A DNA stretch of 64,000 nucleotides from Octopus bimaculoides (lineage: Eukaryota): NCBI RefSeq assembly GCF_001194135.2, contig NC_069002.1:15300978-15364977 (forward strand). The letters are read 5' to 3'. The notes below the pieces were generated by a model. The model had not been told where the DNA came from, ran no database searches, and saw only the letters and a program-made list of their open reading frames with translations. Position 1 is the stretch's first letter. Each line of letters begins with the position of its first letter. Positions 1-64,000 of the stretch are shown in pieces. The translations under genes and the position numbers were made by a program.

Positions 1-213
1 ATAATAATGATAATGATAATAATGATAATAATAATAATAATAATAATAATGATAATAATAATAATAATAATAATAATGATAATAATAATAATGATGATAA
101 TAATAATGATGATAAAAATAATGATAATAATAATGATGATAATAATAATAATGATAATAATAATGATGATAATAATAATAATGATAATAATAATGATGAT
201 AATAATAATGATG

Positions 214-265
<52 letters not shown>

Positions 266-313
266 TAATAATAATAATGATGATAATAATAATGATAATA
301 ATAATAATAATAA
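1..313. repeat. Compound (AAT/GAT)n microsatellite
   Basis: Read directly; part of it has a 30-nt higher-order period. Confidence 0.97.
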
Positions 314-352
314 ACAACTGTCTCCTCCTCATTAGCACCAACTTTCACTTAC

Positions 353-461
353 CGCCATGCCAAAGAGAATGTATCTGGTCGCAGTCCTTCGCCTTTATAA
401 ACAGTGCCATCAGGAAGAGTTAAATCATTGCTTTTGTCATCATCAAAAGTTCCACATAAGC
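353..461 (-). CDS. Exon 27: VWD2 end, (G)[35 protein letters not shown](R); gene continues left of the window
   Basis: cttacag/gtaagt, 109 nt, phase 1->2; GLCG motif. Confidence 0.92.
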
Positions 462-3400
462 CTGTAAGAAATTGCAATAAATTGTGAGTCATGCATGATA
501 CCATTAATAAACTAAGTGTAATTAATTTCATTAGCATTATCATAAGCCAATGAGGGGCTTCAATGCGATTGCTTGACCAAGAAGAAATAGGAGACAATTC
601 CACCTCCACCAGCTTAAATATGAACACATTGAACTCTGCAGTCATAGATATAATCTGAAAAAGTTGTGGTGGTCATGGCTGGAATAACTCTGATTTTCAG
701 GTTGACGTGGGGTCAAAACAAAAGCAACATCATTATCATGACCACTAGTACAACCGTTATGGTCATCAGTATCATTCTTGAGCTGATGACTCAGTTAGTG
801 AGTTACTTGACACAGCAGGCAAATTTCCCTCACCAGTTATATCCATTTAATTTTTTATAAAATATGTCAGAGCCCATTAAGTAACATAGTTGTAGATAGA
901 CTATGCCAGAATAAAAGATGGAGGAGGCATCATCATCATCATCATTTAAAATCCCCTTCCCATGCTGGTATGTATTAGATGGTTTCACTAGAACTGCAAA
1001 GCTGGAGGGCCACACCAGGTTCCAGTCTGATTTGGCATGGTTTCAACAGCTGGGCGCTCTTCCTAAAGCCAACCACTCCAAGAGTGTAATAAATGCGTTT
1101 TACATTCCACTGGCACAATTGTCATTTAAATGCTACTGGCAACAGCCATGACTACAATTTTACGGGTGCCACCGATATAACACTGACAATTGCCATGACT
1201 ATGATTTAACTTGGTGTGACAAGTCTTCTCAAGCTAAAATTCTGATTCACTTGTCATCACCTCCGTAAGGCCCAACATTCAAAGATCATGCTACTGGCAA
1301 CAGTCACAACTATGATTTCATAAGTGCCATTTACATGACACTGGTAACAGCCATGACTACAATTTCCCTTGGCTTGATGAGTCTTCTCAAGCACAACACA
1401 TCACCAAAGCTCTTGATCGTTTGTTATCACCCCCATGAGGCCCAATATTCGAAGATCATACTACTGGCAACAGCCAGAACGAAAATTTTGCTTGGCTTAT
1501 ATATAGTAAAATAGAGCTTGAAGAAAAACAGGTGAATATCTCAGGGTCTCATGACAATGGTTGGCAGTTGTTTCATCAATTATGTGTACAAACCAATGCA
1601 TAAAGAGGAAACATGAATTGAAACAAAGGACATAACATGCTGTCCTGCCCAAGAATTGAACCCACTACATAATGAGCACCAACATTCTAACCATGGCATA
1701 GCAATGGCTGGAACACATATAATTATAAATCTGTGGGTTGGTGATGAGCAATAATAGTAGCAGCAACAATAAAAGCAAAAAAAAACAAAAAAACTGTTGT
1801 CGTCCTCCTCCTCCTCCTCATGATCATCATCATCATTTAAACATCCGTTTTCCATGCTGGCATGAGTTGGATTGGTTTGACAGAAGCCGACCAGTTGAAA
1901 GGCTGATCAGGTTCCATGTCTGTTTTTGCATTTTTTCTATGGCTAGATGCCCTTCCTAACACCAACCACTTTACAGAGTGTACTGGTGCTTTTATGCAGC
2001 ACTGGCACAGGTGCTTTTTACATGGCACCAGTACTTACAAGCCTGCAAAATTAGGGATGCTCAGTTGGAGAGGGTTGCAGGGGACAAGCCAACCTATTTG
2101 CTTCATGTGTCTTTTCAAGCAAGGGAAGCTGGCAGAAGTCTCGATATCCCTTCTCTGAGTCTTGTCTGTAGATCTTTTTTTTTTACCACTTTGTCTCAAA
2201 TCTTCCTGGGTCTACCCCTTCCACATGTTCCCTCTACAATTACAGATTGGCACCTCTTAATGCAACTGTCCTCATTCATATGCAAATAAATGTTAGAGAC
2301 TTACCTTCAGTTTGACCAAAATCAGCCGCTGATGGCTTTATCCAAATATTAATGAAGTCAGTGATATATGTATTTGATGGTCGGATGATCACCCTTGTTC
2401 CAGTTGGTAAAGTTATCTGCAACATTAAATACAAGTAGAAAGATAAATTTTATTCAATGCAAAGATACTGAACAGTATAGACATAAAGGATAAAATCCTT
2501 TTTTCTTTTTAAAAGTAGAAAAATTTGTCAGCAGCCAGCCACGAGGATCAAACTCACATCCCTCTAATATCCGTTCTGAGAAATCATTTCTATTGATTGT
2601 CTTAGGTGAACTGACAACTCTCAGATGCAATGTCTTTTCCAGACTTTGTTTTTAAAACAACTCTCACTTTAACCAAGAAAAAGAGAAAAAGGAAAACAAT
2701 CAGAAAATATGAATTTTCAAACTTACCACAAATTTTCGGCCTTCATCATGGATGTGAATTTTAAATCCAGGGGTCAAGGTTCCAAACCGATACATCTTAA
2801 ATGTTATTGGTTCATATGTTGAAGTGACCGCGTGGCTTGCATTGCATTTGCTGACAACAAAAACATCATCATTAACTTTGATGGCCACAGCACAGTTACA
2901 TGAAGCATGTCCATTGCATGACCGGTAAAATGCCCTCACCTGTAAGAAAATAGTAAGAATAATATGGTATGTAGTAGGCTAGTAAATGTGCATACTTGGG
3001 TGCACAAATGTATATATGTATACGTTGACATCTTGGGAAAGTTACATCCTAGATTGATCTGCATAGCATAAAATGTGTCATGATGCATCATAATAATTTG
3101 AGTTGAAGAAACAGAACAATAAAAAAATTATATCCAACAATCAACAGATGCAGTTGTCCAATCCCAGACAAAATCAAAACATTAGTGTCTCCATTGTTAC
3201 TTCACAGTCAAATTTACACCTGAACTCAAATTATATTTACACATTCGTCACAAATAAATGCTGCTTCCTTTATTTTTAAACTGTTTTTTTTTTAATACCT
3301 TCCTTCAAAGACTCATACATCAAATTTGACAGGAATGTAATTTTCATAAACTGATATTTTTTCAGCTCATTACGTTGTATATGTTAGCTTCCAATTATTT

Positions 3401-4657
3401 TATTTTCTTAATATATGCTTAATACATGAAGTTAAATTAAATAAGCAGTAAGAAAAAATGTATTTATCACCTATTTAATGTGACAGTAATTAGAAATAAA
3501 CACAGACTCCTTGGATCTTCATGATTCAGAAAAGTATTATTTTTCAAACAACATAATTAAAATTGTTATATTAGTGTTTGGAATTTGTATAGTTTTCCTC
3601 TGAAAATTATTTCTTTTCTCATAATTCCATAAAAAATTAAAAACTATTGAACGTGAATACTTACTTCAAATCGTAGTGTTTTGTGTTTGTACAAAATGTA
3701 TTCTCCTAGATAGAAGTTGTTATAATATCTGAAGAAATGAAAATGTATACATTGAAAAGACATATTACACAAAGTAGCAGAAAACCATAAAGAGGGAGGT
3801 GTTGCTGTTATTTAATATATACATGTATAATTAACTCTTTCTGTTTCTGTAAGAGTCTAATGATTTTGATTGCAAACTTTTCCTGTCTAATTATAATATG
3901 TTTTGTTGTGTATGGGGGTGTAATGTATGTATGTGTTCATGTGTATCATTTGAGCAACAATAAATTTGTTTATGTCTCCTGTAGACAAAATATCCAGGAG
4001 TTCAGTGGTTTTGTGTGTTTTAATATTAGTAGAGTAACAGTCTTGTTTGTGAAACAAATTAAAATATGGCATCAAAAAAGGCATCCAGCTAGAGAATATT
4101 GTCTCAAACAGTCTTGTCCAACCTACACCAGCATAGAAAAAGTGGATATAAAACCAATCATAATGATGTTAGAAATCTGTTTCTGTCTGAATATAAAGTC
4201 TGAATATCAATCTTTTATTTTATTATATTAACAATTAAAGAACTGTATCCTTACCTTCCATCAAATGTTGTCATATGGGGGTCATTCAGTGACATGCACA
4301 CGGCTGGTCTGTCCAAATCAATCACAGAAAACTTAAAAATATAAAAAGAAAGTGTTAACATAAACATGTGTGGAGTTTGGGAGTTTAGCATAGTTTTTGC
4401 TTATAATAATGACACTAGCCAATTATTTTAAATAAAATCTAAACAAATAAAATCAGGCGTGGGTGTGTGGTTAAGAAATTTGCTTCCCACCCACGTGGGT
4501 CTGATTTCAGTCTCACTGTATGGCACTTTGGCCAATGGCCTTCTTTTATAGCCTTTCAACCCTTGAGGAATTTGAATACTGAACATAAAGATGGTCAAAA
4601 TGCTGTTAAGCATCTTGCCAGGTGTGCTAATGATTCTGCCAGTTCACCACTTTAATG

Positions 4658-4713
<56 letters not shown>

Positions 4714-4964
4714 TATCATTATTATTATTATTATTATTATTATCATTACTATTATTATTATTTCAAATTTTTGCCACAAGAGCAGCTTGGGGGAAGTGGA
4801 GATGAGTCGATTATGTGAGTGTTCGACTGGTACTTATTGTATCAACCCTGAAAGGATGAAAGGCAAAGTCGACCTCAGCAGAATTTGAACTCAGAACATC
4901 ACGACAAGCAAAATACCACTAAGCATTTTGTCCAGCAAGCTAATGATTCTGCCAGTTTGCCACC

Positions 4965-5008
<44 letters not shown>

Positions 5009-5450
5009 CCTTTCTCCTAAAGGCACAAGGCCTGAAATTTGTGGAGAGGGGACTTGTCGATTATATCAATCTCAATGTTTCACTGGTACTTAATTTATCG
5101 ACCCAAAAGGATGAAAGGCAAAGTTGACCTCAGCGGAATTTGAACTCAGAACATGAAGACAGGTGAAATACTGCTAAGAATTTTGTCTAGCAAGCTAACA
5201 ATTCTACCAGCTCAGCACCTTAACAATAATAATAATCATCCTTTCTACTAAAGGCACAAGAAGTGAAATTTTGGGGGAGGGGATTGGTTGGTTACATTGA
5301 CCCCAGTGTTCACTAGTACTTAATTTATCGACCCCAAAAGGATGAGCAACAAAGTTGACCATTGCAGAATTTGAACTCAGAATTTAAAGATGGGCAAAAT
5401 GCCGCTATGCATTTTGTCTGGCATGCGAACGATTCTGCCAGCTCATCGCC

Positions 5451-5512
<62 letters not shown>

Positions 5513-8500
5513 CCCTTCTATTAAAGGCACAATGCCTGAAAGTTTGGGGGCAGAGTTAGTTGATTACATCAATCCCAGTGTTTTACAAGTATTTAATTTA
5601 TTGACTCCCTGCAAAGGACAAAAGGAATTTGAACTCAGAGCATAATGGCAGATAAAATACCACTAAACATTTCACCCAACATGCTAACGATTCTGCCAGC
5701 TTGCTGTCTTAATAATAATAATGATGATGATGATGATGATGATGACAACAATAATAATAATAATAAAGTGATTGTAATAGAAAATAAGAACTACAGTATA
5801 TTATGAGACTTTCCCTTAAAAGCTGACCATATTACTGAAGCAATAAGACTAGGTGTGATCATACAGGACAAAATAAACTGTGTAAGACCATAGATTTTGC
5901 AAATCCCTCTGAAGCAGAGTTGATACTAAAGAAACTGAAGAAATTGAGAAATACCAGGATCTAGCCAGAGAGCTGAGGAGAATATGTAGAGTAGGTGTAT
6001 ATACAGAGTAGGTGTATATATAGAGTAGCTCAAGTTAGTCTGGTATCAGGAAATATTGTGGCCATTGATTGCATAATACTTAGTTATGATATGTTTGCTT
6101 CAAGAATCTTGTTTAAATATTTATAACTTCAAACAAGACATCACTTGGCAAAGACTAGATAAAATGTTGAGTGAGATTAGGTTTCTATATTCAACAAGCT
6201 AATTAACAATTTCTCATTAAATTTAAGGCAAATATTTTTATTCATGATAAAGGTATAGTTTCAAAGGCAATGCGTAACGTAGCTAACTGCTAAATAATTC
6301 AGCATTTCTTGCAATACTACAAATAATTTACAGCAAGAGATGTAAATTTGACAATTGTTTCTTATTTCTTTATTGCCCACAAGGGGCTAAACATATAATG
6401 GACAAACAAGGACAAACAAAGGGATTAAATCGATTACATCGACCCCACTGCGTAACTGGTACTTAATTTATCGACCCCGAAAGGATGAAAGGCAAAGTCG
6501 ACCTTGGCGGAGTTTGAACTCAGAACGTAAAAACAGACGAAATACTGCTAAGCATTTCGCCTGGCGTGCTAACCATTCTGCCAGCTCGCTGCCTTGAGAA
6601 TTGTTTCTCTAACTTCCAGTCCGGAATTCAACTTCATTTAAAGGATATAAGATAAGATAGATTATTTGAAGTTGTTGGTTACTTAGTATTTAAGAATGCT
6701 TCTGAAAATAAGTCTTCAGTATTTCTACTTACAACTCAATTGGTGATTCCCCTAAAATCCTTGCTTACCAAAGATATGAAAAGAAATCAAATGTGATCAT
6801 TGTAAGCCTACCTGTTTGGTTACTTCCTTTAGATTTATACTTGATGAACTGCTCTGTTTATAGCTGAAGGTCATTTTGAAATATCCAGGTTTGTTCCCAT
6901 CAATCTTGTTATCAGCGACAGCTTTCAAGTTTAAAACATACACAGAATTCCAGTTGTTAGCTTGAATACTCATCTGGCAAGATGACCTTATAGAGGGAGA
7001 GTCTTTAACATGCCAAGCTAAAACAACTTGTGGTATCTCTACACCGCTTGGACACCTTAGAACAGAGCTGTTTACACCATAATCAAAATCAACTGTTACA
7101 GCCCAAAATTTCATGTCACCACTCAGAACATCAGCACCCAATATCTTTGGTGGCGCTGTGGCTTGGATCATAAAATAGACCCCATCATGACCTTCTTTAA
7201 GAACAATATCATCAGTGAGGTTTGTCACCTTAAAACAAAACAAAAGATCTTTAATTATCAAAACAGGGTTTCAAATATATTGGTTACTACATAATCAGTT
7301 CTTGTAATGGCTTTTCTACAAATGCTCTTCCATTATACATGCATGAAATAAAATTTTGGAATTAACTTTGAACAATCACAAAATTAATATCAGATTAATA
7401 AAATCAATGAAATAAAATATTTTAAAGAGGATTGTAAAATTTAAACACATGTCATTACAAGGAGGTGCTAAAAAGTTCCTGGCTTTAAATGTATCATGAA
7501 AAGGCCTGATTGGAGGCCCAATCTTCTGAGTTCTTTTACAGGACCATTGAAATAATTGTGTGAATCTGAGAGGAGAATATACTGAATGAGAAATGTCAGC
7601 TGCTTTTTTTTTGTTTGTTGTCTTTTTCTTTCCTTCTAATGGGACAGAGAACATCAAAAATGAAGAAAGAAATACAAATAATTCATTAAAGTGTTTTTAT
7701 TTACCTTGACTTCTGCTATGTATTTTTCACTCCAGCTTAAGGTACTACGGGAATCTTCACAATTCTCCTCATAACAGAGACTTACAGCACAGCGAACCTA
7801 TTAAAAAGTAAATAAAAAATAATTACAGTTATTATATTCTGTCACAAACGAAAGGATTTTAATGAAAAATTGCACAATGGAAAAGTAATTAGAATGTTGG
7901 TGATTTCAGTTATTGTGAGTTCTACAGCATCATTATAGGTGAAATCTCTTTATGTAAACCTTTTTTTTTATCAAAAAGAAGGTTCTGAATATTAGAAAAA
8001 GGCACCATCCATCATAGAAATGAGCAAATTTAGTAGACTTGAACATAATAGGAAAAGAGGAGATGATTCACTTGTTACATATGTAACAGATATGTGAAGA
8101 ATGGACTGTGAAGTTACAAAATTCACTTCATAACCATTTCTGGTTCCATTTCACTGCATGACACAAGGAACAAATGTTTGAGACAAACCTCCCTCCCTCC
8201 CTCCCTCCCTCTCTCTCTGTCTCTCTGTGACCGCATGCCANNNNNNNNNNNNNNNNNNNNNNNNNNNNNNNNNNNNNNNNNNNNNNNNNNNNNNNNNNNN
8301 NNNNNNNNNNNNNNNNNNNNNNNNNNNNNNNNNNNNNNNNNNNNNNNNNNNNNNNNNNNNNNNNNNNNNNNNNNNNNNNNNNNNNNNNNNNNNNNNNNNN
8401 NNNNNNNNNNNNNNNNNNNNNNNNNNNNNNNNNNNNNNNNNNNNNNNNNNNNNNNNNNNNNNNNNNNNNNNNNNNNNNNNNNNNNNNNNNNNNNNNNNNN

Positions 8501-9579
8501 NNNNNNNNNNNAGGATCACGGTTTCGATTCCCAGACCGGGAGTTGTGAGTGTTTATTGAGCAAAAACACCTAAAAGCTCCACGAGGCTCTGGCAGGGGAT
8601 GGTGGCGAACCCTGCTGTACTCTTTCACCACAACTTTCTCTCACTCTTTCTTCCTGTTTCTCTTGTACCTGTAATTCAAAGGGCCAGCCTTGTCACACTG
8701 TGTCATGCTGAATATCCCTGAGAACTACGTTAAGGGTACACGTGTCTGTGGAGTGCTCAGCCACTTGCACGTTAATTTCACGAGCAGGCTGTTCCGTTGA
8801 TCGGATCAACTGGAACCCTCGACGTCGTAAGCAACGGAGTGCCAACAACAACAACAATTGTCTGTCTTCTGTAAATATGTCATGCAGCTCAACCAACATC
8901 TTCACTTGGATAAAAAAAAATATCTAAAAACAAAGTAAAAGCTGGCAATACACAGATATTCAGTCGTAGAACACTGACTCAATAAGACTCATCCAATTAA
9001 TACCAGCATGGAAGATGCAGATGTGAAAATGGTGGTGGTGTTTAATAAGAGTATATTTGTAAGACAAGTATTTAGGGGACTGTGGTTTCAATACTCATGA
9101 ACTTCACTCCTTTCTAGATAACTTAAGAGTCATTTTGTTGTGGGGCAAATTTCACAAAATATCAAACATTACAGAAAGTTCTATAAGGAACAAATTGAAT
9201 AATTCAACTCAGTTTCACCAAGGTGAGTGGATCTTCTTGAGAACTGCACTTGTCAGTAATTCCAGTCCTTCGTTATCTCTTCAATGAGGCTGAAGGTCTT
9301 GAAATCATCCATCATCATCATGTCTCACATCTTCCTGGATCCCCTTGCACAAGTCCCATTCACATTTATACAGCTATCCTCATCCATGCACATGTCTATA
9401 CCAATGCAATTTTTTTCTTGCACACTACAGTTCATTCCTTTTATGCATAGATTTTCTTTCACTTTTGCAATATGTATTTCATCTATATTTACACTGCGCT
9501 TTCGATGGAGCATACTTCATTTCTTTCCAGTCTTCCCAAAAAATGAAATGAAGTGCTCTGTTTGAGGTTCATATAAGTG

Positions 9580-9614
<35 letters not shown>

Positions 9615-9954
9615 TCATATAATGATATCTACCAAATGTATTGGTAAGATAAAACATGCAATCGTTACCAAAATAGCAAAAAACTGTCCACAAAGTTCTA
9701 TAATAAATTCCTTATGAATTGATCTCCTTGGTTATATATCAAAATTTAAAATTTAAAATTTTGGATGTAGATCAGCCTTAGAGATTATAAATTTTTTTTT
9801 GGTGTTTACTTTTTACTTTTACCCTGAAGATGTGTAAGGTAATTTATTTAACTCGAATTAAGAGTTGAATTTGACCTTATACAGAAATGTTGACATAAGT
9901 AATAAACTTTAATGCAAATGGATATTAGCGTCAAAGCTCTTATTTAAATTTTAA

Positions 9955-9994
<40 letters not shown>

Positions 9995-12900
9995 TCAGCA
10001 AATCATGAATCCGAAAGTGAAGCACACTAAGTTATAGAGTAGTAAAGTATTTAGAAAATGTTAGTTCATGGGGTTACCCAAGCTTTCACATCCATGAAGC
10101 ATTTAGCTTTACACAGATCTCGTTAGACCCTATAACCTCTCTTCAAATTAGAGGGAGAAAATGCCTCATGGCTAGTTTTCTTCCTCCAATTGGAAGAGAG
10201 GTTGTAGGCCACCAGCCATTAGTGTCTGACAAGATGTGTGTAAAGCTAAGTGTTTTATGGACACAAAACTAACATTTTCTAAATATACTACATACATATA
10301 TAAGTGTATGTATGTATGTATGTATGTATGTAGGTAGGTAGATAGGTAGGTAGGTAGGTAGGTATATGCATACACACACACACACAACAACAACAACAAC
10401 AACAACAACAGACATTAACACAATTTTGTCTACCGAATTCCATTCCTAAGATATTGATCAACTTGAAGCTATGGCTGAAGACACTTTGCCAAAATACCAC
10501 ACAAGAGAATGTTAAGCCAAGGACAATAGGGTTACAAAGGGAACCTTTTTACCAAAAAAGTGTGCCTGCCATTCATTTAGATGTCATAATTATTCTAAGA
10601 ATATTTACATTATCAAGCCATTAATATCTATGGCCAAAAGCCAAAGACTTTTGTTGAGTATTGATTCAAGATTACTGAGGTCAAGTGTTGCTTTTGATGT
10701 AGCCTAAGTCCAGCCCTGCTTGTACTGATCAGATTGAGCAGACTTATAACCAAAGGCATTCTGGCCATCAGCTCACCATCTTTTTGCATATCCCTTTTTA
10801 CTCCCTGAAATTAGATTGACTCCAGTACACAACTGGTACTTAATTTATTGACCCCGAAAGGATGAAAGGCAAAGTTGACCTCGGCAGAATTTGAACTCAG
10901 AATGTAAAGACAGACGAAATACTGCCAAGCATTTTGCCCAGCATGCTAATGTTTCTGCCAGCTCACCACTTTCATCTTTTTGTATATCAAGAATAACTAC
11001 ATTTGACATACTCTTTATTAAGATGGGAGCAGATGAAATGAAGGAGATTAAGTAGTTATTTTTAGCAAGTACAGCAATAACATAGAAACTTCAAACAAGT
11101 GACAATTGCTAGTGTATATAATTATTGTGAGTTTTTGACAATAAGAGAAATTATATGTATAATGAATATATATTTTTGTATTGAATGTTTTACTTATGTC
11201 ATATGATTTCAGATAACATAAAATTTAAAATATCATATAATTTTTTTGTGTGTTGCATATCTGATTTAAATCGTTACCACATAATATCATAAAAATTCTA
11301 GTAACTTACCTTGGAACCATATTTCAATTTGTTGACATATTCTTTAGGTAATATGTTTGAGCTGACTTGTTGTGGTACCTCAAGATTATCAAACTCCCAG
11401 ATGTAATCCACTTTTATCATATTTGAAGGATCTTGTTGTAGAGAAGATTCATTGAAGTGGCATGTGAGGGTGTCATTAGTAGAATTAAATGATGGCATTA
11501 TTTTCACTTCTTCAGCTTGTGGTGGAACATCCTTCTTGGGGCTTAGGTCAGCTAAGATGAAAAGAGAACAACTTTACAATATAATCTGTCAAAGAATGAC
11601 TTCAACCGAACTCCATAAATCAACACAAATTACTGAGTTAAAGTGTTGATATTCTTTTATAACAGTAAAATGTCTTTGCAGCATAATGAATGGCACCAGT
11701 TACTGAAGCTTGTAACTCTAGCCATTGAAGAGAAACAGCAGAGAGAATAACAAAGAGCAGATGAGAGTGTCACTTCTCCATTGCATCAAGTAACTTTACC
11801 TGCAGCAGATGTCATCACTTTTGCAGATCAAGAGTAGACTTTGTAATACACATGCAAACCTGCCAGAGATTGTTACTAAACAAGAACCATTAGAGCTGAC
11901 TTAAAACAGACAGCCAAAGAAGAATATTCAGTAGACAAGATTAATGAGTGAGGAATGCCTTACTCATGTAGAAAGAGTATCATCATGACAATTTACAGAC
12001 TGTTTGACCTCTCTTAGCTAGAAACCTATTAACTTATAGCAAATTTGCAGCATCCATGAGCTCTTGACATGGAGAGAAAAAATAAGGTTTCTAAAATTTT
12101 ACTCCATGTTCATGGGAGCTGTCACTGAAAGTTGATATAAAATTATTTATATTGCAATACACTTTCTACTTATACACAATACTGAAACCTGTTCACAACT
12201 AGATGAACTGAACTTTAAAAATTTGAAACAAGCAGGCTGTTCCGTTGATTGGATCAACTGGAACCCTCAACGTCGTAAGTGACAGAGTGCCAACAACAAC
12301 AATCTATACTAAAATGTTAGAGATTAATTAAAAATATTTTAGTTCTTCACTTGATGTTTTTTCTGACATGGCACCAACATTTATATCATTAAATGTGTAG
12401 TAATTACTTTATTATGACAAATGGGGCTTAAAAAATATACAAAAAAAAAAAAACTAAAACAAAAACAACAAATTGTTTCTGTAATCATCAATAAGACATA
12501 AAAAAATCTTCGAACAGTTCTGCCTCCAAAAACAAAAAGACATTTACCGATCTCTAAACTAAACAATAAATATCAATGGATAGATAACATTTCCAGTTAT
12601 TTATTTGTATTTCTAACTTTCCATTTCAACTTACCATTTCCACATTTCAGTGTATAAGTATTCCAGCCAATTGCATGCATCATTTTTACATCAGTTTTGT
12701 TATAGAGAAGACAGAGGTGGCGTTTAGCATTGAATGTAGCGTATTGGCATTGGTTTTTACAATAGAACATACACTGGTTAGATGTCCAAACGTTATTGAT
12801 CTTCAAATTAGAGGAGCCAACAACAGCCATAGACATTTGAGCTTCAAACATCCTCTTCTTTAACTTACAAAAATCTGTAAAATAATAAAAGTCCAGTGAG

Positions 12901-14864
12901 GGAAAAGAGAAGAAAACAAAGAAAATGTCTACTAATTTGTATAAATAAATGAAATGACAAAGCAACATTAGCTGGATGGGTGTCTCTGGTCCGCTTATTA
13001 CAAATTCTTGTTTTTCATGAGTTGCATGTAAAACAGTGGAAATGATACCAGAAACGAACTCTTAACTGACAGTGATGCTTTATTCTTCCACTAAATAAAA
13101 TTATACAGCGAACCAGATTAATACATCACAAAGACTGCTGTCTGTAGAAAATCATACATAGTTGGCTTTTCAATTCAATAAAACTTGGTAACATATGCTT
13201 CAACAGGAACAACAATAACGTGGCATAACATCCTGAAAACAATCCTCCTCTCTGGATTAAAATGAAGCACATCGTGATATTTATTAACAATAAGAGGGTC
13301 TGGCTAGCATTTAGAATTTGCTGGTTTTGGTGGTCTATTGTGCAATGTGTTTGAATATAAGCTCTGTATCCCACGTAAAACTAGACCAGTCCAAATGTCG
13401 AACACATCCAAGTATTTCGACAGCACATGACCAATCATCAGAAACTGACGCATGAAAACTCTATGGATTACTTAAGTCTAAAACATATGAAATTAGTCCT
13501 GCTACACACGCTTTTACGGTATTTACTCTTTTACTTCTTTCAGTCATTTGACTGCAGCCATGCTGGAGCACCGCCTTTAGTTGAGCAAATCGACCCCAGG
13601 ACTTATTCTTTGTAAGCCTAGTACTTATTCTATCAGTCTCTTTTGCTGAACCACTAAGTGACGGGGACGCAAACATACCAGCATCGGTTGTCAAGCGACG
13701 TTGGGGGGACAAACACACACACAAACACAAACACACACACATACACATATATATACATATATACGATGGGCTTCTTTCAGTTTCCGTCTACCAAATCCAC
13801 TCACAAGGCTTTGGTCAGCCCGAGGCTATAGTAGAAGACACTTGCCCAAGGTGCCACGCAGTGGGACTGAACCCGAACCATGTGGTTGGTAAGCAAGCTA
13901 CTTACCACACAGCCACTCCTGTGCTTATTTATGGAGAAAAAGCTATTCTTAATCTGTTAGGACCCTTGACTCTGGTTTCGGCAAGTTAAACAACAGATAG
14001 CTTGTGAGAAATGAAAAAAAAATTGATAAATTTATTGAAAACAGCAATAACCACTAGTCGTTGCCATTTAGAATATACTAGCAGAGATACCCAGTCTTTT
14101 AAAATTTTTTTACTTGTTTCAGTCATGAGACTTCGGCCATGCTGGAGCACCACCTTTAGTCGAAGAAATCGACACCAAGATTTATTCTTTGTAAGCCTAG
14201 TACTTATTCTATATAGTTCTTATTTCTTTATTGCCCACAAGGGGCTAAACATAGAGGGGACAAACAAGGACAGACAAAGGGATTTAGTCGATCACATCGA
14301 CCCCTGTACGTTACTGGTACTTCTCGTACTTATTCTATATATTTCTATCCATATCTCCCTCCTTTTCTTCCTTCCTTTCTTTCAGTTCGTTTTTACATCA
14401 TTCTCCCTTTCCTTCCTTTGGTTATTTCTTTGTTTAATTCTTCTCTTTCTAAAGATTTACTCCTTTATATCTTGCTTTCTCTCTTCTCTTTTTTCATTTC
14501 TTCCTTTTTCATCCTGTATTTTATTGTATATCAATAGAAAGGCTCATAATTTGACAGACATCTTCATGGAAGTAGACGGTACCCTTGGTGGTAACACCTC
14601 TGAAAATTCTTAGAGGTAGTCTTTAGCTTTATCTTCTGTCCTTTAGCTACAGCATTTTTACATACATATTCATGTACAAATATTATATATATTATATTTA
14701 TAGGCGTAGGAGTGGCTGTGTGGTAAGTAGCTTGCGTACCAACCACATAGTTCCGGGTTCAGTCCCACTGCATGGCATCTTGGGCAAGTGTCTTCTACTA
14801 TAGCCTCGGGCCGACCAAAGCCTTGCGAGTGGATTGGGTAGACAGAAACTGAAAGAAGCCCGTC

Positions 14865-14910
<46 letters not shown>

Positions 14911-17900
14911 TTGTGTGTCTGTGTTTGTCCCCCCAACATCGCTTGACAACTGATGCTGGTGTGTTTATGTCCCCGTAACTTAGCGGTTTGGCAAAAGAGA
15001 CCGATAGAATTAGTGCTAGGCATCCAAAGAATAAGTCCTGGGGTCGATTTGTTCGACTAAAGGCGGTGCTCCAGCATGGCCGCAGTCAAATGACTGAAAC
15101 AAGTTAAAGAGTAAAAAGAGTATATCAAATACAAATTTATATACAAATTTATGTTTATATAGAAAAAAGAAATTGGAATTAATTACCTTCTCTGCAATAT
15201 AACTCCGCAAGTTCATCTTTTGATGAGAGGAAATAATCAATGGCATCAGATACTCGGTATTTAGACAAGCGGCATTCTTTCTGTTTATCTGTATATTCAC
15301 TTGACATGCACACAAATCTAACTTCTTTTATGCAGTGCTGGCGGCAAATGTCTGCATTTGAAACATTGCCAATAATAAGTTTGTCATGGAAAGCAATCTT
15401 CTTTCCCGTTTGTACAGACCATAAGGGATTACATGGGACTGAAAGAAAAATTGAAATTAATAATTATGGAGAAAAATTTCAGGTTTTGAAGCAAGGTCTG
15501 AAATCAAAGGGCCTTAGAATCTAGCAAAAACCAAAGACATAGTAAGTTGTTGGCACTCCATTGGTTACGACGACGAGGGTTCCAGTTGATCCGATCAACG
15601 GAACAGCCTGCTCGTGAAATTAACGTGCAAGTGGCTGAGCACTCCACAGACACGTATACCCATAACGTAGTTCTCAGGGGAGATACAGCGTGACACAGAG
15701 TGTGACAACGCTGGCCCCTTTTGAAATACAGGTACAACAGAAACAGGAAGATAGAGTGAGAGGAAGTTGTGGTGAAAGAGTACAGCAGAGTTCGGCACCA
15801 TCCCCTGCCGGAGCCTCTTGGAGCTTTAGGTGTTTTCATTCAATAAACACTCACAACGCCCGGTCTGGGAATCGAAACATAGTAAGTAGGAAGCAGACAA
15901 ACTACAAATCCCTTCAGGTAGATGGCCCTGCTTGATATATAGAAAAGGATGCAGGTAGAAACTCCATAAGGTGTACTCAGTGCAAGCTATGGACACAAGA
16001 CAAGCAGCAATATTATTGTACATCTGTGTGGCAGATGTACAGATACAATAAGCGCTAGAAATGTATAGAAAATCGGTAACAAAGGACCTCTCCCTCAGAG
16101 TGTACGATGCCTGTGTGATGCCTGTTATGAGCTGTGACTGCCGAGGACATATGAAAGCTTGAAAGAAATGAAGCTAATATGCTTCACTGGATGTCCAATG
16201 TCAGTGTGCGTGTATGACAGAGTGTAAGCATCTTGAGAAAAAAGTTGGGCATAAGAGGTAACAGATATGGTGTACAAGAGAGACGACTGCACAAGTATGG
16301 TCACATAATATGTATGGATGAGGACCACTGCAACCTCTAACTGTGCAAGGAACCTCTGGAAGAGGTAGAACAGGTGGTGAAGCATGATCTTCAAATGTTA
16401 GGTCTCATGGAGGCAATGGCAAGTGATCAAGATTACTTGTGCTTGAGAAGACTCATCAAGACAAGTGAAATTGTAGTCATGGCCAGTGCTTGTGACACAT
16501 AAGAGGCACATGTGCCATTGAGATGTAAAGGCATCACCTGTGCCAGTGAGATGTAAAGGCATCCACTACACTCTGTTGAGTGGCTGGAGTTAGGAAGGGC
16601 ATCCAGCTGTAGATACCATACCAAATCAGACTAGAATCTGATGCAGTTCTCTGGCTTACTCGTTTCAGTCTAACCATTTAACCCATGCCAGCACGGAAAA
16701 CAGACACTAAATAATGATGATGATGATGATAATAATACACCATAGAGCAATATTCATCATCATCATCATCATCGTTTAACGTCCGCTTTCCATGCTAGCA
16801 TGGGTTGGACGATTTGACTGAGGGCTGGTGAACCAGATGGCTACACCAGGCTCTAATCTGATCTGGCAGTTTCTACAGCTGGATGCCCTTCCTAACACCA
16901 GATGCCCTTCCTAACGCCAAGAAGCCCTTCCTAATGCCAGACGCCCTTCCTAATGCCAGATGCCCTTCCTAACGCCAAGATGCCCTTCCTAACGCCAAGA
17001 TGCCCTTCCTAACGCCAGATGCCCTTCCTAACGCCAAGATGCCCTTCCTAACGCCAGATGCCCTTCCTAACGCCAGATGCCCTTCCTAATGCCAGATGCC
17101 CTTCCTAACGCCAAGAAATAAGTTATTATTTCAGCTGACTCCCAGTTTTCAAAAGAATTATTACAGTGGAATTGAGGTATACAGTATTGTTGATTTATTA
17201 CAGCTGATCTTACCAATCAATTTTGCACAGGATATCAAGTAATCAGATGGTTATCTAATAACTGAGCTTGTCAGGATTGGCTACTATGGAAAAAAAATAG
17301 TGATTGCTCTCTGTTGCTGGAGGTAAGAATGTGTTACATTTGGTTCATGGAAGCTGCAGAAAAAGGTGAAACAAAGTCGCAGGATGCAAGAGATGGCTTT
17401 TATTAAGAGTTATCTCCCCACTCTCCCGTCCACCTCAGACACCAATCCAAATTAGTGATGACTGGCAGCAAATGTAGGGTTTGGGTACAGGCAGTGTGGA
17501 GTGGGTTTGTGTGTAGGTGGTTTCACAGGGGTGATTTTGCACTCACCCAAACCGTTGGTCTCGTGTTGGTACATCTGTGTATGTATGTTTATGTGTATAT
17601 GGCTTGCTGCTGACAAAACTCTGCTAGGCTCCTCCTCAATGGAACAGCCTGCTCGTAAAATTAACGTGCAAGTGGCTGAGCACTCCACAGACACGTGTAC
17701 CCTTAACGTAGTTCTCGGGGATATTCAGCGTGACACAGTGTGACAAGGCTGACCCTTTGAATTACAGGCACAACAGAAACAGGAAGTAAGAGTGAGAGAA
17801 AGTTGTGGTGGAAGAGTACAGCAGGGTTCGCCACCATCCCCTGCCGGAGCCTCATGGAGCTTTTGGTGTTTTCGCTCAATAAACACTCACAACGCCCGGT

Positions 17901-20167
17901 CTGGGAATTGAAACCACGATTCTATGACCGTGAATCCGCTGCCCTAACCACTGGCCATTACACCTCCTCAAGGATGCACAGGACAAAGGAGCAAAAACAC
18001 AGAGCACAAACAGAACAACAGAGTATGCACAGACAGAAATAACACAAGAGAGAAAATGTAATAGTTTGATGGTTTGCTTTGTTGTTGGTCAGAGTTTTAT
18101 GCCATACACATTTGTTCAGATAATGTAATGCTTTTAACAGTCAACATTCTCAGGAGTTACAAAACAAAAATCATCCGAGCATCTACCAATAACTTTATAC
18201 TTTATACCATGTATTGAGTACTTTATCTTTTATTGGTGAACAAATGAGATAGAGACAGATATATAAGTTCTTTTTAAGCAGAAAATATATGAAACAAATT
18301 CATTTTTCTTGTCATTCTTAATTGTTTAATTGAAAGTGGCGAGCTGGCAGAAATGCTTAGCCTTATTTCATCTGTCTTTACGTTCTGAGATCAAATTCCG
18401 CCAAGGTTGACTTTGCCTTTGAGCCTTTCGATCTAGTACTGAGGTTAATCTAATTGACTGGCCCCTCCCCCAAAATTTCGAGCCTTGTACCTAGAGTAGA
18501 AAAGATTCTTAATTGTTCAATGAATTCTTTCCTTTCCCTGTCATATTTCAATTGACATTGCTTCAAATCCTTTGTAAAAATTAAACAACTTTATTTTACT
18601 TGGTAAAGACTAATATAGAGAGCCAGTTGAAAAACTCAATCATCTGAGACTATCCAAGCAATTAGGAGACATAACTCCCTCTTTTTATATAAGCAAACAA
18701 GGGAGACAACTGCAGTAAGATATTTCTGGAGAACATTGACAATGTAGATTGAAAGAGATTGTAATAAAGATGAGCCAAAGAAGGTGACCTTTGCATAAGG
18801 ATTTAGCAAGCTAGAAACAGCAGTCAAATCACCTTTAAGTCTCACACTACTAGTTTTAAAATACACAGAATATCATTGTCCATGACCAATGGCCATAGGT
18901 AAAAACGTCTTTGATTGTATGTCTGCTTAAATAGAATTCACCTGTAACAACAACAACAACCACCTTAACAAATGAGACTGTTTACAGTTGCTTGACAGGC
19001 TTGCAAAACACAGCAGCCAAATCTCTCTTCTGTATCATACTCTGTGAAGGCATATGGTTCAGTGGTTAGAGTGTTGGACTCACAATCGTGAGGTAATGAG
19101 TACAATTCCTGGATTAGGCTGTGTATTGTGTTCTTGAGCAAGACACTTTATTTCATGTTGCTCCAGTTCACTCAGCTGTAGAAATGAGTTGTGACATCAC
19201 TGGTGCCAAGCTGCATTGGCCTTTGCTTTTCCCTTGGATAACATTGGTGGCTTGGAGAGGGGAAACTGGTATGCATCGGCGACTGCTGGTCTTCCATAAA
19301 CAACCTTACCTGGACTTATGCTTCGGAGGGGAACTTTCTAGGTACAATCTCATAGTCATTCATGACCAACAAGGTCTTTACCTATCATGCTCTATCATCT
19401 TAAAGAATGGAAAGACAGTGGATAATTGTCTAGATGCACAATGTACAGTAAAGTAAATGGTAAGGTCTAGAATACATTTCATTATAATTCTTCTCAATCA
19501 TGGCTGACCTAGGGATCAAAAACAACAATAATAACAGCAACATCAGTAATGCTATTTTTTTTTGTAAAAAATTTGGTGAAAATTTGTGCAATTGTGGTGA
19601 AATTCTAATATACCTTGAGCTTTTGACCAATTTGTTGCATTCTGAGATGGGTTACATTCAAATTCAGAGAATGGAAAACTTTTTTCCTTTGCCATATAGC
19701 ATTCACCTTTGATAATACAAGTGTCATTCTGCAAAAAGAAAAACAAAAAAAACTTGAACTTTGATTTTCTATATCAATGTCACAGAAATTATTAAATTTT
19801 GATATACACTATTCATTTGTCTTGAGTATGACTTTAAATTACATCTGGTAGTAGGGTCCTGGTTTGTGAATTTAGGGTTTTCATGAGTGTGGAACTATCC
19901 CTTAGCTTCTATTGTTTCCAGGTCTATTCTGATCCAGTGTAGTAGCACCTGTCTGAATCTCAGTTACAGGATAATTAGCATGTGTTATGGAAAAAAACTC
20001 CAAGCACAAACCCTCACAGCTTTTTGAGTGTCTTGAGAAGGCCAGGGGAGTAAACCTTGACAGGATATAGAGAAGCAGAGACCTTCTGTTTGTTCAAGTG
20101 TCTTCTGCTATAATCTCAGGCTGACCAAAGCCTTGTGAGTGGATTTGATAGACAAAAGCTGAAAGAA

Positions 20168-20223
<56 letters not shown>

Positions 20224-23200
20224 AGTGTGTGTGTGTGTGTNNNNNNNNNNNNNNNNNNNNNNNNNNNNNNNNNNNNNNNNNNNNNNNNNNNNNNNNNNNN
20301 NNNNNNNNNNNNNNNNNNNNNNNNNNNNNNNNNNNNNNNNNNNNNNNNNNNNNNNNNNNNNNNNNNNNNNNNNNNNNNNNNNNNNNNNNNNNNNNNNNNN
20401 NNNNNNNNNNNNNNNNNNNNNNNNNNNNNNNNNNNNNNNNNNNNNNNNNNNNNNNNNNNNNNNNNNNNNNNNNNNNNNNNNNNNNNNNNNNNNNNNNNNN
20501 NNNNNNNNNNNNNNNNNNNNNNNNNNNNNNNNNNNNNNNNNNNNNNNNNNNNNATAAGAAATATATCAATATCAATTACACAGTAGACAACTGTTCATGA
20601 GTGAAGGATATTAATTTTTGTTTGTACACAATATTTATTGATTATTGAATATTATGACTGATTGTTAACAAAGACAGTAGAGGATATTGTTATATACAGT
20701 TGCTGGGAAGATTCCATCTAAGACTACAACATTAGTCAGATAAAGAAATGCCACTACATTACACATGCAACTCCTTCCCCCCCCCCAAAAAAAAGGACCT
20801 GAAGTTCTTTTAATCCAATCTTTTAGATATTTTTTTATTCTTCTACTTGTTTCAGACATTTAACTCTGTGTTCAATGATCAGAGACCTAAGTTCTGAACA
20901 ACAACAACAACAACAACATGCACAACAACAATCAAACATAATTACCTTCTGCATGCATGTTTCAAGCTCTACATCACAGTCGAGACATATAGGGTTGAAA
21001 CTCATAAATGTTTTGAAGTTACTTGTTTTATTTCGATTGAAGCCAACTGCCACTCTGAAATAGCCTTTAGATGGTAGGGGACATTTCACTTCATTATAAC
21101 TTGCAAATATAGCCTTTTTTGTCATATTAGAAACTGTAGTAGCACCACCAGGCTTCAACTGTAATGGAAAACAAGAAGATTACATGATAAAATATATTAT
21201 CGCTTTTAATCAAAAATACAAAATATTGACCTTAATTTTAATACCTAATGTCACATCTAAGAAATTAGCTAAAGAAATATCGTTTTCATAAATGATATTC
21301 ATCCCTATTCTATGAAAAAATCTAGCCAATCTACCTTTAATTCTCTGTAATTGTTGGTTAGAGCTATTCCTAATATATAGAAGGCAATCATGCCTATATA
21401 GACTCCACCCTAATCATAGGAAATTGATCATCCAATTCATAAAGAATAAAAGAACCTACCATATCAGCTATTTGTGCGGAGTCCGAACTCCCCGTGGGGA
21501 CATCGAAAGCATCTGGTGTATCCTTACGTATCCATACTTTATCATTAAAACTAATAAAAGACTTCCTAGCAGCTAATATCACTTTAATTTTTTCTCTAGT
21601 AAGCCCTGCCTTATTATGAAAAAAACCATAGTGCCTTATTCAATATGATCGGGTTAATGGATGTATAAAAATTAGTTATATCAAATTGAATGAATTTAGT
21701 ATTTTTCTTGTTCTCAATAGAATTAAACCACCCGATGACTTGGTCTGTATTCGACCACATATTTAACTTCAACTTATCAACTATAGTAGTTATGTACTTA
21801 TTCATAATATTTTTACTCAGTATTCCTACATATCTTTTTTACAGAAATTTTGATAGTAAATAAATGAGTTTTATTTTGATGAGAAACAAAACCAAACCAA
21901 GACAGATTGATTCAATTATCTCTGAACCTGGAATATTATTTGTAGCTATATTACTGCCTGTTCAGAAAACAAGTTAACAAGAAAATTGCAACCTAATCAC
22001 TCTTAAACCAGTACCCTGATATCTTTGAAGGAAAGTAAAATAATGCATTGGAGCTGTAGCCATAGATACACTTTGTTGCAAACAAAAAGATATTGAAGTC
22101 TCAAGTGCAAAGCTTTCGATTAAAGAGAAGATTTACAGACACATTCTACCCTTCTCTGTGAGTGTTGCTCAATGTTTTGCCAGCCGCTACAATTTTGCCG
22201 AACAACAACAGTCTATGTCAGACGTTATTGTTTCGAAATGTCAGTACCCTAACGTAGATCACTTGGCAAGCATTGACATCATTGGAAGAGACATACAACA
22301 TGAAATTGAGGACATAGTAAAACTAATGAGGTAAGAAAAATTTCAGGTGTGAAATTCTTGCCAGCTGTGGCCACTTCTAGAAGAAATATTTGGTTTTTAT
22401 GCCTTTAACCCCAGGAAGGGGAAAGAGAAAGATGAAACCAGTAATATTTTAATTCAGTGCATAGGGTGTAGAACTTAGTACCAAAACACCAATTATTTCT
22501 AATTATTCTTCTTTAAAGATCCTTGATTTAAATATGTTGACACTAACTCACCTATTGTTTTTCAGTTCAGAATCATTTGATTTCTAAACCATACAATCTC
22601 AAGTGAGGCCCTCAAAGGGTTATTTCCCTCCCATCTGGTACAGTGTTGTTGCTGTAGCACAGGCAAACATCCTACATTGCATCTAGAGAAAGGCAACTTG
22701 ACTATTGGCATAAAGTCGCTTCTATACATGCCCCAACCTCTGGCTCACAAGTGTGCTGTCTCCTCTCCTAGACATTTCAGCTGCTGCTATAACGGTCTCT
22801 GTTCCTCAGAGCTCACTGCTATCATGCTACCTTCCCACTCATGCATCTTTTGATCTTTTGTTCACCATGTTAAGTTCAAATCCCACCAAAATCCATATGA
22901 ACCACTGTAAGTGTTTTTTCTTACCAGAATCTCCACACTGTTCATATCTTTCCTGCAAGTATTGAGTGCATATCATTAGCAACATCAATTTTACCAATAT
23001 CAGAAGACCTACGAAGGTCATAGTCAGAACCCTTTCTTACAGACACAGCAGGTAAAAACAAATTCTATTTTCCTCCATCAATAAATGTACAGTCTTGTGC
23101 ATTTACTCAGTGACTTATCCATAAAAATGACAGCACAAACAGTAAATGCTAAGCATCACTAATGAGGCTATAATAAGATCAAAACATGTTTGAAATGGCT

Positions 23201-24184
23201 CTCATATTTTTTAAATTTCTTTATTACCCACCAGGGGCTAAACATAGAGGGGACAAACAAAAATAGACATCGACCCCAGTTCAAAACTGGTACTTATTTT
23301 ATTGACCCCGAAAGGATGAAAGGCAAAGTCAACCTCGGCGGAAAAGTAGTTCTCATATTTGTATGAAAAATAAAAATAATGCTGGATACTGACAAATATT
23401 GCTTTTCTTTTAACAATTATTTACTTTTAGTTTGAGTTAAGTGCATCTCATTAAGTATTAATAATAAATGTAAAGATAACCCAATTACTTTCTATAAAAT
23501 CAATGCCATCAGGTATTGAATTCTGAAATTGGTGCAAACAGCACAGTTTGGAGCAAAAAAGACAGTTGCTTAAATTACTTGCAGTTTTTAAGTGTTAACC
23601 TATTTTATCAAACCCCTTAAATATGAAACACAAAATTGACTTTAGAGATATTTGGTTTCAGAATCTTACAGGTATATAATTAAATATAGGAAGGTATTTT
23701 GATCAAATGTTAGATTGATTTCATAAATTCATCTGTCCTCAATGAACCAACTGATTGACAAACTAGTAAAATGACTTCATATATAAATTATAATGTAGGA
23801 AATAGTTACTTATCAAAACTGAGTTAAAAGCTCACCTGTAGTTGTGATATGTGGCATTCAGTTTGGTTTTCCAAAAATGGGCCACCATATACTGACACCC
23901 ATGTGCAAGAATTTCCTTCAAGATCATGACAAATGCCATTATTTTGAAGATATGTAATTTGTGGTGCCATTTCCAAGTTCACAGAACAGTCATCTCCAGC
24001 ATATGGTGCATTGCATTGACAGTTTCCTGTTGATAAGAGAAAAGAATTTCACATGTGAACTTATGGGATTGATTTTTATAACATGAATGAAAGAAAGCTT
24101 GGTTGATAGCTAACTAAAAAGACAAACAAATGGATGGATAGATGGATGGATGGATCTATCTATCTATCTATCTATCTATCTATA

Positions 24185-24224
<40 letters not shown>

Positions 24225-27200
24225 CAAAAGAGATAACAAAGCCAAGGGTGTGAGGAGTTTTCAGGACATTTATAAGGAAAGAGATATAGATATAGTCTTA
24301 CAGCCATTTCTGGGATATTATGGATATCCTTTATCAGAGAGGATGTAAGATGGTTAAATAGAGGTTAATGTTTGAGTTCGAAATAAGGAATTATTGTGGA
24401 AAAGGAAGATATAGGGAATATAGAGGGAAATAGAAGAATGAAAGTAGAAATGAAATATAAAACATTGTAGTTGCAGTTCCATTATTTGAGTAAAGTGGTG
24501 TATAGAAGTGGTAAAAAAAGTTTTCTGTAAATGGTATGTAAGTTCCAATAGTAGTTCATGTTTAGTCACTTCTAAGTGTGGAGCCGTGGATTCTGTGTTG
24601 CTCATTCAATTACCAATATAGAATAGTGGACTTGTAAAAACATTGGACACTTTATGGTATTTTCTCCTGTTCTGAGTTCAATCCCTATTTGGGTGATTTA
24701 TTTAACACTACCATTTGGCCCTTGGGGGCCTTTAATGTTAAAGCTGAGTCTCTAGCTGATGGTGCCCTCCTCCCTCCCATCCTATAGAGGGTCTGTCCTT
24801 AGATTATCTTAATTTGATGCAATCAGTCTAGAAAAATATGTAGGTAGTCCCCTTTTGAGGCCATTACAAACCTTTTTCACAATTTCCATTATCAGAACAA
24901 TCATTGGGGCATATACTGGCCATGGCTTCAATTAATCTTCGATCTTCTTGTTGTCCAAGCACCATGCGATGCAATCTTCTGTTGCAACGAAGCAGCATAG
25001 ACTCCAACATTATTGGAGCCCATTTCGCATCTTTTGTAATCTGAAAAAAGAAGCGAAGCAATTTTAAAAAGAGAGAAAAGAAAACTTTATAAAATAACAT
25101 TCAAAGAAATATTCAGCAATATATATTGAATATGATAATCCCCAGAAGTTAACAGAGGCGTAGGAGTGGCTGTGTGGTAAGTAACTTGCTTACCAACCAC
25201 ATGGTTCTGGGTTCAGTCCCACTGCGTGGCACCTTGGGCAAGTGTCTTCTACAATAGTCTCAGGCCGACCAAAGCCTTGTGAGTGGATTTGGTAGATGGA
25301 AATTGAAAGAAGCCCGTCGTATATATGTATCTATATATATATATGTGTGTGTATATATATATATGTATTTGTGCATGTATGTGTTTGTGTGTCTGTGTTT
25401 GTCCCTGCCAACATCGCTTGACAACCAATGCTGGTGTGCTTACGTCCCTGTAACTTAGTGGTTCAGCAAAAGAGACTGATAGAATAAGTACTAGGCTTAC
25501 AAAGAATAAGTCCTGGGGTCGATTTGCTCAACTAAAGGTGGTGCTCCAGCATGGCCACAGTCAAATGACTGAAACAAGTAAAAGAGTAAAGAGCTTCTTT
25601 TGGCCAAACAACTTAATCTGAAGCATAGTGTACAGAATAAAAACAGGACTGCAAAATTTAAGGAAGCTGTCGCCTCTGCTGACAGCACAAGGATTCTCTA
25701 TTCAAACAAAGTGTAAATTTTTATGTGTGTGTATGAGCATTGAACACAAGGTTTGCAAGGCTGGAAAGAAAGGAAGCAAGCATGCTTCATTGAATGTGTA
25801 ATGTTGGTTGTGTGAGTGAATAGAAATGAACAAAGGAAATTAGTGAAAAACAGGATATAGGAGTAATCAGATATAAGAAAGACAACTGCATTGATAGACA
25901 TGAAATGCATCTGGATGATGGCAATTGGGTAAAAAAATTGACAAGATCCAAGTGAAAAGAAACAGTGGAAGAATAATACTGAGAAGAGGTCATGGGCTGA
26001 AGTGATTAAAACTGATCTCAGGATGTTAAACCTCACAGAGAGGATACAGGAGTGCAACAAGTGGTTGGAGGCTGCGTTGGAGAAGGTCATACAAACATGA
26101 AAAAATAGGTAAACATGCTGAGGAGGATAATTATTAGAATATTATATAAATAGGAATTTTGTCTGGTTGAGATGACTGAGGATTCAATTCCAAGTGGGTT
26201 GTTTTATATTATGTACTGTTTAATCCTTTAGAATTTAAGCCAGCCATATCCAGCCATATCCAGCCAAAGTATTCAGCTAGTTTTATGTTCAAACTGGCCA
26301 GATCTGGTCTCTCACACCAACCCTACAATATCATTTTAAAAATTAATGGTTGCTTCATCAAAATCCCATAACTACAAGATGAAGCATAATTCATTCAACA
26401 TGAATAAAAAAAAAGCATTAAGTTTGGCAGATTAATGTGAAAAGAATTAAAGTGGTAGCTTAGACTAGAGTAGTAAAATTTTTTTTAAAATTCATCTAGG
26501 AAACTAATAATGGTCTGCATGAACAAGAATTCTATCTTGAAATGTGAGAGGTCAGATAAGTTTATCTGTTGCTGGAGAAGCAGATTCTGACAAATCAATA
26601 CCAATGTTACATTGATGAGGGAAAAAGAGTCTGCTTGCAGCTGCAGTATCTCCACTACTGTGTCCACCATTACCATCGTCGTCATCACCACCACCAACAA
26701 CAACAACATCACCAAGATCATCATCATCATCAACTGTGTCTATTGAGCACTTTCTGACCTTAGATTGTCTTTCAACGATAGGAATGAAAATTCCTTTAAG
26801 TTTGCAGCTCTTTTGTTTTTCTCAGTCCATTCAGAAAAGCTTATTTGACAACAATGATGGACGATCAAGGTGGGATCAGAAAGAATAGAGGTAGAATAAA
26901 TATCACAAGCCAACTTCGTGAAGAATTCCACCAATTTGATTAAATTAACGAAGTAAGAAAAGATGAAAGTCAAAGTTAACTTCAGTAGGATTTAAACTCC
27001 AAACCCAGTGAGAGAGAACAAACAACCACAAGGTATTTCATATAACTTTCAAACGAATTTATCAACAGTTATATCAGGTGAAAAGCCAGTCTCACAAAAT
27101 TAGCTTTCTCTTCTCCCCATGGCAAGAAAACTTACCCAACCTCATCAACTTCTCTGAATAAAGTAACTTTAATTAGATATTGCAAGGAGCATGGCTCAGT

Positions 27201-30200
27201 GGATAGAGTATCAAGCTTACAATCACAAGGTAGAGAGTTTGATTCCTGGACCAGACTGTGTGTTGTGTTCTTGAGCAAAACATTTTATTTCACGTTGATC
27301 CAATTCATTCAGCTATAGAAACGAGATGTGATGTCACTGGTGCCAAGTTGTATCAGCCTTTGCCTTTCCCTTGGATAACATCAGTGACAGGGAGAGGGAA
27401 GGCTGGTATGCATGGACAGTTGTTGGTCTTCCATAAACAACCTTGTCTGACTTGTGCCTCAGAGGGGAACTTTCTAGGTGCAACCCCATGGTCATACATA
27501 ACCAAAGGGGGTCTTTACCCTTTTTTTATCCTAGTTAGATATTGAATTGGGAAGAATATTTCAGTTTATTTGAACCTGAAGTCCTTTTCTAGCCAAAATT
27601 ATAAAAATTAGATGAATTAATTGGTATACCTGAATGTTGGTGATACAGCTTTCTATTTCTCTGGAAATATTTATCCCAATAGTGGTGGTACAAGGAGCAA
27701 ATGATGTTTTATCCTTCAAATATGTTTGGCAGAACTTTTTTGCATCAGTTTCACTAAATTCATCGTCAGACCAAGGTGGTAAGCTCTAAAATTTATAAAA
27801 TTGAAACACAATTATGACTTTGTTGCTACACATTACACATTGAAATAAATAAATGGATTAGTAAATCAAATAATAGATTTATTGCTAATCACTTATAAAA
27901 GTATCTGATGTGTAAATTTTTTATTCTGTGTAACACAGGAGTAGGAGATCAGATCACAAATAACTGAGTGAGTGGCAATAGGAGAAATTAGGAGAGATGA
28001 CACTGTCTCCAGCACTCACTCATTCTCCCTCGCTCTATCAACTTTTTGTGACACTGATACGGACATACATGCATACATACATAAATGCATGCATACACAC
28101 ACACACACACACATATATATATACATGCACATACATACATGCATACGTGCATATATACATGCATGCATACATGCCTGCATGCATACAAACATACATACAT
28201 ACAAACATACATGCATGCATACATACATGCATGCATACATACATGCATGCATGCATATATGCATATATGCATACATACATACATACATACATACTTACAT
28301 ACATACAAACATTCATATACAAGCAAATTAACACCAAATATACAGTGCGTGTGTTTTTATTGGCTAAACTGGCAATATNNNNNNNNNNNNNNNNNNNNNN
28401 NNNNNNNNNNNNNNNNNNNNNNACATACATAAATGCATGCATACACACACACACACACACATATATATATACATGCACATACATACATGCATACGTGCAT
28501 ATATACATGCATGCATACATGCCTGCATGCATACAAACATACATACATACAAACATACATGCATGCATACATACATGCATGCATACATACATGCATGCAT
28601 GCATATATGCATATATGCATACATACATACATACATACATACTTACATACATACAAACATTCATATACAAGCAAATTAACACCAAATATACAGTGCGTGT
28701 GTTTTTATTGGCTAAACTGGCAATATGACCATCCCCAAATACAACAACATTCATATATTTCTTATTTCTTTATTGCCCACAAGGGGCTAAACATAGAGGG
28801 GACAAACAAAGGGATTAAGTCGATTACATCGACCCCAGTGTGTAACTGGTACTTAATTTATCGACCCTGAAAGGATGAAAGGCAAAGTTGACCTCGGCGG
28901 AATTTGAACTCAGAACGTAGCAATGGGAAAAATACCGCTAAGCATTTCCCCCAGCGTGCTGACATTTCTCCCAGCTCGCTGCCTTTCATATATTTCTACC
29001 CCAAACACACCTAAATAAATTAACAAATGCTATCTGGTCAAGTTTGCAAATGACAGCTGGAATACTCAGCCATTTACACTTTAATTAAGCAGCAGAGAAT
29101 TCAGTTGCTCAAACACCTGAATCTTCATCACTGATTAACAGAGATCCACTCCTGTGTGGAGAAATAAAACAGGAGATATTTATTTACATGATTTCCAAAG
29201 CACGTTGAGTTTAAAATATCTTCCTCTTTTCAGATATGGTCTCATTGTGAGTCCCCTTTCATAAGTGTCATTAACTAGGGTCCTCGGTCAAGCCAAGTCT
29301 TCTGAGCAAAATATGGGAGATGGAAATGGTATGGAATCCTGAGCTGCTGGGGTGTGGGGATATTTCTTATTGAATGGTAAACTTCTTTATCACCTGGTTT
29401 AACACCCTTAACTGACCCTTAAGTCATTTTGGCAGGAGTCCACTATCTATGCTGCAAACAATCAGATCAAGTTCCTGGTGTGAAAAGAACTACATCCCTT
29501 CTGTACCTGCTATAACAGAGACCCTGAAAGAAAAGACCAAGCACCTCATCCGTTCTATATTAATTAAGCTATTTGCTCATACAACAACCAAAATAAGCAA
29601 AACAATCAAAGAAAGCTCTCTTTTTATACTTACAGATGATACAAAGTCTGGATTATAATCAAATTCATCAACGGATTCCACACCTGAATAACAGTTGTAG
29701 GGAACAAGTTTTGGGGATTCCATTTTACTGGTGATATCTCTTCCTGTAATGAAGTAAAAGATAAAGTGTTTTGATTATTTCTAATGCATGTCTTTTGATG
29801 TTTATTCTATTGCTAAATACATACTTGTTTACACACACACAACATTTGCGGTTTCCATTTAGTCTCCAATATTTTAAATTCGGGTTTGTCCCTGTTAACA
29901 GGGGTAGCTGGATCTACCTTACTCTTACAGCAACTGCTCTCGCACACCATCTCACCATCTTGCCCGGTTTTGGGCATCCTCCCTCCACAAGCCAACCCTC
30001 CCAATTTCCTTTTCCACCTGTCCCCTCCATGTTTTCTTTGGCTGACCTTGCTTTCATGGTTCAATCCCTCTAAACTTAAGCACTCTCCTCAGAACATGAT
30101 CCTCATCCCTCATCAACACAATTCCATACCACCACACTCCACTCGCCCTTGCCAGCTGTTCCACCAATTCCTCCAGCCCCAGCATCTTCATAAAATCCTC

Positions 30201-31957
30201 AGCCCTCCTTTTATCCAAAAGCTTTACACCACACATTTCTCTCACCATTGCTCTCTCAGACTTTTTCAAAATTGTCATTTCACTTTCCCTCAAATGCCAT
30301 CTCCCACTCCCATACAGCATTGCTGCTCTCATACAACTCCTATAGACCCTTCCTTTCATCTTCAAGGAGAACCTTTTCCCATATAACAACACTCCACATT
30401 CCCTGAACTTCACCCGGCCAAGTCTTGCTCTTGCTGTCACAGCTGCTTCACATCCACCACTTACATCCACCCTGTCTCCCAAATAATAAAACCCTCTCAC
30501 TGTTTCCACCTCATCACATAAGCTTTCCACTGGTTCCATCAGCCCTCCAGCTCCTTTCTCACTTCTTCCACAAATAAAATCTCATGCCAGTCTTGGGGTC
30601 ACCTTCTTCATTTTCTTACATCTACCATGAATCCATTATCCACATTTCATACACAACACTACATTTGCCATTACCCTCCTCCCACACACACCACATGGAT
30701 CTTCCTTACTCATTAACATTTCTCCTTCCACCCCACTTACCATCACCTTTGTCTTCCCAAGGTCTACCTTCAAACCCTTGCTTTCAAACGCCTTCTTCCA
30801 TTTCCAAAACTTCTCCCTCAATCCCTCCATTGTCTCATTTATCAGAACAAGGTCACCTGCACACAGTATCTCCATCATCAATCCTTCTTTTGCACTCTCC
30901 ATCACTGTTGCAAACAATGATAGTGGCAACACAGATCCCTGATGCACACCAACTTACACCACAAACTCCTCCGACAGCTCTGATCCAACTCTAACTCTTG
31001 TCTTTACCCCTTCGTACAAACTCATCACTGCCCTCACTATTATGTCTAGCACACCTCTCTTCCTCAATACCCAATCACCTTCCTTGGCACCCTATCAAAT
31101 GAGATCAACAAAGCACATGTACAACTCCTTCTCCTTATCTTGGTATTCCTCTCGCAATCTCTTCACAATGAACACTGCATCTATTGTCCCCTTTCCTGGC
31201 ATAAAACCAAATTGCATCTTGTCCACATCTACCGTTTTCTGAATTCTTCTCTCCAACACCCTTTCCACAATCTTCATTGCATGCTCCAATAACTTCACTC
31301 CCCTATACACCCTCGCATGGAACTGTATTAAACTGTTTAAATAATATGTGTAACTCCTTCTAAATGTCTTAAGTGCCCTTTTCTTTCGTTTGTTCATTCA
31401 CTCATATATATATATATATATANNNNNNNNNNNNNNNNNNNNNNNNNNNNNNNNNNNNNNNNNNNNNNNNNNNNNNNNNNNNNNNNNNNNNNNNNNNNNN
31501 NNNNNNNNNNNNNNNNNNNNNNNNNNNNNNNNNNNNNNNNNNNNNNNNNNNNNNNNNNNNNNNNNNNNNNNNNNNNNNNNNNNNNNNNNNNNNNNNNNNN
31601 NNNNNNNNNNNNNNNNNNNNNNNNNNNNNNNNNNNNNNNNNNNNNNNNNNNNNNNNNNNNNNNNNNNNNNNNNNNNNNNNNNNNNNNNNNNNNNNNNNNN
31701 NNNNNNAGTGGGTGTTTTTACGTGCCACCGGCACGAGGTCCAGTCACACGGTACTGGCAACAGCCATGCTCAAAATGGTGTTTTTTACATGCTACCTGCA
31801 TGGGAGCCAGTCTAGCGGCACTGGCAACGACCTCACTCGAATGATTTTCTAACGTACCACCAGCACAAGTGCTAGAAGGCAATGCCGGTAACGATTACGC
31901 TCAAATGATGCTATTTACGGGCCATACATATATGCATATAGATGCATATACACACAC

Positions 31958-32009
<52 letters not shown>

Positions 32010-32887
32010 ATGTATTTCAGATAAGAAAGTAAATTTCAAGCACAGTAAAGCTGTTCGGACAGCAGAGAAAGGTTGGGTGTTTATCCTTGTAAGATGGAAA
32101 AAATTTGCAAGCAAGTAGCTACAGGACTCAAATCCATACCCTTTAGATACTGGTTGTGTACTTTACCAGCCCCAACTATTAATAATTTCCCAATCTATTA
32201 AACAGCAAATAGTCCAGACATGTTTTGTGCACAGAATTGGAATCGCTTGATGCTATATGAACGTGTCCTTTGTTTACAAACACTTCACAACATGACAAGG
32301 TATGGGAAGAAGTCCAGACATACTTTCATGCAGGATGCAAGCAAACTTTACTGTCAAGCTAATTGCATGTAATTATTCATGTATTTAATTAGAAGTGCGG
32401 TTATGAAACATTTAGATAAAGAACATTACCAGTTGTTTTGCAAGACTGAAACTGACTCGGTTTTGAAACACACATATGTGCATCAGTGCAGCTAGTACAG
32501 TATTTTGTTGATGAATTCCTGGAGTCAACTGCTTGGCAGACACCACTGTAGAGACTTTCGCTTTTCTTTACTCTGAAAATTAATACAAAACAGTAAATAA
32601 ATAAAGAAATTCCACTCATATCTTTTTTTTTTTAAATACCAAACAGGAAAATACAAGACAGGAAAATACATTCTTTTATTCTTTTACTCGTTTCAGTCAG
32701 TTGACTGCGGTCATGCTGGGGCACTGCCTTGAAAGGTTTTTGCAACCTCAGGACTTATTTCTTAAGCCTACTACTTATTCTGTCAATCACTTTTGCTGAA
32801 CCACTAAGTTACAGAGATGTACACACCAACATAGGTTGTCAGACGGTGATGGTGGGACAAATGCAGACACAAAGACAAACACAAATC

Positions 32888-32955
<68 letters not shown>

Positions 32956-34848
32956 GGGCTTCTTTCAGTTTCCATCTACTAAATCAACTCACAAAGCTTT
33001 GGTCATTCCAAGGCTATAGTAGAAGACACTTGCCCAAGGTGCCATGCAGTGAGATGGAACCTGGAGCTATGAGGTTGGGAAACAAGCTTCTTACCACGCC
33101 GTCATGCCTGTGCCCTTTATACATTTATGAAGTCATTATGATGTAACTGTGAAAATTTTATTATATTGCAGAGCAGCAATATTTGGGGTTTAGGGATATT
33201 TTTGCAATGACTTAGTGCTATTGATTCTTCAGAGACCCCATTCAGTACTGGGATATTTTGGGATTGAGAAAATTCTTGTTTTTATTCTACATTATTGATT
33301 TTTAGCTGTTGAGGGTGATCTACCCCAGAAACTAAATAGAGAAATGATTGTAATTACCATATATTTTGAGATATATTAACTATTTTAATGTAAACAATCT
33401 TTTCTTTCATTGAAGATAATTATATTCCAGTGCATATTTACTAAGCAATGTAAAGGGAGATAAACATGTTTTAATGGAGATAAATCATCAACATCATCAT
33501 CATCATCATCATCATCATCGTCATCATCGTCGTTTAACGTCCGCTTTCCACGCTAGCATGGGTTGGACGATTTGACTGAGGACTGGTGAAACCGGATGGC
33601 AACACCAGGCTCCAATCTGATTTGGCAGAGTTTCTACAGCTGGATGCCCTTCCTAACGCCAACCACTCAATTATTTCATTTCATTATATTTTAATATTTG
33701 TCTGCTGCCCAATGAGTCTCTCTCTCTCTCTTTCTCACTTTCTCTGTATCTCTCGATTTCTATCTCTATCCATCTCTTTTTCTCTTTCCCTTTCTATTAT
33801 TTTCATTGATCAGACAATCTGCTTGTGCATTGTGACTTATCTTCTCCCATGTGATGTCCTGGTTATCATTGACAACAGACAAACATTATGTATGTATGTA
33901 TGTATGTATGTATGTATGTATGTATGCATGTATGTATGTGAGTATGAATGCATGGGTGTGTGAGTGCATGCATGTATGTATGTATGTATGTAACTTATTG
34001 TAAGTTGTAACTTTCCAGTATATCCTGTCAAGAAACTTTGATTTTGATAGTTTAAAGCCATTTGGTCTGTCTTTGATGATTTCAAAGAATGTTATCAAGT
34101 TCTCATTTCTTACTTAGGCTTTCAAACAAGTCAAAATACATAATTTGTCTTACCTCCAGCTTTGAGAAAACTTGGTAGGAAAACTTGTATTTGTTTGTGT
34201 GTGACTCCCATCTGAGTGCATCAGGTCATTCTCTTGTTTATCGTCATATACACCACACAGACCTGTATTTAAAAAGAAACCAAAATAGAGGATATGAACA
34301 TAGGTGCATACGCATAACATTATATGTGCATACATACATATGTATGTATACACATACATACATGCATGCATATATACATGCATACAATCATCATCATCGT
34401 CATCATTTGACTTCTGCTCTCCATGCTGGCTAAGGTTGGATAATTTGGCAAGGCCGGAGTCAGACGATTGCATCTTGCTCCAATATCTGAATTGGTTTCT
34501 AGTGCTGGAGGCACTACCAAATGTCAATTGCCATGCAGAATGCACAGGGTGCCTTATTAAATGATAATTGTCCTAGATCAGGGGTTTTCAAACTTTTTGA
34601 CTTGCGGACCCCTTTATATTTCAGGCTTTACCTTAGGGACCCCTTATAAACACTTATGAAATTTATACATAAATATTTGCTTAAAATAACATATATTTTT
34701 TACATTTATTTATTTAACAGTATTTAACAAATAGGTTTATTGTCAATTAAAAGATTTCGGTTAAAAACCATATATAAAATCAAATTGCCCATAAAAAGTA
34801 TTTGCTGTCCAGGGGCAATCAATAAAGTACTTGTTCTGGGAATGATTC

Positions 34849-34947
<99 letters not shown>

Positions 34948-37900
34948 GCTCTGTCTCTCTCTCTCTAGCTCTGTCTCTCTCCCCCTAGTTCTCTCTCTCT
35001 CTCTCTCTAGCTCTCTCTCTCTCTATATATATGCCTCTTACCATCTCCCCTCGTCAAATTAGAGTTAATGAATACTTCAACAATAATCTCATTCCCTTCT
35101 TTCAGATGAATAAATAAAAATCTGATAAAAGAAAAAAAAATGCTGGAAAGACAGTTAATTTAGTGTGAACATATAGTTATATATTGTAACCAGCACATAA
35201 CTATATATTCTTGTTGTGGAAGGCACCACTGAGATACATCACTATTGTTAGAAACTGCATTATTTTCAAATCCAAATCTACATATTTTGTGACTCAGTCT
35301 ATGACCAGGTAGCTTTGTTTTGACTATACTTTCAAAGTTGTCAACTATCAAACACCAGACTAAATCTCCATCTTAGTTCATCCTTTATGGTTTGGTCAAC
35401 TTAAGTATTCTGAGTTCTCTCCCTTACTCCTATTAAAAGTAATTTTCGTTAACAATAATAAATTTTCTTCACTGTCTGGTTTCAATTGATTAAAAAATTT
35501 TATTGCTCTCCCCATTAAGTATTTTAGCCTGAACATGGTGTTGTTATGTGGAGGCGCAATGGCCCAGTGGTTAGGGCAGCGGACTCGCGGTAATAGGATC
35601 GCGGTTTTGATTCTTAGACCAGGCGTTGTGAGTGTTTATTGAGCGAAAACACCTAAAACTCCACAAGGCTCCGGCAGGGGATGGAGGTGAACCCTGCTGT
35701 AATCTTTCACTACAACTTTCTCTCACTCTTACTTCCTGTTTCTGTTGTGCCTGTAATTCAAAGGGTCAGCCTTGTCACACACTGTGTCAAGCCGAATATC
35801 CCCGAGAACTACGTTAAGGGTACACGTGTCTGTGGAGTGCTCAGCCACTTGCACGTTAATTTCATAAGCAGGCTGTTCTGTTGATCAGATCAACTAGAAC
35901 CCTCGACGTCGTAAGCGACGGAATTCCAACAACGGTGTTGTTAAATTTAATGTAAATTAAAATCAGCATTAAAAAGTCAAAAAATTATTTTGCAGAGGAG
36001 GAAAAAACAATACTAGTCAATGATTGATATTACCTGAATTAATTAGTAGGTATGGGACACAACTCTGGATATATTTCAATCTTTTTATGGTCTCATCAGC
36101 CTGATACAGACTTCATTTCCTTAATGTATTGATGTAATGACAGAAAAGACGTACCAGACTGTACAGTGGTTTGTGAAGAAAAGTATAACAGTTTGAAGAA
36201 AAAACTTTACAAAGATGTTATCCTCATCATCATCATTGTTTCACATCTGTCTTCCATGCTGGCATGGGTTGGACAGTTTCACAGTAGCTAGCCAGGCAGG
36301 AGCCTGCACCAAACTTCTGTGTTTGTTTTGCAGGGTATTTACAGCTGGATGTCCTTCCTAATACCAACCACCAAGCAGAGTAGGTTGAGTGCTTTTCATG
36401 CGGCACCAGCACAGACACGGTCGATTTTGTCATGGTTTTTACAGCTGGATGCTCTTCCAAACGCCAACCACTTTACGGTGTTGACTGGATGCTTTTTACA
36501 TAGCATCAGCACTGGCAGGGTCACCAAGTAACTTGCAAGACAAAGAATCCTTTGGGAGAGGAGAGGGGACATTGGAGGAGGTGATCTTGTGTCAGATGAT
36601 GAAAGGTTATAGGGAGACAGAGAGACAGAAATAGGTGTCTTGCTGTGAGGCTAACTAGAAATAATGGCATGGTAAGGAAAAACAAGGAAAAATTTTTGTC
36701 TCTGACCTTCTGTGTTATTAAAGTCATGAAATGATGAATAAACCCAGACATTGGCAAAGTTAGCATAGCTGTCACTGATGAATATTTCAGTTCCATGTGG
36801 TAAGATGACCTGAAGGAAATAACAATACAAAAAAAAAAAAAAGAAGAAAAGAAAGGATCAGTTATCAATATGTGTGGGATATATATATAAAAAGTGGAGG
36901 CGCAATGGCCCAGGAGTTAGGGCAGCGGACTCGCGGTCATAGGATCGCAGTTTCGATTCCCAGACCGGGCATTGTGAGTGTTTATTTAGTGAAAACACCT
37001 AAAGCTCCACGAGGCTCCGGCAGGGCAGGGCATGGTGGCGAACCCTGCTGTACTCTTTCACCACAACTTTCTCTCACTCTTACTTCCTGTTTCTGTTGTG
37101 CATGTAATTCAAAGGGTCAGCCTTGTCACACTGTGTCACGCTGAATATCCCTGAGAACTACATTAAGGGTACACGTGTCTGTGGAGTGCTCAACCACTTG
37201 CACGTTAATTTCATGAGCAGGCTGTTCCGTTGATCTGATCAACTGGAACCCTCGATGTCATAAGCGACGGAGTACCAACAACAACAACAATATGTAAATA
37301 TCTATATTTGGATCTCTTGATAATTATGTTCCTATTGTGTTTCCATAAATACAAGGGGTGCTGAAAAGTTCCTGGCTTTAAGGATGTAGCAAATGGCCTG
37401 GCTGGAGGCCCAACCTTCCAAATTTTTTTACAGGGCTTAGAAAAACTGAAGGACCACTGCAATAATCCGTGAGCGGGGGTGGAATAAGTTGAATAAAATC
37501 ATAATTAACTGATTTTTCTGTATTTTCTTTTACCCAAAGCCAGGAACTTTTCAGCACCCCCTCATACACACACACACACCATATACATACATACATACAT
37601 ACATACATACACACATACATACACACATACACACAAAAAAATTTTTTTCTATATTTGTGAATTAAAGTGACCATTGGATTCATGTTAGAAACAGTAGGAA
37701 AATATCCAAGCATCTTAACAAGTTTTCAAGCCAATCACATGGAGAAAGGTGTTCACCTCCATTTTTGGAAAGATTGTTTTCCAAAATAGAGGTGAACGCC
37801 TTTCTCCATGTGTTAAGATACTTGAATATTTTCCTACTGTTTCTAACATGAAACCAATGGTAGCCTTGATTCACAAATAAAGATATTATTTATCCACCAA

Positions 37901-40299
37901 TGTGGTGTTGAGCACTCATTTCATCGCATGTGAAGACATGGCTCAGTGGTTAAGATGTTGTGCTCACAATTGCGAGATCATGGGTTTGATTCCCAGACCA
38001 GGTGTTGTGTTGCATTCTTGAGCAAAGCACTTCATTCCACGTTGCTCTGCGATCATTTTGACATCTGACATGTGGCACTCATTGCACCTGTACAGGTAAT
38101 GTCGATCTGATGGAAAGAGTGAGCTTATATCTACACAAACATTTGATCACTATAAACAAATCATCTGTGTAGTTGTTCGGTAAGAAATCGTCAAAGCCTC
38201 ATACATCGTCTAATGCAAGATCTTGGTTCCTCCTATACCATAAATATTGGAAAACAGGGCAATGGTTCTGGTAAAAATATGACACCAGGTGGAAGGCAGA
38301 AGATCAAAATCTGTAGAGCAAATATCCCAGGGTGTCTGAATCAGATGACACATCTCAATGCCAACAGACGTGCACAAATAGAGCATAAGGGAGGATTAGC
38401 TGTGTAGGCTTTGTGGAGAGAGAAGCACTATGACAAACATCTAATCTGGATGTAAAGCAAAGCACATCGTTCAGCGGTTAGGGCATTGGTATCACAATTA
38501 TGAGGTAGTGAGTTTGATTCCTTGACTGGGCTGTATGTTATGTTCTTGAGCAAGACACTTTATTTCACATTGCTCCAGTTCACTCAGTTGTAAAAATGAG
38601 TTGTGATGTCACTGGCATCAATCTGTATCAGCCATTGCCTTTCCTTTGAGTAACATTGATGGCATGGACAGTGGAGGTTGGTACACATGGGTGACTGCTG
38701 GTCTTCCATAAACAACCTTGTCCAGACTTGTGCCTTGGAGGGGAACCTTCTAGGGGGAAATCCCATGGTCATTCATGACCAAAGGGGGTTTTTACTCTAC
38801 CCAACAGAGATAAGGTGCTCAAAACACTCACTCACAGCCTTGAACAACAGAGATATGAGAAACACCAACAGGAGTGGCTGTGTGGTAAGTAGCTTGCTTA
38901 CCAACCACATGGTTCTGGGTTCATTCCCACTGCGTGGCACCTTGGGCAAGTGTCTTCTACTATATCCTCAGACCGACCAAAGCCTTTTGAGTGGATTTGG
39001 TAGACGGAAACTGAAAGAAGCCCGTCGTATATATGTATATATATATATATATGTATGTGTGTGTCTGTGTTTGTACCCCCAACATCGCTTGACAACCGAT
39101 GGTGGTGTGTTTATGTCCCCGTAACTTAGCGGTTCGGCAAAAGAGACTGATAGAATGAGTACTAGGCATCCAAAGAATAAGTCCTGGGGTCGATTTGCTC
39201 GACTAAAAGGCGGTGCTCCAGCATGGCCACAGTCAGTTGACTGAAACAAGTAAAAGAGGAAAAGAGTAAAAGAGTTGAAAAAGACAATATTGTCAATCAA
39301 GTTTGTGAGGGAAGCAGATAAGTCATTGACCATAGCAAGAAGGACAAGGGGTCCAATAAAGGGATATAAAAGTGGACTGAGAAGAAAGGCTGCAGTTTTC
39401 CCTTGGAACATTCAACAAACCATGAAATTAGAAGTAATTTAGTGGTCTCAGAGGTCAAAGTACAGAGTTCCCTGGGAAGATGGGTACAAACAAGCTTTTA
39501 GAAAGAACAGAACCAAGTACTCTTTACTCTCTTTTTACTCTTTTACTTGTTTCAGTCATTTGACTGCGGCCATACTGGAGCACCGCCTTTAGTCGAGCAA
39601 ATCGACCCCAGGACTTATTCTTTGGAAGCCTAGTACTTATTCTATCGGTCTCTTTTGCCGAACCGCTAAGTTACGTGGACGTAAACACATCAGCATCAGT
39701 TGTCAAACGATGCTGGGGGGACAAACACAGACACACAAACATATACACACACATACACATATACATATATATCCCTGAACTTTTTGCAAAATTTCAGGGA
39801 TAGCAGACATGGTTGGACAGGGAGTCTTTGACAGCCAAGACAGGCTGTAGTAGACACACCCCAATACATATTAGATATCATTTTATGACATCAACACATA
39901 CACACACACATCACCAATGAGATTAATAATTACTTACATAAAAGATGTAATATTAATCAAAATAACACATATGAATTAATTAAGTAATGAACATTACCTT
40001 ATATTGACCATTTTTATATTTTTCAATTCTAAATTGTGGTTCCAGCTTTCCAATTTGGTATAATTTCACATTCAAATGTTGTTCTACAGAATTTTCCTTT
40101 TTCTGACACTTGTCGATGAGAAGGACATCATCCCCTGCCTTAATAGCAGCACCACAGCTGCAAGTAACATTGTCGGTACAGTTCTGGTAGAAGACATTCA
40201 CCTAGGGGAAAATATTAAACATTCACCATTGTCAATATTTTAGATATTTACAAAAATGCATACTGACAGAGATTTACTTAACATACACACACATATACA

Positions 40300-40337
<38 letters not shown>

Positions 40338-40526
40338 NNNNNNNNNNNNNNNNNNNNNNNNNNNNNNNNNNNNNNNNNNNNNNNNNNNNNNNNNNNNNNN
40401 NNNNNNNNNNNNNNNNNNNNNNNNNNNNNNNNNNNNNNNNNNNNNNNNNNNNNNNNNNNNNNNNNNNNNNNNNNNNNNNNNNNNNNNNNNNNNNNNNNNN
40501 NNNNNNNNNNNNNNNNNNNNNNNNNN

Positions 40527-40571
<45 letters not shown>

Positions 40572-43500
40572 TTTATATAAACATATGTTTTAGTGACAGG
40601 CTGACTAAGCTCCTTGTGTTACTTAAAGTTTTGTAGTTGTGAAATAAACACATAATCTGTTGCTTGGAAGTTTGGTTCCAAAGTGGAGAAAAATCGAGAT
40701 GACTTCTTTCTTACTGGGAGAACTTAATACCAACTGGTTAGTTTGGGTCATGTTGTTGTAATGATAATGCAGTGATAACAAGTCTAACAGTGCATCTGGA
40801 TATTAATTACCACTTAGATAATTGAATACTTAGTCCCACTTAATCTGGAGACTCCGTGGTCACAGCAATATCTTACCCAACATAAATGAAGTATAATCAA
40901 CAAGGCTCCCACCTTAGTCACCCAAGGCTTGCTATTGTTGACTCTGCCCCCTCAGAAAGGCTGCAAGGCTGCACATACTTTAACACTCAGCAGGATCCAT
41001 TTATAGAAAGTCTTACATTTCATATTATTGCCATGAAAGATATCCACCACTATGTGCTTTTAATGTATTTCAAACCAGTGATCTCCAATAATCTTGATAC
41101 ATCTCCCTAGACTATGTTTGTTATCCATATAGAGATCAAGAGTAAAGAGTAAAGACCCCCTTTATTTATGAATGACTGTGGAATTGCACCAAGAAAGTTG
41201 CCCTCCAAGCCACAAGTTCAGACAAGGTTGGTTGCTTATGGAAGACCAGCATTCGCCCATGCATACCAGCCTCCCCTCTCCATGCCATTGATGCTATCCA
41301 AGGGAAAGGCAAAGGCTGATACAGCTTGGCACCTGTGACATCACAGCTCATTTCCATAGCTGAGTGAACTGGAGCAACGTGAAATAAAATGTTTTGCCCA
41401 AGAACACAACACACATCCAGGTCTAGGAATTGAACTCACTACCTCATGATTGTGAGTCTGATGCTGTAATCACTGAGCCATGCACCTTCACTGAATAGAG
41501 ATCAGTTCCCTCAATTCCTGCATATTAATGATCCAGCTGATATATCTTCCACATCCATGCCAAATGCCACACACTGATGACTAGGCGGTATTCATCTATT
41601 GTCATTAAAATATCACTGCACCTTCCTGACTGTAACTAACCATCAGATGCTAAGCTCTCCCTCTGTAACATAGAAACCAATCCTTACCACTCCTCAAGCA
41701 GCATATCACTAATGAATCAAATACCACACCTCAATGACAAAGTGATATTAATATCCACATGGAATGTGAGACCTGTCATTGATGCTGTAGCTGCCACTGC
41801 TGTTTCACACATTGCTGCCTCTACCATTGCTGCCTCTACCATTACTGCCACCACTGCGGCTACTGCTGTTATTGGTGGATTTGCCATTGGGGTTGTTGCT
41901 CCTGGCTTTAACAACACTACCACTCTGGTTACCAGCGCCAATCACCACCTAAGCTTCATACACTATCCCTTTGTCTTTGCATCATCATCTCCTTACTGGG
42001 TAGTCATTGTATACTCTACATGAAGATCTTGCTTCTGCCTGTAGCTTAGGTGTGCTCACTAATATTTTCTTAATACTGGGTACACAACTGAAACGGGCCC
42101 TTAAGTTGTGTCTATTAAACATACATGTCTGTGAGAAGTGTCTGCCCACTAATCTACTTGATGTTAAGCAAGAAAGGCGGGGCAAACCAAATGACTTTAT
42201 GGTGGCACTTCCTTTTGTGGGTGCTAGGGCCCAACATATGGAAGATGTGGTTCGTAAACTCACTGGACGTCAGAGCCTCATTGTAATAGGGGGCTGTCGC
42301 ATTGAAAATCTCTTGATTGGAGGACAGGTACAAAATCCCCTTGCTGATACCCTTCACTCGGTTCTTGAACACAATAAGATTGTGGGAGGCAGTTGTGTTG
42401 ATGTAGGACAGCATTTCGTTTGGTTTGCTGTAGGGTTTGCTGTGTGAACAGGTGCCCTAGTCCAGCACAACAACTAAAAATTTGACAGTAGTAAGATTGG
42501 TGTCAGTTATAATCTTGAGTCCATTGGAACTAAAGGTACATCAAACCAGCCTCCAGCTGTAGAAAATCTGACTCTTGCTACATGTTGAAGTGAATGTTAA
42601 AATGATGCTGATGATGTTGATGCTGCTGCTTCTGATGATGATGATATATGTAAAGTAGATTTCTCACAAGCAATATTCTGTCTTTGAAGACATCAACATG
42701 TTTAGCACAAATCGTATTGTAAATGTTAAATAATAATTTAAAAGTTGATAAATGCAAAGTCAATAGCAAAAATGTATACTTACAGAATAGGGAAGAGACT
42801 TGTGCTTATAGAAAATAAACTCCCCTTCTAGGTGGTTGTTATAGATTCTAGAATAAATCAAAATCAAAGAAAACAAAATTATCATCCCTCTACAAATAAC
42901 AACACATCCATCCATCAGTATGTATGTATGTATGTATGTATGTAAGCATGTATGTGTATGTATGTTTGCATGTACAGACATTTTGCAGAGGGGAAACGTT
43001 ATCGGCATAAACCTAAAAAAAGGTTTAAGGATGGCATAAGGACTGCTATGAAGTCAATTGGAATGGCTCCAAAAGATATAGAAGTCCTCGCTTCAGATCG
43101 AGTTGGATGGCAAACAAGGGTGTGGAGTGGAGTGAAAGCATTTGAAGACTGAGAAGGTGAATGACAAGGACCTTTTTGTGTGCACAGTCTGTGACAGACC
43201 TTGTGTGTCCTTGGCTGGCCTCAAATCTCACCTGCGAACCCATGGAAAACAAACCTCTTCCAGCTATTCTGATTATATGTCTGTGCACACGTTTGAATGT
43301 GGTGTGTGCCAGAGGGTTTGCAAATCCAATGGGGGTCTTAAAAGACATGTTAGGATCCACAATGAGCAGAACTTACTTGCAGGTATTGGTAGTGCAAATC
43401 AGAGGTGCAATCTGTGTGGGTGTTTTTTCAAAACACTGTCTGGTTTAAAAAGCCACATCAGACGCCATGAAAGGGCTAAGGTGTAGGTGCAGGAGGTGGT

Positions 43501-46500
43501 CAAACTCTGTTTAAGGAGTAGACAACCACCATGTATGTATGTATGTATGCTTGTACATATGTACATATCTACATACGTATGTATGTACAAGATGGATGAT
43601 CTGTTGAGTGATAATGTTGCAACAGGTATGTACATGATAATAATGTTGATTACAACTGGTTAATACAGAAACCAAGGTTTATTACATAGTAACAATCAGA
43701 CAGCTGCTTAGAGTTAAATAGCGGGGTGGGGGTGGGGGGTGTTGGTCATAAAAAAATTCTGCAAATTCAAGGATCCATTTACCTTCCATCAAATGTTGAA
43801 ATTTGGGCTTGATTCAGGGACATACAAATACTAGATTTCTCATTGTCAATAGTTGTTATCTGCAAAGAAATGGTAAAGACTTTCTCAAAATATCCTAATA
43901 CTCTTACTAGCATCAAAACAAATAAAATTTTTAAAAATTCATTACAATGTAGGAAGTAGAACTATTGATGGTTTTAGAATAATCGAGGTTTTCATCTGGC
44001 AATTACAGAACAACCAGTACTTCCCAAATAATTCAGTTGGACATGAAACAAACCCATTCACTTTTATATAAGAAATAAAAGACATAAATGTATTATTTCA
44101 AAACAGTTTTAATTTCAAACTTACATTTGTGAAAGCTGACATGTATGGCTGTTGTGTGTGTTCAGCCTTAGCACTGACAGTTACTTTGGTGATTGTATTG
44201 CCATCAATATAACCATCAGCTATGCCATACACTGGGATCATTTGGTCTTGCTGCCAGTTTTCTTTAGTCAATGAAATATTACACAATGTTTCTACTGATG
44301 TCATATGGGCGCCAAAAGCTATTTGTGAAAGAAATTTTTGGTTTGTACACTTAACGCCCATCTCTTCAGAACTGACCTTGAAGGTCACAGGGCAGTTGCG
44401 AGGTTTTTGAGCCTTCATACATACTAAATGTGGTGGCACATTGCATTTAAAACGAAGATCTTTTGCTTTTTCTCCTTCCACAACAACGATTGGTTCCTCA
44501 TTGGTAATCTGCAATTAAAGGAAATATTATTAACCCATTGGTATTGAAACTGGCCATATCTAGCCCAAATATTTTACCTATTTTTCTTTCAAACTGGCCA
44601 GATCTGGCCTTTCATACCTATGCTACAATGTTGTTTTAAAAGTAAACAATCACACCATCAAGATTTTGAAGCTAAGAGATAATGCATGATTAATTCAAAA
44701 CAATGTGAATAAATAAGCATTACATTGGATAGAGTAATCTGAACATGAAAGGGTTAAATATGAGAATATCTACATTTAATTCAGTTTTTCGTTTTGTGTG
44801 TGGTGGTGGTGGTGTTTTGTTGTTTTTAGTTTTTGAAATAACTCAGGTGATTTATAAAAACTTCTACTTAATTCCAATCACTGAAGTGATGCAGGAAATG
44901 TGACTGCTGCTGATATTAACTTTTTAAAAGGAATGATGTCATCAGTATATAATGGTAATTCACTCAGATACAGAAGTAATTCATCATCATGACCCTCATC
45001 TAGCATCTGCTTTCCATGCTGGCATGGGTTATACTGCTCGACTGAAACTGGTAACATGGAGAGCTGCACCAAATTTCAAACTGATTTGGCATAGTAAACC
45101 ATATTGGGTTATAGAAACACAGTTGACTACACAGTTTTCAGGCCATAATTCAAGAGAGATATAAACATTTTTATTATATTCCATCACCATGTCCACATGG
45201 GCATTCGATTCAATAACAGAAATTGAGAGGAAACATTAGTTAATTGTACGACATGGCCACATTTGCGGTGAAGAAGTTTAATATCCATGAACTGGGTCTA
45301 TGAGGTGGGAATTCTACAGGTAAATCAGCCAGGGGCCTGAAGAACCGAAAAGACGTCCAGAACTATTTGCCAAGCCCATTCTTAACAGAAATGAAGAAAA
45401 AAAAAAGAAAAATACACAGTATATACTGAGATGACTGTTTTTTTTTTTTTTCTTAACCTTTATTATATTTCAAAAGAGATTTATGTAGAACTAGTGCTCA
45501 CAGTTATAAGAGAGTGAATTCAATTCCAGGGCCAGGCTATGTGTTGCGTTCTTGAGCAAGACACTTTATTTCATGTTTCTCCAGTTCACTCAGCTGTAGA
45601 AATGAGTTGCAACATCATTGGTGCGAGGGTCTAACGCTCTTTGCCTTTCCCTTAGATATCATCGGTGTCAAGGAGAGAGGAGGCTGGTCTTCCATAAACA
45701 ACCTTGCCTAGACTTGTACCTCAGAGGGCAACTTTCTAGGTGCAATCCCATGGTCAGTCATGACTGAAGGGGGTCTTTACCCTTTACCCTTACCTAGAAC
45801 TAATTCTACAGAATAATATAAATTCTAAACTATAATATTATATAATACCAGTATGTCATAAATTATTGGTGGGGAAGATACAGAAGTTTAAAAGTAGCTT
45901 ATGATTACCTGAACTTGTGGTTGAAATGCACGACTGTTGGTTTGGAGGCTGGTTGTGCTTGCACAGTTTGATGCATAGCAAGCAGTCAGGGTACAACGGA
46001 ACTGGAAGCAGATTTATGAACAATCAAAGAAAGAAAATAGCTATTCAAAATAATAGAAATAAGAATAAATAAAAGGTTTTTAAAATATACAGAAACATAC
46101 ATGAACACACACACACACACACACACACAGAGTTGATAAAGGAAACAGAAGATAGATTTAGTACAAATCTTTATTTAGCACAATGATCTCGTTTTGACCC
46201 ATCCTGCATTTAGCACTAAAATTTCCACAATATCCACACTTTCCATGTAAACCTACAGGTGTTCAAGGTGAACATCAAATGCATTATTGTCATCACTTCA
46301 GGATGAGATACAAACATCCTGATCATTGACCCCCTCTTCTTTGCAGCAAAATTTATATGTTTGACCTTTACCTTTTCAATTTTCATTCTCCTAAAATACA
46401 GTGTATAGAAATAGTGAAAAACATAAGAGACAATATATTAAGAAATTCTGAATGTTTAAGAAATTGTCATACATAATTTGAAAAGATATTTTCTTCAGTA

Positions 46501-49500
46501 ACTTCTTTTGTAGCCAGTTGTGGAATTTGTACAAACGCTGATTTTGATAAAGGTACATCTTTCCAGTATGCGCTAAAGTTGTAGAGAATTCCAGGGACTT
46601 CAACAACATTCGGTTTGCAGTGTAGTATCATCTTTTTTTCAGATATGTATTCCAGTTCTATTAAAGGGGATGGAATGTTCTTTACAGGAATGAGATCTAA
46701 AAAGAAGAATAGAAAAGAGAATAAAATAGTAATTTATAACCACAAAATAACATTACTAATAATATTGACAATAACATCATCATCATTGTTTAACGTCCGC
46801 TTTCCATGCTGGCATGGGTTGGACAGTTTGACTGAGGACTGGCAAGCGAGGAGGATGCATCAGGCTCCAATCTGATCTGGCAAGGTTTCTACAGCTGGAT
46901 GCCCTTCTTAACGACAACCACTCCGAGAGTGTAGTGGGTGCTTTTTACATGCAACTGGCTTGGGTGCCAGTCAGGCAGCACTGGAATCAACCATGCTCAA
47001 ATGATGCTTTTTACATGCCACCAGCATTGGAGCCAGTCAGATGACACTGGCTTTGACCACACTCAAATGGTGCTTTTTATGTGCCACCAGCATGGGAACC
47101 ACAATTCTTTCTAATTCAGACACAATGCACGAAGTTTTGAGTAAGGTAAATTGTTAACTGTAGAAATTCTAGAACTTGACTGGCATTTTATTGATCCCAG
47201 AGTTGAAAGGCAAAGTTGGACTTGGTAAGGTTTGATCTCAGAGCATAAAGAACTGAATACAATATTACAACAACTTCACCCACTACACTTTCTGAATGGT
47301 TGGCATTAGGAAGGGCATCCAGCTGTAGAAACTCTGCCAGATCAGATTGGAGCCTGGTGCAGCCATCTGGTTCACCAGTCCTCAGTCAAATCATCCAACC
47401 CATGCTAGCATGGAAAGCGGACGTTAAACAATGATGATGAGGATGATGATGAGAGTAAAACTATACAGATGAAGAATGAAAAGTAAATATTTTGGGAGAA
47501 AAATATTTAAACTTCCTTTCAACAACAAGACACTATATTATTGACAGCAAATAGAATACCTGGTTGTATTAATCCAACACTCTATACTTTGATTTCAAAT
47601 CTCTCTGAAGTCAACACACTATAACATAGGTTCAAGTGAGGCCCACATTAGTGTACTGTTGTTACATTCTCTGACATTCAGGACCACATCCAGAGAAGAG
47701 CCACTCAGCTGAGTGGCACTCCAGTCTCTGACCCATAAGTGCACTGCTGTCCCATCTTTTTTACTACTACTGTAATGGTTTTTCTGCTCTTCAGAGCTGG
47801 TTGGTTCCATACCTTGACCACTCAGGCACTGTTGTCCCTTTTGCCTCTCCATATCTTAGCACATTTGTTGCATCTAACCACTTTCTTCACACTATCCACC
47901 AAGTCTAATCCTTCACCCGCAAAATGTCACTCCTCTAGAATCACTGCTCATGTCTTTTCAGCAGGAGTTGACCCACAACAGTTTAACAGGAACATTAACA
48001 ACACCAACCTCATCAATCGTGGAAGGCCTGCAAGGATCACAGGTTCTGGCCCTTCTTTCACACTCGGCAAGTAAAATGAAAAAGGGGAAATATATGGATC
48101 TGTGGGTAAAGGACTGGAAACTAACCCAACTAAGTTCAGTACAGTGTAACATGAAAAACTTATTAAGACGAAAGATCTCAGTCTGAAAGAAATCTGACAG
48201 AGGTGTTAGGAGACTATTGAATGTCTGTATATACCTTAAGTAAAGTAGGTAGGGGATTAATGAGTAGAGGGAAGCAACATGAGAAGGCAGTCATTAACTC
48301 ATTACCTACCAGTGATCTCATATGAGATTACTTAAAAATTACAAATTTCGTAATTATCTGTCGATATTTACACATATCTAACCTTTTTGCTATATCTACT
48401 AGGTATATTTCTCTGATATTCAAATGAGGTTTGCTAATTTTTCACCCAATATCTCGCTTATTTCTATTTAAAATGTTATTTTGAAATATTTTGATCATTC
48501 CAGCGTGTTTCTAAGGCTGTTTTATGCTAGAAATCAAAGTTTCATAAAAAAATTCCAGTTAATAGATTTATGGGAGGTAATGGGTTAATATCTCCACAAC
48601 CTTCCCAACTCACAATTTGTTAAGTCCAGTTCTTTGATTTCCATTGTCAATACAATATCATGTTAATCTGTTGTTGATGCTATTGTTTTTAGTCTCATCA
48701 ATCCTGATTGAGAAGTCAAACCAAAACATCCAAACTGTAATCAAACCACATTTTCATTTCCTAGCAGTGCACACCCAGTGCATCCCTTCCCAGTTTACAT
48801 TGTTAGATTGTGATTTGAAAAGTATTAGGCTGCTATTTCTAGCAGGTTGTGTTATCATGCAAAATCTCAATTGTTGGCTCTTATATTGTTGACTTGTACA
48901 AAATAAGTGTTGATTTCAACGTTGGTTTCCATTAGTGTGATAACATTCTAACTGGCATAGTCACTGAGTGCAGAATAACATGATAAAGATTTGCGGGGGT
49001 TATTTTATGACCTGTCATAGGTGCTAAATTGTATACATCATCTACAAGTATATGTAAACACTTGTAGACAGGTACACAGTAACTTGTCATAGTTATTAGA
49101 ACATCAGATAAATTATTTTCATGTATTGATTTTGGTTCTCTGTATTTTTTTTAGTTCAAACCTCACTGAAATCTCTTTTAGTTGTCATACTTTCAGGAAT
49201 AATAAATAATATTAGTCTGGTACAGAGATTGATTCTTCTAGCTCTTTATCTTGAACATATATTTTAAAGGGCCACACTAATTTGGTCCAAGAATTGTGTC
49301 AAAGGTACCTGTGTCCATGAAATACTCAGCCACAGGCACATTCTTTTCAGGAGAAGAAATTCAGTTGATCAGAAAACTGAATGTTCATTGCTGAAACCAA
49401 CAATTACTCCATCATCATTTAAACTTATATTAGCTTAGCCCACTCAGCTATAAGTACTGAGGATAATAGAAAACATATCTCTGGTGTAGCCAACCACAGA

Positions 49501-52500
49501 CTGGATGGTTTGTATCCAGTTGGGAAAGTTCATTTGATTTCTTACTTTGTCACAAAACAGTAAATCATCAGTGTAGTTAGAATGTAGGAGAAAATAGTTT
49601 TTAATGCCTGTGCCAACTCTCTCATGTCTAAAACTCAAATGCCACTGAAGTTAACTTTGTCATTCTTTCAAAGTTGGTAGAAGTAGCTGTTGGGAGCAGA
49701 GGATTAACAGAATTGGTAGGGTGTCAGATCAAATTCCTGGTAGTACTTGATCCAGCTCTTTGAAGTCTGAGTTTTTAAGTGATTGACTTAACCAAGTTTA
49801 ACATCCCCACTTGGCCCTTGCTTGTCTTTATTGGGGTATACAATCTATTGTAAGTATTCAGTATTGTGAGCTGGTTCTTTTCTTTTGCTCATCAGTCTTG
49901 AAGGCTCCAAAGAAGTAAAAGTTCACAGCTTCTGTTCTCTTCTAAACAAAACAATAAAAGCAATTTTTGAAAGAGAAGCTGTCAGTTGAACTGACCACAA
50001 GTGTTGAGCTCGCAATCATGAGGTAGTGAGTTCGATTGCCGGATTGGGCTGTGTGTTGTGTTCTCGAGCAAAACACTTTATTTCATGTTGCTCCAGTTCA
50101 CTCATCTGTAGAAATGAGTTGTGGCATCATTGGTGCCAAGCTGTATTGGCCTTTGCCTCAAATAACATCAGTGGTGTTGAAAAGGGAAACCGGTATGCTT
50201 GGGTGACTGCTGGTCTTCCATAAGTCACCTTGCCTGGACTTGTGCTTTGGAGGGGAAGTTTCTAGGTGCAATTCCATGGTTATTCATGACCAAAGGGGGT
50301 CTTTATCCTACCCAGGTACATATGTCACCAGTTCCATGAATAATTTAAGAGGAAGTCAACCTGTATTTAACCTAATGTTACTAACAGCTGGATAACTTTT
50401 GGGATACGTCTCAAATAAAGAAGCTGTTATCCCCAAGTATTTAAAGTCAAACAATATCTTCTAACATTTCTGATAACTTGCACATTTGAGCATTTGATAG
50501 ATATTAAAGATAAATAGCATTAATTTGTAATCGAAATTCTGCAGAGTCTGTGTTTGCCTTACCTTTTGTTTCTGAAGCTGTTAAGTTAAAACGAAAGCAT
50601 GGTTTTGTTTCAAAATCAACAACTATGATTCTAATTCGTCTGGCAAGAATATTCCCAAAATTGATTTCTGCTGAACCATTTTTTGCTTCAAGTTTTACCT
50701 AGAAAACACACAGACGCCATCAAAATCACATTCAACTTATTAAAATACAAAACATGAAGAAACAAATCAAAATATTACTGGAACACATTAACAAATCATT
50801 GAAAGCAATTAGAGTGGCACTGAAACTCTGTTAAAATCTCATTAATATCACTAAATAAAAACTTGAAATATCATGGCAACAGTTAAGCGATCAGTGGACC
50901 AAATGAAATATCCTTTGTAGAAAATTAGTTATGTGCAGCTTGAGAAGAAAAAGTTTAACAACTTTCTCAAGAAACATAAGGTGTTCAGGTGGTACTCCTA
51001 CAAAACTAACATTTATAAGTACATAGGTGACATTTCAATAACCAAAGTATTCTTTTTTGAAAATTTAAAAAAAAATGTAAAAAATGTTTCTATTTATTAG
51101 TGACTATTTTTTATCAATAGAATTATTAAAAATAGCACAATTTGACAGGTAAACCTTCCTCAACTTCTACAACAATCTTATGTTATCACTACTTACATTG
51201 TAACTATTTTTTTGCCACTGGCTTTTATTAGAATTCTGTTTTTGTCAAATGGTTATATTTCTTTTTATTTCAGTTAGAAATAAACCATACAAACTGTCCT
51301 ACATTTATAATTTTATTGCTTTCACACCTTCACAACAAATAAGTTTTCTACTGACATTGCAAATGATCCTCACTGTTTGTTTGCTTCTTCTTTTTGTTGT
51401 TTTCTTTTGAATACAAATGTGCTATTTATTCAATTATTTACTTTAAGAATGTTGTTCAAATCCTACCAAGAATACAATGACATACAAACTACCTTGTTCT
51501 TTTTACATTTTGCCTCAACATTCCACTGAAATCAGGATTGTCTTTATTCTATTTTATATTATTTTATTTCCCGTGCAGGTGGCACGTAAAAAACACCTTT
51601 TTGAGCGTGGTCATTGCCAGTACCGTGTAACTGGCCCTCGTACCGGTGGCACGTAAAAGCACCCACTACACTCTCGGAGTGGTTGGCATTAGGAAGGGCA
51701 TCCAGCTGTAGAAACTCTGTCAGATCAGATTGGAGCCTGGTGCAGCCTTCTGGTTCGCCAGTCCTCAGTCAAATCGTCCAACCCATGCTAGCATGGAAAG
51801 CGGACGTTAAACGATGATGATGATGAATATGTCAACCTACAGAAATATTCTGGGACAATATAAGGAGTTATGACCCACCCTGTGTAACAATGTTACAGAT
51901 TAAGGAATAAAGTAACAGAGAGAGAGAGAGAGGAATCATTCCCAGAACAAGTACTTTATTTATTGTCCCTGCATTAGCAACAAGTAAGATTGACCTTGGT
52001 AGGATTTGAACTGATAGATAACCCAAGCAGGCTTGCATAACTGTGACAGTTTCAATGAATCAGTGAGACTGCCAAAAGCCTCTCCCCACCTACACACCTA
52101 CAACCTGGTATTAATGAAATACCGATCAATATTTCTGTGAATACGTACACAGTGGGACACATGCACAGGATGGACAACAGCAGACTTTCCAGACAACCTC
52201 CTTTACTCCAAACTAAGCAAAGGGAAAAGAAACCACGGAAGACCTAGACTGAGATTCAAACATACTGCAAAACGGAATATGAAACAGGAAGGAATTGATC
52301 ATAATAAATGGCAAACTCAAGTAAGAAACTGACCAGAATGGAAAGAGCTTATCAAGTCATGCCAAAGCCATGAACAGTTATTGTCGCAATGACCGACTAC
52401 TTAGTCATGGTGACTGATTCACAATTATCTTTTCTAGTATCTTAGTCTTATTACACTCTCAGAATGAATGACTATAACGTTATTTCATGGTTGCAAGATT

Positions 52501-54349
52501 TTTATATAGCCCTCCTGCTATGTATTTATTGTGATTCAATCCCACTTTTTAAACATTCTCTGTTCTCTGTTTCTTAACAGGAAAGCTCTCTGTGGAATTC
52601 CAAATGAATGCAACAGTCTTGTATAGCTTGGTATTATGTCATTGTTGTAGGCATAGATACATATATGGGCAAATACAATCAATTAACCCTTTCCCTCAAG
52701 TTTATGCCTTTTATATTAAGTGTGTGTGTGTGTACAATAACATAGCTAGAATATGTGCTGCCCAGGGCAACTCTTGAGTTTTTTTTCCCAATCTGAGACA
52801 ATGCAGCCCATACAGACTAACACAGCAGACCAAGAAGTGCCACCCCGACAAAGTTGTTACCTGAGGCGGACAGCATCCCATTGCCACCCACTTCTACTAA
52901 CTATGCTACTGTGTATGTATGTATGTATGCATTATGTATGTATGCCTGTATGTATGTGTGTGTATGTATGCCTGTATGCATGTATGCATGCCTGTATGTA
53001 TGTATGCGTGTATGTATGTATGTATACCTGTATGTATGTATGTATGCCTGTATGTATGCCTGTATGTATGTATGTATGTATTACGGGGTGCAGACGGTAT
53101 TTGAGGACACGTGTATTTTAGTCATTATTTTATTTGACTAATTTTTATTGAACTTCTATTTCAGAAAATAACAATGGCAGGCCCTATGCTTACCAATGAA
53201 ATGAAAAGGTAAGCTGTGATTGTGGCTTTGAAGGCTAAGCATGGTGACTTAGAAATTGCTCATTTTCCGAAAGTTGCAAGATCTTTTGTCCACAAGATTC
53301 GTTGCGAGTTAGAGAAACAAGATGGAAGCGTATTACCTGTATAAAAATGTGAGAAAGATTCCAAATGCTCTGATTCTATCAGGACACCTGAATTTATTTA
53401 GGAAGTTAAGCAAAACATTGAAGACAATCCAGGAAAATCAATGAGATCAATTGCTAAAAAAATTTGTGTGTCAGAAAAACAATCAGAAATTTTGTGGATG
53501 AAAACATCAGATACAAATCTTACGTGATGAGGAGGGGTCAATTCATGCCAGAAAAAAACTAAAGAAAACTGTTTAATCAGACCCAAAAGACTTTTGAACA
53601 AACTTAAAAATCCATCAGAAGATGGTGTGATTTAGTTTTTCTCAGATGAGAAAAACTTTGACTAGGGCCAGAAAACTAACAGAAAAATGGCAGATGGCTA
53701 TATGGAGACCCTTCTGAGATTCCAAGAGTAATGCACACAAAATTTTTTGCAAGTGTCTTGGTTTTGGGTGTCATTAGCAATGAAGGATATGTGATGCCTC
53801 CTCACTTTTTTTCACAAGGCCTTATGGTGAAAGCTGCTGTGTATATCGAGGTTCTGGATAAAGTCGTTAAGCCTTAGATCAACAGTGTATGCAATGGAAG
53901 GCCTTACGCCTTTCAACAAGATTCTGCACTATCACACAAGTTTCAAATGACACAAGAATGGATGGCTGACAATTTGCATGATTACATCACCCCCAACATT
54001 TGTTCTCCTAATTCTCCAGATCTCAGTCTACTGGATTACTATGTATGGAGCATCGTTGAGAAAAATGTCAACGGACATCCCCGCTTAGCATCAAAGATTC
54101 TTTGAAAGCCGACATAGTTCAAGTCATGTCCAATATGAACAAGGACCACTTGTAAATGATTTCGACCCAGTGTAGGGGCAGTTATTGATGCTTATGTTGG
54201 TTTTATTGAATGAAATTATTAAATTGATGATCTAGCTTTATGTTTATATCATTTTCATATAAATACAGTTTCTTTTCTATTATTATCTAAGTGTTATTTT
54301 AAAACCATAAATCTGTCCTCAAATACCATTTGCAGCCTGTATGTATGTA

Positions 54350-54439
<90 letters not shown>

Positions 54440-57400
54440 CATATACACATACATGTTATGTGTGCGAAGGTGCATGGCTTAGTGATTAGGGCATTCAGTT
54501 CACAATCATAAGGTCATGAGTTCAATTCCCATTGATGTGTTGTGTCCTTGAGCAAGACACTTTATTTCATGTTACTCCAGTCTACTCATCTGGCAAAAAT
54601 GAGTTGTACCTGTATTTCAAAGGGCCATCCTTATCACATTCTTTGTCCCAATTAATTTCCCTGTAAACTACGTTAAGAGTGTGCATGTCTAGACTGCTTA
54701 GTCATTTGCACATTGATTTAACGAGCAGGCTGTTTTTTGATTAGCTCATTTGAAACACTTGTCATCAAAACCACTGGAGTGCCGTCTATTGTGTGTATAT
54801 CTATATATGTGAGTATGAAGCATGTACAAGTGTGTCTGTCTATATATGAATCTTATATATATATATATATAAGTGCATATATATGCACATATGTTTGTGT
54901 GAATGTATATTTGTATGTATGAATATACATATGCATGACTATGTATTTATTCATGAATAAACTTATGTATTTATTCATGTTTATTCCTACGTATTTATTC
55001 ATGCAATTGGTGGTATCTATATTTCTGTATCATGGGTGAACGATTACAAATTTGTAGCATGAATTGCTAAATTTGTAAATGGCATTGCACTTGACAGCAG
55101 TAATTTGACTTTTGCCTAAACCAATACATCATCACACTACACACACACTATTACCCCACACTATACTATGTTCTAACATCAATATTACACCATACTATAC
55201 CTTACTGGAGGTGCAATGGCCTAGTGGTTAGGGCAGCGGACTCGCAGTCATAGGATCTCGGTTTCGATTCCCAGATCGGGGATTGCGAGGGTTTATTGAG
55301 CGACAACACCTAAAGCTCCATGAGGCTCCGGCAGGGGATGGTGGCGAACCCTGCTGTACTCTTCCACCACAACTTTCTCTCACTCTTACTTCCTGTTTCT
55401 GTTGTGCCTGTAATTCAAAAGGTCAGCCTTGTCACACTGTGTCACGCTGAATATCCCCGAGAACTACGTAAAGGGTACATGTGTCTGTGGAGTGCTCAGC
55501 CACTTGCACGTTAATTTCACGAGCAGGCTGTTCCGTTGATCGGATCAACTGGAACCCTCGACGTCGTAAGCGACGGAGTGCCAACAACAACAATACCTTA
55601 CTATATTCTACTGTACTATATTATACCACATTCTACTATAGCACAATACATATTGAATGCATATGTATATATAAATATGTATTTATGTATGTATGTATGC
55701 ATATTTACCCATGTCTCTTGGTCTTTGTATCTGTACCACAAATATATTTTCATGCAAAAACTTTACTAAAATGAGATTTGCAAACTTAATATGGAATTAT
55801 AAAACATCTTGATGAAACTTGAAGTTTGGGTGATAGTGGTGAGTAATGTTAACATTGATCATGGTTACTTCCTGGTTCAATAGCTGCAATACAATCTGTT
55901 GTTGCCCACCAGAAACTCTGAAACTTACTCAACACCAGTTGTTCTTTATTAACAGGTCTACTGGTGATTCATTAGCCTAATATTAACCCTGATCTGATAA
56001 GATCAATGAAGTCCTACATTTAACAGATCATTTTCTTAGCGAGATCGTTGCCAGTGCCGCCGAACTGGCTCCTGTGCAGGTAGCACGTAAAATACACCAT
56101 TTTGAGCGTGGCTGTTGCCAGTACCGCTTGACTGGCCTTCGTGCTGGTGGCTCATAAAAGCACCCACTACACTCTCGGAGTGGTTGGCGTTAGGAAGGGC
56201 ATCCAGCTGTAGAAACTCTGCCAAATCAGATTGGAGCCTGGTGTAGCCATCTGGTTTCACCAGTCCTCAGTCAAATCGTCCAACCCATACTAGCATGGAA
56301 AGCGGACGTTAAATGACGATGATGATGATGATCAAACCAGGAATATATGATGAGTAGTTTCTTTGTTTTAAGACATTAAAATGTAACTTGACAGTGGTTT
56401 GGTTGCAATTTCTTGTAGGTCAAACAATAGCTCACTTGTAGTTCTGTTTATCAAACAACACAAACACTCAACCATCAAAATTAACACCAGCAACAAGGAA
56501 CACCTCTACATGGTTGCTTGAGCTGTTAGAAAAAGCAGACAAATCTTCCTCATATTGTAACTTAGAGTCCTTGAGCATTTGTATATCTTTTAAAACCTTG
56601 AGCATTTGTATATCTTTTAAAACTATGCCTCTTCAAGATACAAGCTGGGATAAGGTGTTTCTGGAAGATCATCAGTTGTCCATACACGTAGGTCTGTCTT
56701 CTTTATACAAACAACATTGTTCAGGAAAATGGCAAGGACTAACACAGCTTGACATTGTTGCGAGTAATGCCCATCAGAACACAAAGAGCTGGAATAGTTA
56801 CTGGAAGGCATTAACAACCGCCATCATGTCTAACATTCTAATAATTTCTCTAAGCACTACATTTGTATTTTATTGACCCCAAAAGAACAGAAAGAAAAGT
56901 TAACCATTGTGGAATTTGAACTCAGAGCACTGAAAGCTAAAACAAGTACTGCCAAGCCATTCTACAAAACACGCTAACAACTTGGCCGTTTGTCTGCTTT
57001 CTTAGAGATATCAATTAATCATGGCTGACTTGAATACATTTCATCATAGCTTTGCCTCATTCAGCACTCACCTCTGGCAAACAGCACCTTGTGCGTGTGT
57101 GTGTGTGTAAATATGAAAGTATGTAGGCAAAGTAGAGAGAGGTGTATGGGGTATAAAGGCGTGAGTAGTGTTGTTTTCTTTTCATCTTGTTATTTTCTTC
57201 TGTCATTCTTCTCTGGAATTTAAAGATTATGCTTCAGCAGGCGCAAAACCACTCACCTGAAATAATCGTCTGCATAAGTTGAATATCTGAAGGCGTGTGT
57301 TAGTGAATACATTAACTACTACTACTACTACACTTCAAATGATAATAATAATGATGATGGACTCTGCTGTTGAAGACGATGTGTAAGGGTTCAGCTCTTT

Positions 57401-58477
57401 TGATGAATGACGTGCACAAATGATTTGTTTTACAGTGATCAAAAGTATACGCTGTACATGAACACACTCCTTCCATCAAATCAATATTGTCTAAACAGGT
57501 ACACCCTGTATCACATATCAGGTGTCAAAATGACTGCAGAGTAACGTGAAAGGAAGTGCTTTGTTTAAGAACACTATGCACCAATCAGTCTGGTAAGTGA
57601 AACCATGATCTTGCAAATCATGAGTGCCACACCCTAACCACTAAGCCATGTTGTTGTTGTTGGCACTCCGTCGCTTACGACGTCGAGGGTTCCAGTTGAT
57701 CCAATCAACGGAAGAGCCTGCTCGTGAAATTAACGTGCAAGTGGCTGAGCACTCCACAGACATGTGTACCCTTAACGTAGTTCTCGGGGATATTCAGTGT
57801 GACAAGGCTGACCCTTTGAATTACAGGCACAACAGAAACAGGAAGTAAGAGTGAGAGAAAGTTGTGGTGAAAGAGTACAGCAGGGTTCGCCACCATCCCC
57901 TGCCAGAGCCTCGTGGAGCTTTAGGTGTTTTCGCTCAATAAACACACACAACGCCCGGTCTGGGAATCGAAACCGTGATCCTATGACCGCGAGTCCGCTG
58001 CCCTAACCACTGGGCCATTGCGCCTCCACAACCACTAAGCCATAATAATAATAGTAATCCTTTCTACTATACAAGGTCTGAAATTTTGTGGGCGGGGACT
58101 AGTCAATTACATTAACCCCAGTTTCACTGGTACTTAATTTATCGACCCTGAAAGTCGACTTTGGTAGAATTTGAACTCAGAACATAAAGATGGATGAAAT
58201 GCTGCAAAGCATTTTGCTTGGCATGTTAGTGATTCTGCCAGCTCACTGCCTTACATAATAATCTTTTCTACTATAGGCATAGGGCCTGAAATTTTGGGAG
58301 ATAGGGCTAGTCAATTACATTAATCCAGTGTTTCACTGGTACTTAATTTATTGACCCTGGAAGGATGAAAGGCAAAGTCAACCTCGGCAGAATTTGAACG
58401 CCAAACATAAAGACGGATGAAACGCCACTAAGCATTTTGCCAAGTATGCTAGTGATTCTGCCAGCTCATCACCTTAC

Positions 58478-58516
<39 letters not shown>

Positions 58517-61500
58517 GTAAAAATAATAATAATCCTTTCTACTATAGGCACAAGGCCTAAAATTTTGAAGGAGGAGATAGTTAATTACATTGACCTCAGT
58601 ATTTGACTGGTACTTAATTTATCAATTCTGAAAGGTTGAAAGGCAAAGTTGACCTCAGCGGAATTTGAATACAGGATGTAAAGACATATGAAATATTGCA
58701 AAATGGTTCGCCCAGTGTGCTAATAATTCTGCAACCTTGCTGCCTTAATAATAATAATAATAATAAAAATAAAAATAATAATAATAATAATAATAATAAT
58801 AATTCCGTTTATATATTTGTTTTGCAAGATTTTTGATGTGAAATCGTGTGTTGAAACAGATGTTGTTGTACTTGAGGATGGTCATATTGCCAGTTTAGCC
58901 AATAAAAACACATGCACTGTAGGGTTAATGTAATGTAATGTAATATAAAGCTGAAGCAAATTAACACCAAATATACAGTGCGTGTGTTTTTATTGGCTAA
59001 ACTGGCAATATGACCATCCCCAAGTACAACAACAACAACAATAATAATAATAATAGTAATAATACTTTCTACGATAGGCACAAAGCCAGAAGCTTTGTAA
59101 GGAAGGGACTCATCAATTATGTCAGCCCCAGTGCTCAACTAGTATTTATTTCATCAAACCTGAAAGGACAAAAGGTAAAGTCAACTTCAGAAGAATTTGA
59201 ACTCAGAACATTCAGACGAATAAAGAGCCACTAACCATTCTGTTGGGTGTGTTAAGGAATCTACCATCTTGTCATAATAATATCGTGATTACAAGGCCTG
59301 AAATTTTAGGGACAACGGGGTAATCAATAATAATGATGATGATGATGATGATTTCTTTTATTGGCCCTAGGGGCATAGATGAGGGGAGACTTCATAAGGA
59401 CAGCTAACAATCTGTGTAGGGATTTATATAAAAGATGAGGAGAAAGAAATAGGAAAGACAATGAAATAAGATAAAAATATATGTAGTATACCAACTATGT
59501 GGACATATATATGATGTAGTCCTTCTGATATAGAAGAAACTCCAACTAGGTTCAGTTAAGGAACCCTGCAGATCCAATATTATCTTGACCATCAAAGTAT
59601 GAGCACCCTCCCAACTGTTGCTCTCCAATCTATAGGCACATGCTTTAAGTAGGGCTTTTCATTCTAACCCTTTTTGTCACAGTCACCCATCTTTTCACAG
59701 ATTCACTGAGAAATAACACTTCCCTCTCCACAGCCACTTTCCAGATAAGGAAATTGAAGACCACAAATTCAGTCATGTTAGATGTTGATAGAGTTATAAA
59801 AGTACTTGAGAAAGAACAAACCTACAAATATCCAGGAATGAATGAAGGCCCTGGCATTCACCATGCAAGCATGAAAGAAAAGATCAGGAATTTGATCTTT
59901 TACAGTAGAATTTGGGCAGTCCTGATATCAGAGATAAATGCACATAACAAGGTATTAGCTATAAATTCCTTAGCAGTTCCTGTTGTTCTTTATAGCTTCA
60001 ATATATTGAACTAGAATATCAGTGACATAAAGAAAATTTGAAGCTGCTGACTTGCCATAAGATGGATCACCGAAAGACAGACACAGATCGTCTTTACCTT
60101 CCCAGAGCTCAAAGAAGTCAAGACTTGATCCAGTTTGAAATCGCTTACAAAAACACCACAATTGGACGAGCCAAATATCTTGAAACAGTTAACAACTGGA
60201 TGCCAAAACATGTTGAAAGTCATGAGAGGTGTAAAAAGCTTCCTTCTGTCACGAAGGAGAGGAACAAATTTTCTATTGAGTTCTTGCTTGATACCCAGGC
60301 TGAAACAACCTGAGGGAGTGCAGCAACTATTTTTCCAAAGAAGGTGAAATCAATGGCATGGAAAAAAGCACATGAACGATTGGCAGAGAAGTGGGAGCAG
60401 AAATCTCTGCATGGCAAACAAGCTGATGTTGACCAGAAGCACACTCATCAGTTGCTACAGAGCTCAGAGCTAAAGGCAAAGAGTGGAGGCTTCATCTTAG
60501 TTGCTGAAGATCAAAGCTTATTGACCTGGAACTACCAAACCAGCATGAAGAAAACTGGTGTAGACCCAAAGTGCTGATTTTACTCAAATGTGATTGAAAC
60601 AGTGGACCATCTAATCTCTGGGCCATATCCCCAACATATTCTAGGCCATATCTCCAACAATTCACCTTCTTTGTCCTTGTCACCTCTGGAGACATAGGTG
60701 TATTGTTCATCATCCTTAAACAAACCTTATTTGGGGATCTTTTGCAATGGGATGGGCTACTTGACCTGAATAAAATTCTAATGGCCCCACCTGCAAGGTC
60801 ATGTGCTGTATATCTTGATATGAAATCAACATGTTGCACACATGGTTGTGATGCATGTGCCTGATGTACCCTTATCAGATGGGTAGTAAGTACCTGTCTG
60901 GTACTTTATTTTATCGATCCAGAAAGGATTAAAGGCCTTAACATGAATCTCTGGGCAAGCTATAATGTTTTGTCCTGGGACTCACCTCGAGGGTGCACAG
61001 TTACTTATAGCCAAAGCAGTTGTAAGCCAATAAAGTGTGATTATGTCACTATTGTACTTTTGTCTTTCATTTGTTAATATATTTTATTAGTTGATACACA
61101 CATCTCTTGCCTTCTCGCATCGTCAGTCTTACAAAGTATAATATTTGACCTGCTGTCATCCTCCTTATCATCACCAACACCACCAACACCACCACAACAA
61201 TAACAACAACAACAACAACAGAAACAGCAACAACAACAACAACAACAACAGCATCAGCAGCTGCTTTTTATATTTGTAGGAAAACTTGTATTTCACCTAG
61301 TATAAACTTACCAAAAACTGCTACTGATGTTTTTGCTGATGGTGATAACGATCCAGACACATTAAGATCATCAGTGAAATAATGTCTGACTACTAGACCT
61401 GAACATTCAGAGTGTTTCATTAGAATTTCTTTGTTAGGGTTGGCTATTCATATCATTACAGGGATTGCTGTAACATTACAAGAATGTCAACTTACTAAAA

Positions 61501-64000
61501 ATCTTCCTGCACACACACACACCAAATGCAAGACATGCTTCATAAAGGACACCTCTAAATGATCGGCTGATCTGCTAGAAATAGTAGCCTCTAAATTTCT
61601 TAAAAACTGCACCTTATATTCTTGAGATATGAAAGCACCCACTGAACAAAGTAATCCAAGATAGCACTTAAAATGTGGGATAGATATGGCTAGAATTTGT
61701 TCTATCATTGAGTTGCTTAATCAAGGTGGAGGTGCAATGGCCCAGTGGTTAGGGCAGCGGACTCGTGGTCATAGGATCGCGGTTTCGATTCCCAGACTGG
61801 GCGTTGTGAGTGTTTATTGAGCGAAAACACCTAGAGCTCCACGAGGCTCTGTCAGGGGATGGTGGCGAACCCTGCTGTACTCTTTCACCACAACTTTCTC
61901 TCACTCTTTCTTCCTTTTTCTGTTGTGCCTGTAATTCAAAGGGTCAGCCTTGTCACATTGTGTCATGCTGAATATCTCCGAGAACTACGTTAAGGCTACA
62001 CGTGTCTGTGGAGTGCTCAGCCACTTGCACGTTAACTTCACAAGCAGGCTGTTCCATTGATCAGATCAACTGGAACCCTCGATGTCGTAAGCGACGGAGT
62101 GCCAACAACAAGGCTTAATCAAGGTCAGTGTGGAACAAAATAACAGTTACAACATTATACATAGTTGAGGTTGTTTAACACATTTTTCTCAACAGGAACT
62201 GTATGTCCCCACACCTCACACCTACACAGGGCCCTTCTCATATCTGAAGGGAGCTTGTTTGTATTGTATTGGAGAGATAAATGAAAGACATTTACAACTG
62301 TTTTATATGGTTTTCCTGAGACGCTGAGAGAAGTTTTTAAAGAAGCCATGACCAAAAATGGTTGAAAAGCGTTGGTTTATATCTTCACACTCAAAGAATT
62401 TGTTTTCTTTGTGTAAAAAGATTTCGATTGTCTTCGATTTCCATAGTTATGGCTGTTTAAAGCGGAACACATGAACACAGGAATGTCATGTTAGGCAGAA
62501 CAATACGCTCTTTTTACTCTCTTTTACTTGTTTCAGTCATTTGACTGTGGCCATGCTGGAGCACCGCCTTTAGTCGAGCAAATCAACCCCAGAACCTATT
62601 CTTTGTAAGCCTAGTACTTATTCTATCAGTCTCTTTTGCCGAACCGCTAAGTTACGGGGACGTAAACACATCAGCATCGGTTGTCAAGCGAAGTTGGGGG
62701 GAGAAACACAGACACACAAACACACACATACATATATATACATATACATATATACAACAGGCTTCTTTCATTTTCCGTCTACCAAATCCACTCACAAGGC
62801 TTTGGTCGGCCCGAGACTATAGTAGAAGACACTTGCCCAAGGTGCCACGCAGTGGGACTGAACCCGGAACCATGTGGTTCGTAAGCAAGCTACTTACCAC
62901 ACAGCCATTCCTATGCCTATTTTGTAATTTATTTTTATTCTTTTACTCTTTTACTTGTTTCAGACACCTGACTAAGGCCATGCTGGAGCACCACCTTAAA
63001 GGGTTTTAGTGAAAGAAATCAACCCAGGACTTATTCATTGTAAGCTTAGTACTTATTCTGTTAGTCTCTTTTGCCGAACAGCTAAGTTACAGGAAAGTAA
63101 TGACACCTACATTCATTATCAACCGAAGGTGGGTGGGCAAAAACAGGCACAAAGACACACACACACATGTATGTATACACACACACACATATATATATAT
63201 ATATATCATCATCATCATCATTGTTTAACGTCCACTTTCCATGCTAGCATGGGTTGGATGATTTGACTGAGGACTGGTAAAACCAGATGGCTACACCAGG
63301 CTCCAATCTGATTTGGCAGAGTTTCTACAGCTGGATGCCCTTCCTAATGCCAACCACTCCGAGAGCGTAGTGGGTGCTTTCACGTGCCACCAGCACGTGA
63401 AGCAAAGTCAACCTCAATGGAATTTGAACTCAGAAAGTGAAGATGGAAAAAATGCTGCTAAGCATTTTTCCCTGTGTGCTAATGATTCTGCCAGTCTGCC
63501 ACCTTAATAATAATAATGATGATGATGATGATGATGATGATTTTATGCATGTGTGTGTCTGTTTGTGCATCGTTGTCTGTATGCTTCCACTTGCTTGAAG
63601 CTGGTTTCATTTCAAGTATGCTCCATTATGTTCGTTATCATTGTGGAGTGGTTCGACAATAGATTTTTATAAAACACAAGCAAGACAACAATAAGTCCTT
63701 GAAGCCAGTGGTCTTCGAGGACTTTGATCTATCATGATTATAACCCAGTGATTAAAATCAAGAAAGAAAAAAATGAATAAATAAAATACATTTTTCTAAA
63801 TTTGCAGCTCCAACAAATCCCCTAAAATTTTATTTTAAAAATAAAATAAAAGGAAACAATCAAAAATTTTCTTAATAAGAAGAGGAGAATGTGGAGTAAA
63901 CTGAAACTTACTGTGTCTTTCCATTTTCGGAACTGTCCTGGTTTTGAATCTGCTGTTTCAACTTCAACCATAAACTGCTTTGCATAACTCTGTCCTTGGT
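353..64000 (-). CDS. Multi-exon gene, partial at both ends: VWD/EGF-domain (VWDE-like) mosaic protein with F5/8C, two VWD modules and two PAN/Apple domains; 27 exons in window
   Basis: All 27 exons have AG/GT boundaries and join in one open frame (2+4395+2 nt). Recognisable motifs: CxSxxDPHxxTFDG, GLCGxxD, CPNDCSxNGNC, two PAN Cys patterns, discoidin ARRIRI. Confidence 0.88.
928..1112 (-). mobile_element. Family C repeat (RTE-type 3' end or SINE with (GAT)n tail), diverged
   Basis: (CAT)n followed by the ttccatgctgg...cttcctaa.gccaaccactcc core. Confidence 0.7.
1131..1496 (-). mobile_element. Tandem decayed copies of an RTE LINE 3' segment
   Basis: gtcttctcaagc...ggcccaa.att..aagatcat occurs twice and is the reverse complement of 16380-16490. 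Confidence 0.55.
1819..2045 (-). mobile_element. Family C repeat
   Basis: (CAT)n plus gatgcccttcctaacaccaaccact core. Confidence 0.75.
2305..2416 (-). CDS. Exon 26: VWD2, [37 protein letters not shown](G)
   Basis: gttgcag/gtaagt, 112 nt, phase 0->1. Confidence 0.9.
2727..2939 (-). CDS. Exon 25: VWD2, [32 protein letters not shown]...DEGRKFV
   Basis: cttacag/gtaagt, 213 nt, phase 0->0. Confidence 0.92.
3665..3728 (-). CDS. Exon 24: VWD2, [21 protein letters not shown]
   Basis: cttcag/gtaagt, 64 nt, phase 2->0. Confidence 0.9.
4255..4331 (-). CDS. Exon 23: start of VWD2, [25 protein letters not shown](R)
   Basis: ttttaag/gtaagg, 77 nt, phase 0->2; DPHxxTFDG. Confidence 0.92.
4562..5712 (-). 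mobile_element. Head-to-tail array of family D tRNA-derived SINEs (4 near-full copies, 1 partial) linked by (AAT)n
   Basis: Repeated ctggtacttaatttatcgacccc.aaaggatgaaaggcaaagt.gacctc.gc.gaatttgaactcagaac at about 250-bp period. Confidence 0.85.
4654..4762. repeat. (AAT)n directly followed by (ATT)n, a self-complementary microsatellite
   Basis: Read directly. Confidence 0.95.
5765..5990 (+). mobile_element. R4/Dong-like non-LTR retrotransposon fragment (restriction-like endonuclease region), decayed
   Basis: Translates with stops and frameshifts to [21 protein letters not shown]...[13 protein letters not shown], matching the ILWDF..RPD..EKYQDL consensus. Confidence 0.7.
6360..6595 (-). mobile_element. 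Family D SINE, variant tail (ttattgcccacaaggggctaaacata)
   Basis: Full family D core and tRNA-like head. Confidence 0.85.
6812..7228 (-). CDS. Exon 22: module 2 pre-VWD region ([13 protein letters not shown]...[21 protein letters not shown]...EVTKQ)
   Basis: ttttaag/gtaggc, 417 nt, phase 0->0; lies in ORF 6797-7261. Confidence 0.88.
7456..7590 (+). mobile_element. Partial mariner-type MITE (left TIR only)
   Basis: TA-caaggaggtgctaaaaagttcctggcttt matches the TIR of 37350-37566. Confidence 0.6.
7705..7797 (-). CDS. Exon 21: [31 protein letters not shown]
   Basis: tttaatag/gtaaat, 93 nt, phase 0->0. Confidence 0.85.
8241..8511. other. Assembly gap (N run)
   Basis: Run of N. Confidence 1.
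8512..8858 (+). mobile_element. Family A tRNA-derived SINE with (CAA)n tail; head lies in the gap
   Basis: Near-identical to the other family A copies. Confidence 0.9.
10290..10510 (-). mobile_element. Diverged partial family B SINE with internal microsatellites
   Basis: ctaccgaattccattc.taag...gaagacactttgccaa resembles the family B 5' half. Confidence 0.55.
10800..10970 (-). mobile_element. Family D SINE
   Basis: Family D core and head. Confidence 0.8.
11310..11551 (-). CDS. Exon 20: module 2 lead region ([32 protein letters not shown]...LKYGSK)
   Basis: catcttag/gtaagt, 242 nt, phase 1->0. Confidence 0.85.
12230..12302 (+). mobile_element. Family A SINE 3' fragment
   Basis: gcaggctgttccgttgat.ggatcaactggaaccctc...gccaacaacaac. 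Confidence 0.75.
12635..12874 (-). CDS. Exon 19: PAN/Apple domain 2 ([13 protein letters not shown]...[26 protein letters not shown]...[10 protein letters not shown])
   Basis: tattttacag/gtaagt, 240 nt, phase 1->1; PAN Cys pattern. Confidence 0.87.
13522..13924 (-). mobile_element. Family B tRNA-derived SINE with internal (TA/TG)n and (AAAAGAGT)-type tail
   Basis: Reverse complement of 14702-15120. Confidence 0.9.
14702..15120 (+). mobile_element. Family B SINE
   Basis: aggcgtaggagtggctgtgtggtaag...gggttcagtccc A/B-box-like head; full body. Confidence 0.9.
15187..15438 (-). CDS. Exon 18: PAN/Apple domain 1 ([60 protein letters not shown]...LYCRE)
   Basis: tttctttcag/gtaatt, 252 nt, phase 1->1; PAN Cys pattern C..C-x3-C-x7-C.S.EY..C.L..C. 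Absent from the ORF track because no start codon opens it in frame. Confidence 0.87.
15547..15878 (-). mobile_element. Family A SINE, head truncated
   Basis: Reverse complement of the family A consensus. Confidence 0.9.
15880..16730 (+). mobile_element. Decayed RTE-clade LINE 3' portion running into the family C sequence and a (GAT)n tail
   Basis: Remnant peptides PSGRWPC...[37 protein letters not shown]; then taggaagggcatccagctgtag core and gatgatgat. Confidence 0.72.
16757..16900 (-). mobile_element. Family C repeat, young copy
   Basis: catcatcgtttaacgtccgctttccatgctagcatgggttggacg. Confidence 0.85.
16882..17114. repeat. Minisatellite: 12 copies of GATGCCCTTCCTAAYGCCA(A), 19-20 bp
   Basis: Twelve gcccttccta units counted. 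Confidence 0.95.
17641..17967 (-). mobile_element. Family A SINE, 3' end missing
   Basis: Reverse complement of family A head and body. Confidence 0.88.
18335..18510 (+). mobile_element. Family D SINE with internal deletions
   Basis: aaagtggcgagctggcagaa head; agtagaaaagatt tail. Confidence 0.75.
19047..19383 (+). mobile_element. Family E tRNA-derived SINE
   Basis: catggttcagtggttagagtgttggactcacaat head; ctggtcttccataaacaacctt body. Confidence 0.85.
19614..19728 (-). CDS. Exon 17: small Cys module [38 protein letters not shown]
   Basis: tttgcag/gtatat, 115 nt, phase 0->1; C.I.G.CY...CNP....W pattern. Confidence 0.85.
20100..20240 (+). mobile_element. Family B SINE fragment ending in (TG)n at a gap
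   Basis: gaccaaagccttgtgagtggatttg.tagac...ctgaaagaa. Confidence 0.7.
20241..20553. other. Assembly gap (N run)
   Basis: Run of N. Confidence 1.
20946..21158 (-). CDS. Exon 16: LKPGG...[26 protein letters not shown]...[21 protein letters not shown]
   Basis: attacag/gtaatt, 213 nt, phase 0->0; lies in ORF 20835-21158. Confidence 0.87.
21375..21835 (-). mobile_element. Penelope-like element reverse transcriptase fragment (Naiad/Chlamys-like), decayed
   Basis: [37 protein letters not shown] and [35 protein letters not shown] match the QWxNTxxVIxWF / FDIxxFYPSI / FDVxMGSxDGAEICELVG pattern. Confidence 0.78.
22700..22990 (+). mobile_element. CR1/Jockey-group LINE ORF2 C-terminal fragment, decayed
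   Basis: [11 protein letters not shown]...[17 protein letters not shown]...FFLTRIST resembles LxHRRxVASLSLFYRYYxGxCSxEL...FFPRTxxLWN. Confidence 0.55.
23215..23345 (-). mobile_element. Partial family D SINE
   Basis: Variant tail and core; no head. Confidence 0.7.
23836..24026 (-). CDS. Exon 15: (G)[33 protein letters not shown]...VSVYGGPFL...ECHISQLQ (EGF end, TIG-like start)
   Basis: caacag/gtgagc, 191 nt, phase 1->0; CxC..Y.G.DCS completes the EGF. Confidence 0.88.
24872..25040 (-). CDS. Exon 14: [19 protein letters not shown]...[15 protein letters not shown](G), start of EGF-like domain
   Basis: tttttcag/gtttgt, 169 nt, phase 0->1; CPNDCSxNGxC. Confidence 0.87.
25156..25593 (+). mobile_element. 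Family B SINE
   Basis: Full-length match to 14702-15120. Confidence 0.9.
25690..26095 (+). mobile_element. Decayed RTE LINE 3' fragment
   Basis: Remnants resembling LERxEASML.W and [17 protein letters not shown]. Confidence 0.55.
26220..26450. mobile_element. Diverged copy of a TTAA-flanked piggyBac-type non-autonomous element
   Basis: TTAA at both ends; shares ttcaaactggccagatctgg and aagcatta with 44530-44757. Confidence 0.55.
27184..27525 (+). mobile_element. Family E SINE
   Basis: Full-length match to the other family E copies. Confidence 0.85.
27630..27785 (-). CDS. Exon 13: C8-like region, [24 protein letters not shown]...PC...IESCITNIQ
   Basis: attttag/gtatac, 156 nt, phase 0->0; W..S..A..FC pattern typical after VWD in VWDE-like proteins. 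Confidence 0.83.
28060..28726. repeat. (CATA/CATG)n compound microsatellite, present twice around a 44-N gap (28379-28422)
   Basis: 28075-28378 is repeated at 28423-28726. Confidence 0.9.
28755..28985 (-). mobile_element. Family D SINE, variant tail
   Basis: Full core and head. Confidence 0.85.
29634..29743 (-). CDS. Exon 12: (G)[36 protein letters not shown]
   Basis: cattacag/gtaagt, 110 nt, phase 1->0; supplies the phase bridge between exons 11 and 13. Confidence 0.8.
29900..31330 (-). pseudogene. 5'-truncated RTE-clade LINE; reverse transcriptase pseudogene
   Basis: [36 protein letters not shown]; HQGSVL..F; [12 protein letters not shown]; [14 protein letters not shown]; [18 protein letters not shown]. 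Broken across several frames. Confidence 0.92.
31423..31706. other. Assembly gap (N run)
   Basis: Run of N. Confidence 1.
31707..31920 (-). mobile_element. Family C 5' portion with ~60-bp internal subrepeats
   Basis: tttt(a)cgtgccacc.gcac...gg.actggcaac..c..gctc.aatg unit repeated about 3 times. Confidence 0.65.
32430..32572 (-). CDS. Exon 11: (R)[47 protein letters not shown]
   Basis: ttttcag/gtaatg, 143 nt, phase 2->1, Cys-rich. Confidence 0.83.
32671..33115 (-). mobile_element. Family B SINE with long (CA)n
   Basis: Reverse complement of the family B consensus. Confidence 0.85.
33485..33668 (-). mobile_element. Family C repeat
   Basis: (CAT)n plus the conserved body. Confidence 0.85.
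34154..34262 (-). CDS. Exon 10: VWD1 end, (G)[35 protein letters not shown](R)
   Basis: tacag/gtaaga, 109 nt, phase 1->2; GLCG..D..ND..F..SW is the VWD C-terminal signature. Confidence 0.9.
34385..34555 (-). mobile_element. Family C repeat, diverged
   Basis: (CAT)n plus a degenerate body. Confidence 0.6.
34579..34848 (+). mobile_element. Possible hAT-type non-autonomous element; only the left end is seen
   Basis: Starts CAGGGGTTTTCAAACTTTTT after tcctagat; aataaagtacttgttctgggaatgattcctctc recurs inverted near 51925-51965. No right TIR found. Confidence 0.4.
34849..35025. repeat. (CT)n microsatellite with TAGC interruptions
   Basis: Read directly. Confidence 0.95.
35547..35933 (+). mobile_element. 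Family A SINE with 10-bp TSD (ggtgttgtta)
   Basis: TSD at 35537-35546 and 35934-35943. Confidence 0.92.
36225..36540 (-). mobile_element. Family C-related repeat with duplicated core, diverged
   Basis: cagctggatg..cttcc.aa..ccaacca occurs twice. Confidence 0.6.
36707..36809 (-). CDS. Exon 9: VWD1, [34 protein letters not shown](G)
   Basis: ccttcag acceptor, gtcaga donor, 103 nt, phase 0->1; paralogous to 2305-2416. Confidence 0.85.
36896..37290 (+). mobile_element. Family A SINE
   Basis: ggaggcgcaatggccc...gtttcgattccc head; (CAA)n tail. Confidence 0.92.
37350..37566. mobile_element. Mariner-type MITE with ~30-bp TIRs and TA ends
   Basis: tacaaggggtgctgaaaagttcctggcttt ... aaagccaggaacttttcagcaccccctcata. 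Confidence 0.85.
37652..37879. repeat. Long imperfect palindrome (foldback or MITE-like)
   Basis: Arms are reverse-complementary over about 100 bp; left arm carries a short extra segment; TA at both ends. Confidence 0.88.
37930..38210 (+). mobile_element. tRNA-derived SINE related to family E, different 3' body
   Basis: catggctcagtggttaag...tttgattcccagacc head. Confidence 0.7.
38465..38800 (+). mobile_element. Family E SINE
   Basis: Full-length match. Confidence 0.85.
38870..39274 (+). mobile_element. Family B SINE
   Basis: Full-length match. Confidence 0.9.
39518..39772 (-). mobile_element. Family B SINE 3' half
   Basis: Reverse complement of about 39040-39274. Confidence 0.88.
39998..40201 (-). 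CDS. Exon 8: VWD1, [32 protein letters not shown]...NGQYK
   Basis: cctag/gtaatg, 204 nt, phase 0->0; CxC-xAI..DD motif shared with 2727-2939. Confidence 0.9.
40338..40526. other. Assembly gap within (TA)n/(TG)n
   Basis: Run of N. Confidence 1.
41150..41492 (-). mobile_element. Family E SINE
   Basis: Reverse complement of the family E consensus. Confidence 0.85.
42000..42530 (-). mobile_element. Penelope-like element RT thumb fragment (Naiad/Chlamys-like), decayed
   Basis: [77 protein letters not shown]. Confidence 0.8.
42784..42847 (-). CDS. Exon 7: VWD1, [21 protein letters not shown]
   Basis: ttctag/gtaagt, 64 nt, phase 2->0; paralogous to 3665-3728. Confidence 0.88.
42974..43549 (+). 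mobile_element. RTE (BovB-like) LINE 3' fragment with three C2H2 zinc fingers and a (TATG)n tail
   Basis: [36 protein letters not shown], then a frameshift to three CxxC-x12-HxxxH fingers; ends ggagtagacaaccacc(atgt)n. Confidence 0.85.
43783..43859 (-). CDS. Exon 6: start of VWD1, [25 protein letters not shown](R)
   Basis: ctttgcag/gtaaat, 77 nt, phase 0->2; TFDG motif. Confidence 0.88.
44125..44508 (-). CDS. Exon 5: module 1 pre-VWD region ([12 protein letters not shown]...[20 protein letters not shown]...SAFTN)
   Basis: ttgcag/gtaagt, 384 nt, phase 0->0; lies in ORF 44098-44514; paralogous to 6812-7228. Confidence 0.88.
44530..44757. mobile_element. piggyBac-type non-autonomous element, TTAA-CCC...GGG-TTAA
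   Basis: ttaacccatt at 44530 and aaagggttaa ending 44757; second copy at 26220-26450. Confidence 0.7.
45490..45795 (+). mobile_element. Family E SINE
   Basis: Body match with small deletions. Confidence 0.8.
45909..46001 (-). CDS. Exon 4: [31 protein letters not shown]
   Basis: cttccag/gtaatc, 93 nt, phase 0->0; same size and Cys spacing as 7705-7797. Confidence 0.85.
46473..46696 (-). CDS. Exon 3: module 1 lead region ([11 protein letters not shown]...LHCKPN...NIFSNY)
   Basis: tttttag acceptor, gtatga donor, 224 nt, phase 1->0; the other two frames are closed; paralogous to 11310-11551. Confidence 0.8.
46775..47100 (-). mobile_element. Family C repeat with ~60-bp subrepeats
   Basis: (CAT)n, core and repeated gtgctttttacatgccaccagc units. 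Confidence 0.8.
47281..47451 (+). mobile_element. Family C repeat, sense orientation
   Basis: ggttggcattaggaagggcatccagctgtagaaactctgcc...gatgatga. Confidence 0.85.
48600..49080 (-). mobile_element. Highly decayed R4/Dong-like retroelement fragment
   Basis: Fragments resembling LLYxDD and ENxVxxxWDFxIxTD..NxPDxVLID; many stops. Confidence 0.35.
49985..50312 (+). mobile_element. Family E SINE
   Basis: Full-length match. Confidence 0.83.
50563..50698 (-). CDS. Exon 2: discoidin C-terminus, [45 protein letters not shown]
   Basis: ttctag acceptor, gtaagg donor, 136 nt, phase 0->1; ARRIRI and CFRFNL match FA58C C-terminal strands. Confidence 0.82.
51571..51826 (+). mobile_element. Family C repeat, sense orientation, young
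   Basis: ggcacgtaaaagcacccactacactctcggagtggttggc...aaacgatgatgatgatg. Confidence 0.88.
52150..52370 (+). mobile_element. RTE LINE RT C-terminal fragment
   Basis: [39 protein letters not shown] (one frameshift). Confidence 0.7.
52913..53081. repeat. (TATG)n compound microsatellite
   Basis: Read directly. Confidence 0.95.
53084..54339 (+). mobile_element. Complete but inactive Tc1/mariner DD37D (maT-type) transposon, 1256 bp, TA TSD
   Basis: TIRs c.gg.tgca.a.ggtatttgaggaca at both ends; [14 protein letters not shown]-(37 aa)[13 protein letters not shown]; stops and frameshifts in the transposase. Confidence 0.92.
54340..54436. repeat. (TATG)n/(TG)n/(TA)n microsatellite
   Basis: Read directly. 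Confidence 0.95.
54465..54790 (+). mobile_element. Older SINE with an E-like head and an A-like 3' half
   Basis: gcatggcttagtg.ttaggg head; ctacgttaag...acgagcaggctgtt body. Confidence 0.65.
55207..55592 (+). mobile_element. Family A SINE with 10-bp TSD (ataccttact)
   Basis: TSD at 55197-55206 and 55593-55602. Confidence 0.92.
56040..56331 (+). mobile_element. Family C repeat, sense orientation
   Basis: Subrepeats, core and (GAT)n tail. Confidence 0.87.
57650..58029 (-). mobile_element. Family A SINE with 14-bp TSD (aaccactaagccat), nested in an older SINE head
   Basis: TSD at 57636-57649 and 58030-58043. Confidence 0.93.
58044..58802 (-). mobile_element. Second head-to-tail array of family D SINEs (3 copies) with (AAT)n linkers
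   Basis: Core repeated near 58130, 58345 and 58615. Confidence 0.85.
58861..59034. repeat. Inverted repeat: 61-bp arms with 2 differences, 52-nt spacer
   Basis: 58861-58921 is the reverse complement of 58974-59034; the right arm recurs at 28325-28378 and 28673-28748. Confidence 0.9.
59752..60625 (+). pseudogene. R4/Dong-like (RLE clade) non-LTR retrotransposon fragment: RT C-terminus to Zn knuckle
   Basis: [77 protein letters not shown]. Confidence 0.87.
61728..62112 (+). mobile_element. Family A SINE with 13-bp TSD (gcttaatcaaggt)
   Basis: TSD at 61715-61727 and 62113-62125. Confidence 0.93.
62507..62918 (-). mobile_element. Family B SINE
   Basis: Full-length reverse-complement match. 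Confidence 0.9.
62935..63204 (-). mobile_element. Family B SINE 3' half, older
   Basis: Body match up to the internal (CA/TA)n. Confidence 0.75.
63205..63395 (-). mobile_element. Family C repeat
   Basis: (CAT)n plus core. Confidence 0.85.
63400..63510 (-). mobile_element. Family D SINE head fragment
   Basis: aaagtcaacctc..tggaatttgaactcaga...gattctgccag. Confidence 0.7.
63912..64000 (-). CDS. Exon 1 in window (5' cut off): F5/8C discoidin-like, [29 protein letters not shown]
   Basis: GTAAGT donor at 63911, phase 0; resembles the TQG..yvksfkv..W..Y segment of FA58C; joins exon 2 in frame. Confidence 0.7.

Follow-up and report, generated by a model that had tools for sequence, protein, structure and literature searches.

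The 64,000-nucleotide stretch of Octopus bimaculoides DNA analysed here (the window) in all likelihood carries 27 consecutive internal exons of one intact gene, which would encode part of a very large extracellular mosaic protein acting as a ligand-binding scaffold. Read from 5' to 3', the predicted order is a discoidin-like part, a VWDE-like module, two PAN domains and the start of a second, paralogous module, module 1 consisting of an Ig_VWDE-like domain, a second pre-VWD domain, a VWD domain, a Cys-rich linker, a teneurin-type EGF and a Cys-rich post-EGF region. The same succession of a discoidin-like region, a VWD/EGF module, tandem PAN domains and a second VWD module had been proposed in a preliminary description of the window, and it is recovered here when the locus is rebuilt as one gene. 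Judging by sequence comparison, the layout is already predicted in a scallop and in a snail, and the octopus gene is a further member of an uncharacterised family.

The window, AT-rich and eukaryotic, is interrupted by five runs of N; VWD-, EGF- and PAN-like sequence occurs in Cys-rich open segments, all of them on the minus strand. The gene was built independently of the exon list of the preliminary description: a codon-usage model was trained on the obvious segments, open exons bounded by AG...GT were chained by dynamic programming on bootstrapped codon-usage and splice-site scores, the small exons of module 1 were located by tblastn with the well-resolved module 2, and the boundaries were curated by eye. 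The resulting chain runs along the minus strand from 64000 to 353 and comprises 27 exons (4399 nt in total), every one of them with AG/GT flanks, which splice into a stop-free frame of 1465 codons open at both ends; the earlier claim of 27 exons in one open-ended frame of about 1465 aa is thereby reproduced, with identical numbers and coordinates. At the 5' edge exon 1 runs past the window at 64000; at the 3' edge the donor of exon 27, which ends at 353, is GTAAGT, and the gene must therefore extend past the window.

The leave-one-out codon score is above zero in 26 of the 27 exons, and a Pecten maximus protein aligns with aa 150-1465 in a single BLASTP HSP (612 bits, E=0, 29.5% identity). On the strength of this scallop HSP and of the Pfam VWD match (E 5.9e-32), the predicted chain is far beyond chance; its weakest element is exon 1 (63912-64000). 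About ten exons of the first dynamic-programming chain were spurious (e.g., 59862-59921, 41997-42075, 30857-30938, and 21460-21605) and were ruled out by alignment with the paralogous module and with homologues. A rough concatenation of exons (841 aa) found no relatives when used as a protein query, a failure due to the fact that the most conserved exons, those of the VWD start, were missing from it; the full spliced model found no match among PDB sequences, and an Rfam search of the window returned nothing.

Module 1 measures about 785 aa and spans exons 3-17, all exons described here being on the minus strand. Its Ig_VWDE-like domain would begin in exon 3 (46473-46696, aa 75-149), a paralogue of exon 20, and end in exon 4 (45909-46001, aa 150-180), which carries an RC..CY..NC motif, aligns to the scallop protein and is met by tblastn with module 2 at E 0.15. 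The pre-VWD domain of exon 5 (44125-44508, aa 181-308), probably a beta-sandwich, is followed by a VWD domain distributed over five exons: exon 6 (43783-43859, aa 309-333), where the domain starts and the DPH motif is lost; exon 7 (42784-42847, aa 334-355), found by tblastn with module 2 at E 0.002; exon 8 (39998-40201, aa 356-423), found in the same way at E 2e-10 and covered by Pfam VWD; exon 9 (36707-36809, aa 424-457), identified by module 2 tblastn and Pfam VWD; and exon 10 (34154-34262, aa 458-493), also within the Pfam VWD match, which closes the domain (TEGLCG...SQSWR). The conserved Cys-rich linker starts in exon 11 (32430-32572, aa 494-541), which is aligned to the scallop protein and carries invariant Cys, and continues in exon 12 (29634-29743, aa 542-578), which aligns to the scallop segment 'GADITADV...EFGYDP', is the best candidate of the phase required between exons 11 and 13 and has a codon score in the top 1.2%. 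Exon 13 (27630-27785, aa 579-630; W-P...FCQ...C...ESC.TNIQ), placed by the scallop and family alignments, extends the linker, and exon 14 (24872-25040, aa 631-686) encodes its end together with the first half of the teneurin-type EGF; the whole Cys-rich stretch after VWD 1 (about 180 aa) is conserved in the family and contains Cys that are invariant in family alignment A3. Exon 15 (23836-24026, aa 687-750) holds the second half of the EGF followed by the beginning of a conserved post-EGF domain, which continues in exon 16 (20946-21158, aa 751-821), aligned to all homologues; the module is completed by its Cys-rich end in exon 17 (19614-19728, aa 822-859), aligned to the scallop protein and ending in phase 1. 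The conserved post-EGF domain of exon 16 has no Pfam match; by eye, the post-EGF region resembles an IPT/TIG domain followed by a PSI-like one, for which Pfam likewise gives no match.

The window holds the first 440 aa of module 2, encoded by exons 20-27: the Ig_VWDE-like domain in exon 20 (11310-11551, aa 1024-1104) and, at its scallop-aligned end, exon 21 (7705-7797, aa 1105-1135); the pre-VWD domain in exon 22 (6812-7228, aa 1136-1274); and VWD 2 in exon 23 (4255-4331, aa 1275-1299), where the domain starts with the family motif, in exons 24 (3665-3728, aa 1300-1321), 25 (2727-2939, aa 1322-1392) and 26 (2305-2416, aa 1393-1429), and in exon 27 (353-461, aa 1430-1465), where it ends (TEGLCG...SLAW) ahead of the donor mentioned above. 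Pfam VWD (PF00094) is accordingly found twice, the value quoted above being that of the overall match, and covers HMM positions 3-155 of 156 in module 1 and 1-156 of 156 in module 2. Over about 420 aa (exons 3-10 versus 20-27) the two modules share 32% identity, and the exon pairs 4/21 (93 nt, phase 0-0), 6/23 (77 nt), 7/24 (64 nt) and 10/27 (109 nt) have identical lengths and phases; such identity, combined with common exon lengths and phases, points to an old internal duplication. The pre-VWD domains of exons 5 and 22 are 24% identical, and an AlphaFold model of exon 22 computed with 2 sequences reached a pLDDT of 36.

The modules had been described as VWDE-type, and this assignment is supported through the homologues: exon 20 aligns to segments of P0153 and P0083 which match Pfam Ig_VWDE (35.6 and 33.4 bits; cut-off 28.1), Ig_VWDE matches being found in homologous segments of both scallop and Pomacea, and the nemertean homologue is named 'VWDE-like' by NCBI. 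A direct scan of the octopus pre-VWD regions with Pfam Ig_VWDE (PF25776) gave no call. Downstream of VWD 1, EGF_Teneurin is matched at 24.8 bits against a cut-off of 24.3, and a family profile searched against the PDB finds the EGFs of teneurin and reelin (E about 1e-6), as well as FCGBP and the VWF propeptide. One recognisable EGF per module is present in the window, and it is the VWD module itself that is repeated.

The tandem PAN domains lie between the modules, each in a single exon with six Cys. Exon 18 (15187-15438, aa 860-943), encoding PAN/apple domain 1, scores 33.1 bits with Pfam PAN_1 against a cut-off of 21.4 (E 5e-8), and exon 19 (12635-12874, aa 944-1023), encoding PAN/apple domain 2, scores 20.7 bits (E 3.8e-4), slightly below the same cut-off. 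The scallop segment aligned to exon 19 reaches 34.7 bits with PAN_1; the AlphaFold model of exon 19 has a pLDDT of 85, and its top Foldseek matches are without exception PAN/apple domains (TMq 0.63-0.80), among them the HGF N domain, a plasminogen PAN domain, the apple domains of FXI and prekallikrein, and the Sarcocystis lectin SML-2. In an alignment of four PAN domains, five Cys columns are invariant and the sixth is nearly so. The score of exon 18, taken together with the model, the Foldseek matches and the scallop segment for exon 19, indicates that both PAN domains are real, and the tandem PAN arrangement of the preliminary description stands, the first domain on its Pfam score and the second on structure prediction and on the scallop protein.

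The region upstream of module 1 had been called a discoidin domain; what holds of this assignment is that exon 2 (50563-50698, aa 30-74), which would encode the C-terminal strands of a discoidin-like (F5/8C-like) domain and ends in phase 1, matches residues 81-122 of the Bulinus protein P0152 by BLASTP (E 1e-8; 'ARRIRI..V..F...PC.R'). The N-terminal domain of P0152 is itself near threshold as an F5/8C domain (F5_F8_type_C 27.1 bits against a cut-off of 28.2, E 5e-6; precomputed PF00754). A tblastn search of the whole window with the Bulinus discoidin domain regains exon 2 (E 1.4e-4), a single HSP with P0152 (query 28-309) crosses the junction between exons 2 and 3, and the Bulinus discoidin-like domain directly precedes a module, as exon 2 does in the octopus gene. 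Octopus reads 'TAS' where the Bulinus domain has its C-terminal Cys ('KGC'). On the fragment of exons 1-2 (74 or 81 aa), F5_F8_type_C gives no match at E<=10, about half of the domain being in the window and weak matches being dropped by the HMMER filters. Exon 1 (aa 1-29) is in phase with exon 2 and would tentatively fall in the middle of the domain; its GTAAGT donor is strong, and its leave-one-out codon score of 9.3 ranks within the top 0.5% for open windows in introns. Compared with the Bulinus discoidin domain it shows no significant similarity (p=0.86), and tblastn with that domain found no alternative exon 1 in the window. The best PDB match of the exon 1-2 peptide, ATP synthase gamma (E 0.04, about 26% identity), was judged to be due to chance. 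It is plausible, on the similarity to the Bulinus protein, that exons 1-2 encode the C-terminal part of a discoidin-like domain.

The cassette boundaries (exons 2/3, 17/18, 18/19, and 19/20) are all phase-1 introns, each PAN domain being a symmetric 1-1 exon, and this organization, the classical one for exon shuffling, is consistent with exchange of cassettes by that route; phase-1 symmetric cassettes would also explain why different cassettes are found in the relatives discussed below.

The five assembly gaps are all intronic (introns 7, 11, 12, 16, and 20) and are flanked by phase-compatible exons. The scallop alignment runs without insertion across junctions 355/356, 541/542, 821/822 and 1104/1105; at junction 578/579 the scallop protein carries 14 extra residues, which in a by-eye comparison appear to be absent from the Bradybaena (P0084) and Argonauta (P0081) proteins. 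The extent of the VWD match in module 1 shows in addition that nothing is missing at the gap of intron 7. By phase, by the scallop alignment and by the comparison at 578/579, no coding sequence appears to be lost in the gaps. The gap of 44 N at 28379-28422 lies in a microsatellite-like, (ACAT)n-like array, and its flanks (28075-28374 and 28423-28722) are 100% identical over 300 nt; it probably represents overlapping contig ends left unmerged and, being intronic, leaves the gene unaffected.

The introns contain further recognisable elements. In intron 6, a frame on the opposite strand (43136-43483, plus) codes for three zinc fingers of the C2H2 type (Pfam zf-C2H2, E 1.5e-15) and may be transposon-derived or a nested ZNF exon. 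In intron 11, adjacent to the gap at 31423-31706, the minus strand carries two long frames (about 30057-30953) that on inspection by eye resemble the C-terminal part of a LINE reverse transcriptase and have no Pfam match at E<=0.01; pieces of these frames had been wrongly chained as exons by the first automatic pass. A short repeat, probably a SINE or MITE family, is dispersed through the introns in at least six copies and both orientations: 8574-8708 (plus), 15677-15835 (minus), 17728-17886 (minus), 55232-55447 (plus), 57775-58002 (minus), and 61810-61968 (plus). The window opens with an (ATA)n microsatellite (about 104 copies, positions 1-313), which belongs to the intron following exon 27, and a 19-nt tandem repeat of 12 copies lies at 16882-17113 in intron 17.

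Relatives were sought first by searching 1.84 billion representatives with a profile built from exons 22 and 5, and afterwards with the full model and with a family profile. The exon 22/5 profile has full-length matches in Pecten maximus, Bradybaena similaris, Argonauta hians and Bulinus truncatus; the full model adds relatives in Bulinus, Pomacea, Crassostrea and Ostrea, and the family profile adds the Lineus longissimus protein that bears the NCBI name given above and a Mytilus protein. Most of the top matches to the exon 22/5 profile are giant intronless metagenome proteins (P0001-P0049 and others) with 10-35 tandem copies of a segment of about 45 aa ('NW...v.v.A.vD..iDGn'), which matches profile positions of about 80-130 only, that is, the C-terminal third of the pre-VWD profile; one of these proteins matches the bacterial Ig domain Big_7. 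Such bacterial Ig-repeat proteins were rejected as orthologues, the partial profile match being taken as similarity at the level of the fold. PF26129 is precomputed for all eight named homologues (P0152-P0159).

The closest correspondence in domain order is with Pecten maximus LOC117339037 (XP_033756293.1), which is colinear with aa 150-1465 (module, EGF, PAN, PAN, module), and with Bulinus truncatus Btru_047518 (discoidin, module, module, PAN, PAN, module), annotated with F5_F8_type_C, PAN_1, Ig_VWDE and VWD. Identity to the octopus protein is 25-37% across the relatives, and the searched collections yielded no orthologue exceeding about 37%; with identities of only 25-36%, the Pecten and Bulinus proteins are paralogues or distant orthologues. 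The cassette in front of the module is a C-type lectin (Lectin_C) in oysters and D8C in Lineus; the Argonauta cassette matches Laminin_G_3 only at E 0.1, so that a ConA-like cassette in the family is possible, and the Pomacea cassette has no match. That each VWD module is preceded by a different cassette, as had been noted for the octopus gene, is true of the gene itself and also across the family. The preliminary description gave no characterised precedent for repeated VWDE-type modules separated by tandem PAN domains: the layout turns out to be predicted already in Pecten maximus and Bulinus truncatus and is not unique, and what remains is that none of these proteins has been characterised, no experimental work on family members having been found in the literature searched.

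A motif scan shows that C-x-S-[ILV]-N-D-P-H is conserved at the VWD start across the modules of the homologues, with GDPH in place of NDPH in a few of them; in octopus the motif is kept in module 2 (exon 23, CMSLNDPH) and lost in module 1 (exon 6, CMSLNQAQ). In mucins and FCGBP, GDPH is a site of autocatalytic cleavage and cross-linking, and we take the NDPH of the octopus family to occupy the same position. Cleavage or cross-linking at NDPH is conceivable by analogy, NDPH not being GDPH.

The main rival to a single gene is that the chain merges tandem single-module genes (one with the discoidin-like part and module 1, another with PAN-PAN and module 2), the real transcripts being shorter. Oysters would offer a precedent, their proteins P0154-P0156 being single-module, each with a signal peptide of its own and a single TM following the module; moreover, the homologues are all computational predictions, mostly fragments, and the multi-module ones are uncurated and devoid of clear N- and C-termini, so that the colinearity could partly reflect a shared merging of gene models. 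Merging is nevertheless disfavoured and, in our judgement, unlikely: from exon 17 to exon 20 no stop, TM-like segment or start exon is found between the modules, the PAN exons open in phase 1 with acceptor sites, phases agree at all junctions, and the order module-PAN-PAN-module recurs in one scallop and one snail model. The continuity of the frame also bears on whether the single gene is a decaying or unexpressed duplicate of a family member, as could be argued from the absence in module 1 of the otherwise conserved NDPH and from the lack of a closer orthologue in the searched collections; with 27 exons, zero stops in 1465 codons, canonical splice sites throughout and the invariant Cys of the family retained, a pseudogene is very improbable indeed.

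A different question is whether the intact gene encodes a classical gel-forming polymer of the mucin/VWF/hemocytin type, assembled into disulfide multimers through VWD-C8(-TIL) units, as two VWD domains, a Cys-rich region after VWD 1 and the resemblance of the VWD profile to FCGBP and the VWF propeptide might suggest. A C8 domain had indeed been placed after the VWD in the preliminary description; this part of it is not supported, since Pfam finds neither C8 nor TIL in the spliced model at E<=10 and, when the family profile is aligned to FCGBP and the VWF propeptide, the match ends inside the VWD region. VWF and mucins rely on the CGLC motif to form disulfide multimers; a motif scan of the octopus protein finds no CGLC, only TEGLCG, and no Ser/Thr/Pro-rich mucin region is present in the 1465 aa. 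The absence of C8, TIL and CGLC weakens the earlier suggestion of a polymer-forming protein; VWF/mucin-type disulfide multimerisation is not supported by the sequence, and a classical polymer of this kind seems decidedly unlikely.

In the scaffold reading that we prefer, the PAN and discoidin-like cassettes would bind glycans or other surface or protein ligands, and the VWD modules would provide a rigid disulfide-rich scaffold, possibly self-associating; across the family, in molluscs and a nemertean, the module is reiterated with varied ligand-binding cassettes (discoidin, PAN-PAN, C-type lectin, D8C) in front of it. Candidate roles are adhesion, mucus or matrix formation, immune recognition, and signalling in wounding or regeneration as for vertebrate VWDE. 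Given that the oyster relatives carry a TM, the protein cannot safely be called secreted, and both a secreted and a membrane-anchored form are possible. A more general proposal, namely that these genes constitute a lophotrochozoan family of giant proteins in which a reiterated VWDE-like module and shuffled phase-1 cassettes of lectin type serve polyvalent recognition or adhesion, with the VWD cleaving itself or cross-linking at NDPH, is put forward only tentatively and may well prove wrong. The octopus locus alone opens no long-standing question; its value is that the family is large and conserved in molluscs as well as in at least one nemertean, that the locus gives a clean, gap-checked exon map, and that the PAN pair consists of defined single-exon domains suited to expression.

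Among the known systems, Pecten LOC117339037 and Bulinus Btru_047518 share with the octopus gene the reiterated module and the tandem PAN domains between modules, the number of modules being different. Crassostrea gigas LOC105328884, Ostrea edulis LOC130050218 and the Lineus protein have a single module, from the pre-VWD to the post-EGF region, which is about 29-36% identical to octopus; they differ from it in the C-type lectin or D8C cassette and, in the oysters, in the signal peptide and TM. VWF, the gel-forming mucins, FCGBP, hemocytin and Sfp1 are VWD-C8-TIL assemblies, and hemocytin and Sfp1 also carry discoidin domains; the octopus protein shares the VWD fold with all of them, but C8, TIL, CGLC and a mucin region are not detectable in it. 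The named family nearest to the octopus gene is vertebrate VWDE, in which a single VWD precedes teneurin-like EGF repeats; it is needed for limb regeneration in the axolotl, its mechanism being otherwise unstudied (PMC7390686, PMC9117669). The likeness to it lies in a VWD followed by a teneurin-type EGF, without C8-TIL, and in the Ig_VWDE matches of the homologues upstream of the VWD; unlike vertebrate VWDE, as far as published descriptions allow the comparison, the octopus protein has the module itself repeated, a single EGF in each, and PAN and discoidin-like cassettes interposed.
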